Shown: positions 1 to 64,000 of the stretch, one piece after another
How the letters are laid out: each line of letters starts with the position of its first letter
Numbering within the stretch: position 1 is the first letter of the stretch
Assembly (NCBI GenBank): GCA_965660445.1
Contig: CBFIAK010000001.1
Location: 256,001-320,000 of the forward strand
From: Patescibacteria group bacterium
GTDB lineage: Bacteria; Patescibacteriota; Gracilibacteria; UBA4473
Direction of reading: 5' to 3'
DNA length: 64,000 nt
The notes under the pieces: model-generated
The model's database searches: none
Told to the model about the DNA's origin: nothing
What the model saw: the letters and a program-made list of their open reading frames with translations, nothing else
Program-made: the position numbers and the translations under genes

Positions 1-104
1 ATAGAAGCATATCGTCGTTTAGAACCTCCTAATACTTTGATACACATTACTGATTTTGCACCAGTATTATCAGCCACACGAAGCCGGGTCATATGTTGAA
101 TCAT
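1..104 (-). CDS. rplN: 50S ribosomal protein L14 (5' part, truncated by window edge)
   Basis: Manual translation [34 protein letters not shown]; ATG overlaps the rpsQ TGA (ATGA). Confidence 0.96.
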
Positions 105-331
105 GAGAGTACTTCAGATAAGGTCCAAGATTTAAGTTTTGAAATCGGACGACATGGCTTAATGATCACCGAATCTCCAATTTGAGCTGATCCATTTTCA
201 GCGTGCACAAGAAAGTTTCGTGTTTTCTGAAATCGTTTTTTGTATTTCGGATGAGTCAAGTACTCTACAACTTCTACCTTGAGAGTCTTGTCACCAGATT
301 GTTTTACAACGGTTCCTTTTTTGGTTATCAT
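101..331 (-). CDS. rpsQ: 30S ribosomal protein S17
   Basis: G.VV...DKT..V, HPKYKK, GD.V.I..CRPISK.K.W motifs; position between rpmC and rplN. Confidence 0.97.
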
Positions 332-341
332 GAGATATAAA

Positions 342-542
342 TTATTGTTTTAATGAATGCTCTTTCTGAAGTGTCAGGATCTGAGCAATATTTTTTTTGA
401 GTTTTTTGAGTTGTGCTGTGTTTTGGTTTTGCCCTGTGTTGACATGAAACCGAGCAACAGACCACTCCCGTCGTGTTTTTTTGAGCAACTCTTTGAGCTT
501 TGTTTCTGATAATTGGCGGATTTCTTTGATTTTCATGGTCAT
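342..542 (-). CDS. rpmC: 50S ribosomal protein L29
   Basis: KIKEIRQLS..EL..L..RF..TGQ..N...KK.IAQILT pattern; synteny. Confidence 0.93.
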   Translation of the reverse strand: MTMKIKEIRQLSETKLKELLKKTRREWSVARFHVNTGQNQNTAQLKKLKKNIAQILTLQKEHSLKQ

Positions 543-958
543 TAAATGTCTTTAGTAATAATCATGCATTGAAATGGAAGCTTGTAGGTCGCAAGCTTTA
601 ACGCTTCGCGCATCAATTCCATATCAGCACCTGCCATTTCGAACAATACTTTTCCTGGTCGAATTTGACTCACCCATTTATCGGGTGCTCCTTTCCCAGA
701 TCCCATTGGAACTTCTGCTCCTTTAGCGGTTAGAATTTTATCTGGAAATACGCGAATCCATACCTTTCCACCTCGTTTTACCTTACGGGTAATGGTTCGA
801 CGTGCTGACTCGATTTGTCGAGATGTTATTTCTCCTCGAGAAATAGCTTTGATAGCAATTTCCCCAAATGAAATATCAGCCCCTCGCACAGAAATTCCTT
901 TTGATTGGCTTCTGAGTCGGTGTTGTTTTCGAAACTTCGTTTTCTTCGGTTGTAACAT
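542..958 (-). CDS. rplP: 50S ribosomal protein L16
   Basis: MLQPKKTKFRKQHR, RQIESARR, GKVWIRVFPDK, MGSGKG, KLP motifs. Confidence 0.98.
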   Translation of the reverse strand: MLQPKKTKFRKQHRLRSQSKGISVRGADISFGEIAIKAISRGEITSRQIESARRTITRKVKRGGKVWIRVFPDKILTAKGAEVPMGSGKGAPDKWVSQIRPGKVLFEMAGADMELMREALKLATYKLPFQCMIITKDI

Positions 959-983
959 GCGTAATATAACGAAAAGCTGTCAG

Positions 984-1011
984 ATTGTATGAATACTTCA
1001 ATCATTGTCAA
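984..1011 (-). promoter_or_regulatory. sigma70-type promoter for rplP-rpmC-rpsQ-rplN
   Basis: TTGACA-16 nt-TACAAT on the minus strand, ~25 nt upstream of the rplP ATG. Confidence 0.7.
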
Positions 1012-1111
1012 GTAAGTTTTGCCTCTTTTTCCTATTTTCTGTTTTTTGGGTTTTGAAAAACAAAAATTATTTTTTGAATTTTTCGAGAACGTTCCATACA
1101 ATAAACTCATC

Positions 1112-2626
1112 ATGAATAAAGTTCACCTTATTGTGCTCGATGGTGTGGGGTATGGAAAAAAAGATGCAGGAGATGCTTTTTTTCATGCTCATACTCCTTA
1201 TATTGATTCGTTATTATCTCAACATCCAAATACGACACTCAAAACATATGGTGCTTCTGTGGGCTTGCCTGAGTTTCAAACTGGGGGGTCTGAGGTAGGG
1301 CATATAACCCTTGGTGCAGGGCGTCCAGTAAAACACTTGCTTACGAAAATAAATGATCAAATTGAGTCTGGAGAATTTTTTACAAACCCTGTTCTTGTAC
1401 AATTACATGAAAAAGCAGCAAAACTCGGACGCATTCATTATATGGGGTTGTTGTCTGATGGTGGTATTCATAGTTTTCAGCCTCATTTGTACGGACTTTT
1501 GAAAATGGCTCAGTCGTATGGAATTGAGCAAGTGTTTATCCATGGCGCGCTTGATGGGCGAGATGTAGGGGAACGCACCGCTCGTGAGTTTCTTCGTGAA
1601 CTCGATACCAAAAATGGAACAATTGCGTCTCTCTGTGGACGATTTTATATGATGGATCGAGACCAAAACTGGGACAGAATTGAAAAATCGTATGCGGTTC
1701 TGACCGGAAAAACACCATCAACGAGCTCTGATTGGCAGTCTTATCTTGATGATTATTATGCTCATCACACAGAATCCGATTATTATGCGCAACCAGTGTT
1801 ATTACAGAAAGAAGGAGCGATGAGACCTGATGATGTATTGATTAATTTCAATTTTCGAACCGATAGAATGCGTCAAATTTCAAGTGCTTTATGTGATGAT
1901 GAGTTTTCTCTGTTTCAAAGAGATATACAAATAAACCCAAATAATTACGGAGTGTTTGGAAGCTATTATGAAGGAGCACATGTAGTATTTGCATTAGGGG
2001 GCGCGCAATCGATTCAAAACACTTTTGGCGCCGTCATAGAGCATTACAAAAAAACACAGTTGAGAATCACAGAGACAGAAAAGTTTAATCATGTTACGTT
2101 CTTTTTTTCTGGTGAACGAAAAGAAAAGTTCGAAGGTGAAGACAGAATTCTTCTTCCGTCTCCAAAATGCCCGAGTTATGCAGAAAAACCAGAGATGTCA
2201 GCACATGCTCAAACAGAAGCACTCTTAGAATCTATTGAACATCATGCTTATGATGCCGTTATTCAAAATTATGCGAATGGTGATTTAGTGGGACATTCGG
2301 GGAGTTTTAAAGCAGCTGTTCGTGCTGTTGAAGTAGTGGATGAGTGTTTATCGAAAGTTGTCCCGTTTATGAAAGAAAAAGGATACGATATTCTTATTTT
2401 AGCTGATCATGGAAACTGTGACCAAATGTTATATGAAAACGGAGAAGTCTGCGCTTCACACACAAAAAATCCGGTGCCATGTATACTCATTTCTGATCGA
2501 TATGCGTCTCACCATATGCGAGATGGTGGCACATTAGCCGATGTAGCGCCTACGTTACTCACCTTGCTTGGGTTGCCAATTCCAGACGAAATGACGGGGT
2601 CATCACTGATTATTGATTCTGAATGA
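1112..2626 (+). CDS. gpmI: 2,3-bisphosphoglycerate-independent phosphoglycerate mutase
   Basis: LIVLDG, GSEVGH, LLSDGGIHS, DGRD, GRFY.MDRD, FNFRTDR, ETEK..HVTFFF, DLVGHSG, ADHGN motifs; start set at ATG 1112. Confidence 0.97.
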   Translation: MNKVHLIVLDGVGYGKKDAGDAFFHAHTPYIDSLLSQHPNTTLKTYGASVGLPEFQTGGSEVGHITLGAGRPVKHLLTKINDQIESGEFFTNPVLVQLHEKAAKLGRIHYMGLLSDGGIHSFQPHLYGLLKMAQSYGIEQVFIHGALDGRDVGERTAREFLRELDTKNGTIASLCGRFYMMDRDQNWDRIEKSYAVLTGKTPSTSSDWQSYLDDYYAHHTESDYYAQPVLLQKEGAMRPDDVLINFNFRTDRMRQISSALCDDEFSLFQRDIQINPNNYGVFGSYYEGAHVVFALGGAQSIQNTFGAVIEHYKKTQLRITETEKFNHVTFFFSGERKEKFEGEDRILLPSPKCPSYAEKPEMSAHAQTEALLESIEHHAYDAVIQNYANGDLVGHSGSFKAAVRAVEVVDECLSKVVPFMKEKGYDILILADHGNCDQMLYENGEVCASHTKNPVPCILISDRYASHHMRDGGTLADVAPTLLTLLGLPIPDEMTGSSLIIDSE

Positions 2627-3657
2627 TATATCGAATTTTTGATCACCAATATAAAAAATCAGGGGTTTCTCTGATTATGACTTTTGGAGTGACATTCGTG
2701 GTTATGTTGATGGCGTTTTTTTTACTCACAGCTCTTTTGCGAACACTGCAAAGAACCGCTCATATTGAACGGTCAAACCAAATTTTTTATGCGGCAGAGT
2801 CTGGTAGGGAAGCCGGGCTTTTTCATGCCTCAGCTCGAGGTTCTGGGGTTCATTTTTGTGATACGACTATAGAATCAGCATCGTGTGATTTAAGTAGTGT
2901 TGATGAAACACTTCAAATAGAACACGAAGGAAATGGTATTACCGTTTCTTGGGGGATTCATGGGCGAGCGGCAGGGTTTGGAGGGCGTTTGTTTGAAAAC
3001 GATGTGTTAATGATTCCTCTTTCATGGGATTCTGCAACAGATCCTACACAGCCTATTACTCCACAAAAATATGATATAGGGCAAGGGCTTCAAGTTGGGT
3101 TTTATAGGTCTGTGCCAACAAGCTCTCTCTTTCGATCTAAGTTTGAAAACGGATTACTCCCTCCAGCGTTCCCTTCAGGGTTTTCGTTTCCACAAGATCA
3201 TTTGTTTCACTGGCAAGTGACGCATGAAGGAGGAACAATGGTTCCGTATGCGACGAATAAAAATAATCCGTGTGAGAATACATCATCAGTGTGTGGGGAT
3301 AATTCTTTTCCGTTTAGCAATATACAATGGAATGTAGCAGGAAAACAGGGATATATTTTGCCAAATGTGACGAATATTTCCCCAACAACACTCCCCGTAT
3401 TTATAGGAATCGGGAATACTCCGACTCTTTTGTTTCGACCAGTCACGTCTTATCAAGGGAATATTAATAATAACCCCGCCCTTATCGAATCTGTGCCCTA
3501 CATAGTAGGGGGTACAAATACCCCAAATGCTTTACTGGCGAAACCAACGTATCGAGTAGAAACACTTGTGGAAGGCGATGGGTTTCGTGTGGAAAAAAAG
3601 TCGACTCATCGACATGCAGTTCCAGCAGACCATTTAGGGTATGTTATTTTTGATTAA
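2623..3657 (+). CDS. PilX-like minor pilin / type IV pilus assembly protein
   Basis: KKSG-VSLIMTF followed by a hydrophobic helix and Q.FYAAESG..AG, typical of a PilX N-terminus. Confidence 0.6.
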   Translation: MIYRIFDHQYKKSGVSLIMTFGVTFVVMLMAFFLLTALLRTLQRTAHIERSNQIFYAAESGREAGLFHASARGSGVHFCDTTIESASCDLSSVDETLQIEHEGNGITVSWGIHGRAAGFGGRLFENDVLMIPLSWDSATDPTQPITPQKYDIGQGLQVGFYRSVPTSSLFRSKFENGLLPPAFPSGFSFPQDHLFHWQVTHEGGTMVPYATNKNNPCENTSSVCGDNSFPFSNIQWNVAGKQGYILPNVTNISPTTLPVFIGIGNTPTLLFRPVTSYQGNINNNPALIESVPYIVGGTNTPNALLAKPTYRVETLVEGDGFRVEKKSTHRHAVPADHLGYVIFD

Positions 3658-3677
3658 GATCCTATTTCCTCTTTTTT

Positions 3678-4466
3678 TTATAAAACACTATCGAGTGTGA
3701 GTTGCACAGGGCAGTGGTCACTCCCTTGGTGATCCGTGAGATAGGTGATGTCTTTTACTTTTGGGGCTAGTGTCTTATCTACAAAAAGATAATCAATTCT
3801 CCATCCTACATTTCTTGCACGTGCTTTGGATATTAAATGCCACCAAGAATAAACATCAGTTCGATTAGGATATCGTGACCGAAAAACATCAACCCATCCT
3901 TCAGCAATAACACGACTTACCCAGGCTCGTTCTTCAGGTAAAAACCCAATAGAGTTTTGGTTTTCTTTGGGGCGTGCGAGATCTATTTCTTGATGAGCAC
4001 AATTCACATCACCACCCCAAATAACGTGTCTTCCTTCTTTTCGAAGCGCGTTTATGAAGTCCAAAAACCGGTCATAAAATACAAGCTTTTCTTTCCATGC
4101 ATCTGGTGATTTTCCGCCGTTTGGAAAATAAATACCAAGAATACACAAAGTGTCACCTATATCAATACGCGCAATGCGTCCTTCAGTGTCATTGAAATTC
4201 GGCATGCCCGTGTAAAATGAGAGGGGTTGGGTTTGTGTTTCCTTTTTAACCCATACAGCTGTTCCACTATATCCCTTTTTTTCAGCAGCATTATAATATT
4301 GAATATAGGCGGGATACTTTTTTTGAAAAGGTGTGAGCTGATCAACTTGTGCCTTGGTTTCTTGGAATAAAAGAATGTCCGGTTTATAGGTTTCAATGAA
4401 AGGAGCGAGGGCTTCTTTTTTTTCAACAGCTCGTAATCCGTTTACATTCCATGAGATAATATTCAT
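3678..4466 (-). CDS. xth: Exodeoxyribonuclease III (AP endonuclease)
   Basis: MNIISWNVNGLRA, QETK, GYSGTA, YFPNG, GDVNCAH, YSWW, GWRIDY, SDHCP. Confidence 0.96.
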   Translation of the reverse strand: MNIISWNVNGLRAVEKKEALAPFIETYKPDILLFQETKAQVDQLTPFQKKYPAYIQYYNAAEKKGYSGTAVWVKKETQTQPLSFYTGMPNFNDTEGRIARIDIGDTLCILGIYFPNGGKSPDAWKEKLVFYDRFLDFINALRKEGRHVIWGGDVNCAHQEIDLARPKENQNSIGFLPEERAWVSRVIAEGWVDVFRSRYPNRTDVYSWWHLISKARARNVGWRIDYLFVDKTLAPKVKDITYLTDHQGSDHCPVQLTLDSVL

Positions 4467-4476
4467 GCTGTTTTTT

Positions 4477-5118
4477 TTAAGAAAAAGAGGAAGGGGATAG
4501 TTTTGTTTTGAGGAGTGATTCTGCTCTCTTTTGTGTAAAATCGAGAGGTTCAAAACTCGTGATAGAAAGATTTCTTTTTGATTCGCTCTTTACGAGAGGA
4601 TCAAAAACATCATCAGGAAAAAGAAGGCGTATTTGTTTTCCAGCAATATGAGAAAGGATAGAGCGGGCTTTTTCATCACCAAAGAGGCTGTCGAAAAACA
4701 CAATAGTATCGCAGTGGGCATTTTTGAATGGGCGTATATGTTTTCGAGCAAGACGTCGAAATTCAACGCTGTCGTGAATGCCTTCGTGTATCATCGATAA
4801 TAGTATCGGTGTTGCCTGAATAGTAAAACAAACATGAGTTTGAGATCTTTTTGTACGGGGTTGATATGGAAACGTTGTTTTATTTTTTTCTATCCATTGT
4901 GCGGCGATTTGATTGGATCGTTCATAAAAAAGACCAATACGTCCGAATGGAGTTTCTTGTATGGCTTTTTGCATCAGTGGTGCGTAGAGTGTTTCTTGTG
5001 TTTGAGGAGATGTCTTGGGATCTATATGCATACGAATAGAAAGAGCTTGGTGTTGTCGTAAAAGGTGTCGTGCTAAAACAAACACTCCAAAATCAGAACC
5101 AGTTATTTCTATGCTCAT
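4477..5118 (-). CDS. Degenerate glutamate racemase (MurI)-like protein
   Basis: Order of elements resembles MurI (GSDFG, KAIQETPFGRIGLF, QATPILLSMIHEG, CDTIVF); both catalytic Cys motifs are missing. Confidence 0.5.
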   Translation of the reverse strand: MSIEITGSDFGVFVLARHLLRQHQALSIRMHIDPKTSPQTQETLYAPLMQKAIQETPFGRIGLFYERSNQIAAQWIEKNKTTFPYQPRTKRSQTHVCFTIQATPILLSMIHEGIHDSVEFRRLARKHIRPFKNAHCDTIVFFDSLFGDEKARSILSHIAGKQIRLLFPDDVFDPLVKSESKRNLSITSFEPLDFTQKRAESLLKTKLSPSSFS

Positions 5119-5238
5119 GTATGAGTGTGTATACTAAAAAATCAAAGAAAAAACAATTTTTTTTAAAAGACAGAGAATGAATTTACTTTTTTCGTGTTCT
5201 GGCTACTATTGCGGTGTATTTTTAATTTTCTTGTATTT

Positions 5239-7002
5239 ATGGAGGCTCGTGAAATTGGTGTTCGCAGAAGACATACTGGTTCACATATTATGACCTATGC
5301 AGTGAAAATGACGTTCCCTGATATTGATATTCAATTAGGAGTCGGACCGTGGACTGATACAGAATACTATCAAGATTTTGATTTTGCAGGACACTCAGTA
5401 TCTGAAAAAGATTTTAAAGCAATTGAGAAGAAAATGAGATGGATTGTGAATAAAAATTTTCGTATTGAAAAAAAAATATTCACAGAAACCGAAGCCCGAA
5501 AAGAATGGGCTCATGACAAATATAAACAAGAATTGATTGATGGTATTGTCGAAAGAAAAGAACCTATTTCAGCTTATGATTTTCTTGATGAAGAAGGGAA
5601 TGTGCGATATCGAGATATTTGTGCCGGTCCTCATTTAGAGACAACGGGCGACTTGGGAGTTTTTAAACTCACTCGTATCGCAGGGTCGTATTGGCGAGGA
5701 GATGCAGATCGAGAAATGCTGACTCGTATTTACGGAGTTGCATTTGAAACAGAAGATGAGTTGAACGCCTACGAGCAGTTTTTAGAAGAAGCGGCACGTC
5801 GTGATCACCGAAAACTTGGAAAAGAACTAGGACTCTTTGCGTTTTCAGAAAAAGTAGGATCAGGATTGCCTCTTTTTACACCAAAAGGAACTTTTATTCG
5901 TGATGCAATTGCGAACACTATTCAAGATATTCAAAAAGAGTTTGGGTACCAAAAAGTTTGTATTCCTCATATCACAAAAAAAGATTTATACGAAACTTCT
6001 GGTCATTGGGCAAAATTTAAAGACGATTTGTTTCATGTTCATGGAAAAGGTGATGTGCAGTTTGTTATGAAACCTATGAATTGCCCGCATCACACTCAGA
6101 TTTATGCATCACAAATGCGATCATATCGTGATCTGCCTTTGCGTTTTGCCGAAACCACAACGTGTTATCGAGATGAACAACCCGGAGAACTTTTGGGGCT
6201 TTCTCGTGTGCGAGCATTAACGCAAGATGATGGACATGTGTTTTGTCGTGTCGCACAAATAGAAGAAGAAGCAAGAAATATTGTCAAAGTTATTCGTGCG
6301 TTTTACACAAAACTAGGCATGTTTGAACCCGGAAAGTTTTGGGTGTCGTTATCGGTTCGAGATATGACAAAATCGGATTCGTATTTAGGAGATATTGCTC
6401 ATTGGGAAAAAGCGGAATCAATGTTACAACAGGTAGCAGAAAAAGAGGGTTTGAATTATAAACGAGTAGAGGGAGAATGTGCATTTTATGGTCCAAAGCT
6501 CGACTTCATGTTTCAAGATGCGCTCGGAAGAGAATGGCAACTGGCAACGATTCAAATTGATTTTGTGATGCCCGATCGGTTTAATTTGGAGTATGTAAAT
6601 GAAAAAGGTGAAAAAGAGCGTCCAGTTATGATTCATAGAGCTATTGCGGGATCATTGGAACGATTTATGTCGGTGATTATTGAACATTTTGCAGGGGCTT
6701 TTCCGTTGTGGCTGTCGCCTGTGCAAGCGCATATTGTGCCCGTTCGTGAAGACCATATGGATTATGCGTATGAGTTGAAACAAAATATTGAAGCTGTCGG
6801 GGGGCGTGTAGAAGTGCTTGATACATCTGAAACGCTCGGGAAACGTGTGAGAAATTCTCAGACACAAAAAATTCCGTATACGCTGATTATTGGAGACGCA
6901 GAAGTGAGTCATAAAACCGTTACTATTCGGAAATATGGAGAGACAACGGATAAAGAAGTATCCATTGAGACTTTTATAGATATAATAAAAAAAGCAGATT
7001 GA
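5239..7002 (+). CDS. thrS: Threonyl-tRNA synthetase (short N-terminus)
   Basis: HTGSHI, DICAGPH, RDHRKLG, KPMNCPHH, YRDEQPGEL.GLSRVR, FYGPKLD, IHRAIAGSLERF. Confidence 0.98.
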   Translation: MEAREIGVRRRHTGSHIMTYAVKMTFPDIDIQLGVGPWTDTEYYQDFDFAGHSVSEKDFKAIEKKMRWIVNKNFRIEKKIFTETEARKEWAHDKYKQELIDGIVERKEPISAYDFLDEEGNVRYRDICAGPHLETTGDLGVFKLTRIAGSYWRGDADREMLTRIYGVAFETEDELNAYEQFLEEAARRDHRKLGKELGLFAFSEKVGSGLPLFTPKGTFIRDAIANTIQDIQKEFGYQKVCIPHITKKDLYETSGHWAKFKDDLFHVHGKGDVQFVMKPMNCPHHTQIYASQMRSYRDLPLRFAETTTCYRDEQPGELLGLSRVRALTQDDGHVFCRVAQIEEEARNIVKVIRAFYTKLGMFEPGKFWVSLSVRDMTKSDSYLGDIAHWEKAESMLQQVAEKEGLNYKRVEGECAFYGPKLDFMFQDALGREWQLATIQIDFVMPDRFNLEYVNEKGEKERPVMIHRAIAGSLERFMSVIIEHFAGAFPLWLSPVQAHIVPVREDHMDYAYELKQNIEAVGGRVEVLDTSETLGKRVRNSQTQKIPYTLIIGDAEVSHKTVTIRKYGETTDKEVSIETFIDIIKKAD

Positions 7003-7087
7003 TGTTTCTTTGGGTGTTTCCTTGTTCTATACACTTGCTTTTTCTCTTCATTCAGCTATACTATAAAGATTTGATATTCTTTGTATT

Positions 7088-7969
7088 ATGCAGGTGATTC
7101 CAGATATAGAAATAGTTTTACAAGAAGCTTTACAGCCATTTTATAGCAGTGATTTACTCGCACGATCTTTTTTAAGAATAGGATTGCCTCGCTATATTGC
7201 CTATAAAATAGCACACAATATTTGGGAAACGTTAGATAATGAAGGGAAAGATGAACAAAAACTCTACAATAGGGCTTGTTCTCTTGTAAAAAAGGATTAT
7301 CCGACATTATTACCAGCGTATAAAAAATGGGCACGAATAATGAAACAAAAGAAACCGTTTATTATTTTAGTTGCAGGTGGAACAGGAATTGGCACTTCAA
7401 CATTAGCGGTTCGATTGGCATGGCTTATGGAAATTAATCATATTGTTTCAACCGATTCAGTTCGTGAAATAGTGCGGAGATTTTTGCCAGCTAAAATAGC
7501 ACCTGCATTAAGTGTTTCTACTTATCAAACCGCGACAATGGTGAAAGGGGTTCGATCTTCGAAAGATGCGCTTATTTTTGGGTTTCTTTCTCAGTCTCAA
7601 AAGGTTCTTTATGGAATAGAATCAGTTATTCAAAGATCGATCAAGGAACAAGAAGATATTATTATAGAAGGTATTCATTTAGTGCCAGGAGAAATGGATT
7701 TTATAAAAAAATATAAGAAAAAAGCTCATATTATTGAAATTATGCTTGATGTGCATAAGGAGAATGATCATAAACAACATTTTTTAACTCGTCATCTACA
7801 AAATGCAAACCGAATACAAAAACGATATTTAAATCATTTTAAAGAAATTAGAATTATTCAAAATTTTTTAGTACAAAGGGCTCATGTCAATAATATTTGT
7901 GTTATTGAGAACTATAACTTAAAAAAAGTAGAAAAAAAGATACTTGATCATATCTATTCACAATTATGA
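7088..7969 (+). CDS. pgk2: 2-phosphoglycerate kinase (archaeal type)
   Basis: ATP-cone-like N-terminus (PFYSSDLLARSF), PFIILVAGGTGIGTST P-loop, STDSVREIVR, IEGIHLVP, H...F..R, RYL.HF.EIR.IQ; ATGA overlap with cpgS. Confidence 0.85.
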   Translation: MQVIPDIEIVLQEALQPFYSSDLLARSFLRIGLPRYIAYKIAHNIWETLDNEGKDEQKLYNRACSLVKKDYPTLLPAYKKWARIMKQKKPFIILVAGGTGIGTSTLAVRLAWLMEINHIVSTDSVREIVRRFLPAKIAPALSVSTYQTATMVKGVRSSKDALIFGFLSQSQKVLYGIESVIQRSIKEQEDIIIEGIHLVPGEMDFIKKYKKKAHIIEIMLDVHKENDHKQHFLTRHLQNANRIQKRYLNHFKEIRIIQNFLVQRAHVNNICVIENYNLKKVEKKILDHIYSQL

Positions 7970-9321
7970 GTCTTAAATTAAAAAAATCTATCGCTTGTTT
8001 GGTAGATGGCGAACATTATTTACCAAACACAAAAGCCACACTCGAAACTCTTTCTCAAGAATATGATATACAATATATTATCTTTATTGGAGGCACGGAA
8101 AAGATTGGAAATACAGAAGATATACAAGCTGGGTTTACGTATCCTGTTTATTTTGCTTATACATCTCATGGGCCAGATGTAAATATAATGAAAGGGATTC
8201 TAGAGTCGCATAAAGTGGATATGGTCTTTGATCTTTCAGATGAACCAGTTGTCAATTATAAAAAAAGATTTGAAATGGCTTGTGTTATTCTTTTTTGTGG
8301 AATGATCTACAAAGGGTCTGATTTTGAGTTTTTACCCCTTCAATTTGATGAGATTCTCACAAAACCTTCACTTGCTATTTGGGGAACAGGAAAGCGTATT
8401 GGGAAAACAGCCTTTGGAGGATTCGTTGGTCGTCTCCTCAAAAATAGAAACAAAAAACCAGCAATTGTTACATTGAGTCGAGGCGGTCCTCCTGAGCCAA
8501 TGTTAGTAAGAGGTGATGAAATAAATATTGATGTAGATTATCTTCTTTCTATTCATAAACAAGGATTGCATGCATCATCTGATTGCTTTGAAGATGCATT
8601 GATGGCAAGAATACCAACGTTTGGATGTCGGCGTTGTGGTGGCGGTATGACCGGTAAGGCCGTTATTTCTTTCGCCCAAACAGGCGCAATGATGGCAGAA
8701 GAGTCCTCATTTGTGGAGACGGTTATTCTTGAAGGAAGTGGAGCCAGTATACCAGAAATTAAAACAGATGGAGTTATCCTCCTTATGGATATAACACAAT
8801 CAACAGAAATATTAGAGTCTTACTTGACCCCTCTGAAAATACTATATGCCGATATAGTTGTATTAACAATGTGTGAAGATTTCTTCGTGTCTGATCGAAA
8901 GATTGATCGTATTATACGACATATTAAACGTATAAATAAGAAAGTTCGTATAGCCACAACTGTATTAAGACCGCTTCCATTGAAATCAATAAAAGGAAAA
9001 AAAGTGTTTTGGGCAACAACGGCACCCTCACACGTTGTTTCTTTTTTGAAACACTATATAGAAGATGTTTATGAGTGTTCTGTGGTAGCATCGAGCTCGC
9101 ATTTGTCTCATCAAGAAAAACTGAGAAAAGATATGCAGAACAGTCATGAGTTTGAATGTGTCCTCACAGAGTTAAAAGCAAGTGCTGTATCTGTCGTTGC
9201 AAAAGAAGTAGAAAACAAAGAAATTGTTTTTCTTGATAATGAGTTCCATATTGTTGATAGGGGTGGTGATATTAAAGATTTGGAATCAGCTATAGTGAAC
9301 TGTCTAGAGAAAAAAGCATAA
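7966..9321 (+). CDS. cpgS: Cyclic 2,3-diphosphoglycerate synthetase
   Basis: LVDGEHYLP, GGTEKI, DLSDEPVV, GTGKRIGKTA, RGGPPEP, HASSD.FEDA, GCRRCGGG, EGSGASIP, ELKA motifs. Confidence 0.9.
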   Translation: MSLKLKKSIACLVDGEHYLPNTKATLETLSQEYDIQYIIFIGGTEKIGNTEDIQAGFTYPVYFAYTSHGPDVNIMKGILESHKVDMVFDLSDEPVVNYKKRFEMACVILFCGMIYKGSDFEFLPLQFDEILTKPSLAIWGTGKRIGKTAFGGFVGRLLKNRNKKPAIVTLSRGGPPEPMLVRGDEINIDVDYLLSIHKQGLHASSDCFEDALMARIPTFGCRRCGGGMTGKAVISFAQTGAMMAEESSFVETVILEGSGASIPEIKTDGVILLMDITQSTEILESYLTPLKILYADIVVLTMCEDFFVSDRKIDRIIRHIKRINKKVRIATTVLRPLPLKSIKGKKVFWATTAPSHVVSFLKHYIEDVYECSVVASSSHLSHQEKLRKDMQNSHEFECVLTELKASAVSVVAKEVENKEIVFLDNEFHIVDRGGDIKDLESAIVNCLEKKA

Positions 9322-9770
9322 AAAAATAGCGTGAGTGTTCGAGGTCTCCGCAATAAATATGGAGTCGAGCATTCGCGCTATTTCGAGTGGGTATCCTTGA
9401 CCAAAGGATGAGTCTCTTGCCTTGCTTGGGTAATCTTCTTTCTCGATAAATCGAGATCCTGCGTTACCGGTCAGAGTTCTTGGGTGTAGAGAACGAATGA
9501 CGCAAGCGTCAGAAGAAGTTTTCTACGAACTGTGTATTTTGGTAAAATACCTCAATTGAATGAGGGCATTTCTTATGGGGGTCTGGTTATAAGAAACGAC
9601 ATTGCAAAGCGGGGAGAACCGAGATTTCGAGACAAATGCCTGCAAAAAATCAAAGTATATATTGTGTGTTGGACAGGTTGATCGAATCCTCGATCCTCAC
9701 CGCGTTTAAGTACTGAAAGAAGTACTTGAGAAGCCGAAGTTGTGAAAGAAAGAAAACTAATTGAATTTTT
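9322..9770. ncRNA. Candidate large structured non-coding RNA, family and strand unresolved
   Basis: ~440 nt with no convincing ORF and at least 8 consecutive hairpins; G-U wobbles favour the + strand, while the promoter, CUUG loop and U-tract favour the - strand. Confidence 0.5.
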
Positions 9771-9776
9771 CATATC

Positions 9777-9805
9777 ATCTTACGCGCCAAGTGCTTCTTT
9801 GTCAA
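9777..9805 (-). promoter_or_regulatory. sigma70-type promoter pointing into the structured region
   Basis: TTGACA-17 nt-TAAGAT on the minus strand. Confidence 0.6.
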
Positions 9806-9839
9806 AAAATATATATTGCGAAAGTTTTTTATTGTTTTC

Positions 9840-10646
9840 TTATATATCTTGTAATTCTTGTTTTTCTGTTTGTGATTGGTTTTGTGTGGCAATGCTTTTC
9901 TTGTGAAGATGTCCGAAAATAAAGAGAAAAATAAGGGCAACAAGTAATAATATTTGATTTACACGTAGAAAATCAAATATTATAAGTGTTGGATTCCCTT
10001 TAAAAAACTCGAGAAAGAGTTCGAATCCGAAAAAGAGAATAGCAAACCGAATAGCGAGTTTTCCTGAATAAGTGGTAAGAATAGTGTGTGAACGAGAGAT
10101 CCAAAATAAAAGCCATGCATGAAATAAAAATGCATAAATGGTTACGGGATGAATAGGGTTTAAAATATCAACAGTAAAGGTTTCGTATTGAATACCCCAC
10201 CAAAGACTGGTTTCTTTTCCGTAAACATGCCCTGTGAGGAAACCCGCAATATCCATAATAAGAACAGCGACTAAAAAAGGTTTCACTAATGTGTCGATCC
10301 ATCGCAGGGCATCTATTTTTCGAGTTCGAAGATCAAATATCATAAGCGTTAAGAATCCGATAAGAAAGCCAAGAAAATGGAATCCTTCATCCCAAAACGC
10401 AAAGAATGCGAGTTGTCCATTGCGTTCTAAAAGTCCAGAAAGATGTATAAGAAAACTAAAAAGACGTCCGCTGGCAAACCCAACCAAAATCCATCGCCAG
10501 AAGAAATGAAGAAATGTATCAAGTGAGTAATTTTCTTTCTTGAGAGCTTTGTAATATAAAGAGGCCCCAACGATGAAAGCTATAGCTACAAAAACTCCAT
10601 AAACCTTTATTGCAAAGTACCCGAATAACATTTGTGAAAAATTCAT
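9840..10646 (-). CDS. Prolipoprotein diacylglyceryl transferase (Lgt)-like membrane protein, degenerate motifs
   Basis: IKVYG..., SGRL, G.VYGKET..WGI, IHPVTIY, FLEFFKG, NQ pattern; canonical HGG and GR.GNF.N.E motifs are altered. Confidence 0.7.
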   Translation of the reverse strand: MNFSQMLFGYFAIKVYGVFVAIAFIVGASLYYKALKKENYSLDTFLHFFWRWILVGFASGRLFSFLIHLSGLLERNGQLAFFAFWDEGFHFLGFLIGFLTLMIFDLRTRKIDALRWIDTLVKPFLVAVLIMDIAGFLTGHVYGKETSLWWGIQYETFTVDILNPIHPVTIYAFLFHAWLLFWISRSHTILTTYSGKLAIRFAILFFGFELFLEFFKGNPTLIIFDFLRVNQILLLVALIFLFIFGHLHKKSIATQNQSQTEKQELQDI

Positions 10647-10767
10647 ATCCTTACCATACTCTCTGCTGAAAGAAAGAGAAGTGAAAAAAAGTTGACAATA
10701 TTACGAAAATATTTAAAATTGTAAAACATCTTACAAAGATATTTCAAACATACAAAAAAGGAGCTTT

Positions 10768-10974
10768 ATGATGGCTGAGTCTGAAAAAATTATATTAACA
10801 CCCGAAAATCGTGAAAAAATAAGAGATTATCTTTCTCGAGGAGGGTTCCAGGTTCTCTTCAATGAAGAAGACCAAGAAATATATAAAAGAGGCGGAAATG
10901 GAGATTTGCGCCGCACACTTACTTACTCAGAAGCTCTAGAAATAATCTCTGGAGTGTATTCTACCTCTCAATAG
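10768..10974 (+). CDS. Small hypothetical protein
   Basis: 68 aa ORF with AAGGAG RBS and upstream TTGACA-16-TAAAAT (10692-10719). Confidence 0.6.
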   Translation: MMAESEKIILTPENREKIRDYLSRGGFQVLFNEEDQEIYKRGGNGDLRRTLTYSEALEIISGVYSTSQ

Positions 10975-10998
10975 TGATCACTATTGGGGGGATTTTTT

Positions 10999-12510
10999 TT
11001 ATATGCGAAGAAGATCGAGTATTTGTTTATCAGGAATGTATTTTTGAAAGTCGTCTTTATAGGGATCTTCGTGTGATTCTATTTCTTTTGTCATACCAAA
11101 ATCAATGAGATAGACATCATCAATGTTATCATCTTCATCAAATATGAACATTACATTTCTATTATGAAGATCTCGGTGGTGAATATTGTTTTGGTGTAAA
11201 AGATGAAGCGTGTTTTCTATTTTTTGACGAACATGTTCAGGAATTGAAATGTTGTGTTTCTTGCATATGTTCTTGAGTCTTTGAAAATTCCGTTTTCGAG
11301 TCTCCATGACGGCTTCTTCGGGACTATACTGTGTGTAATCAGGAGTCTCCCATTCAAGGATCCCAATCTCTTCAGATTTTTGTTTAAGTTTTTCAAAGTT
11401 ATCCTTTTCTCCATCAGTGTAGACATCAACGTTATGAGCTTCTAAGAGTTTTCGCAAAAGATAGGTATAAGAATCTTCCCCATCAATATAATCCATCGTA
11501 AAAAAGAAGACGTCTTCTCCTGAAACAAGACCTTCGTCTTCTAATTGGTTTTTGAGTATATGATTTTCATTATGAAAAAGACTCTGCATATACGCTGTAG
11601 GAACTTGAGCGTATTCTGATTTGTTAGGAATGCTTTCAAGAAGAGATTGTATTTTTTGTTGTGCTTGAAATTCTTGGTTCCCAATAGCTTCATTATACAC
11701 TTTTAGGAGTTTTACGGCTTGTTTTTCATGGGGATCAATTCCTCCAAAAAAAGCATCGATGAGGTTTTGAATGTGTTCAGAATATTCTTGAGTATCAATA
11801 TTATTTTTCTGACAATAGTTTCCTATTTGAGAAAATAGAAAGTCTGGAGTAATGGTTTTGATAATCCCATATTCGCCTTCATTTATTTTTTTTGAGGCGA
11901 TCAGAAGTATCTCATAAAAGGCAAATTTAAGATCACGAATTATTTCAATTTCATGAATATGTAAGACTTCTTTCTCAGGATTATGAAACTCTTGGATTAC
12001 TTCTGGCGTATTGCTTTGGCATTTTCTGAGAACACTGTGGGCATATTTTTGTTCATCTTCGCTTAAATCATGAAATGATGCAGAAAGATATATGAGGTGT
12101 GTGTGTATGGCTTGCTGTATAAAAGGAATGCTTTTTTTGTTTTTTTCAAGGATTGTGTGAAACGTTTCCCATATTGTATCAGATTCAAATAATCCTCGAA
12201 AGAGAGACATGTATGCTTTTGGCATGGGAATATCTTCTTCAAGAATAGATAAAAAAAGTTCTTGGTGTAGGTGAAATGGTGTTTCTATGATAAAGGCAAT
12301 AAGATCCTCTTTTATGAATTTTTTTTCATCTTCACGGTGATCAATGAGCTCAAAAAAATCATTCATTATTTGGATATCGCTTTTCCGTGTGAGGACGTTG
12401 AGAACATTTTCTTGCACTGTTTTTTGGTATCGGGCAATAACGTGATCGTGTTCAGCTTTTTCAATAGGAGGAATCGATTGAGAGAGTTTGGGAGAAATAT
12501 GCAAAGACAT
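10999..12510 (-). CDS. Protein with C-terminal protein-kinase-like domain
   Basis: EGEYGII, AVKLLKVY, MDYIDG, HHRDLHNRNVM catalytic loop, YLIDFG. Confidence 0.75.
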   Translation of the reverse strand: MSLHISPKLSQSIPPIEKAEHDHVIARYQKTVQENVLNVLTRKSDIQIMNDFFELIDHREDEKKFIKEDLIAFIIETPFHLHQELFLSILEEDIPMPKAYMSLFRGLFESDTIWETFHTILEKNKKSIPFIQQAIHTHLIYLSASFHDLSEDEQKYAHSVLRKCQSNTPEVIQEFHNPEKEVLHIHEIEIIRDLKFAFYEILLIASKKINEGEYGIIKTITPDFLFSQIGNYCQKNNIDTQEYSEHIQNLIDAFFGGIDPHEKQAVKLLKVYNEAIGNQEFQAQQKIQSLLESIPNKSEYAQVPTAYMQSLFHNENHILKNQLEDEGLVSGEDVFFFTMDYIDGEDSYTYLLRKLLEAHNVDVYTDGEKDNFEKLKQKSEEIGILEWETPDYTQYSPEEAVMETRKRNFQRLKNICKKHNISIPEHVRQKIENTLHLLHQNNIHHRDLHNRNVMFIFDEDDNIDDVYLIDFGMTKEIESHEDPYKDDFQKYIPDKQILDLLRI

Positions 12511-12579
12511 CTCATCATTATACCATAAAAAACAGGTGTTTTCAATAGAGCCTGTGCTGAGAAGTAATAATGAGTCTTT

Positions 12580-12834
12580 TTATTTGCAATGAGGAAATAA
12601 CTCTTCTCGTGATGGAATAACGATATCTTTTTCTTTTGTTCGTAAGAAATGAATTATTTTTTTTTGTAATTTTGGCAGTTTTTCAAGAGATTGTGTGGTT
12701 TTGCTGGCATAAATACCACGGCCATTATTCTTTTTATCTCTATCCGGAACGAGTATATTTCCCTGAAGAGTAAACCGAAAAAAAGCTGATTGCTCAGCTT
12801 TTTCTCCGGTTACTATACAGGTGCGAATAGGCAT
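12580..12834 (-). CDS. ylxR: YlxR/DUF448 RNA-binding protein (RnpM family)
   Basis: PIRTCIVTGEK...FRF...GRGIY signature. Confidence 0.8.
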   Translation of the reverse strand: MPIRTCIVTGEKAEQSAFFRFTLQGNILVPDRDKKNNGRGIYASKTTQSLEKLPKLQKKIIHFLRTKEKDIVIPSREELFPHCK

Positions 12835-12837
12835 ATA

Positions 12838-13893
12838 TTAGCTTTTTTTGAGTTCTAATCGATGAGAATCGTAGTTTATAGAAACAACTTCTCCTGTAAT
12901 AATATCTCCTTCTTTCAGTTTGAGATCTTCATAGTTTTCAACCCCGAAATCGGTAAGAGAAAAGAGTCCTTGCACATCATCAGCAATATCAATAAATACG
13001 CCTTGAGGATTCCATCGAATAAGTTTACCGCTTACTTTTGTGCCTGGTTGGAACGCTACTACTTTTTCTTTCCATGTGTCTTCTGTGAGTCGTTTAATAG
13101 AAAACGAAAGTTTTTCTCCATCAATACCAATAACCATTACTTCTACTTGATCACCAAGAGAATAGAGTTTTGATGGTGTTGAAACATGTCCCCAATCAAG
13201 CTCTGAAAGGTGAACAAGACCTTCTACGCCACCAAAAGTAACGAAAATTCCGTATTTCAATACGCCAGAGACAGATCCTTTAACAACATCACCTACTTCC
13301 AGCTTTTGAAGAGTTTCTTCCATCTTTCCTTGATGTGCTGCTTTTTCAGAAATAATTATTTTTTCTGACCCTTGGTTTACATTGATAACCCGAACAGCGA
13401 AGTCCTGACCAATAAATTCTTGAAGCTTTTTCAAGATAAGCCCAGCTTCAGCACCATCTACACGAGGGTAGTTGAGTGGTGTGAGTTGTGACACAGGAAG
13501 GAAACATTTGAATCCTTTGTAATCTCCCATAAGTCCTCCTTTATTGGCTTCAATAATTCGAACTTTAATAATTCGGTCTTCATCCATAAGTGTATTGAGT
13601 TCTGCCCAAAGCATGTCTTGAGATGCTTTTCGAAGCGAAAGGACCGTGAGTCCATAGTCGTTCTCTGGGTTAATAACAATAGCCTCTATAGCCGAACCAG
13701 TTGAAAAAGACTCATGTGAGGAATTGAGTCGTTCTTTTTTTGTAATAACTCCCATAGTTCCTTCTTCAAGTTCAAGAAGAATTCGAGAATCATTCATATC
13801 CACAATAGTTCCTTTAATAGTCTCCCCCATTTTATAAGGGCGGAGTGAAACATCTTGTGAGGCAATGAAATCGTGAAACGATTTGTGCGTCAT
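12838..13893 (-). CDS. rpsA: 30S ribosomal protein S1 (four S1 domains)
   Basis: ANKGGL, FLPVSQL, YGIFV.FGGVEGLVHLSELDW, LSFSIKRL. Confidence 0.92.
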   Translation of the reverse strand: MTHKSFHDFIASQDVSLRPYKMGETIKGTIVDMNDSRILLELEEGTMGVITKKERLNSSHESFSTGSAIEAIVINPENDYGLTVLSLRKASQDMLWAELNTLMDEDRIIKVRIIEANKGGLMGDYKGFKCFLPVSQLTPLNYPRVDGAEAGLILKKLQEFIGQDFAVRVINVNQGSEKIIISEKAAHQGKMEETLQKLEVGDVVKGSVSGVLKYGIFVTFGGVEGLVHLSELDWGHVSTPSKLYSLGDQVEVMVIGIDGEKLSFSIKRLTEDTWKEKVVAFQPGTKVSGKLIRWNPQGVFIDIADDVQGLFSLTDFGVENYEDLKLKEGDIITGEVVSINYDSHRLELKKS

Positions 13894-14025
13894 TTTGATA
13901 AAAATGCGAAAGATTAAAAAATGTTACAGCTGAGAAATAATCAGTCTTAATCGCATTATTTAAGAAGGATTTTCCTCGAAAGCAAAGTGACTTTAAAGAA
14001 TCATTCAAAAAAGTCAAAAAATTAT

Positions 14026-14105
14026 TTGACAAAGGAATTCAGTTTCATAGAATGCACTGGCTTTTGATGTTCAAGTCGGAAGCAGGAAGATCCGTTCTTT
14101 GATAA
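14026..14105 (+). promoter_or_regulatory. rRNA promoter and boxA-like antitermination site
   Basis: TTGACA(14026)-16 nt-TAGAAT(14048); GTTCTTTGATAA at 14094-14105. Confidence 0.7.
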
Positions 14106-14315
14106 CTCGGGAAGAATGAAAATTCAAAAAATTTACAATTTTGTTTTGTGCGTTTAAGAATATTGTATTGTATACAAATTTCTGGATCACACATGACAAA
14201 AAAACAATCGTAAAGTTCTAAAAAGTTAAAAAATAAAAAATATATACCGCAAAGTACAAAAGATTCTATTTTTTGTAGTTTGCTCACCGAAAGATGAACA
14301 AAAAAACTGAGATGT

Positions 14316-17238
<2,923 letters not shown>

Positions 17239-17350
17239 TATCAGTTTTTGTTTATCTCTTAGGTGGGTAAACTTCAAAAAATAGATGTACGCGGTATAAT
17301 ACAATGAATTTTCTTTTTTCCGATTATCAGAACGAATATTAAAAAAGTTC

Positions 17351-17469
17351 TGTGTTGACATCTGTAGCGAAAGGGGTACACCTGATCCCATTCCGAACTC
17401 AGAAGTTAAGTCTTTCAGCGCCGATGATACTTAGGGATAGCCTTGGGAAAGTAGGTCGATGTCAACACA
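17351..17469 (+). rRNA. rrf: 5S rRNA
   Basis: CACCTGATCCCATTCCGAACTCAGAAGTTAAG...CGCCGATGATAC...GAAAGTAGG; terminal stem TGTGTTGACATC/GATGTCAACACA. Confidence 0.95.
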
Positions 17470-17483
17470 GAGCTTTTTTTTGT

Positions 17484-17853
17484 GTCTCCATTTTAGAATC
17501 TCCATTAGAATCAGGAATCTAGAATCTTGGTAAAATCGCAGGAATCGCAGTGAATCAGAGATTCAGAATTATGAATCATGAATTAAGGGGAAGCACAAGA
17601 ACTACATGGAATCCTGAATCCAGAATCTTGAATCTAGAATAAATCGCAGGAATCGAAAGTCTTTGCAAAGCCTTGTGATTGTTCCTTATTTCTCAATCTG
17701 AATCTCAATCTTAATTCTTATAAAATGGAGACCGGTCTCGAGTTTTTGGCTTTATTATGAGTTTTTTTATTTTTTTTGAGTTGTTGTGTAATAATAGAAT
17801 CTGGAATCCGGATTCAAGATTCAAGATTCCTACTTCCTACTTCCTACTTCATC
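17484..17853. repeat. Mosaic intergenic repeat, copy A
   Basis: GAATCNN/GAATTAT heptamer runs, AATCGCAGG nonamers, GCAAAGCCTTGTGAT, palindrome GAGACCGGTCTC at 17728-17739; modules shared with copies B-D. Confidence 0.9.
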
Positions 17854-19158
17854 TTACCTTGCAAATCGTGGTATTGTTTTTAAGGAGTTTGATTTTTCTT
17901 CATCTATTTCTTTTAAAAGTTTCAAGAATGTCGCATAGTTTTTTATCACAGATCGTACATATTCGTCATTATAATACCGAAACCCCGCACTGCTATACGC
18001 CGATAGAACTTCTTTTAATAATGGAGTTCTTTTTTTAATGTGTCGTAGTTGTTGTATCAATGAGTCGATGAACTTTCCCGTACGAATAATGCTTTCCACC
18101 GGATTAAAAGGATTGATGCGACTTTCTTGACTCGCATTATAAAAATATCGAGAAGTTCCCTGCGCGAGTCCTGCGGCATACGTACTTGAAAGTGCCAGTG
18201 GATTAAATCGTGATTCATGATAAAAAATCATAAAAAATATTTCTGGGTTTAAATTATAATATTCTGCTATTGCGAGAACTAAATCATAATTGTTTTCAAT
18301 CATATGTGTTTCAATAAATGCTCGAATTGGTATGCCATCAATAAATCGATCAGGTGAAATATTCTCTAGAATAAAGGGAGTAAAAAGAGTCTCTTTTACG
18401 ATAGAACGAATATTCTCTTTTTGTTCTTTTGCGGTAAGAATTTTTGAATCAATATCAAACCGAGGAATAGCGTGTCCTTTTCGAATATGTAAAACATCTT
18501 CAAGTGGTTTCATGTTTATACCTTTTCGGGTCTTTATACGACTAAAAAAAGTATCATCACCAGCTATTTCTGTATACATCTTTCGTGTGATCTCTACACG
18601 CTCTTGTGTTAAGAGATTATCATAAAAAAGTGGTGTTATTTCAGAAGATAAGTAGTTTTGACGTAAATCAAGAATGCGTTCTTCAAGCATATCGTAATAT
18701 GTTTTTCCTTTTTCGTATCGTATAGGAATCTCTAAATTCAGTTGCATTTTATCCGTTCTTTTTCCTGCTTGTAAAGTCTGTCTTGTTATCTTGTCAAAGG
18801 TATAAAGCCGAACAATACGTTGTAATGATTCAAGACACTCATATTCAAAAATATCATCATTGGTCTCTAAATTTTTATGACGTTCAAATACCTTATCAAT
18901 CTCTTCTAAAAGAAGATCATAGTACGTTTTATTATCAATAAAAATACATGATTCTTTTAAACTTGGAAACTTTTTTTGTGCCGTGAGCCTCATATTTTCT
19001 TCAATCAATAACCTTTTTTTATACAATGGTGGTATATCGATTTGAAGTGAAACCATTTCTGATTTTGACTGTGATAATACATCCTCTGAATCAAAAAAGA
19101 TCTCATTTTTTAGTTCTGAATGTGCGTCAAAAGAATTCATTTTCATTATATTATACAA
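17854..19158 (-). CDS. Protein with C-terminal lytic transglycosylase (SLT) domain
   Basis: IFYHESRFNPLALS..AAGLAQ, NPFNPVESI..GKFI, LSAY motifs. Confidence 0.75.
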   Translation of the reverse strand: MYNIMKMNSFDAHSELKNEIFFDSEDVLSQSKSEMVSLQIDIPPLYKKRLLIEENMRLTAQKKFPSLKESCIFIDNKTYYDLLLEEIDKVFERHKNLETNDDIFEYECLESLQRIVRLYTFDKITRQTLQAGKRTDKMQLNLEIPIRYEKGKTYYDMLEERILDLRQNYLSSEITPLFYDNLLTQERVEITRKMYTEIAGDDTFFSRIKTRKGINMKPLEDVLHIRKGHAIPRFDIDSKILTAKEQKENIRSIVKETLFTPFILENISPDRFIDGIPIRAFIETHMIENNYDLVLAIAEYYNLNPEIFFMIFYHESRFNPLALSSTYAAGLAQGTSRYFYNASQESRINPFNPVESIIRTGKFIDSLIQQLRHIKKRTPLLKEVLSAYSSAGFRYYNDEYVRSVIKNYATFLKLLKEIDEEKSNSLKTIPRFAR

Positions 19159-19220
19159 TAAATATCAAAAGTGAGCAATAAATATTTGTTATTTATTTTT
19201 TATATGATATTTTAGTGCTA

Positions 19221-20231
19221 ATGAAAAATGGGAAATATTTAGAATCTTTCGTTGAACAAGAAGAATCTCCTGGTTTTCTAGTGGATCAACAAAAATTGAA
19301 TAGGCAAAAAAAAGATCAGCGAAAATTGTCGCTTCTTCAACAAAAATTAGAAAACGATGAAAATTTAAAACGAATCGATATTCGTGATTTTAAAGGAATT
19401 CATAGCCAAAAAGTTCAACAAGAAGATGAACGAGAAATTCGTCATTTAGAATCCGTTTTTAAAAATAATGATGAAGAAAATAAAATCCCTTTAGGGGTTC
19501 GTTTATCAGATTTACTCGAAACAATACTGCTCTACCATATTCAATATAGTCAGTGGCTTGGGCCAAATGTTGATATTCAACGTTCTTCTGTGTACGATGA
19601 TTATAAAAATGGAATCGATTGTATTGTCTCTTTCTCATCAAAAGATCCTACCGAGAAAAAAATATTATTAGGATTAGATATTACATCTGGCTCCTACTCA
19701 ACACTGAAAAAAAAAGTACAACGAGCGTGTAACGAAATTAAAGATGGCAAACTTGGATATATTAAATATTTTCAAATGCCTTATGGAAATTCATCCTTTC
19801 AAGGAAAGGATTATTATATTCCGCGGTTTGTGATTGGTGTGCAACGTTCTCATGTATGGGAATTGGTCCATGAATTATTTGAAATTGTTTTTGCTGATGA
19901 GTTACATCTTTCAGAAATAGAAAAATATACAAAGATTCAGAAAATAGAAAAAAATCCACTTTCTCTTCTCTTGCTTGAAGAACTTATGATGCAACTACAA
20001 GCGTATATTGATTATGCAACATATCAGAACGTATCCAGTGAGATTATAGATCAATATAAGGCTTTGTATCCACTGCTTGAATCACAATATCATCGAAAAA
20101 GATCCACGACCCAAGCTCCTCCTCGAGATGGAGTTGTGGAATGTTTAGGAGAAATATGCCAAGAAAAAAGTGGACTCGATGTTGTCGCTTATTTTAAGGA
20201 ACGTATTCAAAGAATAACAACCGAAAAATAA
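19221..20231 (+). CDS. Hypothetical protein, possible PD-(D/E)XK-like fold
   Basis: Long ORF; SSVYDDYKNGIDCIV...LGLDIT and PRFVIG segments; fold is inferred only. Confidence 0.6.
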   Translation: MKNGKYLESFVEQEESPGFLVDQQKLNRQKKDQRKLSLLQQKLENDENLKRIDIRDFKGIHSQKVQQEDEREIRHLESVFKNNDEENKIPLGVRLSDLLETILLYHIQYSQWLGPNVDIQRSSVYDDYKNGIDCIVSFSSKDPTEKKILLGLDITSGSYSTLKKKVQRACNEIKDGKLGYIKYFQMPYGNSSFQGKDYYIPRFVIGVQRSHVWELVHELFEIVFADELHLSEIEKYTKIQKIEKNPLSLLLLEELMMQLQAYIDYATYQNVSSEIIDQYKALYPLLESQYHRKRSTTQAPPRDGVVECLGEICQEKSGLDVVAYFKERIQRITTEK

Positions 20232-20234
20232 AAA

Positions 20235-20309
20235 TGGTGGTCTCGCCAAGAGTCGAACTTGGATCACTGGTTCCGCAAACCAGTATTCTATCCATTGAAC
20301 TACGAGACC
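20235..20309 (-). tRNA. tRNA-Arg(GCG)
   Basis: GGTCTCG acceptor stem, anticodon arm CTGGT-TTGCGGA-ACCAG, GTTCGA T-loop, encoded CCA. Confidence 0.95.
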
Positions 20310-20386
20310 GTCGTCAGAGATTTTTCCATATATTGCATATGTTTCTTTCAGAACCATATTTCATATATTACAAAACCTCTTCCTCT

Positions 20387-20470
20387 CGCTCATAATGGGG
20401 TCTAAGATTGACGAAGACAGAGGTGTATCTCTGCAAAGGAAAAGAATCTTAAACCCTTTCATTATTCGCG
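20387..20470 (-). other. Long rod-like hairpin with a central bubble upstream of tRNA-Arg(GCG)
   Basis: Nested helices ATAATG/CATTAT, GGGTTTAAGATT/AATCTTAGACCC, CAGAG/CTCTG; TATAAT at 20481-20486 (-). Confidence 0.5.
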
Positions 20471-20528
20471 TTTTTTTTCGATTATACAGATTGTCGGGAA
20501 ATATCAAGAACAAGAAGAACGAGTTTTT

Positions 20529-21698
20529 TTATTCTTCTAATTGAACTCGTCCCCAATTACGTTTTCCTGCTTTAATGACTTTTGGAGTGTTTGAGATCAA
20601 AACCAAGAGTTGAGGATTCTCGATTTTTTCTCCATCAATACTCACCCCTCCGCCAGTTACCAGTCGTCGGGCTTCTGAATTCGAAGCAGTAAACCCACAT
20701 ACTTGTGTTAAGAGATCTAAAATCCCTATTTGATTTTCTGTTGTTACAAAAAGTGGCATTGTGTCGGGAGTTTCTTTTTTTACAAACTTCGTAATGAAAT
20801 CTTGTTCTGCTCCATCTGCTTCTTCTTGAGAATGATAAAATGCAATAATATTTTTTGCGAGTCTCGCTTTTGCATCACGAGGATTTTCTGTTATCCACTG
20901 CTGTACCTGCTGTAATGGTTCATCAGTGCAAAGCTCAAAGTAGTTGAAAAGCAATGTGTCAGGAATAGACATGATCTTCCCAAACATCTCCTGAGGTTCG
21001 TCATCAAGATAAATAGTGTTTCCCCAACTCGTCGACATTTTTCGTCCATCAGTTCCTTCTAAAATGTTGAGTGTTATAACATTTTGTGGTTCTTGATCAA
21101 ACGACTTTTGGAGCGTTCTTCCCGCAAGTACATTAAATAACTGGTCACTCCCCCCTATCTCAATATCAGATTGAATAGCCACTGAGTCATAACCCTGCAT
21201 AAGAGGATACAAAAACTCATGCAGTGAAATTCTTTTTCCCGCCTTATGTCGTTTCGAGAAATTGTCTCGATCAAGCATTTCAGATACCGAGAAGTTTTGT
21301 GCTAACCGAGAAATATCATAGAAATCAAGTTTCGAAAGCCAACTTGAGTTATAGTGAATTTCGCATTTTTCAATATCAAGAATCTTTCCTAAATAAGCGG
21401 TATAATTTCTCATGTTTTCTTGCACTTGTTCTCGACTCAGCATAGGTCGTTCAGTGTCTTTATCACTTGCGTCTCCAACAATTCCAGTAAAATCACCAAT
21501 AATCAACACAATTGTATGACCGAGTGATTGAAACTCTCGCAGTTTTCGCAAAGGAACAGCTCGTCCGATGTGCAACCGTGACCCCGTAGGATCTATTCCA
21601 AATTTAATACGCAAAGGTTTTTTTCGCTGAAGCTTTGCTTCACAGTCTTCTTTTACTAAAACGGTGTGTACCCCACGGGTTAATAACTCATCATTCAT
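20529..21698 (-). CDS. tyrS: Tyrosyl-tRNA synthetase
   Basis: KFGIDPT..LHIG, YPLMQGYDS, GGSDQ.FN, KMSTS, C-terminal S4-like domain. Confidence 0.97.
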   Translation of the reverse strand: MNDELLTRGVHTVLVKEDCEAKLQRKKPLRIKFGIDPTGSRLHIGRAVPLRKLREFQSLGHTIVLIIGDFTGIVGDASDKDTERPMLSREQVQENMRNYTAYLGKILDIEKCEIHYNSSWLSKLDFYDISRLAQNFSVSEMLDRDNFSKRHKAGKRISLHEFLYPLMQGYDSVAIQSDIEIGGSDQLFNVLAGRTLQKSFDQEPQNVITLNILEGTDGRKMSTSWGNTIYLDDEPQEMFGKIMSIPDTLLFNYFELCTDEPLQQVQQWITENPRDAKARLAKNIIAFYHSQEEADGAEQDFITKFVKKETPDTMPLFVTTENQIGILDLLTQVCGFTASNSEARRLVTGGGVSIDGEKIENPQLLVLISNTPKVIKAGKRNWGRVQLEE

Positions 21699-21809
21699 GT
21701 ATGTGATTTCGTTTACTCATTACAATACAGCTGTTATCATACAAGTAATACGAAGAACGACAAGATTTTTTTGTATACAAAATACTATTCTTTCTCTTTT
21801 TCTCTTGCG

Positions 21810-23021
21810 ATGAAACTGATTCTACAAAACTTTCATGATGTTAATTTTCAAAATATTCGGCAAGAAATTTGGTTTTGGTTTGGATTTGGGGTGTTTTTGT
21901 ATGGAATCGGTCGATTTTTAGACTCATCTTTATTCTTCTGGTTTGATGAAATATTACGAACCCCTTTTCTCGATGATTTTTCTGTCTTTGTGACCGAGAA
22001 ATTAATTTGGGTTCTCTTGGCATTATTTGCTTTTGTGACTGGTTATCGGGTCTGGAAAAATCCTGACCATCATACAAAATTAGTTCCAGCGCTATTCTCG
22101 GTTATTCTTTCAGGAATTATCGCATTTGTCGCAAAATCATTATTTCATGTCCCGCGTCCATTCTTGCAAATGGATTTAATACCTTTAATTGATGCTCCTT
22201 CTTTTAGTTTCCCTTCCGCTCATACAGCAGTAGCATTTGCCTTGCTTATTCCTTTTTTTCGGATTGATAAAATTATTGGATCTTTGTGGCTCCTGTTTGC
22301 TATTTTAGTAGGATTTGCACGTGTGTATCAAAATGTACATTTTCCATCAGATATTGCTGGGGGTATCTTTATAGGTGGTATCGTGGGAAGCTTTTTTTCT
22401 AATAATAACGTTAAAAAAATGATTCTTGTGCTTTGGAATGAACTTGAATTTCGTCGTCAAACATTCCATTTTTTCTCTGGATTCTGCGTAGTCTTTGCTC
22501 ATTGGACTGGTTTTTTTCCTTTGCGTGTCATTGCTTTGTGTCTTTTGGGAGGGCTTGCACTATCGTGGTATTCTATTCATAACAAAATTCCAGTTATTTC
22601 AAATTTGTTAACTCTTTTTGATCGTCCTCGTGATAGAAATTTCCCTGGGAAAGGAGCCTATTATTTTCTCTTAGGGGTCTTTCTTGTATTTATCTTGTTT
22701 CCGAAAGAAGATATTCCCATTGCTTATGCATCGATTCTTATCCTTTCAGTGGGGGATTCTTTAAATCATCTGTTTGATAAAAGACCAGAAGGAAAAATAA
22801 AACTATCGTGGAATCGAAGAAAAAATCTTATTGGACTTCTTATTGGTATTATAGGAGGGACTATTGCCGCTCAGTTTTTTGTGCCTTTTTTTCCTGCATT
22901 ACTCGCTTCAACATTTGCTTTACTTATAGAATCTGTGCCTATACGGTTTGGTAAGTTTTATATTGATGATAATATCTTAGTGCCCATTGTCGCTGGGTTT
23001 GTATTGTGGGTGTTTGTGTAG
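21810..23021 (+). CDS. PAP2 phosphatase / dolichol(phytol) kinase-family fusion membrane protein
   Basis: K......RP, SFPSAH, ARVYQNVHFPSD (PAP2), followed by EFRRQTFH, LSVGDS, K..IG, IDDNILVP (Sec59/CTP-dependent kinase). Confidence 0.8.
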   Translation: MKLILQNFHDVNFQNIRQEIWFWFGFGVFLYGIGRFLDSSLFFWFDEILRTPFLDDFSVFVTEKLIWVLLALFAFVTGYRVWKNPDHHTKLVPALFSVILSGIIAFVAKSLFHVPRPFLQMDLIPLIDAPSFSFPSAHTAVAFALLIPFFRIDKIIGSLWLLFAILVGFARVYQNVHFPSDIAGGIFIGGIVGSFFSNNNVKKMILVLWNELEFRRQTFHFFSGFCVVFAHWTGFFPLRVIALCLLGGLALSWYSIHNKIPVISNLLTLFDRPRDRNFPGKGAYYFLLGVFLVFILFPKEDIPIAYASILILSVGDSLNHLFDKRPEGKIKLSWNRRKNLIGLLIGIIGGTIAAQFFVPFFPALLASTFALLIESVPIRFGKFYIDDNILVPIVAGFVLWVFV

Positions 23022-23029
23022 TAGTGAAA

Positions 23030-23488
23030 ATGAGAATCTGGAATCTTAATGAGAATCTAGAATCCTGAATCCAGAATCTTGAATAAATCACAGGAAGTGC
23101 AGTGAATTCTTCGAATTCAGAATTATGAATGAGGAATTATGAATTAAGGAGAAGCGCAGGAGGGCTAAAGCGCTAAAATGGAGACCGGTCTCCAAGTTTT
23201 GGCTTCACTGTGGTATTTTTTGTTTTTTTTGAGTTATTGTATAGTAACAGTGAAGTGAAAAAGACTTTTCACTTCAGAATTATGAATCATGAATGAGGAA
23301 TTATGGGGAAGCGCAGGAGCTACATGGAATCTGGAATCTAGAACAAATCGCAGGAATCACAAAAAAAATCACAAGGTGGTGCAAAGCCTTGTGATTCTCC
23401 CTAGATTCCAGATTCCAGATTCTAGATTCGAGCGCCCTAGCGCTCTTGCGCTCTTGCGCTTCCCCTAACTCATTATTCTTACTTCATT
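23030..23488. repeat. Mosaic intergenic repeat, copy B
   Basis: Heptamer arrays, TGAATTCTTCGAATTCA hairpin, GAGACCGGTCTC at 23181-23192, ATCACAAGGTGGTGCAAAGCCTTGTGAT at 23368-23395, GCGCTCTT repeats. Confidence 0.92.
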
Positions 23489-24781
23489 CTATAGCTGTCC
23501 TCGGAGTTCTAATGCGTTTACAATACGTTCTATTCCGAGAATAAAAGCTGATTGTCGATATGAAGTTTTATAGTTTTCATGAATGAACAGTAAATCACGA
23601 AATGCATTATCCATTACTTTTTTGAGTTTCTCATTTACGAAATCTTCTTCCCAAATATCACCTGACCGATTTTGAACCCATTCGAAATACGAAACAGTAA
23701 CACCTCCTGCATTGGCAAGAATATCAGGAATAACCGTAATACCCTTTTTCTCAAGTATATCATCTGCTTGAGGTGTAATAGGTCCATTTGCGAGTTCTAA
23801 AATAGTTCGAGCTTTTATCTTATCAGCATTTTCTTCATGAATAACTCCATCAAGTGCCGCAAGAACAAGAACATCAACATCGAGTTGTAGCAATTCTTCA
23901 TTAGAAACAATGCGTACCTTTTCTCGACTCATGTGATCAATATCACATGTATCACCTTCACAAAAATTCCCTCTCAATGAACCTCCTTTTTGCTTGTATT
24001 CATGAATTTTTGGAACATCAAATGCATTATTTTCTGTTACCACTCCTCCAGAACTGTCAGAAACAGCTACAACTTTGTAGCCATGCTTATGAGCAATGTC
24101 AGCAAAATAAGATCCCGCATTTCCAAATCCTTGAATGGCAATAGTTGTATCAACCGGTAGTTTTTTGAGTGTTTCTAAGTACTGAGAAAGAATAAAAAAT
24201 CCACCTTGGCTTGTTGCATAACTCCGACCAAGAGAACCCCCTAGCTCAAGAGGTTTTCCAGTTATAACTCCTGGTGATTTGTGACCAATTACCTTCTCGT
24301 GTTCATCAAGCATCCATGACATAATTTGGGGCGTTGTGTAAACATCGGGAGCTGGAATGTCTTTGTGAACACCAAATATGCCCTGTTCGGTTCCTATTCG
24401 AAAATAAGCTCGACTCATCCGTTCAAGTTCTTTTGGAGAAAGTGTTTTTGGGTTTATGGTGACTCCTCCTTTTCCACCTCCCAAAGGAATATTTACAACC
24501 GCACATTTCAAAGACATAAGTGAAGCAAGTGATTTTACTTCGTTCAAATCCGCTTCATGATGAAAACGAATACCTCCTTTATAAGGTCCACGTGCAGAAT
24601 TATGCTGTACACGATATCCATCAACCGTATGCTTTTTTCCTGAATCAAGCTCGAATTCTACTTGGAATTCATGAATTGATTCCGGCGTTTCAATGCGATG
24701 AAGTGCTTCGGTTGAAAGTTTGATTGTTTTGGCAGCTTTTCGAACATTGGTAAGAAAATGCTCATATGGTTTTTTTGTCAT
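23489..24781 (-). CDS. gdhA: Glu/Leu/Phe/Val family glutamate dehydrogenase
   Basis: RVQHNSARGPYKGGIRF, GGGKGG, DIPAPDV, TGKP..LGGS, QGFGNAG, ANAGGVTVSYFEWVQN. Confidence 0.95.
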   Translation of the reverse strand: MTKKPYEHFLTNVRKAAKTIKLSTEALHRIETPESIHEFQVEFELDSGKKHTVDGYRVQHNSARGPYKGGIRFHHEADLNEVKSLASLMSLKCAVVNIPLGGGKGGVTINPKTLSPKELERMSRAYFRIGTEQGIFGVHKDIPAPDVYTTPQIMSWMLDEHEKVIGHKSPGVITGKPLELGGSLGRSYATSQGGFFILSQYLETLKKLPVDTTIAIQGFGNAGSYFADIAHKHGYKVVAVSDSSGGVVTENNAFDVPKIHEYKQKGGSLRGNFCEGDTCDIDHMSREKVRIVSNEELLQLDVDVLVLAALDGVIHEENADKIKARTILELANGPITPQADDILEKKGITVIPDILANAGGVTVSYFEWVQNRSGDIWEEDFVNEKLKKVMDNAFRDLLFIHENYKTSYRQSAFILGIERIVNALELRGQL

Positions 24782-24882
24782 CAGAAAAAGAAGATAAAAA
24801 ATAAGAATGTATCTGCATTGTGACGAATATTAAAAAAAAATCAAATATACCCCACCCCCTATATAAAAAAAATGTTTCGTCT

Positions 24883-25704
24883 TCATAGCCATGCTTTTTT
24901 CCAACTCCGCCACCAACGAATAGATGGAATAAAAAAAGAAAATGGAGTGCTTATAAAAATGAGAAAGGCGAGTATTATTTTTTTCTGTTTTCGAGGTAGG
25001 AGGAGAACTTCTGGATGAAGCTTTTCGAAAATAGCCGCATTTGATCGTGCATTCCGAGTATTGTTCCATACGTTTTGAGGTGTTTGTTTGTGGTCATGGT
25101 ATACCGTCCAAATTGGATCAAAGAAAAGCGAAAATCCTTTTTGATACAGTCTGTATCCAAACTCTGTATCTTCAAACCCCCATCCCTGAAACGCAAGAGA
25201 AAAGCGATCAGTTCCAATAATAGACCGTTTGAGCGATATATTAGATGTGTAAAAATGACGCCATGATGGAGTATTGTGTCGTAAAAAATGAAACTGAAAC
25301 TGCGCATGATTGAGTAGCCATTGATGAAAAGGATCATTGGCAAGTTTTTTATCCCATGCGACAAATCCGAGCAGTGCTTTTGTTTCTTGTGGATGAGCTG
25401 TGTGAAACGCAATCATTCTCTGTAACCATTTTTCATCGGGATAAGTATCGTCTCCTAAAAATGCAATAATATCTCCACGAGCATTATCAAGCCCTATATT
25501 TCGAGCTCCAGCGGAATAGGTTTTTGTTTTGGTTGTAAAAATTCGAACCCATGAAGGAATGTTCTGGAGCGTAACAGCCACGTTGTCAAAAATAACCAAA
25601 CATTCAATCGAGTGTCTTGAGAAGTCAGAACATGACTCTATCGATTCAAGCACTTTCGGGAGAGTTTCTCGTCCGATAGTTGGAATGATGATTGATATTT
25701 TCAT
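24883..25704 (-). CDS. Glycosyltransferase family 2
   Basis: ISIIIPT, AGARN.G, IAFLGDD, GWGFEDTEFGYRL. Confidence 0.9.
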   Translation of the reverse strand: MKISIIIPTIGRETLPKVLESIESCSDFSRHSIECLVIFDNVAVTLQNIPSWVRIFTTKTKTYSAGARNIGLDNARGDIIAFLGDDTYPDEKWLQRMIAFHTAHPQETKALLGFVAWDKKLANDPFHQWLLNHAQFQFHFLRHNTPSWRHFYTSNISLKRSIIGTDRFSLAFQGWGFEDTEFGYRLYQKGFSLFFDPIWTVYHDHKQTPQNVWNNTRNARSNAAIFEKLHPEVLLLPRKQKKIILAFLIFISTPFSFFIPSIRWWRSWKKAWL

Positions 25705-25780
25705 AAATAAAAAATGGACAATGACAGAAACAATTTACAAAAAAAAGAAGACTGAGTACAATAAAAAAGAAGAAAACATT

Positions 25781-26350
25781 ATGAAAAACATATTTTTACA
25801 ACCGCGATCATTTTTTCTTTTGCTTTGTATTCTTTTTCTCTGGGGATGCAAGGACGATACCCAACCAGAAACAACTCCAGTTGTTGTGGAATCAGATACG
25901 CTTTCTCAATACGAAACGCCAGTGCTTGATATTGCGAGACCAACACTCTATACACAACTGCAAGAAGAATCAGGAATTGAAAGTTTTTTATCTATGATTC
26001 AAAAAGCAAAATTAGAACGATGGCTTAATTCGGCAGATGCAATGACAATATTTGTCCCAACAGATAAAGCTATTACACCACTGCTACAAGATAGAAACTT
26101 TATGAATCGTGTGATTTCTGACCCAAGTTTTCTTGAGCGATTTGTGAAACACCATGTTATTCCAGTCGCAATTGATCCGATAGTGCTTCAAAAGAATGGC
26201 ATGATGTATAGTGCAAGTGAAGCCGAAATATCAGTGCTTGCGCAAGGTTCAAAATCGTTTCTGAATGGGGTAATAGAAATTCCCAAAGAGCATATTAAAA
26301 CAGGGAATGGATATATCTATTTTATTGAGGCCCCTTTGCTCATTGAGTAA
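25781..26350 (+). CDS. Fasciclin-domain lipoprotein
   Basis: Lipobox LWGC; TIFVPTDKA, HVI and NGYIYFI fasciclin motifs. Confidence 0.8.
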   Translation: MKNIFLQPRSFFLLLCILFLWGCKDDTQPETTPVVVESDTLSQYETPVLDIARPTLYTQLQEESGIESFLSMIQKAKLERWLNSADAMTIFVPTDKAITPLLQDRNFMNRVISDPSFLERFVKHHVIPVAIDPIVLQKNGMMYSASEAEISVLAQGSKSFLNGVIEIPKEHIKTGNGYIYFIEAPLLIE

Positions 26351-27345
26351 GCCTTTTTGAGTGCGTAAATATTTAAGAACAAAACACAAGTTGTAATTCC
26401 AATAAGTGTTATTATTTTTGTGAAACCTTCTAAAAAAAGAACACTTCCTCCAAAAAAACTAGAAACAATAAGAAATAATACCGTTGTTTTTTGTGGACCA
26501 AGAAGGCGTGCAAAATTGTGATGCATATGGAATAAGTCCCCAGAGAATGGGGATTTTTTGTCGATAGAAATGCGTCGAATGACAATAAATATACTATCGA
26601 TAATAGGAAGGCAGAGTACGAATAAAGTAACGGCTATTTTTGTTCCTGCAAATAATGAAAAAACAGCTAAAAGGAATCCGAGTATCTGTGACCCTGTATC
26701 CCCTAATATTATTTTTCCTCGAAGAAAAAAAAGAAAAGCCCCGAGGGTAATGCCTGCGAGATAAAAAGTGATAAGAAGAAAACTAGGAAGATTCGTTTCC
26801 CATTGTAATTCTGGGCGAATAAGTCCGAAAATACCAAGCGTTGTAAACCCAATAGAAGATATCCCAACAGAAAGTCCAGGAAGTCCATCAAACCAATTGA
26901 GTGCGTTTTGAATCATAATAACCCACACCACAGTCGCTCCTAATGCTATGATCGGCCATTGCATGATATGAAGACTGTCTCCGTCGGAAAATGGGTTTCC
27001 AATAAACTGAATACGAACACCAACCCAAAAAAGACCAATCGCCAAAGCAATGTGTATGCAGAGTCGAAAAAGTGCTGGAAGTGGGGTTCGGTCATCCCAA
27101 AAACTGATCCCCCCTAAAACTATTAAAAAAGGAATAAGCCACCAAAAAATGGGGAAAATAATACAAAAAAGAAGGGATAATACAAGTAAAATAATACCTC
27201 CTGGGTATGGAATTGGCGGTCTTGAAAGATTGTATCGATGAGGAAAATCAAGAAGTCCTATTTTTGGAAAAAACCATAAGCTCCCCCAAACACAAAGAAA
27301 TGAAACCAGAACACCGATACAAAAAAGAGTGAGAATCATGTGCAT
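26317..27345 (-). CDS. MraY/WecA/TagO family polyprenyl-phosphate GlcNAc-1-P transferase (GT4)
   Basis: PYPGG, WDD, NALNWFDGLPGL, ILGDTGS, LPIIDS, HMHH; start set at 27345. Confidence 0.88.
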   Translation of the reverse strand: MHMILTLFCIGVLVSFLCVWGSLWFFPKIGLLDFPHRYNLSRPPIPYPGGIILLVLSLLFCIIFPIFWWLIPFLIVLGGISFWDDRTPLPALFRLCIHIALAIGLFWVGVRIQFIGNPFSDGDSLHIMQWPIIALGATVVWVIMIQNALNWFDGLPGLSVGISSIGFTTLGIFGLIRPELQWETNLPSFLLITFYLAGITLGAFLFFLRGKIILGDTGSQILGFLLAVFSLFAGTKIAVTLFVLCLPIIDSIFIVIRRISIDKKSPFSGDLFHMHHNFARLLGPQKTTVLFLIVSSFFGGSVLFLEGFTKIITLIGITTCVLFLNIYALKKAYSMSKGASIK

Positions 27346-27459
27346 ATGATACCGAGTCGATACGAAAAAAAAAGAAAAAAATAAAAGACATGGTATTATT
27401 TTTTGACAAAGTGATGAAATACCATTATAAAACGACCGATTTATTTTTGAATTTCTACA

Positions 27460-27612
27460 ATGCTTGCAAAACGAAGATGGAGAAAACGGCTTCGAACACA
27501 TGGGTTTCGCGCTCGAATGCAAACGCCTTCTGGGCGGCGTATATTAGCAAATCGTCGGCGAAAAGGAAGAAAACTTATTAGCGTAGCAGGAAAAGAGAAG
27601 TCGTGGTCTTAA
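27460..27612 (+). CDS. rpmH: 50S ribosomal protein L34 (not in ORF track)
   Basis: Manual translation [50 protein letters not shown]; upstream of rnpA. Confidence 0.95.
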
Positions 27613-27637
27613 TAGACTTCAATGATTCTTGTGTTTT

Positions 27638-27976
27638 ATGATTCCTCGAGATAAGCGGTTTACGGTTCGAATGTTTCAAAAGGTGTTTGAAAAATCCCAT
27701 CGATGGGGTATTGATAAACACCTTTTTCTTATTGGTAAAACGTCATCACAACCTCGATTTGCCGTTGTGGTGGGTAAAAAAATTTCCAAACAAGCGGTGG
27801 TGAGAAATCGATTGCGACGTCAAATCTATGAAATGATTCGTCGAGATTTTTTAGACAGAAACAAAAAATGGAATATCATATTCTTGTATCGAGGTGGTGA
27901 TGTTATAGATGATATAACATCCATAAAAGCTCCATTTGATGCTTTATTTCAGAGACTTGAACGTTCTCATTCTTAA
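27638..27976 (+). CDS. rnpA: Ribonuclease P protein component
   Basis: RFAVVVGKKISKQAVVRNRLRR (RNR motif); rpmH-rnpA-yidC synteny. Confidence 0.93.
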   Translation: MIPRDKRFTVRMFQKVFEKSHRWGIDKHLFLIGKTSSQPRFAVVVGKKISKQAVVRNRLRRQIYEMIRRDFLDRNKKWNIIFLYRGGDVIDDITSIKAPFDALFQRLERSHS

Positions 27977-27990
27977 TCTTTTTTTTTATT

Positions 27991-29307
27991 ATGACCCAGG
28001 TATCACATCCGAAAACCGGTAACAAACAACCATCTTTTTTTGGTAATTTCCTTCGTTGGTTTCTTGTGTTTTATATTCTTTTCTTTGCATTGCAGTATTT
28101 TTTTGGTGATCCGAAAGAAAGTGTGAGTGATTCAAATCTATCAGCAGATATAGTTATTCAGCCAGAACGAGATGAGTATGTAATGGGAAATGTTGTCCGT
28201 TTTTTTATTGAAAATACGAGTGATAAAACGTATGTATTCAACACTCCATGTGGTGCAGAAAATGAAAATGTAAAGTTCTCATTCGTCACTACCCATAGTG
28301 AAGCTATAGACTATACAGATATTTCGCGAAGTATGAGAGATCAGTGTCGCGAGTCTGAAATTGGAGATGTAACTCTTAATCCTCAACAATCAATTGTATT
28401 CCAAACAAAAGAATACAATGCAAATTTGTTTTCAGAAGCAGGTACGTATCAATTAGAAATGACATGGGAAGACGAAGAAGGAAATCCTCTCATTGTGCAG
28501 TCTGAAGTAGGTATTGAAAAAGCAGGTTGGTTTCGAACCTTGTTTCGAAGTATTGTCACTCGTCCATTGTTTAATATTTTAGTGTTTCTTACAGAATATG
28601 TTCCTGGAAATTCTTATGGAGTGGCTATTATTATCTTAACGATTCTTGTTCGATTGATTCTTTTTGTACCGAACCAGAAAGCTATGAAATCACAACGAGA
28701 ATTACAGAAAATTCAACCAGAGTTACTCAGAATAAAAGAACAGCATAAAGGAAATCAGCAAATGATTGCCCTTAAAACTATGGAATTGTATAAAAGCCAT
28801 AATATAAATCCATTGGGGGGGCTTTTGCCAATTTTGTTGCAAATGCCTTTTTTGCTGGGAATATTTTATTTATTACAAGACGGACTCTCTCCGCATTTAA
28901 GATACCTGCTTTATAGTTTTTATAATAATGCTGATTTTTCTATTGGAGACGTCTTCTTTGTTGGATTAAATTTAGGGGGAGGGTATGAAGTCAACGCTCT
29001 TGCACAAGTGATACTTGCGCTTGTTGTTGCGGGGGTGCAATTTGTCGCTGTTCGATTATCAATGGCTCGTGCACAAACAAAAGATAAACCAGTAGAAAAA
29101 AAGAATCCAGAAGATCCGATGTATATGATGCAGAATGCTGGAAAAATTATGATGTGGGTTATGCCATTTTTAGTGGCTTTGTTTAGCATCTCTTTGCCAG
29201 CCGGAGTTGGGCTTTACTGGTGTGTATCAACGCTTTTTGGTATTGGACAACAGTGGTTTGTGAATAAGCAACTTGAAAAACCACAAATTAGAAAAAAGAC
29301 TTCTTAG
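27991..29307 (+). CDS. yidC: Membrane protein insertase YidC
   Basis: YGVAIIILTILVRLIL, IQP, NPLGGLLPILLQMP, PAGVGLYW, QQ. Confidence 0.94.
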   Translation: MTQVSHPKTGNKQPSFFGNFLRWFLVFYILFFALQYFFGDPKESVSDSNLSADIVIQPERDEYVMGNVVRFFIENTSDKTYVFNTPCGAENENVKFSFVTTHSEAIDYTDISRSMRDQCRESEIGDVTLNPQQSIVFQTKEYNANLFSEAGTYQLEMTWEDEEGNPLIVQSEVGIEKAGWFRTLFRSIVTRPLFNILVFLTEYVPGNSYGVAIIILTILVRLILFVPNQKAMKSQRELQKIQPELLRIKEQHKGNQQMIALKTMELYKSHNINPLGGLLPILLQMPFLLGIFYLLQDGLSPHLRYLLYSFYNNADFSIGDVFFVGLNLGGGYEVNALAQVILALVVAGVQFVAVRLSMARAQTKDKPVEKKNPEDPMYMMQNAGKIMMWVMPFLVALFSISLPAGVGLYWCVSTLFGIGQQWFVNKQLEKPQIRKKTS

Positions 29308-29411
29308 AAATTGTTGTGGTCACTTGTAGGGGAAAGCATTTCTTTTTTTTAGTTTTCTTTTGGACTCAAAAAAAGAACATGGTATTATATTTGTGATTTT
29401 TGTATTTTCTT

Positions 29412-30020
29412 ATGATGGAACAGCGATCAAGACGAAAAAGTGCGATATTGCAAAGCGATACTCTTCGTCGTTTAATGCAGGGGTTTAACGTGCTATCACC
29501 TGAGAAAAAAGGAGTAGTTTTGTCACATATAGGAATATTGGTGTTTTCCTTTTTTCCATGGATGCACATAACTTCAAATGTTTCAGAATATGCGATTATC
29601 TTGTTTTCTCGTGGAAATGTATCGCTCTTTTTGATACTGACTATCATTTTCTTGTCTGCATTGGTTTTGTTTTTATTTATTGATTCTTTCCTCGGACTGA
29701 AAACGATAAAACTCCCTTTTTCTACAGATTATGTCTATGCTTTTGTAGGAATGCAGCAGTTTATTATTGCATTTTTAGCCCTTTCGGCATTGGTTATTTG
29801 GGGTAAACAAATTGGAATTGTAAGACTTTCTTTTGGGTTCTTTTTTACGATGATTTGTATTATTGCGGCTATTGTAGCAACATTTTTAGATATCAGAGTG
29901 CAAAAACGAAAAAAGACGCAAGAATTTTTCCGATCTCCTGCGTCGTCACCCGCTCCTGATACAACTCAAGCATCTTCAGAACCAAAACAAACACGTATTA
30001 ACCAAGTTGATAAGATTTAA
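29412..30020 (+). CDS. Hypothetical membrane protein (about 4 TM helices)
   Basis: Hydrophobic segments, FFPW motif; co-directional with yidC. Confidence 0.7.
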   Translation: MMEQRSRRKSAILQSDTLRRLMQGFNVLSPEKKGVVLSHIGILVFSFFPWMHITSNVSEYAIILFSRGNVSLFLILTIIFLSALVLFLFIDSFLGLKTIKLPFSTDYVYAFVGMQQFIIAFLALSALVIWGKQIGIVRLSFGFFFTMICIIAAIVATFLDIRVQKRKKTQEFFRSPASSPAPDTTQASSEPKQTRINQVDKI

Positions 30021-30028
30021 CTGAGAGA

Positions 30029-30454
30029 ATGAATATGCAGAGTGATAATTCGTTTTTAACAGAAGACCAACTCGAGGGGAAAGCCTCTGGAGATGTTCAT
30101 CTTCAAGACTTAGATGATGCTATTAACAAAGTGTTTTCCATTATCAATGAAGATGCCGTACAATTCTATAAGAAATCGGATGAGTCTGAGTGGCCACAAT
30201 GTAAAATATCAGTGTATAATCATGAACTTAAACAAATTGTACCTGCTGGTATTGGACAAACACTTAAAGGAAACGCAAGAACAGTATGTGGACTCACTGG
30301 TTCGAAAAAAATATCGATTGGGAAAGAGGATGTTTTAAAAAATTATTACCACATTAAAGAGATTCCTCAAGAAGAACTTTTGGAAAATGCAAAACAGTTC
30401 ACACAAGCAGATGGTCATCATTCAAAACGAAAACCAACACACAAACGCACATAA
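30029..30454 (+). CDS. Hypothetical protein
   Basis: 141 aa ORF tightly packed between the membrane gene and recA. Confidence 0.7.
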   Translation: MNMQSDNSFLTEDQLEGKASGDVHLQDLDDAINKVFSIINEDAVQFYKKSDESEWPQCKISVYNHELKQIVPAGIGQTLKGNARTVCGLTGSKKISIGKEDVLKNYYHIKEIPQEELLENAKQFTQADGHHSKRKPTHKRT

Positions 30455-30484
30455 TATATTTCTATTTTTAACCCTTTATACAGT

Positions 30485-31546
30485 ATGGCAAATGAAAAAA
30501 CAACGGCTTCTACAGAAAAAAAACAAGCACGTCCCTCAAAAAGTAACGCCCTGAGTGATGAAAAAAAATCAGCATTGCAAACAGCGATGTTACAAATTGA
30601 AAAAAACTTTGGAAAAGGTTCTATTATGCGACTTGGAGAAAGAGAAAAAGTAAATATTGAAAAAGTGTCTTCGGGATCAATATCTCTCGATTTAGCACTT
30701 GGAGGTGGATATCCAAAAGGGCGTATTATTGAAATATATGGTCCAGAAAGTTCAGGAAAAACAACATTTTGTTTGCATGCCGCCGCAGAGTTTCAACGTC
30801 GTGATGGGGTTGTTGCTTTTGTTGATGCAGAACACGCACTTGATCCTGAATATGCAAAGAAAATTGGTGTGGATACGGAGAACCTGCTTTTATCTCAGCC
30901 CGATTCAGGAGAACAAGCTCTTGAAATTGTAGAAGCTTTAGTACGATCAGGAAGTGTAGACTTAATTGTTGTTGACTCTGTTGCAGCACTAACACCAAAA
31001 GCTGAAATTGAGGGGGCTATGGGTGATGCTCAAATGGGACTCCAAGCAAGACTTATGAGTCAGGCATTACGAAAACTCACTGCTATTAGTGCAAAAATGG
31101 GAACGACTATTATTTTTGTGAACCAAATTCGTATGAAAATTGGGGTTATGTTTGGAAACCCAGAGACTACAACAGGAGGGAATGCATTGAAATTCTATGC
31201 ATCAATCCGTATGGAAGTACGAAAAGGTGCAAAACTAGAAACGGGAACAGGTGATGATAAAGAAGCGCACGGAAATATAGCGACTATTAAAATCGTGAAA
31301 AATAAAGTAGCTCCTCCGTTTAAAAAAGCGAATGTTGATATTCTCTTCAATGAAGGAATTTCTCGATATGGGGATTTGCTAGAAGTTGGAACCTCTATGG
31401 ATATCATCCAAAAAGCAGGAGCGTTTTATAGCTATACGGGAACCAAGCTTGGACAAGGAAAAACAAATGCCGTCAGTTTTCTGAAGAATAATCCTGATTT
31501 AGGATCAGAAATTGAGAGTTTGATTCGAGAAAAAGCAGGACTGTAG
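30485..31546 (+). CDS. recA: Recombinase A
   Basis: [53 protein letters not shown]. Confidence 0.99.
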
Positions 31547-32022
31547 TAATGAAATCAGAGCAAGAGCACTAGGGCGCTCGAATCTTGAATCTTGAATCCA
31601 GAATCTAGGGAGAATCACAAGGCTTTGCACCACCTTGTGATTTTTTTTGTGATTCCTGCGATTCCTGTGATTTATTCAAGATTCCGGATTCCAGATTCCA
31701 TATTCTACTATTACACAATAACTCTAAAAAAACAAAAAAGTATACAATGAAGCCAAAAACTCGAGACCGGTCTCCAAGTTTTGGCTTAAATAAAGCATTT
31801 GGCATGTCAAATCCCCAAGCTTTTATTATTTTTTAATCTATACCTACGTAAAATGGAGACCGGTCTCCATTTCTCCATTTTATAAGAATTAAGATTGAGA
31901 TTCAGATTGAGAAATAAGGAACAATCACAAGTCTTTACACCACCTTGTGATTCCTGCGCTTCTTGCGATTTTACCAAGATTCAAGATTCCGGATTCCAGA
32001 TTCTCATTGAGATTCCAGATTC
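31547..32022. repeat. Mosaic intergenic repeat, copy C (largely inverted relative to A and B)
   Basis: Two GAGACCGGTCTC palindromes (31763-31774, 31856-31867), two ATCACAAG...CTTGTGAT hairpins (31614-31641, 31924-31951), heptamer arrays. Confidence 0.92.
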
Positions 32023-32871
32023 TTATTTAAACCATGATTGAACCGTTGTTTTTATGCGATATGAGAATGAGTTTTGTATCTGCATAATATTTGTTTTATA
32101 TTGCTGAGCCATCTTTGCAAAGGGAGCATCAGTTATTGTGAGTGAGTTGAGTATATATAATGCCTCATCGTACTTTTTTTGATAAAATAATCCCTGTGCT
32201 TTTAAGAATAAAAGACCTTCATAATAGGGGAACCTTTGGAGTCCTTCGTTTACTATTGCTAACCCACCTTCAATATCAGATTGGTATTTTAAGAGATAGG
32301 AAGCGTAATGATAAAAATCAGACTCGCTTCCGTATTCCATAATAGACCGAGAATGATCTTTATTGACCTGATCAGCTTTGTCTTTGTATTCTTGCGTGAG
32401 AGTTATATCATTTTTTAGAAGAGAACGTCCTGCCATATGTCCATATAAACGCATCAAGAATAAAACGTCTTTTGTGTCATTGGGTGGTGTTTGAAGCATT
32501 TCTTCATAGACTTCAATAGAAGTGAGAATCTCTTGATCATGCAGAGTCTCGATATCTTTTTTTTGGATTGATTTTAAAAGATCATCGTTATCCGAAAAAA
32601 TATTTAAAACATCTTCATCATCTTTTTCAGATATATCGTTTGGATGAAATTCAATATGAGTGTTTGTATTATAAGACGAGTCTTCCCAATTGTTTTTGAA
32701 GTCTTGGTGTTCTTTCTCAAGCGTTAATAAATCTGTCATTGCTTGAGTTGATTCAATCGTTTTGAGTAATGAAGAAAGTCGATCGTATCCTGCATCAAAA
32801 TAATGAACCCCGTTTTCAGAATTCATTAAATCATCCTTTATAGATTGTAATCTTTGTTCAAATGTATTCAT
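32023..32871 (-). CDS. Tetratricopeptide-repeat-like protein
   Basis: C-terminal GLQRFP...LLFLKAQGLFYQKKYDEAL..L helical repeat. Confidence 0.65.
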   Translation of the reverse strand: MNTFEQRLQSIKDDLMNSENGVHYFDAGYDRLSSLLKTIESTQAMTDLLTLEKEHQDFKNNWEDSSYNTNTHIEFHPNDISEKDDEDVLNIFSDNDDLLKSIQKKDIETLHDQEILTSIEVYEEMLQTPPNDTKDVLFLMRLYGHMAGRSLLKNDITLTQEYKDKADQVNKDHSRSIMEYGSESDFYHYASYLLKYQSDIEGGLAIVNEGLQRFPYYEGLLFLKAQGLFYQKKYDEALYILNSLTITDAPFAKMAQQYKTNIMQIQNSFSYRIKTTVQSWFK

Positions 32872-32875
32872 TTAT

Positions 32876-34369
32876 TTATGCGTTCAGTTTCTTACGTCCT
32901 AAAAAGAAAAAGAGCCATGAACAAAACAAAATAAGGACAATTGATCCAAATCCAAGGAAGATTATGTATTCTTTTGGGTATCCACCATACCATTCTTGAG
33001 TTTCTTTGTAGAGCGTTGCTATAAAGAGTAAAGAAAGAATAATCGGAGTGAGTTTCATAAGAGAATCAAATAGAGCTGGAATTTTAAATGATCGAGCGTG
33101 ATCATTGATCCAATGCCGAACAGTGCTCGCTCCAACTTTATAAGCAATAACGTATGATTCTAAGATACCGACCAAAAGAAGCATGAATCCACTAATAAAA
33201 TGATCAACAATATCTAAGTAATATAACCCAGCTCCGAACAAATAAGGGAGAGAAAGAAGCATTGCAACACCAACCACCCGAAGGAGTAAAGAAAAATATG
33301 TTTTTTCTTCGCCACCAAATAAATCATTAAATGAGCCTGTAATAGCTTCTAGTAACCCAAAAATAGAATCAATTGCTAAGAAAAAGAAAATAATAAATAA
33401 CAGTAATGCAAAAAATAAAACACCCGTTGGCATCAATGATATAGCTGTTGGGAGTACTGAAAAAATAAGCATTGGTCCTCCTTGTGAAACTTCAGAAACA
33501 CCAACTCCTTGAGATTGTGCCATAAATCCAAGTGTTGAAAACACAGCTAGTCCCGATAGGAGTGATACCAAAAAATTTCCACCTAAAATCCATAAAGAGC
33601 TTAGAGGTAATTCTTCATCTTTTTTTCGGTGACTCGCTGCTAAAATAAAGTATGCCATTGCCACAGATGCCGAAAAGAAACTCTGAGAAATCGCTGCTTG
33701 CCATAACTGGATATTGAATAAGCTTCCCCAATCAGGAATTAAAAACAATGCCAGTCCATCAGCCGCCCCCGGAAGAGTTACACCTCGAATCATCATAATG
33801 AAAAGAAGAATAAATGGCGCAATAGCGGTTACTTTTACGACCGAAGACAGTGTTTGTACGTTTTTTCGTAACGCGAAAAGGACAAGAGCATATCCAATAA
33901 GAACTGCAAACAAAATAGGAAACTGAAATGTTCCCATATCGGTAATGTTATCGGTGAGTTGAATAATGTTTTCTGTAAAATATCCAGATGGGTTTGCTAA
34001 AAATTCTGGATTAAAGATATGAGCCATATATGTTAATCCCCATGCCATAATAGGGGTGTAATAGGTCAAAATACCAAAAATAGAAAATACAGCAATCCAT
34101 TGAATCCAAGAGGTGTTCTTTGAAAATTTTTCAAACGATTGAGGTGCTGCAAGTCTGAATTTCTGACCAATAACACTTTCACTTAAAAGCAGTGGATATA
34201 CAATAAAAAGGTTTGAAATAAGAAGCGCTATAATAAACGCAGCCCCTCCATTTTCATAGGCGAGCATCGGAAACCTCCAGAGATTACCAAGCCCAGCAGC
34301 ACAACCTATAGCGGCTAAAATATAACTAAAATTACTATTCCATGTAGACCGATTTTGAAAAAGAGACAT
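32876..34369 (-). CDS. Sodium-dependent transporter, NSS/SNF family
   Basis: RSTW, GCAAGLGNLWRFP.LAYENGG, WQAAISQSFFS, GPMLIF.VLP. Confidence 0.93.
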   Translation of the reverse strand: MSLFQNRSTWNSNFSYILAAIGCAAGLGNLWRFPMLAYENGGAAFIIALLISNLFIVYPLLLSESVIGQKFRLAAPQSFEKFSKNTSWIQWIAVFSIFGILTYYTPIMAWGLTYMAHIFNPEFLANPSGYFTENIIQLTDNITDMGTFQFPILFAVLIGYALVLFALRKNVQTLSSVVKVTAIAPFILLFIMMIRGVTLPGAADGLALFLIPDWGSLFNIQLWQAAISQSFFSASVAMAYFILAASHRKKDEELPLSSLWILGGNFLVSLLSGLAVFSTLGFMAQSQGVGVSEVSQGGPMLIFSVLPTAISLMPTGVLFFALLLFIIFFFLAIDSIFGLLEAITGSFNDLFGGEEKTYFSLLLRVVGVAMLLSLPYLFGAGLYYLDIVDHFISGFMLLLVGILESYVIAYKVGASTVRHWINDHARSFKIPALFDSLMKLTPIILSLLFIATLYKETQEWYGGYPKEYIIFLGFGSIVLILFCSWLFFFLGRKKLNA

Positions 34370-34432
34370 GTCAAAAACCGTTAAGAAGTAACGTGAATGT
34401 AACAGAAAAAAACTTTTTGCGCCAGTGTTTTT

Positions 34433-35602
34433 TTATTCAAATAAATAAAGATAGTGTTCGTATCCTTCTTCTTTCATTGTCTCGAGTGGTACGAATCGTA
34501 ATGATGCAGAATTAACACAAAACCGATTTCCCCCATGTTCCTCTGGTCCATCAGAGAAAACGTGTCCTAAATGAGCGTCAGAAGCACTCGAACGTATTTC
34601 TGTTCGTGGAATAGGAAGTTTTTCATCAGGAAGGGTTTCAACTGATTCAGGTCGAATTGTTTTATAAAAACTTGGCCAACCTGTTCCTGAATCATACTTG
34701 TGTGTCGACGAAAAAAGAGGATCCCCACTTACTTTATCAACATAAATACCGTCAGCTGTATGGTTCCAGTATTCATTATCAAAAGGTTTTTCAGTGCCTC
34801 CTTCTATAATCACATGATAAGAAAGCGGATCGAGTGATTCAATGACTTCTGCTGAAGGTTTTTGATAGGCAGGCGTAAAGAGAGCATCGTAGGCTTCTTC
34901 TTTTCGTTGTATGTATTTGTTTCTTCCAGATGCGTTTGCGTATTGTTTATACCGTTGTGATTGTTTGAGATAAAAATTTTGATGGTATTCTTCTGCCAAA
35001 AAAAATGTTGTAAATGGCAAAACCTGCGTAAAAATAGGACCATCAAAAATATCAGATTCCTGAAGTTTTTTCATATACATTTCAGCAATGTGTTCTTGAT
35101 CGTCTGTATGATAAAAAACAGCTGTTGTGTAATGAAACCCTTTGTCAGCAAACTGTCCTTCGCTATCAGTGGGGTCAATAACACGAAAAAATGTTTCAAG
35201 AAGTGTCTCATACGAAACTTTTGCAGGATTATACCATACTTGAACAGATTCTCGATGGCCTGTTTCTCCTTGTGTCACTTGGTCGTAGGTCGGATTTTCT
35301 TCATTTCCACCAGCATATCCACTCAAGGCTTCTTCAACACCATCCAGTGATTCAAAAGGACCTTCTAAACACCAAAAACATCCACCAGCAAATGTGGCCT
35401 TTTCAAGATTGGATTGTTGTCTCAAAGACTCAATGCGGTCGGAAGCATCAATAAATAAACGATTAGGCAAAGAGGATTCATCCATGTCATATGAAGATAA
35501 AGAGTGTAAAACACCAGACTGAGCAAGATTAAGCCATAGAAGACCAGAAAGAAAAATAATGCTTACTGTGCTTATTAAATAGAGGTGTTTTTTTTTATTC
35601 AT
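34433..35602 (-). CDS. msrAB: Peptide methionine sulfoxide reductase MsrA/MsrB fusion with N-terminal anchor
   Basis: FAGGCFWC, AEEYHQ (MsrA); GTEKPF, SGTGWPSF, HLGHVF.DGP, RFCVNS (MsrB). Confidence 0.95.
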   Translation of the reverse strand: MNKKKHLYLISTVSIIFLSGLLWLNLAQSGVLHSLSSYDMDESSLPNRLFIDASDRIESLRQQSNLEKATFAGGCFWCLEGPFESLDGVEEALSGYAGGNEENPTYDQVTQGETGHRESVQVWYNPAKVSYETLLETFFRVIDPTDSEGQFADKGFHYTTAVFYHTDDQEHIAEMYMKKLQESDIFDGPIFTQVLPFTTFFLAEEYHQNFYLKQSQRYKQYANASGRNKYIQRKEEAYDALFTPAYQKPSAEVIESLDPLSYHVIIEGGTEKPFDNEYWNHTADGIYVDKVSGDPLFSSTHKYDSGTGWPSFYKTIRPESVETLPDEKLPIPRTEIRSSASDAHLGHVFSDGPEEHGGNRFCVNSASLRFVPLETMKEEGYEHYLYLFE

Positions 35603-36038
35603 TGTGGAGTTTTATGCTTCGGTGTTGAATATCAATCGTTTGGTGTATGCAATTAATACGGAAAATCGAAAACCCAGTCTTTGTGGGTGTTACCATTTGA
35701 ATATCACTATTGGGATTGAGTGTTTGAGTTTCAATTCGTTGAAGGTATTGTTCATAAATATGAGTAAATAAATCAAACGGAATAAGTTTTGTGTCTTTGT
35801 TTTCTTGAGTAAGCGTGTTGTATAAATCTTCTGCAGATACAACAAAGGTGAGTGATTCTTGTGTAGACGACGGTAGAAATTGTATGTTCCATTCAGGATA
35901 ATCAAGAGAATCAATATGTACTTTGAGGGTGTCCAGGTTTTCTCGAGCGGTTTTTTGGCTCGTTGTATCAGTCGTTTCGAATCGAGTTTCTCGTGTTTCT
36001 GATGGTTTATTTTGGTATATAAAACGAATAGAATCCAT
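35595..36038 (-). CDS. Hypothetical protein
   Basis: 147 aa ORF overlapping the msrAB start. Confidence 0.6.
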   Translation of the reverse strand: MDSIRFIYQNKPSETRETRFETTDTTSQKTARENLDTLKVHIDSLDYPEWNIQFLPSSTQESLTFVVSAEDLYNTLTQENKDTKLIPFDLFTHIYEQYLQRIETQTLNPNSDIQMVTPTKTGFSIFRINCIHQTIDIQHRSIKLHNE

Positions 36039-36148
36039 ATGGTGGAAAAAAAATCGGTTCTATTATACACAAAAAAAAGAAAGAAATCGAGGCGTTTTGA
36101 CTTTTTTGCAAAAAGAGACAGAATACGTCTGACGTATCTTTTTTGATT

Positions 36149-37936
36149 ATGAGTTTACTTGCAACGGGAATAAGAACACATACTTGTGGTGATATTCAGA
36201 AAGAATCAATCGGTTCGGCAGTTGTGTTGAGTGGATGGGTGTCTCAACGTCGTGATTTGGGGAATCTGATTTTTTTAGTGATTCGTGATCAGTATGGGAC
36301 GGTGCAAGTAGTATGTGATCCAGAAAAAACAAAAGATGTACATGCTGTTGCTGAAAAACTTCGATCAGAATGGGTTGTGCGTATCACAGGGACCGTTCAA
36401 GAAAAAGAAGATAAAACCGGAAAAGAAATACGCCCACAGTCACTTGAAGTATTAAACCAGTCGCTCACTCCTCCGTTTGAACTCAAAAATGAAGTGGATG
36501 TGAAAAATGAAGATTTGCGACTCGAATATCGGTATCTTGATTTGCGACGAGAACGTATGCAACGAAATCTATCAATGCGTCATCATCTGGTGCATTGGAT
36601 TCGGAACTATTTTTATGAACATCGGTTTACCGATATTGAAACTCCTATTTTAGTGAAAGGAACACCAGAAGGGTCGCGAGAATATATTGTGCCCAGTCGA
36701 CTTCATCCTGAAAAATTTTATGTGTTGCCACAATCTCCACAACAATTAAAACAGTTACTGATGGTGGGGGGGGTGGATCGGTATTTCCAAATAGCACGAT
36801 GTTTTCGAGATGAAGACTTGCGAGGTGATCGGCAACCTGAGTTTACTCAGTTTGAGATTGAAATGAGTTTTTGTACACAGGAAGATATATTAAACGTTAT
36901 AGAAGGATGTTTTCAAGGACTAATGGAGTTTATAAACACAAAAAAAGACGAACTTAGATGGAATATTCAACCGAAAAATTATACTCAATTTTTAGAAAAT
37001 GGACGGTTTCGACGTATCACTTGGAAAGATGCTATGACTCGGTTTGGGTCTGATAAACCTGATATGCGGTTCGGACTTGAATTGCAAGATGTTTCATCTA
37101 TTGCACACCTGTCTGGGTTTGGAGTATTCGAAAACGCTGAATATGTATCAGCGCTCTCTGTTCCAAAAGATGTACAAACGTTTTCGCGAAAAGATATTGA
37201 TACACTGACTCAACTGGCCCAACACAATGGAGCAAAAGGATTGGCGTGGTATCGATTTGGAGAAGAATCAGGAGCTATTGCGAAAAATACAACACATGAG
37301 TTTCAAAATAGACTTCAACAACAATTACAAGCTCATGATGGGGATATGGTATTCTTTGGAGCTGGAGGGTTTATTGAAGCTTGTGAACCACTCGGATCAG
37401 TGCGATTGCATATTGCTCAACAATCAAATCTTATAAATGCGACTGATTATGCGTTTGTGTGGGTGCTCGATTTTCCATTATTTGAAACCAAAAAAGATGG
37501 TAGTTTTGGATCGGCGCATCATCCATTTACTCGTCCCCACACAGAAGATATCGAAAAATTAAAAACAGACCCTTTATCAGTGTTGTCTCATGCGTATGAT
37601 ATTGTGCTGAATGGCGTTGAGTTAGGAGGTGGGTCATTGCGTATTCACCAACAGTCATTACAACATTTAATTTTTGAGGTCTTGGGTATGGATGAGGCAG
37701 AGATACAAATGAAGTTCGGACACATGATGAAAGCGTTTCAGTATGGATGTCCGCCTCATGGAGGTTGTGCGATGGGGTTAGATCGAGTGATTATGATGAT
37801 GAGCGAAGAACCAAATATTCGAGAGGTTATTGCGTTTCCTAAAAATCAGTCTGCGCAAGACCTTATGCTGGGGTCTCCATCAGCGATGCCATTGGCAGAA
37901 TTACACGAACAAAATATCGATATATTACAGCGGTGA
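36149..37936 (+). CDS. aspS: Aspartyl-tRNA synthetase
   Basis: RTHTCG, RRDLG, YRYLDLRR, LPQSPQ..KQLLM, CFRDEDLRGDRQPEFTQ, HHPFT, GLDR, AFPK. Confidence 0.98.
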   Translation: MSLLATGIRTHTCGDIQKESIGSAVVLSGWVSQRRDLGNLIFLVIRDQYGTVQVVCDPEKTKDVHAVAEKLRSEWVVRITGTVQEKEDKTGKEIRPQSLEVLNQSLTPPFELKNEVDVKNEDLRLEYRYLDLRRERMQRNLSMRHHLVHWIRNYFYEHRFTDIETPILVKGTPEGSREYIVPSRLHPEKFYVLPQSPQQLKQLLMVGGVDRYFQIARCFRDEDLRGDRQPEFTQFEIEMSFCTQEDILNVIEGCFQGLMEFINTKKDELRWNIQPKNYTQFLENGRFRRITWKDAMTRFGSDKPDMRFGLELQDVSSIAHLSGFGVFENAEYVSALSVPKDVQTFSRKDIDTLTQLAQHNGAKGLAWYRFGEESGAIAKNTTHEFQNRLQQQLQAHDGDMVFFGAGGFIEACEPLGSVRLHIAQQSNLINATDYAFVWVLDFPLFETKKDGSFGSAHHPFTRPHTEDIEKLKTDPLSVLSHAYDIVLNGVELGGGSLRIHQQSLQHLIFEVLGMDEAEIQMKFGHMMKAFQYGCPPHGGCAMGLDRVIMMMSEEPNIREVIAFPKNQSAQDLMLGSPSAMPLAELHEQNIDILQR

Positions 37937-38608
37937 TTGGCGAGGAATTCCGTTTGCTCGAGGATACGTGTGAGGTGTTGATTTTGTTTTTTTGATACAT
38001 ATACAGACCCGAATGTCTCCCGATGAGAGGGTGGTGTGGTATGTGTGTTGGAGTTGTCCCCCTAGTTTGGCTATTGTTGATAAGGATGTATGCAGTTCTG
38101 ATTCAATAGCAGGACCTTGATAAGCAACAAATGTTCCACCAATACGCACAAAAGGAAGTGCGTACTCTAACAGTACTCGCCAAGGAGCTAATGCACGAGC
38201 AGTAACAATATCAAATTGTTGACGAAACTCTTTTTTATGAGCGTAGTCTTCAATGCGTCCATGATGAGTTGTAATCGGTAAATGGAGTCGGTGAGTCATG
38301 TCTTGCACAGCTTTCATTTTTTTTTGGACACTATCGAGGGCATGAAACGTTGAAGAAGGAGCAAAAATAGCAAGCGGTAACACGGGAAACCCTCCACCAG
38401 AACCAAGATCTAAAATGCGTGCGTTTTGGAATGATATGTATTGTGTGGGAAGAAGAGAATCTTCGAAGTGTTTTTCGTATACGGCACTGCGATCAGAAAA
38501 GGAAGAAAGGTTTATTTTTTGGTTCCATTCGCAAAAAAGTTCAAAAAGGGATTCAAGTTGTTTGTGTTGATCTGCGCTGAGTGTCTGCAGTATGTTTTCG
38601 ATTTGCAT
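37925..38608 (-). CDS. rsmG: 16S rRNA m7G527 methyltransferase
   Basis: WNQKINL, KHFEDSL, DLGSGGGFP, ARALA, TPHTYPR..G.P. Confidence 0.95.
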   Translation of the reverse strand: MQIENILQTLSADQHKQLESLFELFCEWNQKINLSSFSDRSAVYEKHFEDSLLPTQYISFQNARILDLGSGGGFPVLPLAIFAPSSTFHALDSVQKKMKAVQDMTHRLHLPITTHHGRIEDYAHKKEFRQQFDIVTARALAPWRVLLEYALPFVRIGGTFVAYQGPAIESELHTSLSTIAKLGGQLQHTYHTTLSSGDIRVCICIKKTKSTPHTYPRANGIPRQSPL

Positions 38609-38684
38609 GAAAGTATGATAAAAGAGGTTTTTAAAAAAACAAAAGGTATTGTTTTGTTTTTTTTTAAAACGTATACTACAGCTA

Positions 38685-39650
38685 ATGCATATACAAGAAT
38701 CAAATATCGTGTTTTTGGAGGTAGAAGATCAAGACAGAGAGGTAGTCAAAACCCGTTTTCCAAACGCTCAAATTGATAATGGTGTTCGGGAACCCGAAGA
38801 AATTATTCGTCGATACGCAGATGCGGAAATATTGTGTCCGTTTATTTACTCGCCAATAACAGCAGATGTGATATATGGGATGCCAAACTTAAAAGGAATT
38901 GTAACTCGATCGGTCGGGTATAATCATATTGATTTAAAAGCCGCACAAGAAAGAGGGGTTTCCGTATGTAATGTGCCTGATTATGGGTCTCATGCCATAG
39001 CAGAACATGTTTTTGCGTTACTGTTGTCTTCTGTTCGATTTGTACAAGAAGGTGACGAAAGGGTTGAACTTGGATATTTTGATTTTCGGGGACTGCGAGG
39101 GCTTGCTTTGAAAGGAAAAACACTGGGTATCGTTGGACTTGGGAAGATTGGAGTGAATGTTGCACGTATTGCCTCAAAAGGCTTTCTGATGAATGTTTTG
39201 GCGTGTGATATACACGAAGACGCAGAAAAAGCTCAAGAATATGGGTTTTTGTATACCGATCAAGAAACACTGTTTCGAGAATCAGATATTATCTCCCTTC
39301 ATGCACCACTATTAGATTCAACGTATCATATGATCAATACAGAATCTATTGCGTCTATGAAAGATGGAGTAGTTCTTATTAATACCGCTCGAGGAGGTCT
39401 TATTGATACACAAGCATTATTAGAATCATTACGGTCTCGCAAAATTGCTTATGCCGCTTTGGATGTATTAGAACATGAAAAAAATATTGAGCGTCATCAT
39501 GAGTTATTACATATGAAAAATGTTGTTGTTACGCCTCATATTGCTTTTTATGCAGATGACACAATGGCAACAATGTATAGCGAAGCCTTTTTATCTATCG
39601 AATCAATTATGCGTGGTGATGGGTGTTTACATCGTGTGCAAGGTATTTAA
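38685..39650 (+). CDS. D-isomer-specific 2-hydroxyacid (D-lactate-like) dehydrogenase
   Basis: TRSVGYNHID, NVPDYG, GIVGLGKIG, SLHAPL, INTARG, LDVLE.E, TPHIAF. Confidence 0.92.
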   Translation: MHIQESNIVFLEVEDQDREVVKTRFPNAQIDNGVREPEEIIRRYADAEILCPFIYSPITADVIYGMPNLKGIVTRSVGYNHIDLKAAQERGVSVCNVPDYGSHAIAEHVFALLLSSVRFVQEGDERVELGYFDFRGLRGLALKGKTLGIVGLGKIGVNVARIASKGFLMNVLACDIHEDAEKAQEYGFLYTDQETLFRESDIISLHAPLLDSTYHMINTESIASMKDGVVLINTARGGLIDTQALLESLRSRKIAYAALDVLEHEKNIERHHELLHMKNVVVTPHIAFYADDTMATMYSEAFLSIESIMRGDGCLHRVQGI

Positions 39651-39716
39651 AGGGGTGCTTGCAATTTTGAAATCAAGTTTTTATAATTGAGTTATATTTT
39701 TTAACTTTTTATTTAC

Positions 39717-40145
39717 ATGTTTAGTGCAGATAACGGTTCTCGTAATGCCGAGGGTCTTTTGCGTACCGGTTTGGCATTGTTTCTTCTTCTTGCAGGGATT
39801 GGAAAACTAATGGGTGGTATTGGAACATTTGTAACGACTATGACAACAGGGATGTTTGCAGAATCTTTTCTTCCTATGGCACTCGTGACAGCGGTTGCTT
39901 ATATTGTTCCTGTTGCAGAAGTAGCACTTGGAGTGTGGCTTTTGAGTGGTTGGAAACGTGATTTAGGATTGTGGATTACAGGGCTTTTGTTTGTGATTTT
40001 TATTGTTGGACATTTATCAGTAGGAGATATGAATCTTCAAGGACTGTTCTTGTATCTTTTAATCACCGCTTATACAGCGACGCTTCCTGCAGAGGATGTT
40101 GTTGTGTACTCAAAATGTGTGGACTTCGAAAATAAGAAAGTATAA
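39717..40145 (+). CDS. DoxX family membrane protein
   Basis: LLR..LALFLL.AG.GK...P.AE..LG..LL.G pattern. Confidence 0.8.
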   Translation: MFSADNGSRNAEGLLRTGLALFLLLAGIGKLMGGIGTFVTTMTTGMFAESFLPMALVTAVAYIVPVAEVALGVWLLSGWKRDLGLWITGLLFVIFIVGHLSVGDMNLQGLFLYLLITAYTATLPAEDVVVYSKCVDFENKKV

Positions 40146-40154
40146 AAAAATGAA

Positions 40155-40191
40155 TCTTAAAAACCCTTTTCTAAAAAAAGGGTTTTTAAGA
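40155..40191 (+). terminator. Probable intrinsic terminator after doxX
   Basis: TCTTAAAAACCCTTTT...AAAAGGGTTTTTAAGA inverted repeat. Confidence 0.65.
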
Positions 40192-40292
40192 AAAGTGTAA
40201 AAAAAGCATAAGATGAGCTCCATATCGAGTAAAGATTCTTGCAAATTGTACTCACCCATTTCATACTAGAGAGTGAATATTCACTATTTCTT

Positions 40293-42011
40293 ATGCAAAG
40301 AGCACGTTTAAAAATACTCGGACAAAGTGGATCAGGGCTTTTAACAGTTGGAGACCTATTTTCTCAAGCATTACGATCGCTTGGGTTTCAGTTATGTTCC
40401 GATCGAGAATATGCTTCTATTATTAAAGGTGGATATGGGTGTTATACAATCAATTTTGGAGAAACCACTATTCGGTCGTTGTCACAAAATGCGGATATTA
40501 TGGTTGCGATTGATAAACCGAGTTTAGAAGAGTATTACCACCAACTCGTTCCAAAAGGAAAACTTATTCATGCGTTTGAGTTGTTTGCCAGTATGAAAGA
40601 TATTATCGAGTATAATGATCATAACAATATCGAGTCTTTTTTTATTCCGTGTCATTCCATTGCGAAAGAGAATAATGGAACCAAAATTATGACCAATATC
40701 ATTCTTTTGGGAACATTAGCCAAAATATTTGGTATGAAGTATGAAACTATTGAGGCTATTGTGAGAAAAAAGTTCGAGAAAAAAGTAAATATAGTCGATA
40801 TTGTAATGGGGTGTTTACATGCTGGATATGAAGCTGGTGAAATAGGGTTTCATGTTGAGACTCCCAAACAAAAAAATGATATGAGGTTGCTGAACGGAAA
40901 TCATGCTTTAGCACTCGGGGCTTTACATGGGGGTGTTCAGTTTTATGCTGGGTATCCGATGAGTCCATCAAGCTCGATTTTAGGATACATGGCTCAGTTT
41001 GGACCAAAAGCTGATATTGTTGTTCGGCAAGTAGAAGACGAAATTACAGCAGCACAAATGGCATTAGGAGCATGTGCTGCGGGTACGCGGTCGTTAACAG
41101 CAACATCAGGTGGGGGGTTTGATTTAATGACAGAAACACTCTCTTTGGCTGGGATTTTAGAAGTCCCTTTTGTCAGTATTATTGCGCAGCGTCCCGGGCC
41201 AGCTACAGGGCTTCCTACATGGACCGCTCAAGGTGATTTAGATTTGGCTATTCATGCTGGACATGGGGAGTTTCCTCGTATTGTTATTGGGGTTTCGAAT
41301 CCGATTGATTCGTTTCGGTTAATGCAAGAGGCGCTTAATAATGCAGAAAAATATCAAGTGCCGGTTATTGTGTTAATTGAAAAAGTAGTATGTGAATCGA
41401 AGATGACGATTCCACCATTAGAACAAAATACCATTCCTATTGAGCGTTGGTTGGTAGAAGAAAAAGAATTTGAAAAAATACAGTCTTCGGATCGATACAA
41501 AATTACAGAATCAGGTGTTTCTGTGCGATGGAACCCTGGAGATTGTGAAGCGTATTATTTTGCAAACGGTGATGAACACTGGGAAATGGGAGAACTTGAA
41601 GAAGGTGAACGAGCGGGGGAGATGTATGAAAAACGAATGAGAAAACTCGAAACGATTAAAAAAGATTTACCCGCACCAAAAGTGTACGGACCAGAAACAG
41701 CGGATATTTCATTTATTGGTTGGGGAAGTTCTTTGAGTATTATGAGCGATATTATTGCTCTTTATGAATCGAGTGATGTGCGCGTAAATTACCTCCATTA
41801 TGAGTATGTATGGCCGTTGAATCGTGAATCGGCACATGATTTTTTTGAAAAAAATAAGAACGTTCATTTGATTGAGAATAATTACACAGGGCAGTTTGGA
41901 AACAAGTTAGAGTTTCATACGGAAAGTCGGTTTCAAGGACGTCTTTTGAAATGGAACGGACGACCGTTTTTCATTGAAGATGTTCAAGCTTATATTCAAA
42001 CCCATATTTAA
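40293..42011 (+). CDS. 2-oxoacid:ferredoxin oxidoreductase alpha (gamma-alpha fusion) subunit
   Basis: GQSGSG, EYASIIKGG, YAGYPMSPSS, QVEDEI, TATSGGGF.LM.E, QRPGPATGLPT, IGWGS. Confidence 0.93.
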   Translation: MQRARLKILGQSGSGLLTVGDLFSQALRSLGFQLCSDREYASIIKGGYGCYTINFGETTIRSLSQNADIMVAIDKPSLEEYYHQLVPKGKLIHAFELFASMKDIIEYNDHNNIESFFIPCHSIAKENNGTKIMTNIILLGTLAKIFGMKYETIEAIVRKKFEKKVNIVDIVMGCLHAGYEAGEIGFHVETPKQKNDMRLLNGNHALALGALHGGVQFYAGYPMSPSSSILGYMAQFGPKADIVVRQVEDEITAAQMALGACAAGTRSLTATSGGGFDLMTETLSLAGILEVPFVSIIAQRPGPATGLPTWTAQGDLDLAIHAGHGEFPRIVIGVSNPIDSFRLMQEALNNAEKYQVPVIVLIEKVVCESKMTIPPLEQNTIPIERWLVEEKEFEKIQSSDRYKITESGVSVRWNPGDCEAYYFANGDEHWEMGELEEGERAGEMYEKRMRKLETIKKDLPAPKVYGPETADISFIGWGSSLSIMSDIIALYESSDVRVNYLHYEYVWPLNRESAHDFFEKNKNVHLIENNYTGQFGNKLEFHTESRFQGRLLKWNGRPFFIEDVQAYIQTHI

Positions 42012-42020
42012 TTTTATTTT

Positions 42021-42866
42021 ATGAGAGATTTTGATCAGTTCGCGCAAGTACTTAATTGGTGTCCTGGATGCGGAGACTATGCTATACAAGTAGCTCTTAA
42101 AAAAGCACTTATTGAAGAAAACAGGAAACCAAAAGATACATTGCTCTGTTTTGACATTGGGTGTAATGGGAACGGGGCTGATAAGGTTGGCGCTTATACG
42201 ATACATGGATTACATGGACGCGTATTGCCGTTATCAGTAGGAGCAAAAATTGCGAACCCAAACCTGACCGTCGTTGCGAGTGCAGGCGATGGAGCTACGT
42301 TTTCAGAAGGAATTAATCATCTGATCCATGCGATTCGAAACGATTATCCAATTGTTTTTTTAGTACATGATAATCATAATTATGCATTAACAACCGGGCA
42401 GGCATCAGCAACAACAGAAAAAGGGTGTTCTATGAATGGGTCGCCTTATGGAGTAACAACCGATGCTTTACGTCCTTTGGATCTTGTGTTGTCACTGAAT
42501 CCATCGTTTATGGCACAAACGTTGTCTGCTGATATTCCTCATATGACGAAAACGATTCAAAAAGCATTGAATCATAAAGGGTTCGCGTTTGTAGAAATAC
42601 TGCAAACTTGTCCGACGTATAATAAAAAAGCAGATGACGCTTGGTACCGAGAGAATGTGTGGGACACAGAAGCAGATAGTTCTTATGACCGGTTTGATAT
42701 ATCGTATGCAAAAAAAGCACTTGAAAATGATCACAAGAAAAAACCAATAGGAGTTTTGTACCAAAACCAGAAAAAACAAGAATTTTTTGAAGCACTCGGG
42801 ATAAAAACTCCACGAAACCATACAAGGGGGATTCAACCAGTTGATATTTCTCCTTTCTACTCATAA
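42021..42866 (+). CDS. 2-oxoacid:ferredoxin oxidoreductase beta subunit
   Basis: WCPGCGD, IGC, HGR.LP, GDG...EG.NH, N..YALT.GQAS, QTCPTYN. Confidence 0.94.
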   Translation: MRDFDQFAQVLNWCPGCGDYAIQVALKKALIEENRKPKDTLLCFDIGCNGNGADKVGAYTIHGLHGRVLPLSVGAKIANPNLTVVASAGDGATFSEGINHLIHAIRNDYPIVFLVHDNHNYALTTGQASATTEKGCSMNGSPYGVTTDALRPLDLVLSLNPSFMAQTLSADIPHMTKTIQKALNHKGFAFVEILQTCPTYNKKADDAWYRENVWDTEADSSYDRFDISYAKKALENDHKKKPIGVLYQNQKKQEFFEALGIKTPRNHTRGIQPVDISPFYS

Positions 42867-42869
42867 AAC

Positions 42870-42900
42870 AAAAAAACACCTCAGAAAGAAGGTGTTTTTT
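42870..42900. terminator. Bidirectional intrinsic terminator
   Basis: AAAAAACACCT...AGGTGTTTTTT between convergent genes. Confidence 0.7.
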
Positions 42901-42921
42901 GAGCGTCATTGAGAGCATCTA

Positions 42922-43527
42922 TTATAAAGATGCGTCGTATTGTGTTTGAGCAAAATCCCAATCGACAACGTTCCAAAACGCTTTTATGTAATCAGGGCGT
43001 TTGTTTTGGTATTGTAGATAATAAGCATGTTCCCATACATCAAGACCTATAATGGGTGTATATCCATCACTGAGTGGTGAATCTTGGTTTGCTGTTGATA
43101 GGACTCGGAGTTTTCCGTTTTCAGAAACGAGCCATCCCCATCCACTTCCAAACTGAGAAGCAGATGTTGATTCAAATTGGTCTTTGAATTTTTCAAAACT
43201 ACCAAAAGAGTCCTCAATAGCTTTTTGAAGTGAACCGTTTGGCCGACCTCCACCAGCAGGAGATATGTTTTTCCAAAAGAAACTGTGATTAGCGTGTCCG
43301 CCTCCGTGGTTTCGAACAGCTGTTTGGATACTCGATGGTATTGATTCAAGATCAGAAACAAGCTCTTCTACTGGTTTTTGAGCAAGATCAGAAAAATCTT
43401 TGAGTGCGGCATTGAGTTTATCGATATACGATTGATGATGTTTTGAATGGTGGATTTCCATTGTTTTGGCATCAAAATGAGGTTCTAAGTCATTATATTC
43501 GTAGTTTAGTTTTGGCAGTGTGTACAT
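42922..43527 (-). CDS. sodA: Superoxide dismutase (Mn/Fe)
   Basis: [40 protein letters not shown]. Confidence 0.97.
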
Positions 43528-43591
43528 AACAAAAAAAGGTTAAGAAACAAGCAGAGTATAACAAAAAAGAATCAATAATACAAGGAGAGCC

Positions 43592-44809
43592 TTATTGTGT
43601 TTTCAAAGCATCGAAATCTTTCATAAACGGACGAACGTCGTTCATTAAAATAGCTTTTGGGTTACACTGCATAACCATGCCGTCGAGATACATGAGTGAT
43701 TTGATGATTCCAAAAAGCCCTTCTTCGAATGTCATACCAGAGTGAATAGAGAGTTTTACCGTCTCCATCATCTTTTGAGTGAGGCTTTCTTCTTCCACAG
43801 TTGTATTCTGAAAATTTTTGTATAAATCTATAATTTTGTTCTGAAAAATTTGAAACTGAATATCGTTGAGTTTTGTGTGAGAAAGATTGTGAAGAGTGGA
43901 TGCCATGAGATCATATTCTTTTTGGCTGAGGTGTTTTAATAAATCGAGAAGTCCATGTGCAAATACATGCGGAACGGTTTCGATATTACTATTATCAATA
44001 AATACAATGCTATCTTTTTCGATAAATATATTACCGGGATGTAAATCTCCATGAAATTGACCCTGTAAAAATATATAAAACCCATGAATACGAAATAAAA
44101 GGAGTAGTTTTTCGTAATCGAGTTGTTTTGATTCAAGGAGCTCATCGAGTGATTTTCCATTTATAAAATCAGAAACAAGAACGTATTCATTACTGTATTC
44201 ACTATAGATATGAGGAAACGAGAGGTTTTGCAGATAAGGGAGGGTGTCTTTGTACTGATCTCGTATAGTAGCGAGCGTTTTGGTTCCACTGATTTCATTT
44301 GTCAGGTTCAGTTCGGTCAGTGTTAATCGTTCTATGGTCTCCAGTGTTCCAATGGGATCAGCTAGTTTTTTGAGTTTTGGGTAGAAAAAAAGAATAAAAC
44401 GCAAAAACCGTTTTGTGTTTCGTATGTCTTTGAGAAAAGCGGGTTTAAAATCTTTTTTTCGAATTTTTAGAACGACTGTTTTTCCGTTGCGAAGAATTGC
44501 TTTATGGACTTGCCCTACAGAAGCTGAGGCAAGTGATTGTGGTTCAATGTGTTCGATATTGTTTTTTAGTTCTTGTGATGCATACTCATCGAAAAGCTGA
44601 AAAAAGTTCTCTGCAGGAATGGGGGTGTTTTTTCGATACAGTTTTTTGAGGTGCTGACATTTTTCAAGAGGTAGAAAATCACTTCTTAATGCGTACATTT
44701 GACTTATTTTAACAGCCAAGAGTCCGAGATGCTGAATTCGCTGAAGATCAGGTTTTTTTTGGGGGCCAAATAAAATCCAGAGGAGGGTGAGGAGTTGAAA
44801 AAGATTCAT
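43592..44809 (-). CDS. ABC1/UbiB/AarF family atypical kinase
   Basis: KISQ...R.D, ASASVGQVHKA, VLKI, FHGDLHPGNI, FID. Confidence 0.9.
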   Translation of the reverse strand: MNLFQLLTLLWILFGPQKKPDLQRIQHLGLLAVKISQMYALRSDFLPLEKCQHLKKLYRKNTPIPAENFFQLFDEYASQELKNNIEHIEPQSLASASVGQVHKAILRNGKTVVLKIRKKDFKPAFLKDIRNTKRFLRFILFFYPKLKKLADPIGTLETIERLTLTELNLTNEISGTKTLATIRDQYKDTLPYLQNLSFPHIYSEYSNEYVLVSDFINGKSLDELLESKQLDYEKLLLLFRIHGFYIFLQGQFHGDLHPGNIFIEKDSIVFIDNSNIETVPHVFAHGLLDLLKHLSQKEYDLMASTLHNLSHTKLNDIQFQIFQNKIIDLYKNFQNTTVEEESLTQKMMETVKLSIHSGMTFEEGLFGIIKSLMYLDGMVMQCNPKAILMNDVRPFMKDFDALKTQ

Positions 44810-44815
44810 AGATAT

Positions 44816-46336
44816 TTAGAGTTCAAACGATGCGTAGGCTTGCGGAACTGGTTGTCCATACTTTTCAGAGATAAGGTTTGCGGCAATTCTTCCTGATTCG
44901 TAAATAGTAGGGAGTCCACTTCCCGGATGAGTGCCGCCTCCAGTAAGGTAGACATTTTTGTATCCTGATAGTTGGTTATGCGGTCTGAAATAGAGCATTT
45001 GTTTAATTATATGTGATAGATTAAAAACAGCCCCCTGAAAGACATTCATGTCTGTTTCCCAATCGGTTGGGGTTATTATTTTTTCAGTGACGATATGTGA
45101 TGAAAGGTCTTTCATTCCTGTTCGTGCTTCTATGCGGCGGATAATCATGTCGCGGTATTGTTGAGAAAATTCGTTCCAATCGAGGTTTGATTGATTATTA
45201 ACCGTTGGAACGAGAACATAGAGTGCAGAATGACCTTTAGGAGCAAGTGATGGGTCGGTAATACTTGCGTTTCTTACATAAATAGACATGTCTTCAGACG
45301 CTTTTTGGTTTGTGTTCATTTCGTCAACATTATGGTGATAATTATCAGCAATAATAATGTTATGATGGGGTTCGTTTTCGTAGAGAGTATCAAGTCCAAG
45401 GTAGAGCATGAAGGTTGAACAAGAAAACTTCTTTTTCTTCATTTCTTTTTCTTTGTGGCGTGGATGAGTTACAACCGCTTCATCAAAAAGATTGGTCATG
45501 CTGTAGGCATAATCAGCATTCAAAATACATTCGTCACAGGTAATAATTTCTTTGTTATCGAGTTTTATGTGAGTAACTTTTTTTCCTGATTGATAGAGTT
45601 TTCGAACAGATCGGTCTTTTATGAGTGTTCCTCCATTTTTTTGAAACACATCCGCCATGGCATGCGATATGCGGTTGAGACCTCCTTGCACGTGATACAT
45701 CCCATATTGGTACTCGATGTAAGGAAGTATGGTGAATAACGCTGGGCAATTCCATGGTGACATACCGAGATATTTTGCTTGGAATGTAAATGCGAGTTTG
45801 AGGTTGTCATCTTCAAAATATTGCCCTAGTTCTTGGTACACAGATTTAGGAGTTGCAATATAAGGAATTGCTTTGAGTATATTTTTATTCAGCATATGCC
45901 ACCAATGTAGATAAGGGCGATGCAAACATGGAAATATGGCCTTGAATTTTTTATGATGGTGATCCATGAATTGTCGTACGCCTTTTTCGTTTCCTGGGAA
46001 TTTTTCAGCCACTTCTTGGGTTAATTGTTCTATATTCGTTGTTGGGTGAAGATTTGTATGAGGAAACGATATTCTGTACATAGGATCAAGCCGTACAAAA
46101 TCTAAAAATTCATCACTGTTATAACCAGCTTCGTGAAATATTTCATCGAGTGTAAATTTCTGATGAAGAAAAGTGGGTCCAATATCAAACGAATAGTCTC
46201 CGAGCTTGAGTTCTCCGTTTCTTCCTCCAACGGTTTTATTTTTTTCAATAATGGTTACGTTAAACCCTCTATGGGTGAGAATCATTCCAGCGGTAAGACC
46301 ACCTGGACCAGCACCAATAATCACAATATTTTTCAT
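44816..46336 (-). CDS. Phytoene desaturase family protein (CrtI/CrtN-like)
   Basis: IIGAGPGGL, GGR, FDIGPTF, YLGMSPW, D.SLAP.G, FRPHN, GGGTHPGSGLP. Confidence 0.9.
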   Translation of the reverse strand: MKNIVIIGAGPGGLTAGMILTHRGFNVTIIEKNKTVGGRNGELKLGDYSFDIGPTFLHQKFTLDEIFHEAGYNSDEFLDFVRLDPMYRISFPHTNLHPTTNIEQLTQEVAEKFPGNEKGVRQFMDHHHKKFKAIFPCLHRPYLHWWHMLNKNILKAIPYIATPKSVYQELGQYFEDDNLKLAFTFQAKYLGMSPWNCPALFTILPYIEYQYGMYHVQGGLNRISHAMADVFQKNGGTLIKDRSVRKLYQSGKKVTHIKLDNKEIITCDECILNADYAYSMTNLFDEAVVTHPRHKEKEMKKKKFSCSTFMLYLGLDTLYENEPHHNIIIADNYHHNVDEMNTNQKASEDMSIYVRNASITDPSLAPKGHSALYVLVPTVNNQSNLDWNEFSQQYRDMIIRRIEARTGMKDLSSHIVTEKIITPTDWETDMNVFQGAVFNLSHIIKQMLYFRPHNQLSGYKNVYLTGGGTHPGSGLPTIYESGRIAANLISEKYGQPVPQAYASFEL

Positions 46337-46455
46337 GGTTCTGATTATATGTATATTTTTTTGTATAGCTAGAGAAAGAGAGCAAAAAAAAGAAAAGAAT
46401 TGCACAAATAGAGAACACGGATTATTGTACATTCACTGTTGTAATTTATGATTTC

Positions 46456-47754
46456 ATGATTTTGCCTGTTCGTCCCAAAACAATTATATTTACTGGATTT
46501 GAACACAAAAAAGAAGAAATTGAAATGGCTAAGAAAAAAGGATTTTACGTGGTGTTATTGACTCAAAAAATAAAAGAATCAGCGTTTTGTGTATTTGATG
46601 AAGTAATTGAAGTTGATTTATACAAAAAAAAAGAAGTAGATGCCTTGATTCCTGTTTTAAAAGAGAAATTCAGAGTAAAAGCACTGGTCAGTAATTATGA
46701 AAAGTATGTTGTTCCTCGTTCTTATATTGCTGAAAAACTTGGTGTTGTGGGGACATCGGTGTATAGCGCTTGTTGCACGAGAAATAAAGCATTACAGAGA
46801 TATGCTTTATCGGTACTTCCAGAGAATATTGATTGGCGAATTATACGAACAGAAAAAGAGTTTCACGATGGGGTTATTGATTTTGGAGGGAAGGCTTTTT
46901 TAAAGTTTACAAGTGGTGTGAAAAGTCGGGCTGTGTATAGTGTAGATAAAACGAAACATAATTTATCCTCTGTGTGGGAATCCTTTCAAAAAAATATAAA
47001 TATTTTTGATGATGGGTTCCAAGAAGATTATGCGTATTTAGATTTTCGGTTTTCTTATCCAGATCCGAAATCGGAGTTTTTATTAGAAAAAGCCGTTTCA
47101 GGAAAACAAATAACAGTTGCTTCTTTTGCAGGTAGTCATTGTATATGGCATATGCCGAGTGTTTGTGATGTGTATACGGCACGAGATTGCGGAATTGATG
47201 ATTCATTTCTAGCGGTTCGGATACTGCCATCAAAAGAATCAGAAGAGATAATAAAAGAAGCTTATTTGGTAACAGAAACAGCCTCACAAATACTGGGACT
47301 TCGTTATTGTGGTATTCATTCTGAGCTTTTATGTACAGATGATGGGAGTATAAAGATTATTGAAATAGCGAGTCGTATTGGTGGATATCGGGAAACATTA
47401 TATTCTTCTTCCTATGGTATTTCATTGTCACAACAAATTGTAAATGCTGCAATTGGGCGAGGAGTGACGGTTTCAAAAGCAGTCAAACAATATACAGCCT
47501 GTATTGAAATTTTTCCGAAATGCGAAGGTCTATATAAAGGCATGGATTCACTTGAATCATACATAAAAAACGGAACAATTCAGTCAGTAAAAATAAGGGC
47601 TTGTATTGGTGACCGAGTGGGGAAAGCCTGTGATGGTTTTTCTGCTGTTTGTCGGGTAGTGTTGACCGGAAAAACATATGATGCTGTTTATGAGGCAGCG
47701 ATGTCTTTGTCTACACAGTGTCGAGTATGGGTAGAGCAAGATGATGCAGAATGA
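46456..47754 (+). CDS. ATP-grasp domain protein (amino-acid ligase-like)
   Basis: RNKALQR, FLK...GVKSR.V, FLLEKAVSG, IHSE, IIEIASRIGG. Confidence 0.8.
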   Translation: MILPVRPKTIIFTGFEHKKEEIEMAKKKGFYVVLLTQKIKESAFCVFDEVIEVDLYKKKEVDALIPVLKEKFRVKALVSNYEKYVVPRSYIAEKLGVVGTSVYSACCTRNKALQRYALSVLPENIDWRIIRTEKEFHDGVIDFGGKAFLKFTSGVKSRAVYSVDKTKHNLSSVWESFQKNINIFDDGFQEDYAYLDFRFSYPDPKSEFLLEKAVSGKQITVASFAGSHCIWHMPSVCDVYTARDCGIDDSFLAVRILPSKESEEIIKEAYLVTETASQILGLRYCGIHSELLCTDDGSIKIIEIASRIGGYRETLYSSSYGISLSQQIVNAAIGRGVTVSKAVKQYTACIEIFPKCEGLYKGMDSLESYIKNGTIQSVKIRACIGDRVGKACDGFSAVCRVVLTGKTYDAVYEAAMSLSTQCRVWVEQDDAE

Positions 47755-48028
47755 GTGTGGCAAAAAATATTCTATGCTAAAACACGAAAAACTACACTCT
47801 GACTCGAAAACCCAAAAGGGTAAGTCTTTCATTGAAAAATGGATAAGGGGTGAGTAGCTATATAAATAGACAATTTAGATTTTCATCTTTAATTTTTGCA
47901 TTATTTGAAGTCCTGAATGCCGTTACTTGTTCTTTATCTATTATTTGAAGTTTATGAAAGAGGCGTGAATTCGTAAATAAAAAACCGGTTTCTTTTGAAA
48001 GAAACCGGAATAGTTGTGTTTTAGAAAT

Positions 48029-48640
48029 TTAATCATTGCGAGGTTTTAATACGCCTAAGAGCATAAATTTTTCTGTTAATTCTTGTGATGCATAGATACT
48101 TAATCCGGAATTGTCTTTCGTTAAACCAAGTTCCTTTCTTAAATTATTTGGTACTTGTATTTTAACCTTATTTTGACTTTTCAGATACAATAAACGCATT
48201 TTGAATTTTTTCCCCGAACGATTTGCAACAGTTTCTATCCATAAATCACCATTTTCTTTTTGTGTAAAAAAGGCAACCACAAAATCTCCATTATCATCAA
48301 ACTCAACAATTCGAATGCATGATGATGTAGGAATTTCTACGCTCATGTGTTTAAATGATGAGATAGGATGCTCCGTAAAGTATTGAGGGGATGGTTTTTT
48401 GAAAAATAAAGCCATCTCTTTCTTTACTTGTTTTAGTTGATCGTCATGCGAAAAATCACATTCGTTTTCCCATACATCTTCTTGAAATTCATGTATTGGA
48501 AATTCCATGTCGAAATCAATACTTCGTCCATCAGGAAGTTTAATTCCTCCCACTCCTTCTTGATTATTGCTGTCTGCTTTCTTTATGTCACAAGAAATCA
48601 GAGATAAGCTAATCAAAAGGCTTAAATATATTTTGTACAT
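48029..48640 (-). CDS. Hypothetical lipoprotein (paralog 1)
   Basis: MYKIYLSLLISLSLISC lipobox; AAGGAG RBS. Confidence 0.7.
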   Translation of the reverse strand: MYKIYLSLLISLSLISCDIKKADSNNQEGVGGIKLPDGRSIDFDMEFPIHEFQEDVWENECDFSHDDQLKQVKKEMALFFKKPSPQYFTEHPISSFKHMSVEIPTSSCIRIVEFDDNGDFVVAFFTQKENGDLWIETVANRSGKKFKMRLLYLKSQNKVKIQVPNNLRKELGLTKDNSGLSIYASQELTEKFMLLGVLKPRND

Positions 48641-48941
48641 ATTTTAATCTCCTTGCAATGGTTTATAAAATTAGTTTGTAAAACAACATTTATATTTCTA
48701 CATAAAATAAACAAGGCAGTCAATACGAATATTTAAAAATCATAGAGATGCTCTTCCTATCATGTACACGCTACAGAATTAATTTTAGTATTTTACATTA
48801 TTTTTCCGTGATATCCTCCCTTAAAAAGAGAAAAATCTTCGCGATTTCTTTTTTCTTCGTTCGTTGTATCAAACCTTATTCGGTTCTCATCCAATCTAAC
48901 ATAAAAAATATCGATAACCGTAATGAGTAAAGATATTTTAT

Positions 48942-49018
48942 TGGTACAGGCGGAGGGATTCGAACCCCCGACACCCGGTTCCGAAGACCGGTGCTCTATC
49001 CAGCTGAGCTACGCCTGC
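48942..49018 (-). tRNA. tRNA-Arg(UCG)
   Basis: GCAGGCG acceptor stem, anticodon arm CCGGT-CTTCGGA-ACCGG, GGTTCGAATCC, encoded CCA. Confidence 0.96.
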
Positions 49019-49173
49019 GTTGTGTAGAAAAAAACAAAAGAACGCTGGGATTCTAAATAAAAAAAAATCAAAATCAAATTTTTTTTTGTGATATCAAACT
49101 TGTTTGACTTATGGAAGGCAAGTATGTAATAAATAGCACTGCTATTTTACAAATATAATTAAGGAGTGTTGGT

Positions 49174-49833
49174 ATGTATAAATACCTTGTTTGGGGGGTT
49201 TTATTTCTTTGTTCCTGTCAAAAAGAATTAAGAAAAAATGACTTGCCTCAAAACGAATCAAGTACTGATGTATTAAAGAATGGTTGTTCTGTGATATATG
49301 ATAAGCAATCACGTATAATAAAGAGTTTTATATTAAACTCTGGTAGAGAAATATCATTTTTCCCTTCTGTTCCAAAAAGAGGTTTCTTTGAACATTTTTC
49401 AGAAGGGAGATATAGAACCTCGTACTTCAACGAACTGCAAAAAGTAGAGTCGATGAAGACTTTGGTAAACCGGTTTTTATCTATGGAAGTCGGTACATAT
49501 TTTGAACCACAGAAAAATACATTCGTTGCTTTCGATGTCCTGAGTGATAATCTTCTGAGAATGGTAGTGATTGATATTAACACAGAAACAGCGGTTCATT
49601 ATTTCTTCACAATGGATGATAATCAAGTTTTTATTGATATTTTGTATGATAAAAAAAGACATATACGAAGTATTTATTATACAAATAAAACAAGAGTTAC
49701 ACTCTATGCTCATGCATGGGTAGATACACTCATATTAGCTGTACCAACATCTGCAGATATAAAGTTGATGGTGTACGCACAAAATTTATTAAAAAGTGCT
49801 GTACATCCATTACAAAAATTTTTTTATAAATAA
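49174..49833 (+). CDS. Hypothetical lipoprotein (paralog 2)
   Basis: MYKYLVWGVLFLCSC lipobox-like; TAAGGAG RBS. Confidence 0.7.
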   Translation: MYKYLVWGVLFLCSCQKELRKNDLPQNESSTDVLKNGCSVIYDKQSRIIKSFILNSGREISFFPSVPKRGFFEHFSEGRYRTSYFNELQKVESMKTLVNRFLSMEVGTYFEPQKNTFVAFDVLSDNLLRMVVIDINTETAVHYFFTMDDNQVFIDILYDKKRHIRSIYYTNKTRVTLYAHAWVDTLILAVPTSADIKLMVYAQNLLKSAVHPLQKFFYK

Positions 49834-49907
49834 TAGCAAAACCTCAATAGTCTCTATTGAGGTTTTTTTCTATTGCGATTTTTGTCATTTTTTTTATACT
49901 TTTGTTG

Positions 49908-50879
49908 ATGAAAAAATGGTTTTTGATGCTTCTTTTCTGTATTCCTGCATTTAGTTCAGTGCAGGCATTTAATGATGTCTTTGAAGGTGATCCTCAATAT
50001 GCAACGTTTAATCATTTGCGTGATGTGGGTATTATGTGGGGGTACGAAGACGGTAATTTCTATCCAGAACGAGGGGTTACAAGAGCCGAAGCTTTGCTTA
50101 TTGCCCTGCGATCTGGTGGAATTGCGATTCCGAGTCATGAAGGGATTACTTATTTTCAAGATGTTAGTCCTGATGCTTGGTATGCTCCGGCAATAAAAAG
50201 AGGAGTTGATACGGAGGTTATCTTTCAAAATACAGAACTTTTTTATCCAGATAATCTCGTCACGAAAGCAGAGTTTTTAGCTATGCTTTTTCGAGCCACT
50301 CAAGTTGATTTTGGTCCCTATTTTGGTACGAAAAATATCGCCAGTGATATTGCTGATGAAGACTGGTTTGTGCCTCACTTTGCATATGCTGCACAGTTTC
50401 AAATCGCTAAACTTCCTCCTGATAATATGTATCGTCCTTATAAAACATTAACCCGTCGAGAAGTCGCAGTAATAACATTTCGTCAATTACGAGTGTTTCA
50501 TGGTGATGAAGTTACAAAAGTGTTTATAGAACTTCAAGCAGTTATTGATATGTTTATTACCTTCCTTCAATCAGGGGAAGAAGATAAAGCAACAATGCAA
50601 TTGCAGCGTATTGTGGAACTTACCAATTCAATGACTCGTATGCAGAATAATGAAGATGCTATTGCTGCAAACGCTATATCACTTGCTATGATGAATTTTT
50701 CAGAAAGCCTTCAGTCTTTGCGGTTTCAACATTACCTCCGATTTCTTTCATCACTCTATCTTGCAGAAAAACAAGCACAACGAGCACGAGAAGAATCAGT
50801 TGCCATAGCCCCTTTCGCTGAAAAACTGATAGAGCTTATTGAAGAAACTCTTATGAGCTTTGAATATCAACGACAATAA
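49908..50879 (+). CDS. S-layer homology (SLH) domain protein
   Basis: Signal peptide, then three SLH-like repeats (FNDV...GIMWGY.DG.F.P...VTRAE; FQDV...W; ...LTRRE). Confidence 0.85.
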   Translation: MKKWFLMLLFCIPAFSSVQAFNDVFEGDPQYATFNHLRDVGIMWGYEDGNFYPERGVTRAEALLIALRSGGIAIPSHEGITYFQDVSPDAWYAPAIKRGVDTEVIFQNTELFYPDNLVTKAEFLAMLFRATQVDFGPYFGTKNIASDIADEDWFVPHFAYAAQFQIAKLPPDNMYRPYKTLTRREVAVITFRQLRVFHGDEVTKVFIELQAVIDMFITFLQSGEEDKATMQLQRIVELTNSMTRMQNNEDAIAANAISLAMMNFSESLQSLRFQHYLRFLSSLYLAEKQAQRAREESVAIAPFAEKLIELIEETLMSFEYQRQ

Positions 50880-50880
50880 A

Positions 50881-50909
50881 TTGACATTACCGGTATATTA
50901 TTTTATAAT
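50881..50909 (+). promoter_or_regulatory. Consensus sigma70 promoter for nrnA-like gene
   Basis: TTGACA-17 nt-TATAAT. Confidence 0.8.
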
Positions 50910-50943
50910 ATAATATGTTAGTGAATTTAATAGACGTTTTGGT

Positions 50944-51936
50944 ATGAAATCTTTAGTTTCTAGTGCGGTTTCATTTGATGAAAATACTCTCAAATCTTTT
51001 CAGGCATATATGCAAGAAAAGCCGAGTACATTGATTTTAATTCATGCGAATCCAGATGGTGATACATTTGGTGCTGGGTGGGCGTTGTATCATGCTCTTT
51101 TATCGCAAGAATTTGATGTTGATATGGCTTGTAAGGACGATATTCCAGAATCATTTCATTTTATAGGGAATACATCGTTTATAAAACATGATTTTAATCC
51201 GAACGATTATAAAACATTTATTTTTGTGGATTGTGGAGACAAACGAATGACTCAGTTTCACAACCTCTATCCAGAAATATTGTCAGAGAATGTCCATAAA
51301 ATAAATCTTGATCATCATCCTTCAAATGATCTGTTTGGAGATATAAATGGTGTGTTTACAAAGGCTGCCTCTACAACAGAAATTGTGTATCATTTACTAC
51401 TCGATTTGCATATACATATAACTCCATCAATGGCAACCGCATTGCTTTTAGGATTATATACAGATACAGGGGCTTTTATGCATCAAAATACAACGCCACA
51501 TGTGTATCAAATTGCAGGTGATTTGCTTGAAAAAGGAGCGAATATGGCTCGTATATCAAAACAAGTGTTTCGTACATACGATCTTCCAACACTCAAACTA
51601 TGGGGAAGAATCTTGCAAAATGTTTCCATAACTCCAGAAGGAGCCGCTATTGTTGGTATTTCTCGTGAAGAATACGAATCTCTTGGACTCAAACGAGATG
51701 ATATTTCTGGTGTTATTGATTATATCAATGCTCTTGATGAAGTTGAATACGTCGTGATGCTTTCTGAAGATGAAAAAGGAAATGTCAAAGGATCACTACG
51801 AACGAGAAAAGACCACGTAGACCTGAAAGCCTTAGCAGAACAGTTCGGAGGAGGTGGGCATGTGAGAGCCTCTGGGTTTACAATTCCAAAAGGAAGACTT
51901 CAAAAAGAAGTACGATGGAAAATTATACAAGAATAG
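50944..51936 (+). CDS. nrnA: DHH/DHHA1 family oligoribonuclease/pAp phosphatase (NrnA-like)
   Basis: HANPDGD, FVDC, NLDHH, TDTG.F, KGSLR, GGGGH..ASG. Confidence 0.9.
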   Translation: MKSLVSSAVSFDENTLKSFQAYMQEKPSTLILIHANPDGDTFGAGWALYHALLSQEFDVDMACKDDIPESFHFIGNTSFIKHDFNPNDYKTFIFVDCGDKRMTQFHNLYPEILSENVHKINLDHHPSNDLFGDINGVFTKAASTTEIVYHLLLDLHIHITPSMATALLLGLYTDTGAFMHQNTTPHVYQIAGDLLEKGANMARISKQVFRTYDLPTLKLWGRILQNVSITPEGAAIVGISREEYESLGLKRDDISGVIDYINALDEVEYVVMLSEDEKGNVKGSLRTRKDHVDLKALAEQFGGGGHVRASGFTIPKGRLQKEVRWKIIQE

Positions 51937-51943
51937 TCTCAAT

Positions 51944-51982
51944 AAAAAGAAGAGGGAAAATTTGACCCTCTTCTTTTTTTTT
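51944..51982 (+). terminator. Intrinsic terminator
   Basis: AAGAAGAGGG...CCCTCTTCTT followed by a T-run. Confidence 0.75.
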
Positions 51983-52038
51983 GTAGAATCGACTCGCTCT
52001 TTCTATTAAAGATTGAACAGAATGTTTTTTTCCAAAAA

Positions 52039-52123
52039 GCCGGGGTGGCGGAATTGGTAGACGCGCACGACTCAAAATCGTGTTCCGTAAGGAGTGAGAG
52101 TTCGATTCTCTCCCTCGGCACCA
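52039..52123 (+). tRNA. tRNA-Leu(CAA)
   Basis: GCCGGGG acceptor stem, CACGA-CTCAAAA-TCGTG anticodon arm, long variable arm, CCA. Confidence 0.97.
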
Positions 52124-52305
52124 GAAGCACAGTGAATTCTTCGAATTCAGAATAATGAATTATGAATTAAGAATTAAGGGGAAGCGCAAGAGCTACATGG
52201 AATCTGGAATCCGGAATCTTGAATCTAGAATAAATCGCAGAAATCATAAGGTGGTGCAAAGCCTTGTGATTTTTCCATAATTCATTATTCCTAATTCTAT
52301 TTTTA
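52124..52305. repeat. Mosaic intergenic repeat, copy D (short)
   Basis: TGAATTCTTCGAATTCA, GAATTAT/GAATCNN arrays, GGGAAGCGCAAGAGCTACATGG, ATCATAAGGTGGTGCAAAGCCTTGTGAT at 52243-52270. Confidence 0.9.
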
Positions 52306-53319
52306 TTACTGAATTGGTGTATCAGGAGAAGGAATGTGTTGTTTGTAAACATTTTCAGGTTGTGTGGGTGTATTTTGTTGTAGCGATTGTCCAGAATAGG
52401 CTGGAGTATTCGTCCCTAAATTAAGAGCTTTAAATAAGTTTTTATCAAAACTATCAAGCGTGAGTGTTCGAATAGGGAATGGAATTTCAATCCCTGCTTT
52501 ATCATAGGCGAGTTTTAAGGCTTGCATTACTTCTGATTGAATAATTGGCCACGGAGATGTTGATTCAATCCAAAATCGAACTTCAAGGGTTATAGCAGAG
52601 TCTCCAAACTCAGTAACAAGTACGTTTGTTTTTGGTTTTACAACCACATCTGGGTGAGCTTCAACTGTTTTAAGGGTTAATTCAATAGCCTCTCGTAAAG
52701 GAGTTGAGTAATGAATTCCAACAGCAAATGAAATACGACGAAATGAGTTTTTAGTCGTGTTTCGAACAACTGACGTAAGCATATCAGAGTTTGGTACAAT
52801 ATGAATAGTTCCATCAAACCCTTGTATCTGGGTTGTTCGAGACTCAATTTCAATAATTTTTCCAAAAATACTGTTTACTTCAATCGTGTCTCCAATCATG
52901 AATTTTTTTTGAGTTAAAATAACCACTCCCGCAATAAAGTTGGCGAGTAAGTCTTTAAACGCAAACCCTAATCCTAACCCGAGAAATCCTAAAATAGAAG
53001 CAATATTAATACCTATAATACGAAACGATATTAAAAGCCCTAAAAATAAAACTCCCACATATACCGCACGATCAATCAAAATAATCATTTCTTGATGTAC
53101 ATCGTATCGAGATCGTGATGTAACACGATAAACAACGAGTTTCTTAACGAACCGAGCAAGGAAAAAAGAAAGTACAAAAACTAAAATAGCCGCTATCCAA
53201 TAAGGAAATGCAGAAGCAATTCCAGCAAGCATGTCTTGAACCCCTGTAGTGGATTCGTCTCGAACGTTTTGTGCAGCAGTTTGGGCAAATGCAACGGGAA
53301 TGATATGGAAAAATGACAT
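52306..53319 (-). CDS. mscS: Small-conductance mechanosensitive channel
   Basis: GLGLGFAFKDLLANFIAG, F.IGD.I, G.I..I..R.T, VPNS, FGDSAI, GIEIPFP. Confidence 0.92.
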   Translation of the reverse strand: MSFFHIIPVAFAQTAAQNVRDESTTGVQDMLAGIASAFPYWIAAILVFVLSFFLARFVKKLVVYRVTSRSRYDVHQEMIILIDRAVYVGVLFLGLLISFRIIGINIASILGFLGLGLGFAFKDLLANFIAGVVILTQKKFMIGDTIEVNSIFGKIIEIESRTTQIQGFDGTIHIVPNSDMLTSVVRNTTKNSFRRISFAVGIHYSTPLREAIELTLKTVEAHPDVVVKPKTNVLVTEFGDSAITLEVRFWIESTSPWPIIQSEVMQALKLAYDKAGIEIPFPIRTLTLDSFDKNLFKALNLGTNTPAYSGQSLQQNTPTQPENVYKQHIPSPDTPIQ

Positions 53320-53454
53320 AGCAAATGAATAAATCCCTCTATTATACCATGGAATAAACTTTTTTTCAACTAAAGCGCCTTGAAAAAGAGTTTGAGAATT
53401 TATACGTTTTTTTGTAGCATGAATACTGAACTGAAAACACATATACACACCGAT

Positions 53455-53895
53455 ATGAAAAAAAAAGGATTTCATCTATCAGAGCTTGTGGTCTTTATGC
53501 TTTGTGCAGGAGTACTTATGAGTGTTGTGGTATGGACTCTTTCTCCTGGAACACAACTTGTGTCACAACGAAACCAGAAACGAAGTCGAGATGTACAGCG
53601 TATTCAGCGATCAATACAGGCTTATTACGAGCATTTTGGTGATTTTCCAGAAGGTATCTCAGATAGAACGTCAGAAATATGTCGTCGAAACGAACCATGG
53701 TGTGGTGATATGATCGATTTTTCGTTACTTGATGATTTGGGAATTTACCCTGATATTTCCCCTGATCCACACGTCGCATCTCGTTATGGAACCGGATATT
53801 TTATTTTAAAAAAAGGATACACTCTCACTATTATTGCTGCTGGAGCAGAAAACGGAGAAATTATAGAATCAACATCGATTTATTCTCAAGAATGA
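53455..53895 (+). CDS. Type IV pilin / type II secretion pseudopilin-like protein
   Basis: KKKG|FHLSELVV prepilin cleavage site, R...R..D...I, PDP. Confidence 0.8.
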   Translation: MKKKGFHLSELVVFMLCAGVLMSVVVWTLSPGTQLVSQRNQKRSRDVQRIQRSIQAYYEHFGDFPEGISDRTSEICRRNEPWCGDMIDFSLLDDLGIYPDISPDPHVASRYGTGYFILKKGYTLTIIAAGAENGEIIESTSIYSQE

Positions 53896-54470
53896 AACAC
53901 TTGGTAGCTGGTATTGATGAAGCAGGAAGAGGAGCCCTTGCTGGTCCAGTGGTTGCAGCTGCGGTTATTGTGCCTGATGATTTTGATTGTACTCTTTTGA
54001 AAGATTCGAAAGTATTGAGTCCTCGAATTCGATCAGAGGTATGTGCTTTAATTATGGCTCATTGTATGTATGGAGTCGGTATGGTGTCAGCAAAAGATGT
54101 TGATCGACTGGGTATAAAAAAAGCAACCCATGCGGCTATGAAGAAAGCACTCCATACACTTCCATCTGTTCCTCAAGAACTCTGGATTGATGGAAATGAT
54201 GGGTTTGTATTCTCAATTCCATCTTCTGATTTTGTAAGGGGAGATGTTTTGTATCCTTGTATATCAGCAGCTTCAATTATTGCAAAAACAGTAAGAGATC
54301 AGTATATGTATGAAATTGCTGAGTCGTACCCGAAGTTTCAGTTTGATTCTCATAAAGGATATGGCACAGAATTTCATAGAAACCTTCTTGAAAAAGGGGA
54401 ATATACCCCTTTTCATCGTAAAACATATCAACCCTTAAAACAAGTGCTTACCCAAGGAAAACTGTTTTAG
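53892..54470 (+). CDS. rnhB: Ribonuclease HII
   Basis: AGIDEAGRGALAGPV, DSK, IDG, SAASIIAK..RD, KGYGT..H, HR. Confidence 0.96.
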   Translation: MKHLVAGIDEAGRGALAGPVVAAAVIVPDDFDCTLLKDSKVLSPRIRSEVCALIMAHCMYGVGMVSAKDVDRLGIKKATHAAMKKALHTLPSVPQELWIDGNDGFVFSIPSSDFVRGDVLYPCISAASIIAKTVRDQYMYEIAESYPKFQFDSHKGYGTEFHRNLLEKGEYTPFHRKTYQPLKQVLTQGKLF

Positions 54471-57400
54471 AGTTTGTTCTTTTGGAGAGAAATAATAATA
54501 GGTTCTCCATCAATCAAAACAGTATCATCATGCATATTATCATCAATAGCATCACTCTTGATAATGTTTTCAGCGAGTACTTCTTGTCCGATGAGAGATG
54601 AAAATTGATGAAAACATTCTTGTAGAAGTTTTGATTGTGTGTGATAAGTGAGAGTAATACGATCAGACAAATCAAAGTTTTGTGTTTTTCGGGTGTCTTG
54701 AATGTATCGAATGAGTTCTCGAGCAAGTCCTTCAAGCAGTAAATCATGTGTAATATCCGTATCAAGGATCACGACCATGTTTTGATAACTATCAGCTTCT
54801 ATCCCTTCTGAGCAGACAAACCCTATCTCGTATTCGTTTGGTTGAATAATTTCACCTTCTATAAGGAGGGACCCATCTTTTTGCATTTCAAATCGTCCTT
54901 CTTTTCCTGCTTGAAGTATGGCTTGTACTTTTTTTCCAAGTCGAGGCCCAGCCGTTTTTGCTTGAATCCGAACAATTCGTTCAGCAATTCCTTGAAGAGA
55001 AGTAAGCGTTTCAACTTTTTTGACGTTCGCTTCTTCTGCAATAATATGAAAATCAAGCTGAATGTCTTCCGTTACTAAAAACCGAAGCCGTGATAAAGGT
55101 TGTCGAAGCTTTATTTTTTTACGAGCGCGTATACTCGCAGCTAAACGCACAATATCACGAGTGATATTGGTCTTTTTTTCAATGTCAGGTTTCATTGCTT
55201 TTTTTATAGGAATGGGAAAAGAATCTAAATGAACAGAGTCGCCTCCACCTAAATCTCGATAGAGCTGTTCGGCTAAAAATGGACATACGGGGGCCAGTAT
55301 TTTTGAAAGAGAAAGTAATACCCAATGAAGTGTTTCGTATCCAGATTGTTTGTCCTCATTCATACCAGACGCCCAAAATCGTCTTCGAGATCGTCGTAAG
55401 TGCCAGTTGTTGAGTTTATCAATGAATTCAGGAATGTGTTTGAGTGCGGATTCTAATTTATACGCGTCAAAATGAGTGCGAAATTGGTCAATAACGTATT
55501 GAAGCTCCGATAAAATCCAGATATCAAGTTCGTTTTTTGGGGTCGGAAACGGAAAGAGTACCGTGTAATCCCCTGTGGAAAGTTTTGGAAATCGAAGAAT
55601 TTCTTCATGAGAACTGATGCCATGTATATGGGACTGTAAACACCGAATCGGAGCAAGATGAGAAACTATAGCAACCGTTTGTCCATGATGTTTTTTCTGA
55701 ATGTCAGCCCAAAATGAGGCCATTCTGTCTTGAATATGAGACAATTGTTCAGTATCGGCATGAAGAATGCAATCATGTGCTGATATAAATGGTTTTCCTT
55801 CAAGTGACCCAAATGACATTTCCGATAATCGATTGTCTTCGTGTAGATCGCATTTTTGTACTTCGCTCAAGAGTTTCGCTGTTTCTTTTGCTCGCTCAAA
55901 TGGGGATGTGTAGATGTTGTCTATAGATGCATGACTCAGTGTGCGAGCAAGTTCTTTTGCTTCTTTTATCCCTGATTCAGTAAGTGCGGATGATGTGTGA
56001 ATATCTCCGTTGTAAATACCAGTTGTATTATGTTGAGCTTCAGCATGTCTTATAGCAAAAATACGTGTTGGCTTCCATTCATCAAGGTTTGCGTATGTTG
56101 AGAAAAACTGATACGTCGATTTCAATGGCAGAATCACAGATTTTAAAACTTCAGCAACACCATATTCTGAAAATCGAAGGTTTTCACCTCGTGCAACAGG
56201 AGAGTTTAATAAATAAAACCGCATTGCATCAGCTCCGTATTTGTTAAATATATGTGACGGGTCAGGATAATTTTTCTTAGATTTCGACATCTTGCTTCCG
56301 TCTTCCGCTTGAATGATTCCGTTTGTAATAACATTTTTATAAATATTTTTTCCAAACAAGGCGACGCCTAACACGTGAAGGTTATAAAACCAACATCGTG
56401 TTTGATCTAACCCTTCCGCAATAAAGTCAGCCGCAGGAAAAACCGATTGAAGTTCATAAGGCGTGGCATTTTGAATTTTATTTTCCCATGGACCAGCAGG
56501 ACGGTTTTCGTTCCAGCTTTGTATCAACTGAATTGGATGCCCGTGTGACACAATAAGAATATTTTTTCCTTCGTATCGATTATTAATATCACGAATGCAA
56601 TCGGATACTCGTTTTTCACAATCAGCAATACTTTCTCCTTGGGGAAAAGGTTTATCTATAATGTTATGACTATCAATATACGCATGGCCTTCCTCTGATG
56701 GTTTGTCATCAAAGATTCCAAAATGAACCTCTTGAAGTCGTTCGTCTTCAATAATTTCTGCTCCTGATATTTCAGCAAATAGGTGGGCTGTCTCACGAGT
56801 ACGACGGAAAGGAGACGTGAAAATAATATCAATATCTTTGTAGCGATCTCGAATATCAAGTACACTTTTTCGTCCCTTTGAAGTAATACCATATTTTTCG
56901 GCAGACTGTGTGGTGCACGAAAGAATTTCTTGTACATTGTTTTCTGCTTGTGCGTGTCGAATGACTACAAATCGGTTCTTAAAAAACCGATGATGTGGCT
57001 CAAATGGGTAATGTTGTGACGCATATGGCATAGACCCTGATTCAAACCAACAATCAAGAACTTCTGGAATACGTCGCATAGTACCTCCCGTTTCAGGGTG
57101 TGTCCATGTGAGATCATCTATAAAGTGACGATGGAGATCAGAAACAGGTTTACCGCTCAAGCGTTCAAGTTCGGCTTTACTGCCAATGACTTGGCATACG
57201 CCGGTTTTATCACATTTCCAGACAGGAATAGGAGTTCCCCAGTATCGGTTTCGAGAAATAGCCCAATCAGGAGCACTTTCGAGACCTTTTCCAAATCGAC
57301 CGTGTTTTAGATAATCAGGTATCCAGTGAATGTTTTCATTCATATCTATTAAATCAGCCTTGATGGACTGAATATCAACAAACCATGTTTTGATACCCGT

Positions 57401-58666
57401 ATACATAAGAGCACATTCAGTTCTCCAACAATGAGGATAAGAATGTCGTATTTGTGCTCTATGGAATAAGGAATGATTTTCTTTTACATATTGAATAACC
57501 CATTCGTTTGCATTATCGGTTGTGTGCTCACCAACTTCTCTATCAAATCGGAAATATTTTCCAGAGAGCTCCTTGATTGTGTCATCAAAATATCCGTTCT
57601 GATCAATTGGAGAAACGAGTGGTGCAATATCGTTTTCTTGGCATACTCGAGCATCGTCTTCCCCGAAGTTTGGAGCTAGATGAACGATTCCAGTTCCGTC
57701 AGTATCGGAAACAAAATCTCCTTTGATAACACGAAAAGCGTTCTTATGGTTTTTAAAAAACGGAAAAAGAGGTGTATAAGCCGTTCCTATCAACGATGCT
57801 CCATCAATTTTACGTTGAATATCAATGGGGTCTTTGAATATCTTTTCAAGAAGGTTTTCTGCTACAATATAAGAGAGTCCATCAATAGGTTTTGTTTGGA
57901 CGTATTGAATATCCGGATGAACTCCAAGCGCAAGATTTGAAGGTAGTGTCCATGGAGTAGTAGTCCATGCTAAAAAGAAAACAGAGACGTCTTCCCCAAG
58001 TGAGACTCGTTTATCAGTGGTTTTAAATTTAACAGTCAATGTTGGGTCATCAATGTCTTTGTAATTGAGACCGGCTTCAAAGTTCGAAAGAGGACTCCCA
58101 AGCTTTGGAGAATAAGCTACCACTTTTTCACCTTCATAAATAAGTCCTTTGTTCCATAACTGATGAAAAACCCACCAAACAGATTCCATGAATTTTGGAT
58201 CCATGGTTTTGTAATCGTCTTGAAAATCAACAAAACGCCCCATGCGCTCAACGGTGTCTTCCCATTGGTCTCTGCAGCGAAGTACTACAGAACGACATAG
58301 TTCATTAAAATTCCCAATCCCCATAGCTTCTATGCCGGGTTTTCCTCCGATTTGGTGTTCTTTTTCGACCTGAAATTCTACGGGGACTCCGTGACAATCC
58401 CAACCCCATTTTCGTTCTACGCGGTATCCTCTCATGGTTTTGTATCGAGGAATGGCGTCTTTCAAGGCTCCAGCAAGAATATGTCCGTAATGCGGTGTTC
58501 CAGTAGCAAACGGTGGGCCATCAAAGAATACAAAGGGGTTTTGTGTTGATCGAGATGAAATAGATCGTTTAAAAATGGAATGATCTCTCCAATAAGAGAG
58601 AATTTTTTCTTCTGACTGAGCAACGGTTTCTTTGGTTTGTGAACTGGGAAAAAAAGGAGTCATCAT
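54467..58666 (-). CDS. ileS: Isoleucyl-tRNA synthetase type 2 with two inserted histidine-phosphatase domains
   Basis: DGPPFATGTPHYGH, GWDCHG, WTTTPWTLPSN, DW.ISR.RYWG, EGLDQTR.WF, KMSKS; insertions start with RHAQA and RHAEA. Confidence 0.95.
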   Translation of the reverse strand: MMTPFFPSSQTKETVAQSEEKILSYWRDHSIFKRSISSRSTQNPFVFFDGPPFATGTPHYGHILAGALKDAIPRYKTMRGYRVERKWGWDCHGVPVEFQVEKEHQIGGKPGIEAMGIGNFNELCRSVVLRCRDQWEDTVERMGRFVDFQDDYKTMDPKFMESVWWVFHQLWNKGLIYEGEKVVAYSPKLGSPLSNFEAGLNYKDIDDPTLTVKFKTTDKRVSLGEDVSVFFLAWTTTPWTLPSNLALGVHPDIQYVQTKPIDGLSYIVAENLLEKIFKDPIDIQRKIDGASLIGTAYTPLFPFFKNHKNAFRVIKGDFVSDTDGTGIVHLAPNFGEDDARVCQENDIAPLVSPIDQNGYFDDTIKELSGKYFRFDREVGEHTTDNANEWVIQYVKENHSLFHRAQIRHSYPHCWRTECALMYTGIKTWFVDIQSIKADLIDMNENIHWIPDYLKHGRFGKGLESAPDWAISRNRYWGTPIPVWKCDKTGVCQVIGSKAELERLSGKPVSDLHRHFIDDLTWTHPETGGTMRRIPEVLDCWFESGSMPYASQHYPFEPHHRFFKNRFVVIRHAQAENNVQEILSCTTQSAEKYGITSKGRKSVLDIRDRYKDIDIIFTSPFRRTRETAHLFAEISGAEIIEDERLQEVHFGIFDDKPSEEGHAYIDSHNIIDKPFPQGESIADCEKRVSDCIRDINNRYEGKNILIVSHGHPIQLIQSWNENRPAGPWENKIQNATPYELQSVFPAADFIAEGLDQTRCWFYNLHVLGVALFGKNIYKNVITNGIIQAEDGSKMSKSKKNYPDPSHIFNKYGADAMRFYLLNSPVARGENLRFSEYGVAEVLKSVILPLKSTYQFFSTYANLDEWKPTRIFAIRHAEAQHNTTGIYNGDIHTSSALTESGIKEAKELARTLSHASIDNIYTSPFERAKETAKLLSEVQKCDLHEDNRLSEMSFGSLEGKPFISAHDCILHADTEQLSHIQDRMASFWADIQKKHHGQTVAIVSHLAPIRCLQSHIHGISSHEEILRFPKLSTGDYTVLFPFPTPKNELDIWILSELQYVIDQFRTHFDAYKLESALKHIPEFIDKLNNWHLRRSRRRFWASGMNEDKQSGYETLHWVLLSLSKILAPVCPFLAEQLYRDLGGGDSVHLDSFPIPIKKAMKPDIEKKTNITRDIVRLAASIRARKKIKLRQPLSRLRFLVTEDIQLDFHIIAEEANVKKVETLTSLQGIAERIVRIQAKTAGPRLGKKVQAILQAGKEGRFEMQKDGSLLIEGEIIQPNEYEIGFVCSEGIEADSYQNMVVILDTDITHDLLLEGLARELIRYIQDTRKTQNFDLSDRITLTYHTQSKLLQECFHQFSSLIGQEVLAENIIKSDAIDDNMHDDTVLIDGEPIIISLQKNKL

Positions 58667-58967
58667 AAAAAATAAGAAAATACATATATATATGTATTCG
58701 AGAGTCGTATTTAGAGGTTACGACGGTACCATCTCGAAAATTTGCTTAATTTTTTGATAACGCTCAAACAGAGAAAAACGATGGAATCTACTTTTTAAAC
58801 AATGGTGTTTAAATTTCTCTCCATTCCCGTCCCTGATATTTGGGATCGTGGGTGATTACCACTCAGCGGGATCTAGTGAATGTAGACAACAGAATAACCA
58901 ATCAGTTATTTTTGTCTTTTATATAAAAAAGCAATTGCATTATATAAAAATGATTGAAAAGGTGCAA
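58667..58967 (-). promoter_or_regulatory. Promoter plus T-box-like leader of ileS
   Basis: TTGCAC-17-TATAAT (58939-58967); antiterminator TTCGAGA-TGGTACC-GTCGTA...TACGAC-TCTCGAA (58697-58738); upstream AGTA and CGTTA elements. Confidence 0.7.
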
Positions 58968-59048
58968 TGTTTTTTTATGTGAAAATAGAGAAATAAAAAG
59001 AGCCACAGAGACAAAAAAGCATAAAAAATAAAAAAGACCAAAAAAAGC

Positions 59049-59076
59049 TTGACAATTCCTTTTCTGACGATAAACT
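59049..59076 (+). promoter_or_regulatory. Promoter of the infA-rpsI operon
   Basis: TTGACA-16 nt-TAAACT. Confidence 0.6.
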
Positions 59077-59106
59077 TGCGAGGCTTTTTAATAGGTTATA
59101 GTCTCA

Positions 59107-59337
59107 ATGGCAAAAGATAATGTTGTGGAAGCCGAAGGTGTGATTACCATGAATTATCCTGGTTCTGAGTTTCAAGTGGAACTGACAACCGAGGGTTTTG
59201 AAGGTCATAAAATTCGAGCTCGATTGTCTGGAAAAATGCGAATGCATTATATTCGTATTGTGCCAGGAGACAAGGTGCGGGTGGAATTAGCCCCCTATAA
59301 TCTAGAAGAAGGAAGAATAACCTTCCGTTATCGTTAA
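59107..59337 (+). CDS. infA: Translation initiation factor IF-1
   Basis: SGKMRMHYIRIVPGDKV.VE..PY....GRITFR. Confidence 0.97.
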   Translation: MAKDNVVEAEGVITMNYPGSEFQVELTTEGFEGHKIRARLSGKMRMHYIRIVPGDKVRVELAPYNLEEGRITFRYR

Positions 59338-59348
59338 TTATTTAAACC

Positions 59349-59474
59349 ATGAAAATTGTGTGTTCCCTCAAGTCGGCTAAGAAACGAGACATTAATTGTC
59401 AGGTTGTGCGTCGGCACGGGAAAGTTTTTGTGATTAATAAAAAGAATCCAAAACTAAAAGCAAGACAGCGATAA
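59349..59474 (+). CDS. rpmJ: 50S ribosomal protein L36, type B (zinc-independent, YkgO-like); not in ORF track
   Basis: Manual translation [41 protein letters not shown]. Confidence 0.92.
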
Positions 59475-59493
59475 TCTATTATTTGATACATTC

Positions 59494-59871
59494 ATGCGTA
59501 TAGCAAATACTACAATTCCGGCAGATAAAAGAGTGATTATTAGTTTGACTTATGTTTATGGGGTTGGTCCAAAGCGAGCGAAGGATCTTTGTGTGGCTGC
59601 AAATATTGAGGATCATGTTCGAGTGAAGGATCTCACTATTGAACAAGAACAAGCTATTCGGACGGCATTGGCTGATTTGAAGGTGCCACTAGAGGCTGAT
59701 CTGCGTCGAGAGATATCACAAAACATCAAACGATTGCAAGATATTGGGTCGTATCGAGGGTTTCGTCATCGACATCGGTTGCCGGTGCGAGGACAAAGAA
59801 CAAAAACAAATGCAAAAACTCGAAAAGGTCGAGGACGTGCAATTGCAAATAAAAAAATAGCAACTAAATAA
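59494..59871 (+). CDS. rpsM: 30S ribosomal protein S13
   Basis: [16 protein letters not shown]...[12 protein letters not shown]. Confidence 0.98.
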
Positions 59872-59875
59872 TACT

Positions 59876-60256
59876 ATGGCAAAGACAACTAAAAAACGGG
59901 TGCGAAAAAGTTTTGAGCATGGGCGAGTGTATGTCGCTGCTCGATACAATAATACGATTGTAACACTTACTGATCCAGACGGAAATGTTTTGGGTTGGAG
60001 TAGTCCGGGAGCAAATGGATACAAAGGAGCTCGTCAGTCAACACCTTATGCGGGGCAGATGTCTGCAGAGAAGGTGGCAGAATTGGCACAAACGTTTGGT
60101 ATTCAGACAGTTGATGTTTTCTTGAAAGGGATGGGGCCTGGTCGTGATCAAACAGTTCGAGGTCTTATCAATAAAGGATTGGATGTGGTTTCTATTGCGG
60201 AACAAACTCGAGTGCCTCATGGAGGGTGTCGCCCAAAACGAGTGCGAAAAATTTAA
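59876..60256 (+). CDS. rpsK: 30S ribosomal protein S11
   Basis: NNTIVTLTD..GN, STPYA, GPGR, PHGGCRP. Confidence 0.98.
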   Translation: MAKTTKKRVRKSFEHGRVYVAARYNNTIVTLTDPDGNVLGWSSPGANGYKGARQSTPYAGQMSAEKVAELAQTFGIQTVDVFLKGMGPGRDQTVRGLINKGLDVVSIAEQTRVPHGGCRPKRVRKI

Positions 60257-60288
60257 TTTTGATTTACTTTTAATTTACTCACTATTTA

Positions 60289-60903
60289 ATGAGATATACA
60301 GGACCAAAAGCACGACTTTGTAGACGAGAAGGTATTAACCTTTTTGGATCACCAAAATATCAGAAAATTTTGCAAAAACGATCTGGTATTCCCGGTATTC
60401 ATGGTGGTGGACGAATGGGGAAAATAACGGAATATGCACGACAATTGCGAGAAAAACAAAAAGCAAAACGAGTATATGGGTTATCTGAAAAACAATTTTA
60501 TCGATGTTTCCAAGAAGCAACTCGTCGAAAAGGGGTAACAGGAGAAAACTTGTTTGAATTATTGGAACGACGATTGGATAATGTGCTTTTTCGATCAGGG
60601 TTTGCGTTGAGTAGACCTCAGGCACGGCAGTTTGCAACACATGGTTTGTTTTTGTTAAATGGTCGACGAGTGGATATTCCTTCTATTATTGTGAATCCTG
60701 GAGATGTTATTGAAATTCGATCAAAAACAAAAGGTGCTTCTATTTTTCATAAAAATGCAGAAGAAATGAAAGATTATACTGCTCCTGATTGGTTAAAGGC
60801 TGATTCAGGAAAACTGAAAGTAGAAGTGTTAGAGTTGCCACAAGCAAAACATTTTGAGTCTTTTGTTGATACACAGCTTATTGTTGAGTTCTATTCTCGT
60901 TAA
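60289..60903 (+). CDS. rpsD: 30S ribosomal protein S4
   Basis: RYTGP, QLREKQK, LERRLDN, ARQ...HG, VEFYSR. Confidence 0.98.
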   Translation: MRYTGPKARLCRREGINLFGSPKYQKILQKRSGIPGIHGGGRMGKITEYARQLREKQKAKRVYGLSEKQFYRCFQEATRRKGVTGENLFELLERRLDNVLFRSGFALSRPQARQFATHGLFLLNGRRVDIPSIIVNPGDVIEIRSKTKGASIFHKNAEEMKDYTAPDWLKADSGKLKVEVLELPQAKHFESFVDTQLIVEFYSR

Positions 60904-60924
60904 TTTTTTAATTTTCTTTACTAC

Positions 60925-61926
60925 ATGCATATTCTTCATCAAGAAATCGGCGCACCACAAATCAGAATCGAATCGGATTCGAAAACATCCGCACGGTTGG
61001 TGATGAATCCTCTTCCATCGGGATATGGGTATACTATTGGAAATGCATTGCGACGAGTATTGCTTTCGAGTTTGCCAGGAACAGGAATTACAGCGTTAAA
61101 GATTTCAGGTGTTACTCATGAGTATGCAACTATTACTGGAATTAAAGAAACAGTTTTTGATGTTATGCTGAACCTACGACAATTGAGACTGAAGAAACAC
61201 ACAAAGGGGGTAGAAGAAGTAGTGATTCCGTTTGTGAAATCAGGAATTATTACGGCGAAAGATTTACAAGTTTCAAGTGATATTGAAATTTTAGATCCTA
61301 CTCAGTATATCACAACATGTGATGGAGCTGATTCAAAACAAAAAATGACGATCCGTGTTGAAAGAGGGGTTGGGTATATGTTGGTTGCGAATACAGATAA
61401 TGCAAAAGAAGAAGATCCAGAGTATATGCTTATGGATGTAAATTTTTCACCCGTAACGCATGTGGAATACAAAGTAAATCCTGCGCGTGTGGGAGGAGAA
61501 ACAAATCTTCATGAATTAGAATTAGTTGTAAAAACAAATGGATCTATTGAAGCAATACAGGCTTTGAAGTTAGCAGCGAGTATGTTACAAAGCTATTTTG
61601 AGTTATTTAATAATGAAGATGCATATACTGATGAAGATTTCACAACATCTTTTGAACAATTAAAAAAGAAGAAAGAGTCAGAAGAAGCAGAGGCTTCTGC
61701 AAATCAAGAGGTGTCATTTACACCAATTGATATCTTAGGACTTTCTCAACGAACGCTGAATGCATTGGTGAATGGAAATATTAATTCTGTAGAAGAATTG
61801 ATTGCAACTCCAATGAAAACCCTAGCGCAGTTCCGAGGGTTTGGACAAAAAGCAAAAGTAGAACTTGATCAAGTTCTTATGGAACGCGGATATGTACTTC
61901 CTACTGAAAAAAAAATTGATAAATAA
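60925..61926 (+). CDS. rpoA: RNA polymerase alpha subunit
   Basis: PL..GYG.T.GNALRRVLLSS, HEY.TI.G, FSPV, LSQR..NAL. Confidence 0.97.
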   Translation: MHILHQEIGAPQIRIESDSKTSARLVMNPLPSGYGYTIGNALRRVLLSSLPGTGITALKISGVTHEYATITGIKETVFDVMLNLRQLRLKKHTKGVEEVVIPFVKSGIITAKDLQVSSDIEILDPTQYITTCDGADSKQKMTIRVERGVGYMLVANTDNAKEEDPEYMLMDVNFSPVTHVEYKVNPARVGGETNLHELELVVKTNGSIEAIQALKLAASMLQSYFELFNNEDAYTDEDFTTSFEQLKKKKESEEAEASANQEVSFTPIDILGLSQRTLNALVNGNINSVEELIATPMKTLAQFRGFGQKAKVELDQVLMERGYVLPTEKKIDK

Positions 61927-61928
61927 TC

Positions 61929-62294
61929 ATGAGACATAATAATTCTAAACACATCCTTAATCGTCCAGCTGATCAACGAAAAGCGTTGAAGCGGAATCTG
62001 CTTACTTCTTTGTTTTTGTACGGAAAAGTACGAACAACAGAAGCAAAAGCAAAAGCTCTTTCGTCTGAAGTAGAAAAACTCATCACAACGGTTAAACGTC
62101 AAAAAGAAGAGTTTAATGCTATTCGAGAGTTAAAACGAGTACTCTTTACAGAAAATGCATGTCGAAGTGCACTTGAGTACATTAAAAAAACACCAAAAAC
62201 ATCAGGGTTTTCTCGTCGTGTGAAAGTTGGATATCGAGACGGAGATGGTGCGCTTTTGGTTCATGTGGAATTAATTACTGACGCAAATGCATAA
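61929..62294 (+). CDS. rplQ: 50S ribosomal protein L17
   Basis: MRH, R.AL.RNL, TTEAKAK, EKLIT, R.GDGA. Confidence 0.96.
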   Translation: MRHNNSKHILNRPADQRKALKRNLLTSLFLYGKVRTTEAKAKALSSEVEKLITTVKRQKEEFNAIRELKRVLFTENACRSALEYIKKTPKTSGFSRRVKVGYRDGDGALLVHVELITDANA

Positions 62295-62724
62295 AACAAC
62301 ATTAAGACAGAACGTACAAAATACAGACCGAACATGGTTTGTTGTGGATGCAGAAGGGCAAACTTTAGGTCGCCTTTCGGTAGCTATTGCGAATGCTCTT
62401 CGAGGGCGAAATCGCGCTGATTTTACTCCTCATGTTGATGGAGGTGATTATGTTGTTGTTGTGAATACTGAAAAAATAAAACTTACTGGTAAAAAAGAAG
62501 ACCAAAAAAATTATTACCGACATTCTGGGTATCTCGGGAACTTGAAATCTCGATCGGCATCTGAAATGCGATCACGAAACCCACGAAAAATTATTGAGTC
62601 GTCTGTGTATGGAATGCTTCCAAATACAAAGTTGAGAGATCAACAAATGAAACGATTATTGCTTGTGATTGGAAACGAAAATCCTCATATGGCACAAAAA
62701 CCTGAACCTTTACCTTTTGTATAA
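62287..62724 (+). CDS. rplM: 50S ribosomal protein L13
   Basis: WFVVDA.G.TLGRL, TPHVD.GD.V, HSGY.G, GMLP. Confidence 0.97.
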   Translation: MHKTTLRQNVQNTDRTWFVVDAEGQTLGRLSVAIANALRGRNRADFTPHVDGGDYVVVVNTEKIKLTGKKEDQKNYYRHSGYLGNLKSRSASEMRSRNPRKIIESSVYGMLPNTKLRDQQMKRLLLVIGNENPHMAQKPEPLPFV

Positions 62725-62729
62725 TTATC

Positions 62730-63128
62730 ATGAAAGAAAAACCTTATTTTTACGCTGTCGGAAAACGGAAAACTGCACGAGCTACGGTGAAAGTATTTTT
62801 TGCTGGAAGCGGTGACTGCACAGTCAATGAACAAAAACTGCATCAATGGGCAGATGATCGATCAATGACGGTCAGCGCACTTCAACCATTAGAAGTTTTA
62901 GGACTTAAAAAAGATGTGGATATTGTTGTCCGTACTTCTGGAGGTGGAAAAAAAGCACAAGCCAGTTCTATCTCTTTAGGAATTGCACGAGCTTTATCAA
63001 AAAAAGATCCAGAATTTAAGCACCAATTAAAAGAGTTTGGTCTTTTGACACGAGATTCTCGAGTAAAAGAACGAAAGAAACCAGGACTCAAACGAGCACG
63101 ACGAGCACCACAGTGGTCAAAACGGTAA
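62730..63128 (+). CDS. rpsI: 30S ribosomal protein S9
   Basis: GKRKTA.A, GGG...Q, LTRD.R.KERKKPGL..AR.APQWSKR. Confidence 0.98.
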   Translation: MKEKPYFYAVGKRKTARATVKVFFAGSGDCTVNEQKLHQWADDRSMTVSALQPLEVLGLKKDVDIVVRTSGGGKKAQASSISLGIARALSKKDPEFKHQLKEFGLLTRDSRVKERKKPGLKRARRAPQWSKR

Positions 63129-63131
63129 CAG

Positions 63132-63161
63132 AAAAAAAACGCACATTACGTGCGTTTTTTT
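63132..63161. terminator. Bidirectional intrinsic terminator
   Basis: AAAAAAAACGCAC-ATTAC-GTGCGTTTTTTT. Confidence 0.75.
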
Positions 63162-64000
63162 AATAGACTATGAGGAAATAAGTTTTGCAGCTGGTCACTG
63201 ATATTTACTGTTGGTTTCGGAACAGGGATGAATAATGATCGACTTGGATCGTGAATATTCCATTCTGTGCGAAGATACGATATCCATTGTTCATCTTGTG
63301 CCCACGAAGATTCGGTAAATGTTTTATGCGATATGATTTCGAGATTATTGGTTTGAATGTATTCGGTTTGTGTTTTCAGAGAATCAATTATTTCTTGGGA
63401 AATAAGAGAGAAAGATATAGGTCGTAATAGCTCATCAACTCGATTGTTTCGGTGTTTCCGAAGAATAAGTTCTATGAGACTTCCGCTCATAACGGTTTTA
63501 AAATGTTCTTCTACAAGATAGTCTTCATAGACCATGCTTTCTCCTGGATATATACGAGAATCAAGAGGGATCCGTGATGCGATAAGTTCCTTTTCATAGG
63601 ATTTCAAGGTTCCATATTGTTCTTCTAATATGCTTTGAGCACTTTGTATGTCTGTTGTTGTATTGTGAATGAAAAACTGTTTTTTTCCAGCTATAAAAGC
63701 AACATGTGTTTGGGGTAAGATATTTGAAAGACCAAGAATTTCTTCTTTGTGGGCTGAGTATCTATAGACCATTCCTAAAACACCAATAGGATATTCTTGT
63801 GCATCTAAAAATTCATAGAAAGAAGAAAAATGGTCTCCGCGTTGACTTGATTTTCCCCAAGGGAAATTAAGGTTTTGGGTTCTATATACCTCAGATTTCG
63901 GTATTTGCCATGCGAGAGTGAGGTGTTTTTTGTTTGCTGGGTGTAATTGCATGTCCCAAGCATTTCCATAAATAGGTTTTCCAAATCGCGTTAAAAACAT
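63146..64000 (-). CDS. Hypothetical protein (may extend beyond the window)
   Basis: Open frame of 284 aa reaching the window edge; no recognised motif. Confidence 0.65.
   Translation of the reverse strand: MFLTRFGKPIYGNAWDMQLHPANKKHLTLAWQIPKSEVYRTQNLNFPWGKSSQRGDHFSSFYEFLDAQEYPIGVLGMVYRYSAHKEEILGLSNILPQTHVAFIAGKKQFFIHNTTTDIQSAQSILEEQYGTLKSYEKELIASRIPLDSRIYPGESMVYEDYLVEEHFKTVMSGSLIELILRKHRNNRVDELLRPISFSLISQEIIDSLKTQTEYIQTNNLEIISHKTFTESSWAQDEQWISYLRTEWNIHDPSRSLFIPVPKPTVNISDQLQNLFPHSLLKKRT

What the first reader, a model, noticed from the sequence alone, without database searches (positions are those of the whole stretch)
7088..9321. Complete archaeal-type cyclic 2,3-diphosphoglycerate (cDPG) pathway in a CPR-like bacterium
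Seen: a translationally coupled (ATGA overlap) 2-phosphoglycerate kinase and a cDPG synthetase carrying DGEHY, GKRIGKT and GCRRCGGG motifs. gpmI, which makes the 2-PG substrate, lies ~5 kb upstream. Known: 2-PG -> 2,3-DPG -> cDPG is the extremolyte/phosphate-energy store pathway characterised in methanogens such as Methanothermus fervidus. Inference: a reduced, host-dependent bacterium spending 2 ATP per molecule on it suggests horizontal acquisition, possibly from an archaeal partner, and a role as stress protectant or energy store. The kinase P-loop has T rather than K (GIGTST).
Basis: partly seen in the sequence, partly recalled or inferred. Interest (0 to 1): 0.8.

Follow-up and report, generated by a model that had tools for sequence, protein, structure and literature searches.

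The report
Archaeal cDPG-synthesis operon in CPR bacterium
A tiny, host-dependent-type bacterium carries an intact two-gene operon for making cyclic 2,3-diphosphoglycerate, a solute so far reported only from heat-loving methanogenic archaea, and it most likely got the genes from archaea long ago.

Summary
Window 7088-7969 (+) encodes a 2-phosphoglycerate kinase (2PGK) family protein. Window 7966-9321 (+) encodes a full-length cyclic 2,3-diphosphoglycerate synthetase (CPGS), E 1.8e-105 to the solved Methanothermus fervidus enzyme. All 11 published ligand residues that I could place are kept. The genes overlap by ATGA.

The genome is 0.99 Mb, bacterial and mesophile-like. Its family-mates carry record titles 'Candidatus Gracilibacteria'.

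The cassette is rare: 7 of 401 sampled genomes of its class and 1 of 401 (the window's own genome) in the phylum sample. The CPR copies form one clade (support 100/100) inside a clade with Hydrothermarchaeota, Altiarchaeales and Methanosarcinales sequences, next to Methanobacteriaceae. That fits an old archaea-to-CPR transfer.

2PGK is directly upstream of CPGS in 7 of 7 CPR genomes and in 0 of 74 archaeal loci.

The nearby gpmI is not conserved next to the cassette.

An archaeal partner as donor, and the physiological role, remain untested. The genome has lower glycolysis, and no polyphosphate kinase was found. I found no paper linking cDPG to CPR bacteria, though databases already auto-annotate such homologues.

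Verdict: new member of a known kind, moderate interest.

The parts
7088..7969 (+). 2-phosphoglycerate kinase family gene (P0001, 293 aa). It has a diverged N-terminal helical domain of about 85 residues and a P-loop NMP-kinase-like domain with Walker A GGTGIGTST.
   Evidence: ORF. NF003259 E 4.5e-71, 239.7 bits, cut-off 343. Only 2PGK-family match in the genome. AlphaFold model pLDDT 88; residues from about 88 to 293 resemble UMP/CMP and adenylate kinases. P-loop T is the family norm.
7966..9321 (+). Cyclic 2,3-diphosphoglycerate synthetase gene (P0002, 451 aa).
   Evidence: PDB 8ork E 1.8e-105, aligned over 7-445 of 451 against 5-447 of 460. The counterparts of M. fervidus E45, K46, K145, R146, K149, T150, D208, E305, T353, E404 and K406 are E45, K46, K143, R144, K147, T148, D206, E304, T352, E402 and K404. 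Ten are invariant and E304 is at least 90% conserved in 24 CPR and archaeal sequences.
7966..7969 (+). ATGA stop/start overlap of the two genes (translational coupling inferred).
   Evidence: Sequence printed. In the other six CPR loci the two ORFs also overlap or lie about 22 nt or less apart (coordinates).
7003..7087 (+). 85-bp A+T-rich spacer between thrS and the cassette. The promoter was not identified.
   Evidence: Sequence. The consensus scan found no excess of promoter-like sites (11 found against 10.9 expected) and none in this spacer.
1019..2626 (+). gpmI, cofactor-independent phosphoglycerate mutase. It supplies 2-PG. It is context only and not part of the cassette.
   Evidence: Pfam Metalloenzyme plus iPGM_N. 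It is not next to the cassette in the other CPR loci.

Best explanation
This is a two-gene operon for the archaeal-type synthesis of cyclic 2,3-diphosphoglycerate (cDPG). The 2PGK homologue phosphorylates glycolytic 2-phosphoglycerate to 2,3-DPG with ATP. The CPGS homologue then uses a second ATP to close the intramolecular phosphoanhydride, giving cDPG plus ADP plus Pi. The cassette entered a Peregrinibacteria/Gracilibacteria-type CPR lineage from archaea long ago. It was packed into an operon, then either spread among or was lost from most relatives, and it is kept intact in a few species, including this 0.99-Mb, mesophile-like genome. Shown: homology, intact catalytic residues, operon structure, rarity, position in the tree, and presence of lower glycolysis. 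Inferred: enzyme activities, direction of transfer, and the physiological role. I take the role to be an anionic compatible solute and/or phosphate reserve rather than a thermoprotectant.
For: CPGS: full-length match to the crystallised M. fervidus enzyme. All 11 ligand or charge-shielding residues that I could place from PMC10690619 section 8 are conserved; a twelfth named residue, P335, did not fit my count of the chain. 2PGK: NF003259 is the best family by far. 43 columns are invariant between five CPR and four archaeal 2PGKs. The P-loop is the same type as in 105 of 105 archaeal-type hits, including Methanothermobacter. Linkage: 2PGK lies directly upstream of CPGS in 7 of 7 CPR genomes and is the only gene family shared by all seven loci besides CPGS. 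Substrate supply: GAPDH, PGK, gpmI, enolase and pyruvate kinase are present in G000. Not an assembly artefact: the cassette lies on the 828-kb contig C1, 85 bp after thrS and 5 kb before a bacterial 23S rRNA. Its GC is 31.6% and 36.4% against 36.6% for the genome. Horizontal origin: CPGS was found in 7 of 401 class genomes and in 1 of 401 (G000 only) in the phylum sample. Only 6 CPR-titled records are among the best 80 of 238 CPGS-encoding species genomes. The CPR clade has support 100/100 and sits inside a 100/99 clade with Hydrothermarchaeota, Altiarchaeales and Methanosarcinales sequences, next to Methanobacteriaceae. Mesophily: 23S GC is 48.6% and the IVYWREL fraction is 0.389. No PPK1 or PPK2 was found in a genome scored 100% complete.
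Against: The 2PGK scores 103 bits under NCBI's equivalog cut-off. It sits on a very long stem (1.52 changes per site), and its place among the archaeal 2PGKs is unresolved. Its N-terminal domain is no longer recognised as an ATP-cone by Pfam in 3 of 3 CPR proteins tested, whereas a Methanothermobacter 2PGK gives E 2.9e-16. The trees are unrooted. A group holding a Spirochaetota-labelled protein lies in the same clade, so the immediate donor could have been bacterial. No expression data exist: no RNA holder is listed. No cDPG-degrading enzyme is known that could be sought. The role is pure inference.
Confidence: 0.72

Rival explanations
1. The enzymology is the same, but the origin is vertical. 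The cassette was present in the common ancestor of the class (or of CPR) and was lost in almost all descendants, so there was no transfer from archaea.
For: The CPR copies are monophyletic. The AU test does not reject keeping the four genomes of family f1 together (p 0.076). GC and GC3 are at or below the host's values, which gives no sign of a recent arrival.
Against: It needs very many losses: the cassette was not found in 394 of 401 class genomes or in 400 of 401 genomes of the phylum sample. Presence differs within genera: g16 1 of 3, g20 1 of 2, g19 1 of 3. Two complete or 100%-scored g16 genomes show no remnant at the homologous place. Flanks are unrelated in the seven loci. The clade is bracketed by archaeal lineages.
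Confidence: 0.12
2. The pair makes something other than cDPG. The kinase may have drifted to another substrate, as the related mevalonate-3-phosphate 5-kinases did. Or the useful product may be 2,3-DPG itself.
For: The 2PGK is below the equivalog cut-off and also matches the sister models NF008994, NF008995 and NF008996. It has a long stem branch. The ATP-cone signal is lost.
Against: NF003259 beats NF008996 by 160 bits. CPGS keeps every 2,3-DPG and ATP ligand residue that I could place. The two genes are never apart in the 7 CPR genomes. The genome's phosphoglycerate mutase is the cofactor-independent type, so 2,3-DPG is not needed as a cofactor for it.
Confidence: 0.1
3. The cassette serves to consume cDPG taken from a methanogen host, by running the pathway backwards to gain ATP and 2-PG.
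For: Some Patescibacteria parasitise methanogens (search listing and abstract starts only: PMC10936435, PMC12281837). Methanobacteriales, which hold CPGS, accumulate cDPG (PMC10690619, passages).
Against: The CPGS reaction releases Pi and is described as highly exergonic (PMC10690619 section 8). The reaction was fitted as irreversible and ran to complete conversion (PMC12136491, passages). Making ATP from the phosphoester of 2,3-DPG is unfavourable (my own knowledge). The only run holding this DNA is labelled marine plankton. No transporter is linked to the cassette.
Confidence: 0.04
4. This is an artefact: an archaeal fragment mis-assembled or mis-binned into a bacterial genome.
For: Both families are chiefly archaeal.
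Against: The cassette is embedded in an 828-kb contig between a bacterial thrS and lgt, 5 kb from a bacterial 23S rRNA. Its GC is host-like. The same cassette occurs in six other CPR genomes from four differently titled MAG series.
Confidence: 0.02

Closest known systems
Cyclic 2,3-diphosphoglycerate synthetase of Methanothermus fervidus (PDB 8ORK/8ORU; PMC10690619)
   Same: Same length and architecture: an N-terminal dimerisation domain plus an atypical P-loop kinase domain. The alignment is end to end, E 1.8e-105. Walker A is GTGKRIGKT. The Mg ligands T and D, the trans-subunit E and K, and the ATP-binding E, T, E and K are all conserved.
   Different: About 45% identity only. The host is a mesophile-like bacterium rather than a hyperthermophilic methanogen. 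The gene lies in an operon with 2PGK, whereas the two genes are unlinked in 74 of 74 archaeal loci and about 0.5 Mb apart in two complete Methanobacteriaceae genomes.
Archaeal 2-phosphoglycerate kinase (NCBIfam NF003259; Methanothermobacter and Methanobacterium proteins named so by NCBI)
   Same: It aligns over profile positions 11-291 of 306. The Walker A is G-x-x-G-x-G-T-S with T in place of the usual K. The motifs TD..RE..R, EG.H.PG, H..F..R and F..IR are shared.
   Different: 30-34% identity. The score is below the equivalog cut-off. The N-terminal ATP-cone is not detectable by Pfam. The stem branch is very long.
CPGS and 2PGK homologues auto-annotated in Ca. Peregrinibacteria and Ca. Gracilibacteria MAGs (for example the records behind L004-L009)
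   Same: Same clade, 55-60% identical. Same gene order and tight spacing.
   Different: The window's CPGS is an early, separate branch, together with P0021, and not with the other three genomes of its own family. Its flanks are different.
NMP kinases (UMP/CMP kinase 5UKD/1UKE, adenylate kinases)
   Same: They are the nearest solved folds to the 2PGK model (Foldseek E 1e-5, TM 0.64-0.68 on the target length).
   Different: 12-16% identity. They have a classical Walker A lysine and lack the N-terminal domain. No 2PGK structure is solved.

Membership tests
Cyclic 2,3-diphosphoglycerate synthetase (CPGS/cDPGS) | Full-length sequence homology to the biochemically and structurally characterised M. 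fervidus enzyme | tested here: met
   phmmer against PDB: 8ork E 1.8e-105, 8oru 2e-105, 9sxb 1e-98; query 7-445 of 451.
Cyclic 2,3-diphosphoglycerate synthetase (CPGS/cDPGS) | Walker A GxxGxGK[T/S] carrying the substrate-binding K145/R146 and the Mg ligand T150 | tested here: met
   GTGKRIGKT at residues 140-148. K143, R144, K147 and T148 are invariant in 24 sequences.
Cyclic 2,3-diphosphoglycerate synthetase (CPGS/cDPGS) | Second Mg ligand D208, trans-subunit E45/K46, and ATP contacts E305, T353, E404, K406 | tested here: met
   D206, E45, K46, T352, E402 and K404 are invariant. E304 is at least 90% conserved. The paper's P335 did not fit my count of the chain. Both prolines of the local RP.P motif are kept.
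Cyclic 2,3-diphosphoglycerate synthetase (CPGS/cDPGS) | Curated family model hit (Pfam PF27272) | tested here: inconclusive
   PF27272.1 is the precomputed label of P0002 and of nearly all listed relatives. The local Pfam and NCBIfam copies returned no family.
Cyclic 2,3-diphosphoglycerate synthetase (CPGS/cDPGS) | ATP-dependent conversion of 2,3-DPG to cDPG | not testable with these tools
   Needs an enzyme assay.
2-phosphoglycerate kinase (NF003259) | Score at or above the curated equivalog cut-off (343 bits) | tested here: not met
   239.7 bits, E 4.5e-71; 240.9 bits in the genome search. Four of five archaeal genomes with CPGS pass the cut-off.
2-phosphoglycerate kinase (NF003259) | Best-matching family, aligned over nearly the whole profile | tested here: met
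   Profile positions 11-291 of 306. The next models score 186.7, 152.7 and 79.3 bits.
2-phosphoglycerate kinase (NF003259) | Family-typical Walker A G-x-x-G-x-G-T-[ST] (T in place of K) | tested here: met
   GGTGIGTST. 105 of 105 archaeal-type hits have ...G[VI]GTS. 37 of 38 CPR-clade proteins have T there, and the 38th is a fragment without the region.
2-phosphoglycerate kinase (NF003259) | N-terminal ATP-cone domain | tested here: inconclusive
   Pfam ATP-cone was not found at E up to 10 in 3 of 3 CPR proteins. It was found in Methanothermobacter P0312 (2.9e-16) and weakly in the Hydrothermarchaeota protein (3.2e-4). The region still aligns (PF.S..LARS motif) and is modelled as four helices, with residues 1-19 at low confidence.
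2-phosphoglycerate kinase (NF003259) | Co-occurrence with CPGS in the same genome | tested here: met
   Adjacent in 7 of 7 CPR genomes. Present elsewhere in the genome in 5 of 5 archaeal CPGS carriers.
2-phosphoglycerate kinase (NF003259) | ATP-dependent phosphorylation of 2-PG to 2,3-DPG | not testable with these tools
   Needs an enzyme assay.

The most novel reading that the evidence does not exclude
Mesophilic CPR bacteria really make cDPG. It would serve them as their main phosphate and charge reserve (or anionic osmolyte) in place of polyphosphate, which this genome appears unable to make. The compact 2PGK-cpgS cassette would move laterally among CPR lineages. That would end the view that cDPG is an exclusive, thermoadaptive trait of hyperthermophilic methanogens, and it would give the first defined storage or solute compound for CPR cells.
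Probability: 0.3. Interest if true: 0.65.

Novelty: new member of a known kind. Interest (0 to 1): 0.5.

Why it matters
The papers I read state that cDPG is found exclusively in (hyper)thermophilic methanogens and treat it as a thermoprotectant (PMC10690619, PMC12136491; passages). Here the complete, intact and operon-organised pathway sits in a mesophile-like, 1-Mb bacterium of the candidate phyla radiation, and in about 27 related metagenomic protein clusters.

This suggests the compound has a role unrelated to heat. An earlier paper raised the same point for mesophilic class I methanogens (PMC2686161, passage). It also gives a rare, directly testable metabolic trait for CPR bacteria: two small genes that can be expressed in E. 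coli and assayed.

It is also a clean example of inter-domain gene flow into CPR, followed by operon formation. It could supply mesophilic enzymes for the biotechnological production of cDPG that the cited groups pursue.

Tried and rejected
- **T-for-K as a defect:** rejected. It is the norm for the family.
- **Pseudogene remnant in G015:** the weak hit (E 1.6e-4) is spurious. tblastn with four queries found nothing better than E 0.85, and the profile search found no match.
- **Clean insertion site:** not obtained. thrS neighbourhoods are not conserved in the 29 same-family loci fetched. In genus g16 the homologous place in two genomes without the cassette shows no remnant, but the G220 contig begins at the cassette, so only one flank can be compared.
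- **Transfer within CPR:** not shown. The window's CPGS does not group with the other f1 genomes, yet the AU test does not reject their union (p 0.076). I also named that group after seeing the tree.
- **Donor from the 2PGK tree:** unresolved polytomy and a long-branch warning.
- **Promoter and terminator scan:** no excess of promoter-like sites; 4 terminator-like sites against 1.6 expected, none directly after the operon.
- **Expression:** no RNA holder is listed. One DNA run holds the stretch and may be its source.
- **First genome-contig scan:** the single-protein query found nothing. The alignment query worked.
- **Fold search of the 2PGK model:** it gave only generic NMP kinases and says nothing on substrate.
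- **Backward (catabolic) use of the pathway:** rejected on thermodynamic grounds.
- **Supplements:** supplementary files of papers were closed and not requested. Tables S2/S3 of PMC7554672 and the supplementary figures of PMC10690619 may hold distribution or alignment data that I did not see.
- **Literature searches:** 'diphosphoglycerate' with Peregrinibacteria (0 papers), with Patescibacteria (3 papers; one passage read concerns gpmA only, and the other two were judged irrelevant from title and abstract start), with candidate phyla radiation (0) and with Gracilibacteria (0). 'cDPG' as a whole word from 2015 gave 55 papers, of which 40 were listed, and no listed title concerns bacteria making cDPG. 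Papers outside the library were not searched.
Full report
**1. What is there**

The window holds two same-strand ORFs, 7088-7969 (293 aa, P0001) and 7966-9321 (451 aa, P0002). Their stop and start share ATGA: window 7961-7975 reads CAATTATGAGTCTTA.

P0002 aligns end to end with the crystallised cyclic 2,3-diphosphoglycerate synthetase of Methanothermus fervidus. The match to 8ork is E 1.8e-105, query 7-445 against chain 5-447. Two further CPGS entries, 8oru and 9sxb, follow.

Section 8 of PMC10690619 (read whole) names the ligand and charge-shielding residues. E45 and K46 come from the partner subunit. K145, R146, K149 and T150 lie in the Walker A loop. D208 binds Mg. E305, T353, E404 and K406 contact ATP. 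Counting along the alignment, these are E45, K46, K143, R144, K147, T148, D206, E304, T352, E402 and K404 in P0002. In an alignment of 24 CPR and archaeal homologues, ten are invariant and E304 is at least 90% conserved. The paper's P335 did not fit my count, but both prolines of the local RP.P motif are kept.

The local Pfam and NCBIfam copies have no model for this family. The precomputed label is PF27272.

**2. The kinase**

P0001's best family is NCBIfam NF003259, 2-phosphoglycerate kinase. The match is E 4.5e-71 and 239.7 bits over profile positions 11-291 of 306. This is under the curated equivalog cut-off of 343 bits. The sister models score 186.7, 152.7 and 79.3 bits. It is the only such gene in the genome. 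No relative has a solved structure.

An AlphaFold model built on 31 sequences is confident (pLDDT 88, pTM 0.85). It shows four N-terminal helices followed by a P-loop domain. The nearest solved folds are UMP/CMP and adenylate kinases.

I tested this in three ways.
- The 2PGKs of five archaeal genomes that carry CPGS all read G-x-S-G-x-G-T-[ST]. Four of those five score above the cut-off.
- 105 of 105 archaeal-type hits, among them proteins named 2PGK from Methanothermobacter marburgensis and M. thermautotrophicus, read GG[ASV]SG[VI]GTS.
- 37 of 38 CPR-clade proteins have T there. The 38th is a fragment lacking the region.

Only distant, long ATP-cone-fused forms have K. So the T is a family trait and not a defect.

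What does differ is the N-terminal domain. Pfam's ATP-cone is found in a Methanothermobacter 2PGK (E 2.9e-16) and weakly in a Hydrothermarchaeota one (3.2e-4). It is not found at E up to 10 in 3 of 3 CPR proteins. The region still aligns, with a shared PF.S..LARS motif.

**3. The host**

The window carries a bacterial 23S rRNA (2686.7 bits) and a 5S rRNA, with no 16S beside them. It also carries thrS, lgt, ribosomal protein L16 and other bacterial genes.

The genome (G000) is 991,330 bases in 5 contigs and is scored 100% complete. TGA ends 62 of the 483 ORFs of at least 250 aa, so the standard code is in use.

Six unnamed relatives that carry the cassette are identical, over 2,000-base test stretches, to public records. 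The three in G000's own family are titled Candidatus Gracilibacteria. The three in two other families of the class are titled Candidatus Peregrinibacteria. So 'CPR-like bacterium' is right.

The 23S GC (48.6%) and the proteome's IVYWREL fraction (0.389) point to a mesophile. That fraction gives about 30 degrees C by a formula that I recall from Zeldovich and colleagues and that no call verified. The one public run holding the stretch, which may be its source, is labelled marine plankton metagenome.

**4. Distribution**

- A word-indexed search found 27 protein clusters at 52-60% identity to P0002. The named ones are from Peregrinibacteria, Gracilibacteria or 'Patescibacteria group'. After them come a Methanosarcinales-labelled protein (51%), other proteins at 44-50%, a Spirochaetota-labelled one (46%), and a large block of Methanobacteriales at 42-46%.
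- For P0001 there are 37 clusters at 49-61%. Fourteen of them share their 'longest contig' length with a CPGS cluster.
- In species-representative genomes, 238 of 262 pattern matches encode a CPGS relative. Among the best 80 are 6 CPR-titled records, one Hydrothermarchaeota (49%), one Altiarchaeales (47%) and 72 with methanogen or Euryarchaeota titles.
- Profile searches of sampled genomes found CPGS in 7 of 401 genomes of the class. Without G000 that is 3 of 42 in its own family, 2 of 31 in family f10 and 1 in f34.
- In a 401-genome sample of the phylum, only G000 had it.
- Presence varies inside genera: g16 1 of 3, g20 1 of 2, g19 1 of 3.
- G000's closest relatives by ThrRS (67-71% identical) had no CPGS match in the class search.
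- An exhaustive HMMER pass over 50%-identity representatives counts 675 clusters at E up to 0.001 and 140 at up to 1e-30.

**5. Operon structure**

The 2PGK gene lies immediately upstream of cpgS in all 7 CPR genomes. None of the 74 archaeal loci, fetched with up to 8 kb on each side, has a 2PGK match. In two complete Methanobacteriaceae genomes the two genes are about 0.5 Mb apart.

Among the seven CPR loci, the two genes are the only families shared by all. Spacing ranges from a 14-nt overlap to about 22 nt. gpmI is therefore a chance neighbour here.

At the homologous place in two g16 genomes without the cassette there is no remnant. The weak hit in G015 is spurious.

**6. Phylogeny**

*CPGS, 105-row quick tree.* The CPR sequences form one clade of 20 rows (SH-aLRT 100). 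This clade sits in a 38-row clade (99) with a Hydrothermarchaeota/Methanosarcinales/Altiarchaeales group and the group containing the Spirochaetota-labelled protein. That clade is next to Methanobacteriales (92).

*CPGS, 27-row careful tree.* The result is the same: CPR 100/100, the wider clade 100/99, and Methanobacteriaceae outside.

The trees are unrooted. The outgroup rows were chosen by me and are unnamed. The taxa of the deep representatives could not be obtained.

The window's protein branches early, with P0021, apart from the other three genomes of its family. An AU test does not reject uniting them (p 0.076), and I chose that group after seeing the tree.

*2PGK tree.* The CPR clade is again single (99) but sits on a stem of 1.52 changes per site. 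Its place among the archaeal sequences is unresolved.

GC is 31.6% for 2PGK and 36.4% for CPGS, against 36.6% for the genome. Any transfer is therefore old.

**7. Metabolic setting**

G000 encodes GAPDH, PGK, gpmI, enolase and pyruvate kinase. So 2-PG is a normal intermediate.

RuBisCO, PPK1 and PPK2 were not found. The only histidine-phosphatase domains lie inside very large frames. One of these frames is the IleRS in the window.

**8. Mechanism and role**

The pathway costs two ATP per cDPG. The second step releases Pi and is strongly exergonic (PMC10690619 section 8). It runs to completion in vitro (PMC12136491 passages).

The papers call cDPG exclusive to hyperthermophilic methanogens. They also mention a proposed phosphate and energy storage role (PMC10690619 passages). 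[quoted passage not shown] CPGS is also discussed for thermophilic ammonia oxidisers (PMC7554672 passages).

For a mesophile-like cell in which no polyphosphate kinase was found, I favour a role as an anionic solute and/or phosphate reserve. This is inference.

**9. Novelty**

Databases already auto-name these proteins in CPR MAGs. My literature searches found no paper that links cDPG synthesis with CPR bacteria. The library is limited to open-access papers and preprints, and supplements were closed.

I file it as a new member of a known kind: the known archaeal pathway in a new, unexpected lineage. Three features are its own: the operon arrangement, a diverged kinase N-terminus and a mesophilic setting.

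**10. Verdict**

- Observation: confirmed.
- Interpretation: partly supported.
- Confidence in the cDPG-operon reading: 0.72.
- Interest: 0.5.

Noticed in passing
window 54467-58666 (-): A 1399-aa isoleucyl-tRNA synthetase (TIGR00392 861.5 bits) carries two histidine-phosphatase (His_Phos_1) domains, at about residues 565-715 and 868-1020. They are inserted between the catalytic core and the anticodon-binding domain. Their best matches are alpha-ribazole phosphatase and dPGM-like models. This is an unusual fusion of unknown meaning.
   Followed up: partly
G000:C1:179679-180104 (-), outside the window: A third His_Phos_1 domain lies inside another very long open frame of 1043 aa. It may be a second enzyme with such an insertion.
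   Followed up: no
window 14317-17467 (+): The 23S and 5S rRNA genes stand without a 16S gene next to them. The upstream neighbours are protein genes on the other strand.
   Followed up: no
window 10999-12510 (-): A 503-aa protein has only a weak, partial protein-kinase match at its C-terminus (Pkinase 29.8 bits, below the cut-off) and a faint DUF7826 repeat.
   Followed up: no
P0122 (protein): The closest relative of the window's 2PGK (59% identical, sister at SH-aLRT 97) comes from a 4.5-kb contig labelled Candidatus Beckwithbacteria. The cassette may therefore also occur in another CPR class, or the short contig may be mis-binned.
   Followed up: no
P0040-P0045 (proteins): A distinct CPGS group of 6 proteins, 450-481 aa long, includes one labelled Spirochaetota. 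It lies in the same well-supported clade as the CPR and Hydrothermarchaeota/Altiarchaeales sequences. Other bacteria may also carry the enzyme. Their gene neighbourhoods were not seen.
   Followed up: no
PDB 9sxb: A third solved CPGS (436 aa, E 1e-98 to P0002) exists besides the two M. fervidus entries. Its source organism is not given by the tool.
   Followed up: no
L103 and G019: Two genomes of genus g20 differ strongly in ThrRS identity to the window: G296 71%, G019 55%. This hints at thrS replacement or paralogy in this family.
   Followed up: no

What the first reader, a model, noticed from the sequence alone, without database searches (positions are those of the whole stretch)
9322..9805. 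Unexplained ~440 nt hairpin-dense non-coding element after cpgS, with conflicting strand signals
Seen: a near-continuous series of helices. These include AAATAGCGTGAGTGTTCGA/TCGAGCATTCGCGCTATTT, ATCCTT/AAGGAT, GGTAAT/GTTACC enclosing TCTCGA-TAAA-TCGAGA, GTAGAGAAC/GTTTTCTAC enclosing TGACG-CAAG-CGTCA, GTATTTT/AAAATAC, CCTCA/TGAGG, TTTCTTATGG/TTATAAGAAA, GATCGA/TCGATC and TTAAGTACT/AGTACTTGA. The imperfect pairs I checked are G-U on the + strand (A-C on the -). Against that, the - strand has a near-consensus promoter (9777-9805), a G(CUUG)C tetraloop, the CGAUUUAUCG hairpin also used in this 23S rRNA, and a terminal U-tract. I could not match RNase P, tmRNA, SRP or intron cores. Inference: a new large ncRNA, a sense/antisense pair controlling the cDPG operon, or (speculatively) a template for structured ssDNA. 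No reverse transcriptase is present in the window.
Basis: partly seen in the sequence, partly recalled or inferred. Interest (0 to 1): 0.75.

Follow-up and report, generated by a model that had tools for sequence, protein, structure and literature searches.

The report
Novel large structured RNA, short paralogue
The hairpin-dense spacer is a minus-strand gene for the shorter of two copies of a large, intricately folded RNA that is conserved in one lineage of tiny-genome (CPR) bacteria, matches no catalogued RNA family and has no known function.

Summary
Window 9322-9805 is densely structured (z about -3.8 on both strands) and matches no Rfam 15 family. The strand conflict resolves to the MINUS strand. 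The element is a separate gene of about 450 nt. It has a sigma-70-type promoter (9805-9777), a boxA-like leader (9751-9739) and a 5' long hairpin. Its core is closed by helix P1 (9610-9604 with 9425-9419) and holds an H-type pseudoknot. A terminator hairpin and U-tract follow (9383-9320). It is a diverged, shorter paralogue of a second copy 173 kb away in the same genome. Both belong to an RNA family found in 36 of 43 genomes of the same GTDB family and in 15 of 15 sampled genomes of a second family, 12 of those with two copies. It was found in 0 of 143 sampled genomes of other classes of the phylum. Covariation supports the fold: in 27 sequences, 23 of 38 pairs change on both sides and 0 of 500 shuffles reach that. 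Neighbouring genes differ between genomes, so I see no tie to the cDPG operon. RNase P RNA and tmRNA lie elsewhere, and this lineage lacks the SRP proteins. Function is unknown. My inference is a stable trans-acting folded RNA made like rRNA. No expression data were available.

The parts
9777..9805 (-). Sigma-70-type promoter: TTGACA (9805-9800), 17 nt, TAAGAT (9782-9777). The inferred start is near 9770.
   Evidence: 10 of 12 matches; a single site is not above the shuffle expectation. A promoter-like site stands upstream in the RNA sense in 29 of 41 family loci, against 9 of 41 in the opposite sense. The start site itself is inferred.
9739..9751 (-). boxA-like leader motif UUUCUUUCACAAC.
   Evidence: Coordinates. 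A motif of this type lies upstream in 30 of 41 loci in the RNA sense, against 1 of 41 in the opposite sense. A similar GTTCTTTGATAA lies between the promoter and the 23S gene in this window. The antitermination role is inferred; the motif also follows several mRNA promoters.
9708..9727 (-). Small hairpin AAGUACU-UCUUUC-AGUACUU between the leader motif and the 5' domain.
   Evidence: I did not look for it in the other loci.
9609..9703 (-). 5' long hairpin domain (GCGGUGAGGAUCGAG ... CUCGGUUCUCCCCGC).
   Evidence: Fold. The same position in the homologues holds a long hairpin with a GGAGAG/CUCUCC base and a different sequence.
9604..9610 (-). P1, 5' strand GCUUUGC, which closes the core.
   Evidence: Pairs with GCAAGGC at 9425-9419. 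P1 covaries in the second family (helix 1: 4 of 10 pairs change on both sides). Model R2 aligns it.
9567..9599 (-). Hairpin A (UCGUUUCUUAU ... AUAAGAAAUG) with the conserved G-U at its base.
   Evidence: Family helix with many compensatory changes (columns 23-33 with 47-57, helix 2: 6 of 8 pairs). G-U in 16 of 18 sequences and 16 of 27.
9534..9565 (-). Two small hairpins (CCUCA/UGAGG and GUAUUUU/AAAAUAC). The first stands where the long form has its roughly 90-nt extra branched domain.
   Evidence: 194 nt between the two core motifs here, against 267 nt in the long copy. The second hairpin is shared with the long copy.
9486..9526 (-). Hairpin S6 (GUAGAAAAC ... GUUCUCUAC) with apex UGACG-CUUG-CGUCA.
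   Evidence: Homologous long hairpins with other sequences appear (helices 3 and 4).
9429..9476 (-). H-type pseudoknot. Stem 1 is UCUG/CAGG (9475-9472 with 9461-9458). The loop GGUAA (9468-9464) pairs with UUACC (9433-9429). A variable insert hairpin lies at 9456-9441, followed by an A-rich strand.
   Evidence: Pseudoknot pairs on 38 sequences: G-C 38 of 38, G-C 38 of 38, U-A 32 plus A-U 5, then A-U 21 with C-G 4, U-A 4 and G-C 3. On 27 other sequences stem 2 is 96.3% paired, with U-A 13 and C-G 12 at one position.
9419..9425 (-). P1, 3' strand GCAAGGC.
9393..9409 (-). 3' hairpin AUCCUU-UGGUCA-AAGGAU.
   Evidence: All 5 pairs differ on both sides from the long copy and are kept. A hairpin with a similar loop is seen in the homologues.
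9320..9383 (-). Terminator hairpin (9383-9324) with U-tract (9326-9320). On the plus strand the same hairpin follows the stop of ORF 7966-9321.
   Evidence: A terminal hairpin plus U-run was found in 41 of 41 loci, but my test also fired in 31 of 41 on the opposite sense, so it does not tell the strands apart.
9411..9618 (-). Stretch matched over the full length of covariance model R2, which was built only from sequences of another GTDB family.
   Evidence: 35.0 bits, E 3.3e-7; 35 bits, E 4.8e-6 in the whole-genome search. With filters off the best alignment was different and weaker (9453-9618, 13.9 bits).

Best explanation
Window 9805-9320, read on the MINUS strand, is a separate gene for a structured non-coding RNA of about 450 nt. 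It is the shorter, more diverged of two paralogues in this genome. The other lies at G000:C1, about 438.56-439.07 kb. Both belong to an RNA family that is not in Rfam 15.

Shown: the homology, the strand, the core fold and the lineage distribution. The core is helix P1, hairpin A with a conserved G-U, a long hairpin and an H-type pseudoknot with an A-rich strand. The family is found in two main GTDB families of one class of small-genome CPR-type bacteria, often as two copies per genome.

Inferred: it is transcribed from its own sigma-70-type promoter through a boxA-like leader, as rRNA is. It ends at a hairpin and U-tract that also serves the convergent plus-strand gene.

Inferred, with lower confidence: it acts in trans as a stable folded RNA, either as the RNA part of a ribonucleoprotein or as an RNA-only machine. 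Its working centre would be the invariant junction and pseudoknot core. The variable hairpins, and the extra domain of the long form, would be peripheral.

The window copy lacks that extra domain but keeps everything else, so I read it as a working short isoform and not as a wreck.
For: Paralogue: 80% identity over window 9413-9555, E 2.9e-27, with a second shared block.

Family: model R1 (built from 18 sequences of the long-form 5' domain) hits 36 of 43 genomes of the same GTDB family. Nine of them have two hits. The window copy scores 36 bits, E 1e-7. Model R2 (built from 10 sequences of another family) hits 15 of 15 sampled genomes of that family, 12 of them twice. It also hits 2 further families, and in G000 only the window copy. 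On the window plus L004 alone, R2 hits both copies: 35.0 and 30.6 bits. In the phylum sample, 0 of 143 genomes outside the class were hit.

Structure: 20 of 30 predicted pairs change on both sides in the long-form 5' domain. On 27 sequences, 91.5% of cells are paired against 84.0% in shuffles. 23 of 38 pairs change on both sides, against 11.0 in shuffles. 0 of 500 shuffles reach these values, and slid controls give 40-49% paired.

Strand: promoter-like sites in 29 of 41 loci against 9 of 41, and boxA-like motifs in 30 of 41 against 1 of 41, for the RNA sense against the opposite sense. G-U 49 against A-C 13 in the paired cells of A3. Alignment fold -18.3 against -14.8 kcal/mol for the reverse complement. 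R1 and R2 hit only this strand.

The window copy keeps its structure: 6 of 29 pairs differ on both sides from the long copy and remain paired. P1, the pseudoknot, the promoter and the leader motif are intact.

Not a known housekeeping RNA: RNase P RNA and tmRNA are elsewhere in the genome. No Rfam match in the window or in three homologous loci.

No fixed neighbours.
Against: No expression data exist for either strand, so transcription, the ends and the abundance of the RNA are inferred.

In this copy six imperfect pairs are G-U on the plus strand and A-C on the minus. The plus strand also folds 23 kcal/mol better.

In the pseudoknot cells A-C (11) slightly outnumbers G-U (8).

The single promoter hit is not above the shuffle expectation.

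My terminator test did not tell the strands apart: 41 against 31 of 41.

The boxA label is an analogy. The same motif follows several mRNA promoters. In the second family I could not tie it to rRNA genes: in G158 no motif hit lies just upstream of the one 23S gene found, and no 16S was found in G158 or G136.

The structures were partly derived from the same sequences on which the pairs were then counted, and related sequences inflate shuffle tests.

With filters off, R2 gave a different alignment of only 13.9 bits.

The window copy lacks the domain that carries the best-conserved sequences of its own GTDB family, and it scores 36 bits with R1 against 125 for the long copy.

Nothing found here says what the RNA does.
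Confidence: 0.78

Rival explanations
1. The window copy is a decaying, non-functional duplicate (pseudogene) of the long RNA gene.
For: It lacks the inner branched domain that holds the best-conserved sequences of the long form. R1 gives 36 bits against 125.4 for the long copy. In the second GTDB family the 'b' copies have longer branches.
Against: The promoter (10 of 12), the leader motif, P1, hairpin A, the pseudoknot and the 3' hairpins are all intact, with compensatory changes relative to the long copy. Forms without that domain are the normal state in the second family, 15 of 15 genomes. R2 scores the window copy higher than the long copy, 35.0 against 30.6 bits. Short second copies also occur in G006 and, in tandem, in G007.
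Confidence: 0.12
2. The functional RNA is on the plus strand: a structured 3' UTR or terminator region of the 2PGK/ORF 7966-9321 operon, or a plus-strand sRNA.
For: The plus strand folds better (-149.4 against -126.1 kcal/mol). Six imperfect pairs are G-U on the plus strand (reading). The first hairpin directly follows the stop codon at 9319-9321.
Against: Family-wide, promoters, leader motifs, G-U pairs and both covariance models point to the other strand. The homologues are not downstream of related genes. Only the first hairpin (9324-9383) need serve the plus-strand gene.
Confidence: 0.04
3. It is a cis-antisense or sense/antisense regulator of the neighbouring cDPG genes or of lgt.
For: It is convergent with ORF 7966-9321 and shares a hairpin with it. 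It also lies directly downstream of lgt, which ends at 9840 on the same strand.
Against: The RNA ends at about 9320, at the stop codon, so it overlaps no coding sequence. The family's neighbours differ from genome to genome, and the long copy sits between a methyltransferase gene and an AI-2E-type transporter gene.
Confidence: 0.03
4. It is an extremely diverged form of a universal RNA (SRP RNA, 6S RNA, or a second RNase P-like RNA).
For: No SRP RNA and no 6S RNA were detected in the genome. From memory only: a short stretch like ACCC..AGCAAGGC resembles a conserved stretch of bacterial RNase P RNA, which also shows in the consensus line. 6S RNAs in some bacteria come in pairs (recalled).
Against: There is no SRP54-type GTPase or M domain for an SRP RNA to bind. 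The hairpin inside the pseudoknot that might mimic SRP domain IV is absent in many members. A true RNase P RNA with its signature P4 sequences lies elsewhere. A four-way junction with a pseudoknot is unlike the rod-and-bubble of 6S RNA (recalled). No Rfam match even at E up to 10.
Confidence: 0.05
5. It is part of a mobile element: a retron-like ssDNA template, a transposon-guide RNA, or a phage or plasmid RNA.
For: There are two copies per genome in varied contexts, and tandem copies in G007 and G011.
Against: No reverse transcriptase or transposase stood out among the flanking ORFs listed for 25 loci; only those of the window, L004 and the G144 interval were searched against Pfam or NCBIfam. 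No match in 50,697 phage or 72,556 plasmid records. Similarity follows genus membership, for example the four near-identical g2 loci. In the second family the two copies keep the same spacing, 27-29 kb, in 5 genomes.
Confidence: 0.02

Closest known systems
Orphan large structured bacterial ncRNAs (OLE, GOLLD, ROOL, raiA motif RNA)
   Same: A stand-alone gene for an RNA of several hundred nucleotides. It has a multi-helix fold supported by covariation, a conserved core with variable peripheral hairpins, a restricted lineage distribution and no coding potential. Cryo-EM has shown that GOLLD, ROOL and OLE form RNA-only assemblies (10.1101/2024.12.08.627333; I saw only the start of its abstract in the listing).
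   Different: There is no sequence or structure match to any of them: the Rfam 15 scans were blank. This family is confined, as far as sampled, to one class of CPR-type bacteria. It has a boxA-like leader and commonly comes as two diverged paralogues. Whether it multimerises is untested.
rRNA operon leaders (promoter, boxA antitermination signal)
   Same: A consensus-like sigma-70 promoter is followed by a GTTCTTTSAMA-type motif like the one between the promoter and the 23S gene of this window. In the second family a GC hairpin precedes the motif (my reading), as boxB precedes boxA in E. coli rrn leaders (recalled).
   Different: The product is neither 16S, 23S nor 5S rRNA; those are complete elsewhere. 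Binding by NusB/NusE is untested. The motif also follows several mRNA promoters.
Bacterial RNase P RNA (Rfam RF00010)
   Same: Similar size class, a conserved core with a pseudoknot, and variable peripheral helices. A short stretch resembles the ...CCC..GCAAGG... region of the RF00010 consensus shown (a resemblance noticed by eye, not a test).
   Different: It lacks the P4 signature sequences (GAAAGUCCG and ACAGAAC.CGGCUUA), which are present in the genome's real RNase P RNA on contig C2. No RNase P model matched it at E up to 10.
6S RNA pairs (for example 6S-1 and 6S-2 of Bacillus; recalled)
   Same: Abundant-type stable RNA genes with their own promoter and terminator, often as two diverged paralogues. 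No 6S RNA was detected in this genome.
   Different: The fold is a four-way junction with a pseudoknot, not a long rod with a central bubble. It is two to three times longer. RF00013 does not match.

Membership tests
The new RNA family itself (as defined here) | P1 closing helix formed by C(Y)GCUYUGC and AGCAAGGC, 150-435 nt apart in the loci inspected | tested here: met
   Window 9610-9604 with 9425-9419, 194 nt apart by the measure. P1 covaries (4 of 10 pairs).
The new RNA family itself (as defined here) | Hairpin A directly after GAUG/AAUG, with a conserved G-U at its base | tested here: met
   Window 9599-9567. R1 and R2 both align it. G-U in 16 of 18 sequences and 16 of 27.
The new RNA family itself (as defined here) | H-type pseudoknot just before the 3' strand of P1 (loop GGU.. 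pairs with ..ACC) | tested here: met
   GGUAA at 9468-9464 with UUACC at 9433-9429.
The new RNA family itself (as defined here) | Own promoter, boxA-like leader and terminal hairpin with U-run in the RNA sense | tested here: met
   Family counts: 29 of 41 and 30 of 41. The terminator count does not discriminate between strands.
Long form of the family (same GTDB family as the window) | Inner branched domain with helices ACCACAAAACG/CGUUUUGUGGU and CGAGAGG/CCUCUCG and the stretches GACGACUU and AAGCCGCC | tested here: not met
   Absent from the window copy, where the small hairpin CCUCA/UGAGG stands instead. Hence I call it the short form.
Bacterial RNase P RNA (RF00010, RF00011) | P4 pseudoknot sequences and a match to the covariance model | tested here: not met
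   No match at E up to 10. The genuine RNase P RNA is at G000:C2.
SRP RNA (RF00169, RF01854) | Domain IV hairpin with conserved loops, bound by the Ffh M domain | tested here: not met
   No model match in G000 or in 43 genomes of the same family. No SRP_SPB or SRP54 domain in G000. Only partial P-loop-end matches in 8 of 41 relatives.
tmRNA (RF00023) | tRNA-like ends and a tag reading frame | tested here: not met
   tmRNA is at G000:C1:176141-176558, 105.2 bits. No match in the element.
6S RNA (RF00013) | Long irregular rod with a central bubble, and a model match | tested here: not met
   No match in G000 at E up to 0.1. The consensus fold is a multi-branch junction. Binding to RNA polymerase cannot be tested here.
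Known large ncRNAs in Rfam 15 (OLE, GOLLD, ROOL, HEARO, raiA and others) | Match to the family covariance model | tested here: not met
   Gathering-threshold and E-value scans of the window and of loci L002-L004 and L196 found none.
Riboswitch or cis-regulatory leader | Lies upstream of, and in the same direction as, a regulated gene of conserved type | tested here: not met
   Both G000 copies are convergent with the next gene. Downstream genes differ in strand and kind among the 25 loci.
Retron msr-msd or another reverse-transcribed template | Adjacent reverse transcriptase gene | tested here: not met
   The flanking ORFs are ThrRS, 2PGK, an unassigned ORF, Lgt, a kinase-like protein and an S1-domain protein. 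The rest of the window was not searched for a reverse transcriptase.

The most novel reading that the evidence does not exclude
A previously undescribed class of large housekeeping RNA, specific to the Peribacteria/Peregrinibacteria-type branch of the CPR. It would be made like rRNA (strong promoter, boxB/boxA-type leader) and kept as two paralogues, one conservative and one fast-evolving or shortened. Its invariant four-way-junction and pseudoknot core would be catalytic, or would nucleate an RNA-only or ribonucleoprotein assembly doing a job that proteins do in other bacteria.
Probability: 0.2. Interest if true: 0.9.

Novelty: categorically new. Interest (0 to 1): 0.72.

Why it matters
New large, intricately folded bacterial RNAs are rare. 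The few known classes (RNase P, tmRNA, group I and II introns, OLE, GOLLD, ROOL) have each turned out to be ribozymes, ribonucleoprotein cores or unexpected RNA-only assemblies.

This family is conserved across at least two GTDB families of an uncultured, genome-reduced lineage. In a genome of about 1 Mb, nearly every kept gene is likely to matter. It is kept in two copies and appears to be transcribed with rRNA-type signals.

It gives a concrete, sequence-defined target. The core is about 165 nt in the second family and about 200 nt in the window copy. That is small enough for in vitro transcription, chemical probing, self-cleavage assays and cryo-EM without culturing the organism.

It also offers a new marker gene for annotating these genomes.

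For this window, it settles the conflicting strand signals and shows that the element has nothing specific to do with the neighbouring cDPG genes.

Tried and rejected
Known families. Rfam at gathering threshold on the whole window and on loci L002-L004, and at E up to 10 or 1 on the element and on three homologous loci, gave only chance-level hits. RNase P, tmRNA, SRP (small and large) and 6S models were run on the whole genome. RNase P RNA and tmRNA are elsewhere; SRP RNA and 6S RNA were not found.

SRP idea. I considered that the RNA might be a diverged SRP RNA. I dropped this when no SRP54-type GTPase or M domain was found in G000 or in 41 relatives. A passage of PMC8080830 also says that SRP subunits are absent in many CPR bacteria. 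I did not read its reference 18.

Antisense to rRNA. A blastn of both copies against 16S, 23S and 5S found no meaningful complementarity, only a shared same-sense hairpin.

Conserved neighbours or a protein partner. Flanking ORFs of 25 loci differ. The 28-kb interval between the two copies in G144 holds ordinary housekeeping genes. No partner emerged.

boxA in the second family. In G158 the motif search found no hit just upstream of the 23S gene, and no 16S was found in G158 or G136. Inconclusive.

Long-range pairing GUCG/CGAC between the 5' motif and the extra domain. I rejected this by eye because the variable base does not covary.

Coding potential. The 66-aa minus-strand ORF 9573-9773 has no Pfam hit. 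It overlaps the covarying helices, and by eye I saw no matching ORF in the long copy. I did not pursue it further.

Genome contigs pattern scan. Only one returned record, L122, titled 'uncultured Candidatus Peribacteria bacterium', carried both core motifs at family spacing. Other records titled Peribacteria, Peregrinibacteria or Gracilibacteria carried the first motif. The taxon assignment is therefore an inference.

The motif search also gave false hits inside genes (L014, L015, L025, L026, L028). I dropped these before alignment. L022 (cut by the contig end) was also left out. L027 was left out of A3. L032 and L206 were left out of A4.

Expression. No RNA holder was listed for window 9000-10200. 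I therefore did not use read laying.

Mobile-element check. No match in the phage or plasmid collections.

Literature. Searches found no description of such an RNA. One search was badly framed and returned only general SRP papers. PMC4736985 was searched for terms only and mentions Rfam only for rRNA calling.

Technical weak points. R2 with filters off gave a different 13.9-bit alignment. The MAFFT alignment of hairpin A between the two G000 copies failed. In A4, stem 1 of the pseudoknot is out of register between the two GTDB families, so its 68.7% paired figure understates it. The tree of 27 copies is poorly resolved: 12 of 24 inner branches are open.
Full report
WHAT IS THERE. The finding lies between two convergent genes: ORF 7966-9321 on the plus strand and lgt (9840-10646) on the minus strand. 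The ORF upstream of 7966-9321 is a 2-phosphoglycerate kinase by NCBIfam (E 4.5e-71, below the curated cut-off). The stretch folds better than shuffles on both strands: plus -149.4 kcal/mol, z -3.77; minus -126.1 kcal/mol, z -3.83; 0 of 100 shuffles as good in each case. Rfam 15 finds only 23S, 5S and three tRNAs in the window, and nothing credible in the element at E up to 10.

A SECOND COPY AND A FAMILY. A BLAST of the element against 41 related genomes found a second, diverged copy in the same genome: G000:C1:438839-438983, 80% identity to window 9413-9555, E 2.9e-27. A second shared block lies upstream. This copy sits in another intergenic spacer, between a methyltransferase gene and an AI-2E-type transporter gene. 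It has 267 nt between the two shared core motifs, where the window copy has 194.

A weak hit in genome G021 turned out to be a clear homologue of this longer copy. A motif search then brought in loci from most genomes of the same GTDB family. After I dropped five false hits inside genes, 25 loci carried both core motifs.

Covariance model R1 was built from 18 of these (5' domain, alignment A3). It hits 36 of 43 genomes of the family, nine of them twice. The window copy scores 36 bits (E 1e-7) and the long copy 125.4 bits.

In a 151-genome sample of the class, R1 also gave weak hits in a second family, f8 (8 of 15). Model R2 was built only from 10 f8 sequences. It hits 15 of 15 sampled f8 genomes, 12 of them twice. 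It also hits two further families (f17 and f28, one genome each). In G000 it hits only the window copy, over the whole model (35 bits). Run on the window plus L004 alone, R2 finds both G000 copies: 35.0 and 30.6 bits. In a 151-genome sample of the phylum, none of the 143 genomes outside the class matched.

One public record that carries both motifs at family spacing is titled 'uncultured Candidatus Peribacteria bacterium'. I therefore infer that the lineage is the Peribacteria/Peregrinibacteria-type branch of the CPR.

STRAND. In the sense that corresponds to the window's minus strand, a promoter-like site lies upstream in 29 of 41 loci, against 9 of 41 in the opposite sense. A GTTCTTTSAMA-type motif lies upstream in 30 of 41, against 1 of 41. 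My terminator test fired in 41 of 41 but also in 31 of 41 on the other sense, so it says nothing. In the paired cells of A3, G-U outnumbers A-C 49 to 13; in the pseudoknot cells it is 8 to 11. RNAalifold gives -18.3 kcal/mol for this sense and -14.8 for the reverse complement, which also loses the long-range helices. Both models match only this strand.

It concerns the terminator hairpin, which also follows the plus-strand stop codon and probably serves both genes, and three further pairs: one in S6 and two at the top of hairpin A. The conserved core has its own G-U pairs on the minus strand.

ARCHITECTURE (RNA sense; window coordinates).
- Promoter, 9805-9777.
- boxA-like motif, 9751-9739.
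- Small hairpin, 9727-9708.
- 5' long hairpin, 9703-9609.
- P1 5' strand, 9610-9604, then AAUG.
- Hairpin A, 9599-9567.
- Two small hairpins, 9565-9534.
- Hairpin S6, 9526-9486.
- ACCCAAG junction.
- Pseudoknot: stem 1, 9475-9472 with 9461-9458; stem 2, 9468-9464 with 9433-9429; insert hairpin, 9456-9441; A-rich strand.
- P1 3' strand, 9425-9419.
- Hairpin, 9409-9393.
- Terminator hairpin, 9383-9324, with U-tract to 9320.

STRUCTURE SUPPORT.
- In A3, 20 of 30 predicted pairs show changes on both sides.
- On 38 sequences from both GTDB families, the four inner pseudoknot pairs are G-C 38 of 38, G-C 38 of 38, U-A 32 with A-U 5, and A-U 21 with C-G 4, U-A 4, G-C 3.
- On 27 f8 copies, a six-helix structure including the pseudoknot is 91.5% paired, against 84.0% in shuffles and 40-49% in slid controls. 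23 of 38 pairs change on both sides, against a shuffle mean of 11.0. 0 of 500 shuffles reach the observed values.
- Caveat: the structures were derived in part from the same sequences, and related sequences inflate shuffle tests.

THE WINDOW COPY IS A SHORT FORM. In the window's own GTDB family the long form has an extra branched domain between hairpin A and the following hairpins. It consists of two covarying helices plus the stretches GACGACUU and AAGCCGCC. The window copy has a 5-bp hairpin there instead. Everything else is kept. Relative to the long copy, 6 of 29 shared pairs differ on both sides and are still paired; this includes all five pairs of the 3' hairpin. By direct reading, the stem of hairpin A is also rebuilt with different pairs.

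Second copies that lack the inner part of this domain also occur in G006 and, in tandem with a long copy, in G007. The f8 forms lack the domain altogether.

In f8 the two copies lie 27-29 kb apart and convergent in five genomes of three genera. In a poorly resolved tree, the 'b' copies have longer branches and partly group across genera. Keeping one conservative and one diverged paralogue therefore looks like a recurrent or old feature. That is why I read the window copy as a working isoform (about 0.8) and not as a pseudogene (about 0.12).

WHAT IT IS NOT. RNase P RNA, with its P4 signature sequences and a 207-nt insertion, lies on contig C2. tmRNA lies at C1:176141. rRNAs are complete. An SRP RNA is excluded because the lineage has no Ffh or FtsY; loss of SRP subunits is on record for many CPR bacteria (PMC8080830, one passage read). 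Neighbouring genes differ between genomes, so it is not a leader, and I see no tie to the cDPG operon. There is no match in the phage or plasmid collections.

HOW IT PROBABLY WORKS (inference). The evidence is of four kinds. There is a consensus-like promoter. There is a leader motif like the one in front of the 23S gene of this window. In f8 a GC hairpin precedes that motif (my reading). And the core is invariant while the periphery varies. Together these are the hallmarks of stable, abundant, trans-acting RNAs such as rRNA, RNase P RNA or the orphan large RNAs OLE, GOLLD and ROOL. They are not the hallmarks of base-pairing sRNAs or cis-regulators.

I therefore commit to a stable folded RNA whose junction and pseudoknot core binds a partner or forms an assembly (about 0.6 within the accepted identity). 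A protein-sequestering regulator in the manner of 6S RNA comes second (about 0.2). None of this is shown. No RNA-seq run holding the sequence was listed, as noted under Tried and rejected.

NOVELTY. No Rfam 15 family and none of seven literature searches describes it. I rate it a new RNA class of the 'large orphan structured RNA' sort, with the window element as its short paralogue.

Noticed in passing
whole genome G000 and relatives: No SRP54-type GTPase (Ffh or FtsY), no SRP M domain and no SRP RNA were found in G000, which is rated 100% complete. SRP RNA was found in 0 of 43 genomes of the same family. PF00448 gave only weak partial matches in 8 of 41 relatives. A passage of PMC8080830 says SRP subunits are absent in many CPR bacteria.
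   Followed up: partly
G000:C2:32783-33097 (L005 1300-1825): The RNase P RNA scores below Rfam's gathering cut-off (36.5 and 54.8 bits against 100). It carries an insertion of about 207 nt in one hairpin, and its P4 signature sequences are intact.
   Followed up: partly
window 14317-17467 and G000:C1:142344-143829: The rRNA genes are split. 23S-5S lies in the window and 16S lies 128 kb away. Each has its own TTGACA-type promoter and a boxA-like motif.
   Followed up: partly
L004 1599-1615; 23S (window 14317-17238) positions 132-148, about 1206-1217 and about 2809-2825: The 17-nt hairpin AUCCCGAUUUAUCGGGA of the long RNA copy is identical to a 23S hairpin and recurs twice more in 23S. The window copy has the one-pair variant at 9456-9441. 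A shared ligand or a favoured stable hairpin is possible; I did not test this.
   Followed up: no
G000:C1:794202(+), 793819(-), 670307(-), 26755(+): A GTTCTTTGAAA-type motif sits a few bases after the -10 box of several promoters of protein-coding genes, some of whose products start with a stretch that looks to me like a signal peptide or membrane segment (by eye, untested). The motif is therefore not restricted to stable-RNA genes.
   Followed up: partly
G144:C2:244635-272737, and the same arrangement in G136, G158, G090 and G127: In the second GTDB family the two RNA copies are convergent and 27-29 kb apart in five genomes of three genera. In G144 the interval holds ordinary genes: gyrA, ruvA, hrcA, pfkB-type kinase, PGI and two tRNAs.
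   Followed up: partly
These are archaeal-type cDPG genes in a bacterium. I did not verify the cpgS assignment.
   Followed up: partly
window 9573-9773 (-): A 66-aa ORF starts 3 nt after the -10 box and runs through the 5' hairpin and P1. It has no Pfam hit, and I saw no counterpart in the long copy.
   Followed up: partly
G007:C55 (L187) and G011:C10 (L191): Two RNA copies lie in tandem. In G007 the downstream one lacks the inner extra domain.
   Followed up: partly

Follow-up and report, generated by a model that had tools for sequence, protein, structure and literature searches.

S23p, the 23S-rRNA-intervening-sequence protein (PF05635), is an Avd-like four-helix bundle. In the Coxiella intervening sequence (IVS), as described for that system, two to three tandem GACAGAT heptamers lie ahead of the S23p open reading frame, and the 28-bp stem has been shown experimentally to be cleaved internally by RNase III (PMC4990558). 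Arrays of the heptamer GGGAATC in Xanthomonas are reported to include 70–75 inverted pairs and to be placed a mean of 28 nt past the upstream open reading frame (PMC4692102). Both are published parallels to the heptamer-array stems analysed here. REPs are described as 20–40-nt units present in more than 100 copies (PMC2817692, PMC3733652).

Distributed over the window, the 64,000-nt stretch of DNA analysed, are four copies of one lineage-specific composite fold-back repeat family (Table 1). Direct reading bore out all four elements and every motif that an earlier sequence-only reading had named in them. Heptamer arrays of GAATCNN and GAATTAT flip to NNGATTC and ATAATTC; GCGCTCTT octamers correspond to linker GGGGAAGCGCAAGAGC read on the opposite strand; and nonamers AATC(G/A)CA(G/A)G and TCAATC hexamers are present, as are the hairpins ATCACAAGG-N10-CCTTGTGAT and TGAATTC-TTC-GAATTCA. 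A repeat finder returned direct families D1–D9 and inverted pairs I1–I5 (75–107 nt, 80–94% identity). The flanking genes named earlier were recovered as SLT, PAP2, Glu/Leu/Phe/Val dehydrogenase (gdhA), RecA and MscS (Pfam) and as 5S rRNA and tRNA (Rfam), except for a TPR label given to the 282-aa protein beside element 3, which matches no Pfam family at E ≤ 1e-4.

Table 1. Repeat elements of the window and their modules (window coordinates)
Feature	Position	Strand	Description	Repeat-finder family or source
Element 1	17484-17853	+	Long form, T1/T2 palindromes collapsed; spans 5S rRNA gene to SLT-domain gene stop codon (17854-17856)	
Element 1, first GAATCNN array (B)	17494-17529	+		D1; direct reading
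Element 1, GAATTAT-type array (A) and linker L	17566-17608	+	22-nt linker L (GGGGAAGCACAAGAACTACATG)	
Element 1, second B array	17609-17680	+	With AATCGCAGG nonamers and central hairpin C with degenerate left arm	D3, D5
Element 1, core	17681-17796	+	S module (TCAATC hexamers), one hybrid GAGACCGGTCTC palindrome (core 17728-17739), T-rich tail U	D7-D9
Element 1, distal end	17797-17850	+	Small GAATC/GATTC palindrome, then CTACTTC x3 array (K) touching SLT stop codon	direct reading
Element 2	23030-23488	+	Left part internally deleted, right fold-back complete; PAP2 stop (23019-23021) to gdhA stop (23489-23491)	
Element 2, hybrid T palindrome and U tail	23174-23249	+	Palindrome core 23182-23193	D7-D9
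Element 2, complete fold-back	23250-23488	+	Order H, A, L, B, N, C, b, l, a	
Element 3	31547-32022	-	Full long form, reversed; recA stop (31544-31546) to 282-aa gene stop (32023-32025)	I1-I5
Element 3, hairpin C, copy 1	31613-31642	.		
Element 3, T2	31750-31787	.	38-nt palindrome AAGCCAAAA..GAGACCGGTCTC..TTTTGGCTT (core 31763-31774)	
Element 3, V spacer	31788-31848	-	T2 to T1; in full long forms, missing from elements 1 and 2	
Element 3, T1	31849-31872	.	Palindrome AAAATGGAGACCGGTCTCCATTT, terminator-like	
Element 3, hairpin C, copy 2	31923-31952	.		
Element 4	52124-52305	+	Short single fold-back, order H, A, L, B, N, C, a; tRNA-Leu end to mscS stop (52306-52308)	

The basic unit is a large imperfect palindrome. 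Its arm is composed of a GAATTAT-type array, a 22-nt linker, a GAATCNN array and GAATC-headed nonamers, and is closed by a hairpin with a 10-bp stem and 10-nt loop (C), after which inverted copies of the arrays follow. The long forms (450–500 nt) have two of these units, oriented alike, on either side of a non-coding core of ~200 nt, which carries two GAGACCGGTCTC palindromes with A- and T-tracts on either side; elements 1 and 2 lack ~93 nt between these palindromes. Module strings were derived for 42 sites, and the ten long forms aligned, chosen because they carry S/T/U modules, are all collinear, with variation confined to orientation, internal deletions and array length. The earlier description of the copies as module-shuffled is overstated; element 3 has the shared order, reversed in orientation. 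Nor was there support for more than one mobilising protein, as had been suggested; the nested periodicities belong to one collinear element. T modules are found at only 14 of the 42 sites, and at most sites the outermost recognisable modules are arrays. The internal deletions fall between internal repeats; slippage or recombination between these may account for both the deletions and the changes in array length.

Iterative blastn recovered 46 segments of the family (12,037 nt, 1.2% of the 991-kb genome) at ~42 dispersed sites, with copies 70–94% identical, supporting the earlier proposal of a dispersed, non-coding, multi-copy family favouring gene 3′ ends. The palindrome GAGACCGGTCTC occurs 29 times in the 991 kb, where by our own arithmetic less than one occurrence of any 12-mer is expected, and the motif GAATCNNGAATC occurs 207 times. 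A search of 30 relatives turned up no member of the family. Over the 42 sites, 117 open stop-to-stop frames of at least 40 aa, spread over every frame, are all low-complexity repeat translations with no conserved open reading frame among them, in agreement with the earlier view that no credible protein is encoded.

The repeat sites favour gene 3′ ends. Among 34 occupied gaps, 14 are convergent, 18 tandem and 2 divergent, against a background of 162, 584 and 161, gap classes resting on crude gene calls (longest open reading frames of at least 70 aa). Convergent gaps are over-represented among those occupied (odds ratio 3.4, p = 0.001), although the exclusively convergent placement claimed earlier holds for the four window copies and not genome-wide. 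A tRNA or 5S gene adjoins 9 of the 34 occupied gaps versus 72 of 907 overall (odds ratio 4.6), and in seven of these nine, by our reading, the repeat sits downstream of that RNA gene. Median coverage of a gap by its element is 76%, often from stop codon to stop codon. The convergent mscS/tRNA-Leu arrangement that holds element 4 is shared by two relatives of the same family, and the comparison shows only a plain gap in them, lacking the element, of ~100 nt in one (G016) and of ~60 nt with a plain hairpin and T-run in the other (G017). Neither an occupied/empty polymorphism nor a target-site duplication was found.

The right unit of element 2 forms one predicted hairpin of -107.5 kcal/mol (z = -11.3; none of 200 shuffles as stable), and element 4 one of -46.7 kcal/mol (z = -3.1). 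For the 43 segments of at least 100 nt the median is -0.279 kcal/mol/nt, compared with -0.186 for six mononucleotide shuffles of each and -0.174 for 207 repeat-free gaps of 100–500 nt. Hairpin C shows no covariation (544 Watson–Crick cells versus 546 in shuffles). The fold-back stems themselves lack a U-tract, and the sole terminator-like site flagged in element 3 is T1 (0.3 expected). In tandem gaps the core is co-directional with the genes at four sites and anti-directional at one to three, a variability that does not fit a terminator or promoter working strictly in one direction. RNase III is encoded in this genome.

Directly 3′ of tRNA-Pro is the single PF05635 gene of the genome (C1:488920-489231, E = 4.5e-24), with ATATTACTnGATTCTAGAATCGAG, which carries GATTC/GAATC heptamers, on either side of it. 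The earlier suggestion to look for a four-helix-bundle gene bordered by the motifs of the elements thus gave a positive result, and the flank of this gene is the only non-trivial GAATC-type period-7 array that TRF detects outside the repeat family. Beyond the heptamer core the flanks have little in common with the 42 sites (blastn-short matches of 11–24 nt, the best being tRNA-Val trailers), and tblastn with 11 S23p proteins revealed no S23p remnant in the repeats, with nothing below E = 0.37. In a class sample of 201 genomes, period-7 GAAT arrays occur in 84 and PF05635 in 115; the gene is present in 72 of the 84 genomes with arrays and in 43 of the 117 without (odds ratio 10.3, by hand cross-tabulation of genomes that are not independent). 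By family the association has a Spearman rho of 0.86 (13 families with at least six genomes). Relatedness inflates the class-level association. There are exceptions: in G071, 50 array matches occur in the absence of PF05635, and 43 genomes have PF05635 but no GAAT-type arrays, though in many S23p cassettes the heptamers are of other kinds.

Heptamer arrays specific to the locus can be seen on either side of S23p genes. The best 21-nt inverted match between 150-nt flanks is at least 18 at 17 of 25 S23p loci, whereas 60 mismatched-locus controls average 14.5; one control pair reaches 20/21 because related cassettes have array types in common. In G131 and G099 a PF05635 gene is enclosed by two inverted GAAT arrays at a distance of at most ~50 nt, and relatives with S23p cassettes build the same architecture from unrelated heptamers. 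The elements look more like gene-less relatives of a small gene cassette than like classical REP/BIME elements. We put at about even odds the proposal that the family branched off, gene-less and elaborated, from the heptamer-array stem cassettes whose loop, in this bacterial class, normally contains a small S23p gene.

The likeliest role of the elements would be that of a 3′-end hairpin, terminator or RNase III substrate. As 3′ trailers they would be transcribed along with mRNAs, tRNAs and 5S rRNA; the stems, long and double-stranded, would serve as 3′-end barriers and, by analogy with the Coxiella IVS stem, as RNase III substrates, with the T1/T2 palindromes as putative bidirectional intrinsic terminators. 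Stems and palindromes together would take the place of the plain terminator hairpins present in relatives at sites of this kind. Two routes were considered for the spread to ~42 sites, gene conversion between existing gene-end heptamer arrays and an S23p-dependent process. Taken whole, as a fold-back family derived from S23p cassettes and acting at 3′ ends, this account has in our judgement roughly an even chance of being right.

The earlier assignment to REP/BIME elements, moved in trans by a RAYT (an HUH Y1 transposase), draws on the palindromic, intergenic and convergent-enriched character of the elements and on a modular make-up that recalls BIMEs. It is nevertheless very improbable: units here are 7-nt arrays and 28–38-nt palindromes at ~42 sites, unlike REPs, and Y1_Tnp (PF01797) and the TnpB-type domain gave no match. 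The Y1_Tnp search, which matches 6 of 14 control genomes, found no RAYT/IS200-like gene in this genome, rated 100% complete, so the spreading agent is not a RAYT. A classical MITE, deleted from an insertion sequence whose DDE or other transposase has since disappeared or is carried by an unassembled or extrachromosomal replicon, would fit the dispersal, the identities between copies, the inverted arms and the absence of the family from the relatives searched; four contig ends fall within repeats, so that part of the genome is unresolved. We consider it unlikely, as there was no genome-wide match to six transposase families (DDE_Tnp_1, rve, IS110, TnpB, Y1 and RT, the six searched), no transposase among 69 proteins from repeat-dense regions and small contigs, and neither the two tyrosine recombinases nor the four serine recombinases adjoin a repeat site. 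Moreover, element ends are not fixed but lie within arrays of variable length, and the two units of the long form are direct, not inverted, repeats.

Doubtful, yet a genuine contender, is an origin without mobility, in which arrays are born in place by replication slippage, while gene conversion carries modules from one locus to another and they persist because very short gaps benefit from stable hairpins and terminators. Polymerase slippage has been hypothesised to favour heptamers (PMC4692102). Throughout the class, gene ends carry heptamer arrays built on many different units, genera differ in the arrays that follow the same gene (G131 after recA, G199 and G004 after gdhA), and the outermost arrays, the deletions between internal repeats and the missing transposase all agree with such an origin. 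Slippage, however, leaves unexplained the ~200-nt non-repetitive core, linker L and hairpin C, which are 80–90% identical at sites hundreds of kilobases apart, as well as the class-wide pairing of arrays with S23p genes, and gene conversion requires a homologous array already at each target. GAATC/GATTC is also GANTC, the HinfI/CcrM site, and protein-binding or methylation arrays for DNA-level chromosome organisation or regulation could explain a conserved GAATC core followed by two variable bases, the 404 GANTC sites in 12 kb of repeats (~1 per 30 nt, versus 1 per 219 nt elsewhere) and a 7-bp period that would place every third site on one helix face. This is quite improbable, given that A-type (GAATTAT) and K-type (CTACTTC) arrays contain no GANTC and that relatives use unrelated heptamers; outside the repeats GANTC has an observed/expected ratio of 1.36, the highest of 16 such palindromes, and as it is not avoided nothing points to a cognate restriction system. 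Hardly credible is an assembly artefact, in which mosaics arise from mis-joined repeats, a concern raised by the contig ends within repeats and by short-word contigs of an independent assembler (one sequencing run, possibly the source sample), which break inside every element, none covering a whole one. These contigs tile most of elements 1 and 2 and pass from unique DNA into elements on both sides with no differences (for example, 17710-23210, 23379-31630 and 31977 onward); ten long copies in different unique contexts have one order, and sequencing depth is higher in repeat bins, as for true multi-copy DNA.

The four repeat elements of the window belong to a lineage-specific family of composite fold-back repeats, dispersed and collinear, that occupies the 3′ ends of genes and stable RNAs and is not accompanied by a RAYT (Y1 HUH transposase). 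The window corresponds to positions 256001–320000 of contig C1. The genome (991,330 bp in five contigs, C1–C5; 37% GC; completeness rating 100%) carries 46 family segments with a combined length of 12,037 nt (1.2% of the total), as found by iterative blastn seeded with elements 1–4 and run to convergence; merging of the segments leaves 42 sites. Family repeats lie at or adjoin four contig ends (the 3′ ends of C1 and of C2, and C4 at either end), so the true copy number should be somewhat higher. Linking the four elements to one another are the direct families D1–D9 and inverted pairs, 75–107 nt long and 80–94% identical (repeat finder). Every motif listed for these stretches by an earlier sequence-only reading is present in them on direct reading, and a genome-wide module search places the motifs far beyond the window, with GAGACCGGTCTC occurring 29 times and GAATCNNGAATC 207 times.

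Annotation of all 42 sites, with module seeds taken by coordinate from the window, resolves the long form set out in the table, and among the aligned sites carrying S, T or U modules, 10 of 10 are collinear. Replacing T1-V-T2 in elements 1 and 2 and in one further copy is a single hybrid palindrome, which is the product of a deletion between two copies of GAGACCGGTCTC. The elements had been read as module-shuffled; the copies do vary, but as those of the window fit one collinear order, the apparent shuffling comes down mostly to differences in array length and orientation and to internal deletions. The ends of the elements fall inside arrays of variable length, and of 118 period-7 repeats detected in the genome (TRF, low threshold), 73 lie within the 1.2% that the family occupies. 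Palindromes of the sequence GGAGACCGGTCTCC also occur at two places with A/T-tract flanks and without typical T1 or T2 flanks; one, outside the blastn repeat segments, could be a lone terminator of the same type, and the other lies inside a repeat segment and is hence not solitary.

Positions and composition of family elements, long-form modules and associated features (lower-case letters denote inverted module copies)
Feature	Position	Composition or remark
Element 1	window 17484–17853	Single hybrid palindrome in place of T1-V-T2
Element 2	window 23030–23488	Single hybrid palindrome in place of T1-V-T2; left part also without L-B-N-C-S
Element 3	window 31547–32022	Long-form order, reverse orientation
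Element 4	window 52124–52305	One short unit, H-A-L-B-N-C-a
Further copy	C1:246 kb	Single hybrid palindrome in place of T1-V-T2
Long form, start		Optional H (small hairpin), A (GAATTAT-type heptamers), L (GGGGAAGCGCAGGAGCTACATG)
Long form, next		B (GAATCNN heptamers)
Long form, after B		N (GAATCGCAG nonamers)
Long form, after N		Hairpin C (AATCACAAGG, 10-nt loop, CCTTGTGATT)
Long form, after C		S, then T1 (AAAATGGAGACCGGTCTCCATTTT)
Long form, after T1		V, ~65 nt
Long form, after V		T2 (AAGCCAAAACTTGGAGACCGGTCTCCAAGTTTTGGCTT), then U (T-rich tail)
Long form, end		Second B-N-C, then inverted arrays b, l, a
Longest sites	C1:802.7–803.7 kb; C2 end	~330-nt super-unit in tandem
GTPase ORF	C1:803.7–805.5 kb	606 aa; follows the repeats
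GGAGACCGGTCTCC palindrome	C1:210819	Outside blastn repeat segments
GGAGACCGGTCTCC palindrome	C1:176893	Inside repeat segment C1:176853–176988
RNase III gene	C2:117127–117504	
S23p gene	C1:488920–489231	Only PF05635 match in the genome, E = 4.5e-24
Surroundings of S23p gene	C1:488780–489400	GC-rich hairpin and GATTC/GAATC array between tRNA-Pro and S23p; terminator hairpin of the convergent gene then follows S23p
tRNA-Val duplication	C1:749300–749660	~170-nt tandem duplicate of terminator hairpin, GATTC/GAATC array, GC hairpin and tRNA-Val 3′ part
23S and 5S rRNA genes	window 14317–17467	No 16S within 14 kb upstream
Last gene of C1	C1:825181–828027	Type IV coupling protein (TrwB/VirD4-like); gene end at a repeat site
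C5	whole contig, 2,992 nt	T7-type terminase large subunit

The arms of a unit pair around hairpin C. In the right unit of element 2, the pairs A–a, L–l and B–b form a single nested hairpin with C at its tip (−107.5 kcal/mol, z = −11.3; 0 of 200 shuffles fold as well), and element 4 folds at −46.7 kcal/mol (z = −3.1). Over 43 family segments of at least 100 nt the median energy is −0.279 kcal/mol per nt, against −0.186 for their shuffles (six mononucleotide shuffles each) and −0.174 for 207 repeat-free gaps of 100–500 nt, the lowest of which reaches −0.336. Hairpin C has a near-invariant 10-bp stem and a variable loop; across its 43 occurrences in the genome no covariation was found (544 Watson–Crick cells versus 546 in shuffles), and among its mismatches in family copies, taken as a test of RNA-level selection, the excess of G·T over C·A (15 versus 7) is not significant. 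T2 has one compensatory change, from G–C to C–G, common to subfamilies, which is too little to weigh. T1 of element 3 is flagged as terminator-like and the genome encodes RNase III; the stems may act as 3′-end structures and RNase III substrates, with T1 and T2 as putative bidirectional terminators. Within the V spacer, TTTACG-16 nt-AATAAT, following T1, was considered as a candidate promoter for an RNA of ~100 nt ending at T2/U and was rejected, promoter-like sites being at chance level (2 against 2.4 expected). No avoidance of GANTC was found in the genome.

On gene calls that are crude (greedy longest ORFs of at least 70 aa, plus tRNA and rRNA genes), 37 segments fall into 34 gaps: 14 convergent (background 162), 18 tandem (background 584) and 2 divergent (background 161); the other nine segments are at contig ends or within short, doubtful ORFs. 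Convergent gaps are enriched for the family (odds ratio 3.4, p = 0.001) and divergent gaps tend toward depletion (odds ratio 0.28, p = 0.07). Of the 34 occupied gaps, 9 are next to a tRNA or 5S gene; for all 907 gaps the figure is 72 (odds ratio 4.6, p = 8e-4). In 7 of these 9, by our own reading of the gap list, the gap flanks the RNA gene at its 3′ end. Family elements cover a median of 76% of the gap that they occupy and often begin 0–16 nt from the flanking gene end, the four in the window spanning the distance from a stop codon or RNA end to a stop codon. The median gap between convergent or tandem genes is 34–37 nt, and the family is present in 32 of 161 gaps of at least 150 nt, about one fifth of long gaps. 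As for the genes flanking the window elements, Pfam agrees with the earlier labels SLT, PAP2, gdhA-type dehydrogenase, RecA and MscS and does not confirm TPR. The rRNA operon in the window appears to be split.

Comparison with relatives, drawn from a 201-genome sample of the class (G-numbers; L-numbers are loci in them), is informative at one of the junctions that the earlier reading had singled out. The convergent mscS/tRNA-Leu junction is kept in G016, with a gap of ~100 nt, and in G017, with a gap of ~60 nt holding an ordinary hairpin and T-run; the element is absent from both, and element 4 thus takes the place of a plain terminator. After recA the gap has a median of 74 nt in relatives (n = 21) versus 476 nt here, and after gdhA 123 nt (n = 11) versus 467 nt, but the neighbour pairs of this genome (recA/282-aa gene, gdhA/PAP2) are conserved in 0 of 22 recA and 0 of 11 gdhA loci examined, so that neither junction is a true empty-site comparison. 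Some relatives have different heptamer fold-backs of their own at these places, G131 after recA and G199 and G004 after gdhA. That of G131 (L090), within the 152 nt that follow the recA stop, is an AGGTANN-array fold-back whose centre, GGGAAGCCAAGAGCTACA, resembles linker L. In G013, the relative closest to this genome (RecA 83% identical), GAAT arrays and PF05635 are both absent.

The sequence-only reading had likened the elements to BIME/REP repeats, which are associated with RAYTs, and had proposed mobilisation in trans. In the portions of the literature that we draw on, the BIME/REP repeats of enterobacteria and pseudomonads are, like the family, mosaic modular palindromic intergenic repeats at 3′ ends and in convergent gaps, and termination and mRNA-stabilisation roles have been proposed for them, as here for the family. 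The BOX elements of Streptococcus pneumoniae are likewise modular palindromic intergenic repeats at 3′ ends and in convergent gaps with proposed termination and mRNA-stabilisation roles; no sequence relationship of the family to BIME/REP or BOX was found. RAYT genes are typically flanked by REPs, and the RAYT connection finds no support in this genome, where Y1_Tnp (PF01797) has 0 matches; the same search was positive in 6 of 14 control genomes. The genome also yields no match to DDE_Tnp_1, rve, a TnpB-type domain, DEDD_Tnp_IS110 or RVT_1, no transposase is present among 69 proteins encoded in the repeat-dense 785–828 kb stretch, at the contig ends and on the small contigs, and of its recombinases, two tyrosine and four serine, none adjoins a repeat site. 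Among the transposase families tested there is no parent insertion sequence with matching ends, by which a MITE would be recognised. REPs are defined, in the passages available to us, as imperfect palindromes of 20–40 nt, often in more than 100 copies (PMC2817692, PMC3733652); the units of the family are instead 7-nt arrays and 28–38-nt palindromes present 43 and 29 times, so it differs from BIME/REP in having heptamer arrays rather than REPs, a far lower copy number and no RAYT.

The full family was not found in 30 relatives from the family and class, whose matches are arrays of 24–38 nt only, nor in phage and plasmid collections, nor in Rfam at gathering thresholds, where element 3 gives sub-threshold matches only (long-hairpin miRNA precursors and a snoRNA, E = 0.26–0.78). 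Apparent hits to single modules were set aside: the T2 pattern has one match across the genomes of 185,579 species, at an unrelated MAG contig end; the hairpin-C pattern meets three metagenome loci of ~50% GC, with similarity limited to the pattern, as expected of chance; and linker L, allowing up to 2 mismatches, occurs once or twice each in 7 of 200 other genomes, a level that its reversed control roughly matches, as expected of chance. A search of sequencing runs listed a single holder of this DNA, kept as contigs and perhaps the source sample, and no RNA run. Since the weak matches in relatives are short heptamer arrays, the class sample was searched for GAAT at period 7 in four consecutive units. 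Such arrays occur in 84 of 201 genomes, some with tens to 210 matches, and a reversed control pattern shows that other heptamers are also abundant in the sample. In relatives the arrays lie immediately upstream of start codons or form inverted pairs. G177 has the 210 matches (for example at L035 and L044), with units GAATGTC, GAATGTG and GAATTTG; among the matches listed they are almost one-stranded per contig (mostly forward on its C1 and C4, reverse on C2 and C3), which hints at a link with the direction of replication or transcription.

Tandem heptamer repeats, first known among bacteria from the STRRs of cyanobacteria, are over-represented in many genomes. The GGGAATC arrays of Xanthomonas campestris and X. 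axonopodis, in the sections of Rehm et al. (2015, PMC4692102) used here, share with the family tandem 7-nt units with a GAATC core and variable remaining positions, an intergenic location near the 3′ end of the upstream ORF with few in divergent gaps, many inverted pairs able to form stem-loops, and fast turnover between relatives; their 70–75 inverted pairs lie a mean of 28 nt after the upstream ORF. By the features used to recognise the Xanthomonas type, the family has 7-nt units with a core in at least two copies, inverted pairs and intergenic 3′ placement. It departs from them in that GAATCNN, GAATTAT and CTACTTC lack a GGG run and so G-quadruplex potential, in that its arrays are embedded in a conserved composite (linker, hairpin C and two-palindrome core), and in its host, an uncultured lineage with a ~1-Mb genome of 37% GC. 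Those sections tie the Xanthomonas arrays to no gene (PMC4692102). The TAACTGA repeats of Beggiatoaceae (MacGregor 2015, PMC4679880) and the STRR heptanucleotides of heterocystous cyanobacteria such as Calothrix (cited in PMC4692102) are described, in the parts consulted, as abundant intergenic tandem heptamers of patchy phylogenetic spread, and TAACTGA repeats, like the arrays in relatives of the present genome, often stand just upstream of start codons (PMC4679880). As portrayed there, both are simple direct arrays, whereas in the family the arrays serve as the arms of long fold-backs, to which conserved modules without repeats are attached.

A four-helix-bundle gene flanked by the same motifs had also been suggested as something to look for, and one is indeed found: the single gene for S23p (PF05635), the 23S-rRNA-intervening-sequence (IVS) protein, sits between GATTC/GAATC heptamers. 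S23p is an Avd-like four-helix bundle, PF05635 being described, in the portion of the source we rely on, as similar to Avd of diversity-generating retroelements (PMC10053308); the sole match of the protein among solved structures, by sequence search, is 2GSC, XCC0516 of Xanthomonas campestris. Its gene comes immediately after tRNA-Pro, in the same orientation, and ATATTACTnGATTCTAGAATCGAG, containing B-type GATTC/GAATC heptamers, stands on both sides of it. A similar array follows tRNA-Val. At C1:749300–749660, a tandem duplication has left a partial tRNA copy beside the intact tRNA-Val gene.

Across the class, PF05635 is found in 115 of 201 genomes, in up to 17 copies per genome. It is present in 72 of the 84 genomes with GAAT arrays and in 43 of the 117 without them (odds ratio 10.3 by hand cross-tabulation, a value inflated by relatedness), and over the 13 families with at least six genomes the association has a Spearman rho of 0.86. 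At 25 S23p loci, comprising the 24 best-scoring in relatives and the one in this genome, the gene fits tightly between a stop codon on its upstream side and an ATG on its downstream side and lies between locus-specific heptamer arrays, usually inverted; in G131 and G099, GAAT arrays bracket it within ~50 nt. Matched flank to flank, the best 21-nt inverted match reaches at least 18 in 17 of the 25 loci, against a mean of 14.5 and a maximum of 20 in 60 mismatched-locus controls, a maximum that reflects arrays common to related cassettes. L065 (G089) departs from the usual inverted layout, S23p being flanked there by direct GTAACTN arrays.

In print we found heptamers linked with S23p only for the IVS of Coxiella burnetii, as an aside. 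As presented in the parts of Warrier et al. (2016, PMC4990558) consulted, that element forms a 28-bp stem within which RNase III cuts, carries two to three GACAGAT heptamers before the S23p ORF, their number depending on the strain, and is treated as a selfish element whose mobility is unknown. On this account the terminal inverted repeats of the IVS form a long heptamer-bearing stem, as do those of the family, and the S23p gene of the present genome, placed after tRNA-Pro, shares with the 23S rRNA IVS a stable-RNA transcript context. Unlike this IVS, however, the 42 sites lack an S23p ORF in the stem loop and have extra conserved modules, RNase III cutting of their stems is a prediction, and they lie after genes (one just after 5S rRNA) rather than inside 23S rRNA; helix 25/45 is not occupied, the 23S match being continuous over model positions 1–2925. 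Also counting against a link, the 42 sites have little in common with the S23p flanks beyond the heptamer core, and G071 has 50 array matches and no PF05635; no S23p remnant or similarity was found in the 42 sites. On balance, we consider it about an even call that the S23p heptamer-stem cassettes of the class are the source of the family or have a mechanism in common with it.

A wider proposal, which we regard as improbable, would unite the fold-backs and S23p in a single selfish system, widespread and so far unrecognised. In it, S23p would recognise or propagate hairpins with 7-nt-array arms, and the 42-site family would be a non-autonomous branch, maintained or mobilised in trans by the one S23p gene beside tRNA-Pro and co-opted as the lineage's 3′-end terminator and RNase III signal. 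If true, it would give the STRR, Xanthomonas GGGAATC and TAACTGA heptamer repeats a common origin. Should the association with S23p hold, a mechanism would be indicated for a whole class of bacterial repeats, and a role for a very common, Avd-related protein family of unknown function. The heptamers of this genome are in any case unusually organised: they make up the arms of a conserved composite hairpin, an element that takes up 1.2% of 1 Mb and stands in places where plain terminators are found in relatives. For the annotation of ultra-small bacterial genomes the family identifies most 'long' intergenic DNA.

The small contig C5, to judge from its terminase gene, may be a phage fragment, and the last gene of C1, for a coupling protein, runs up to a repeat site. 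By RecA, the nearest Atlas clusters of this genome are most frequent in Candidatus Saccharimonadota. In G101, G147, G154, G088, G045, G169 and G201, several in-frame TGA codons lie within otherwise full-length PF05635 matches, a pattern in the reading frames which has a bearing on the identity of the class and suggests that these members of it read TGA as sense.
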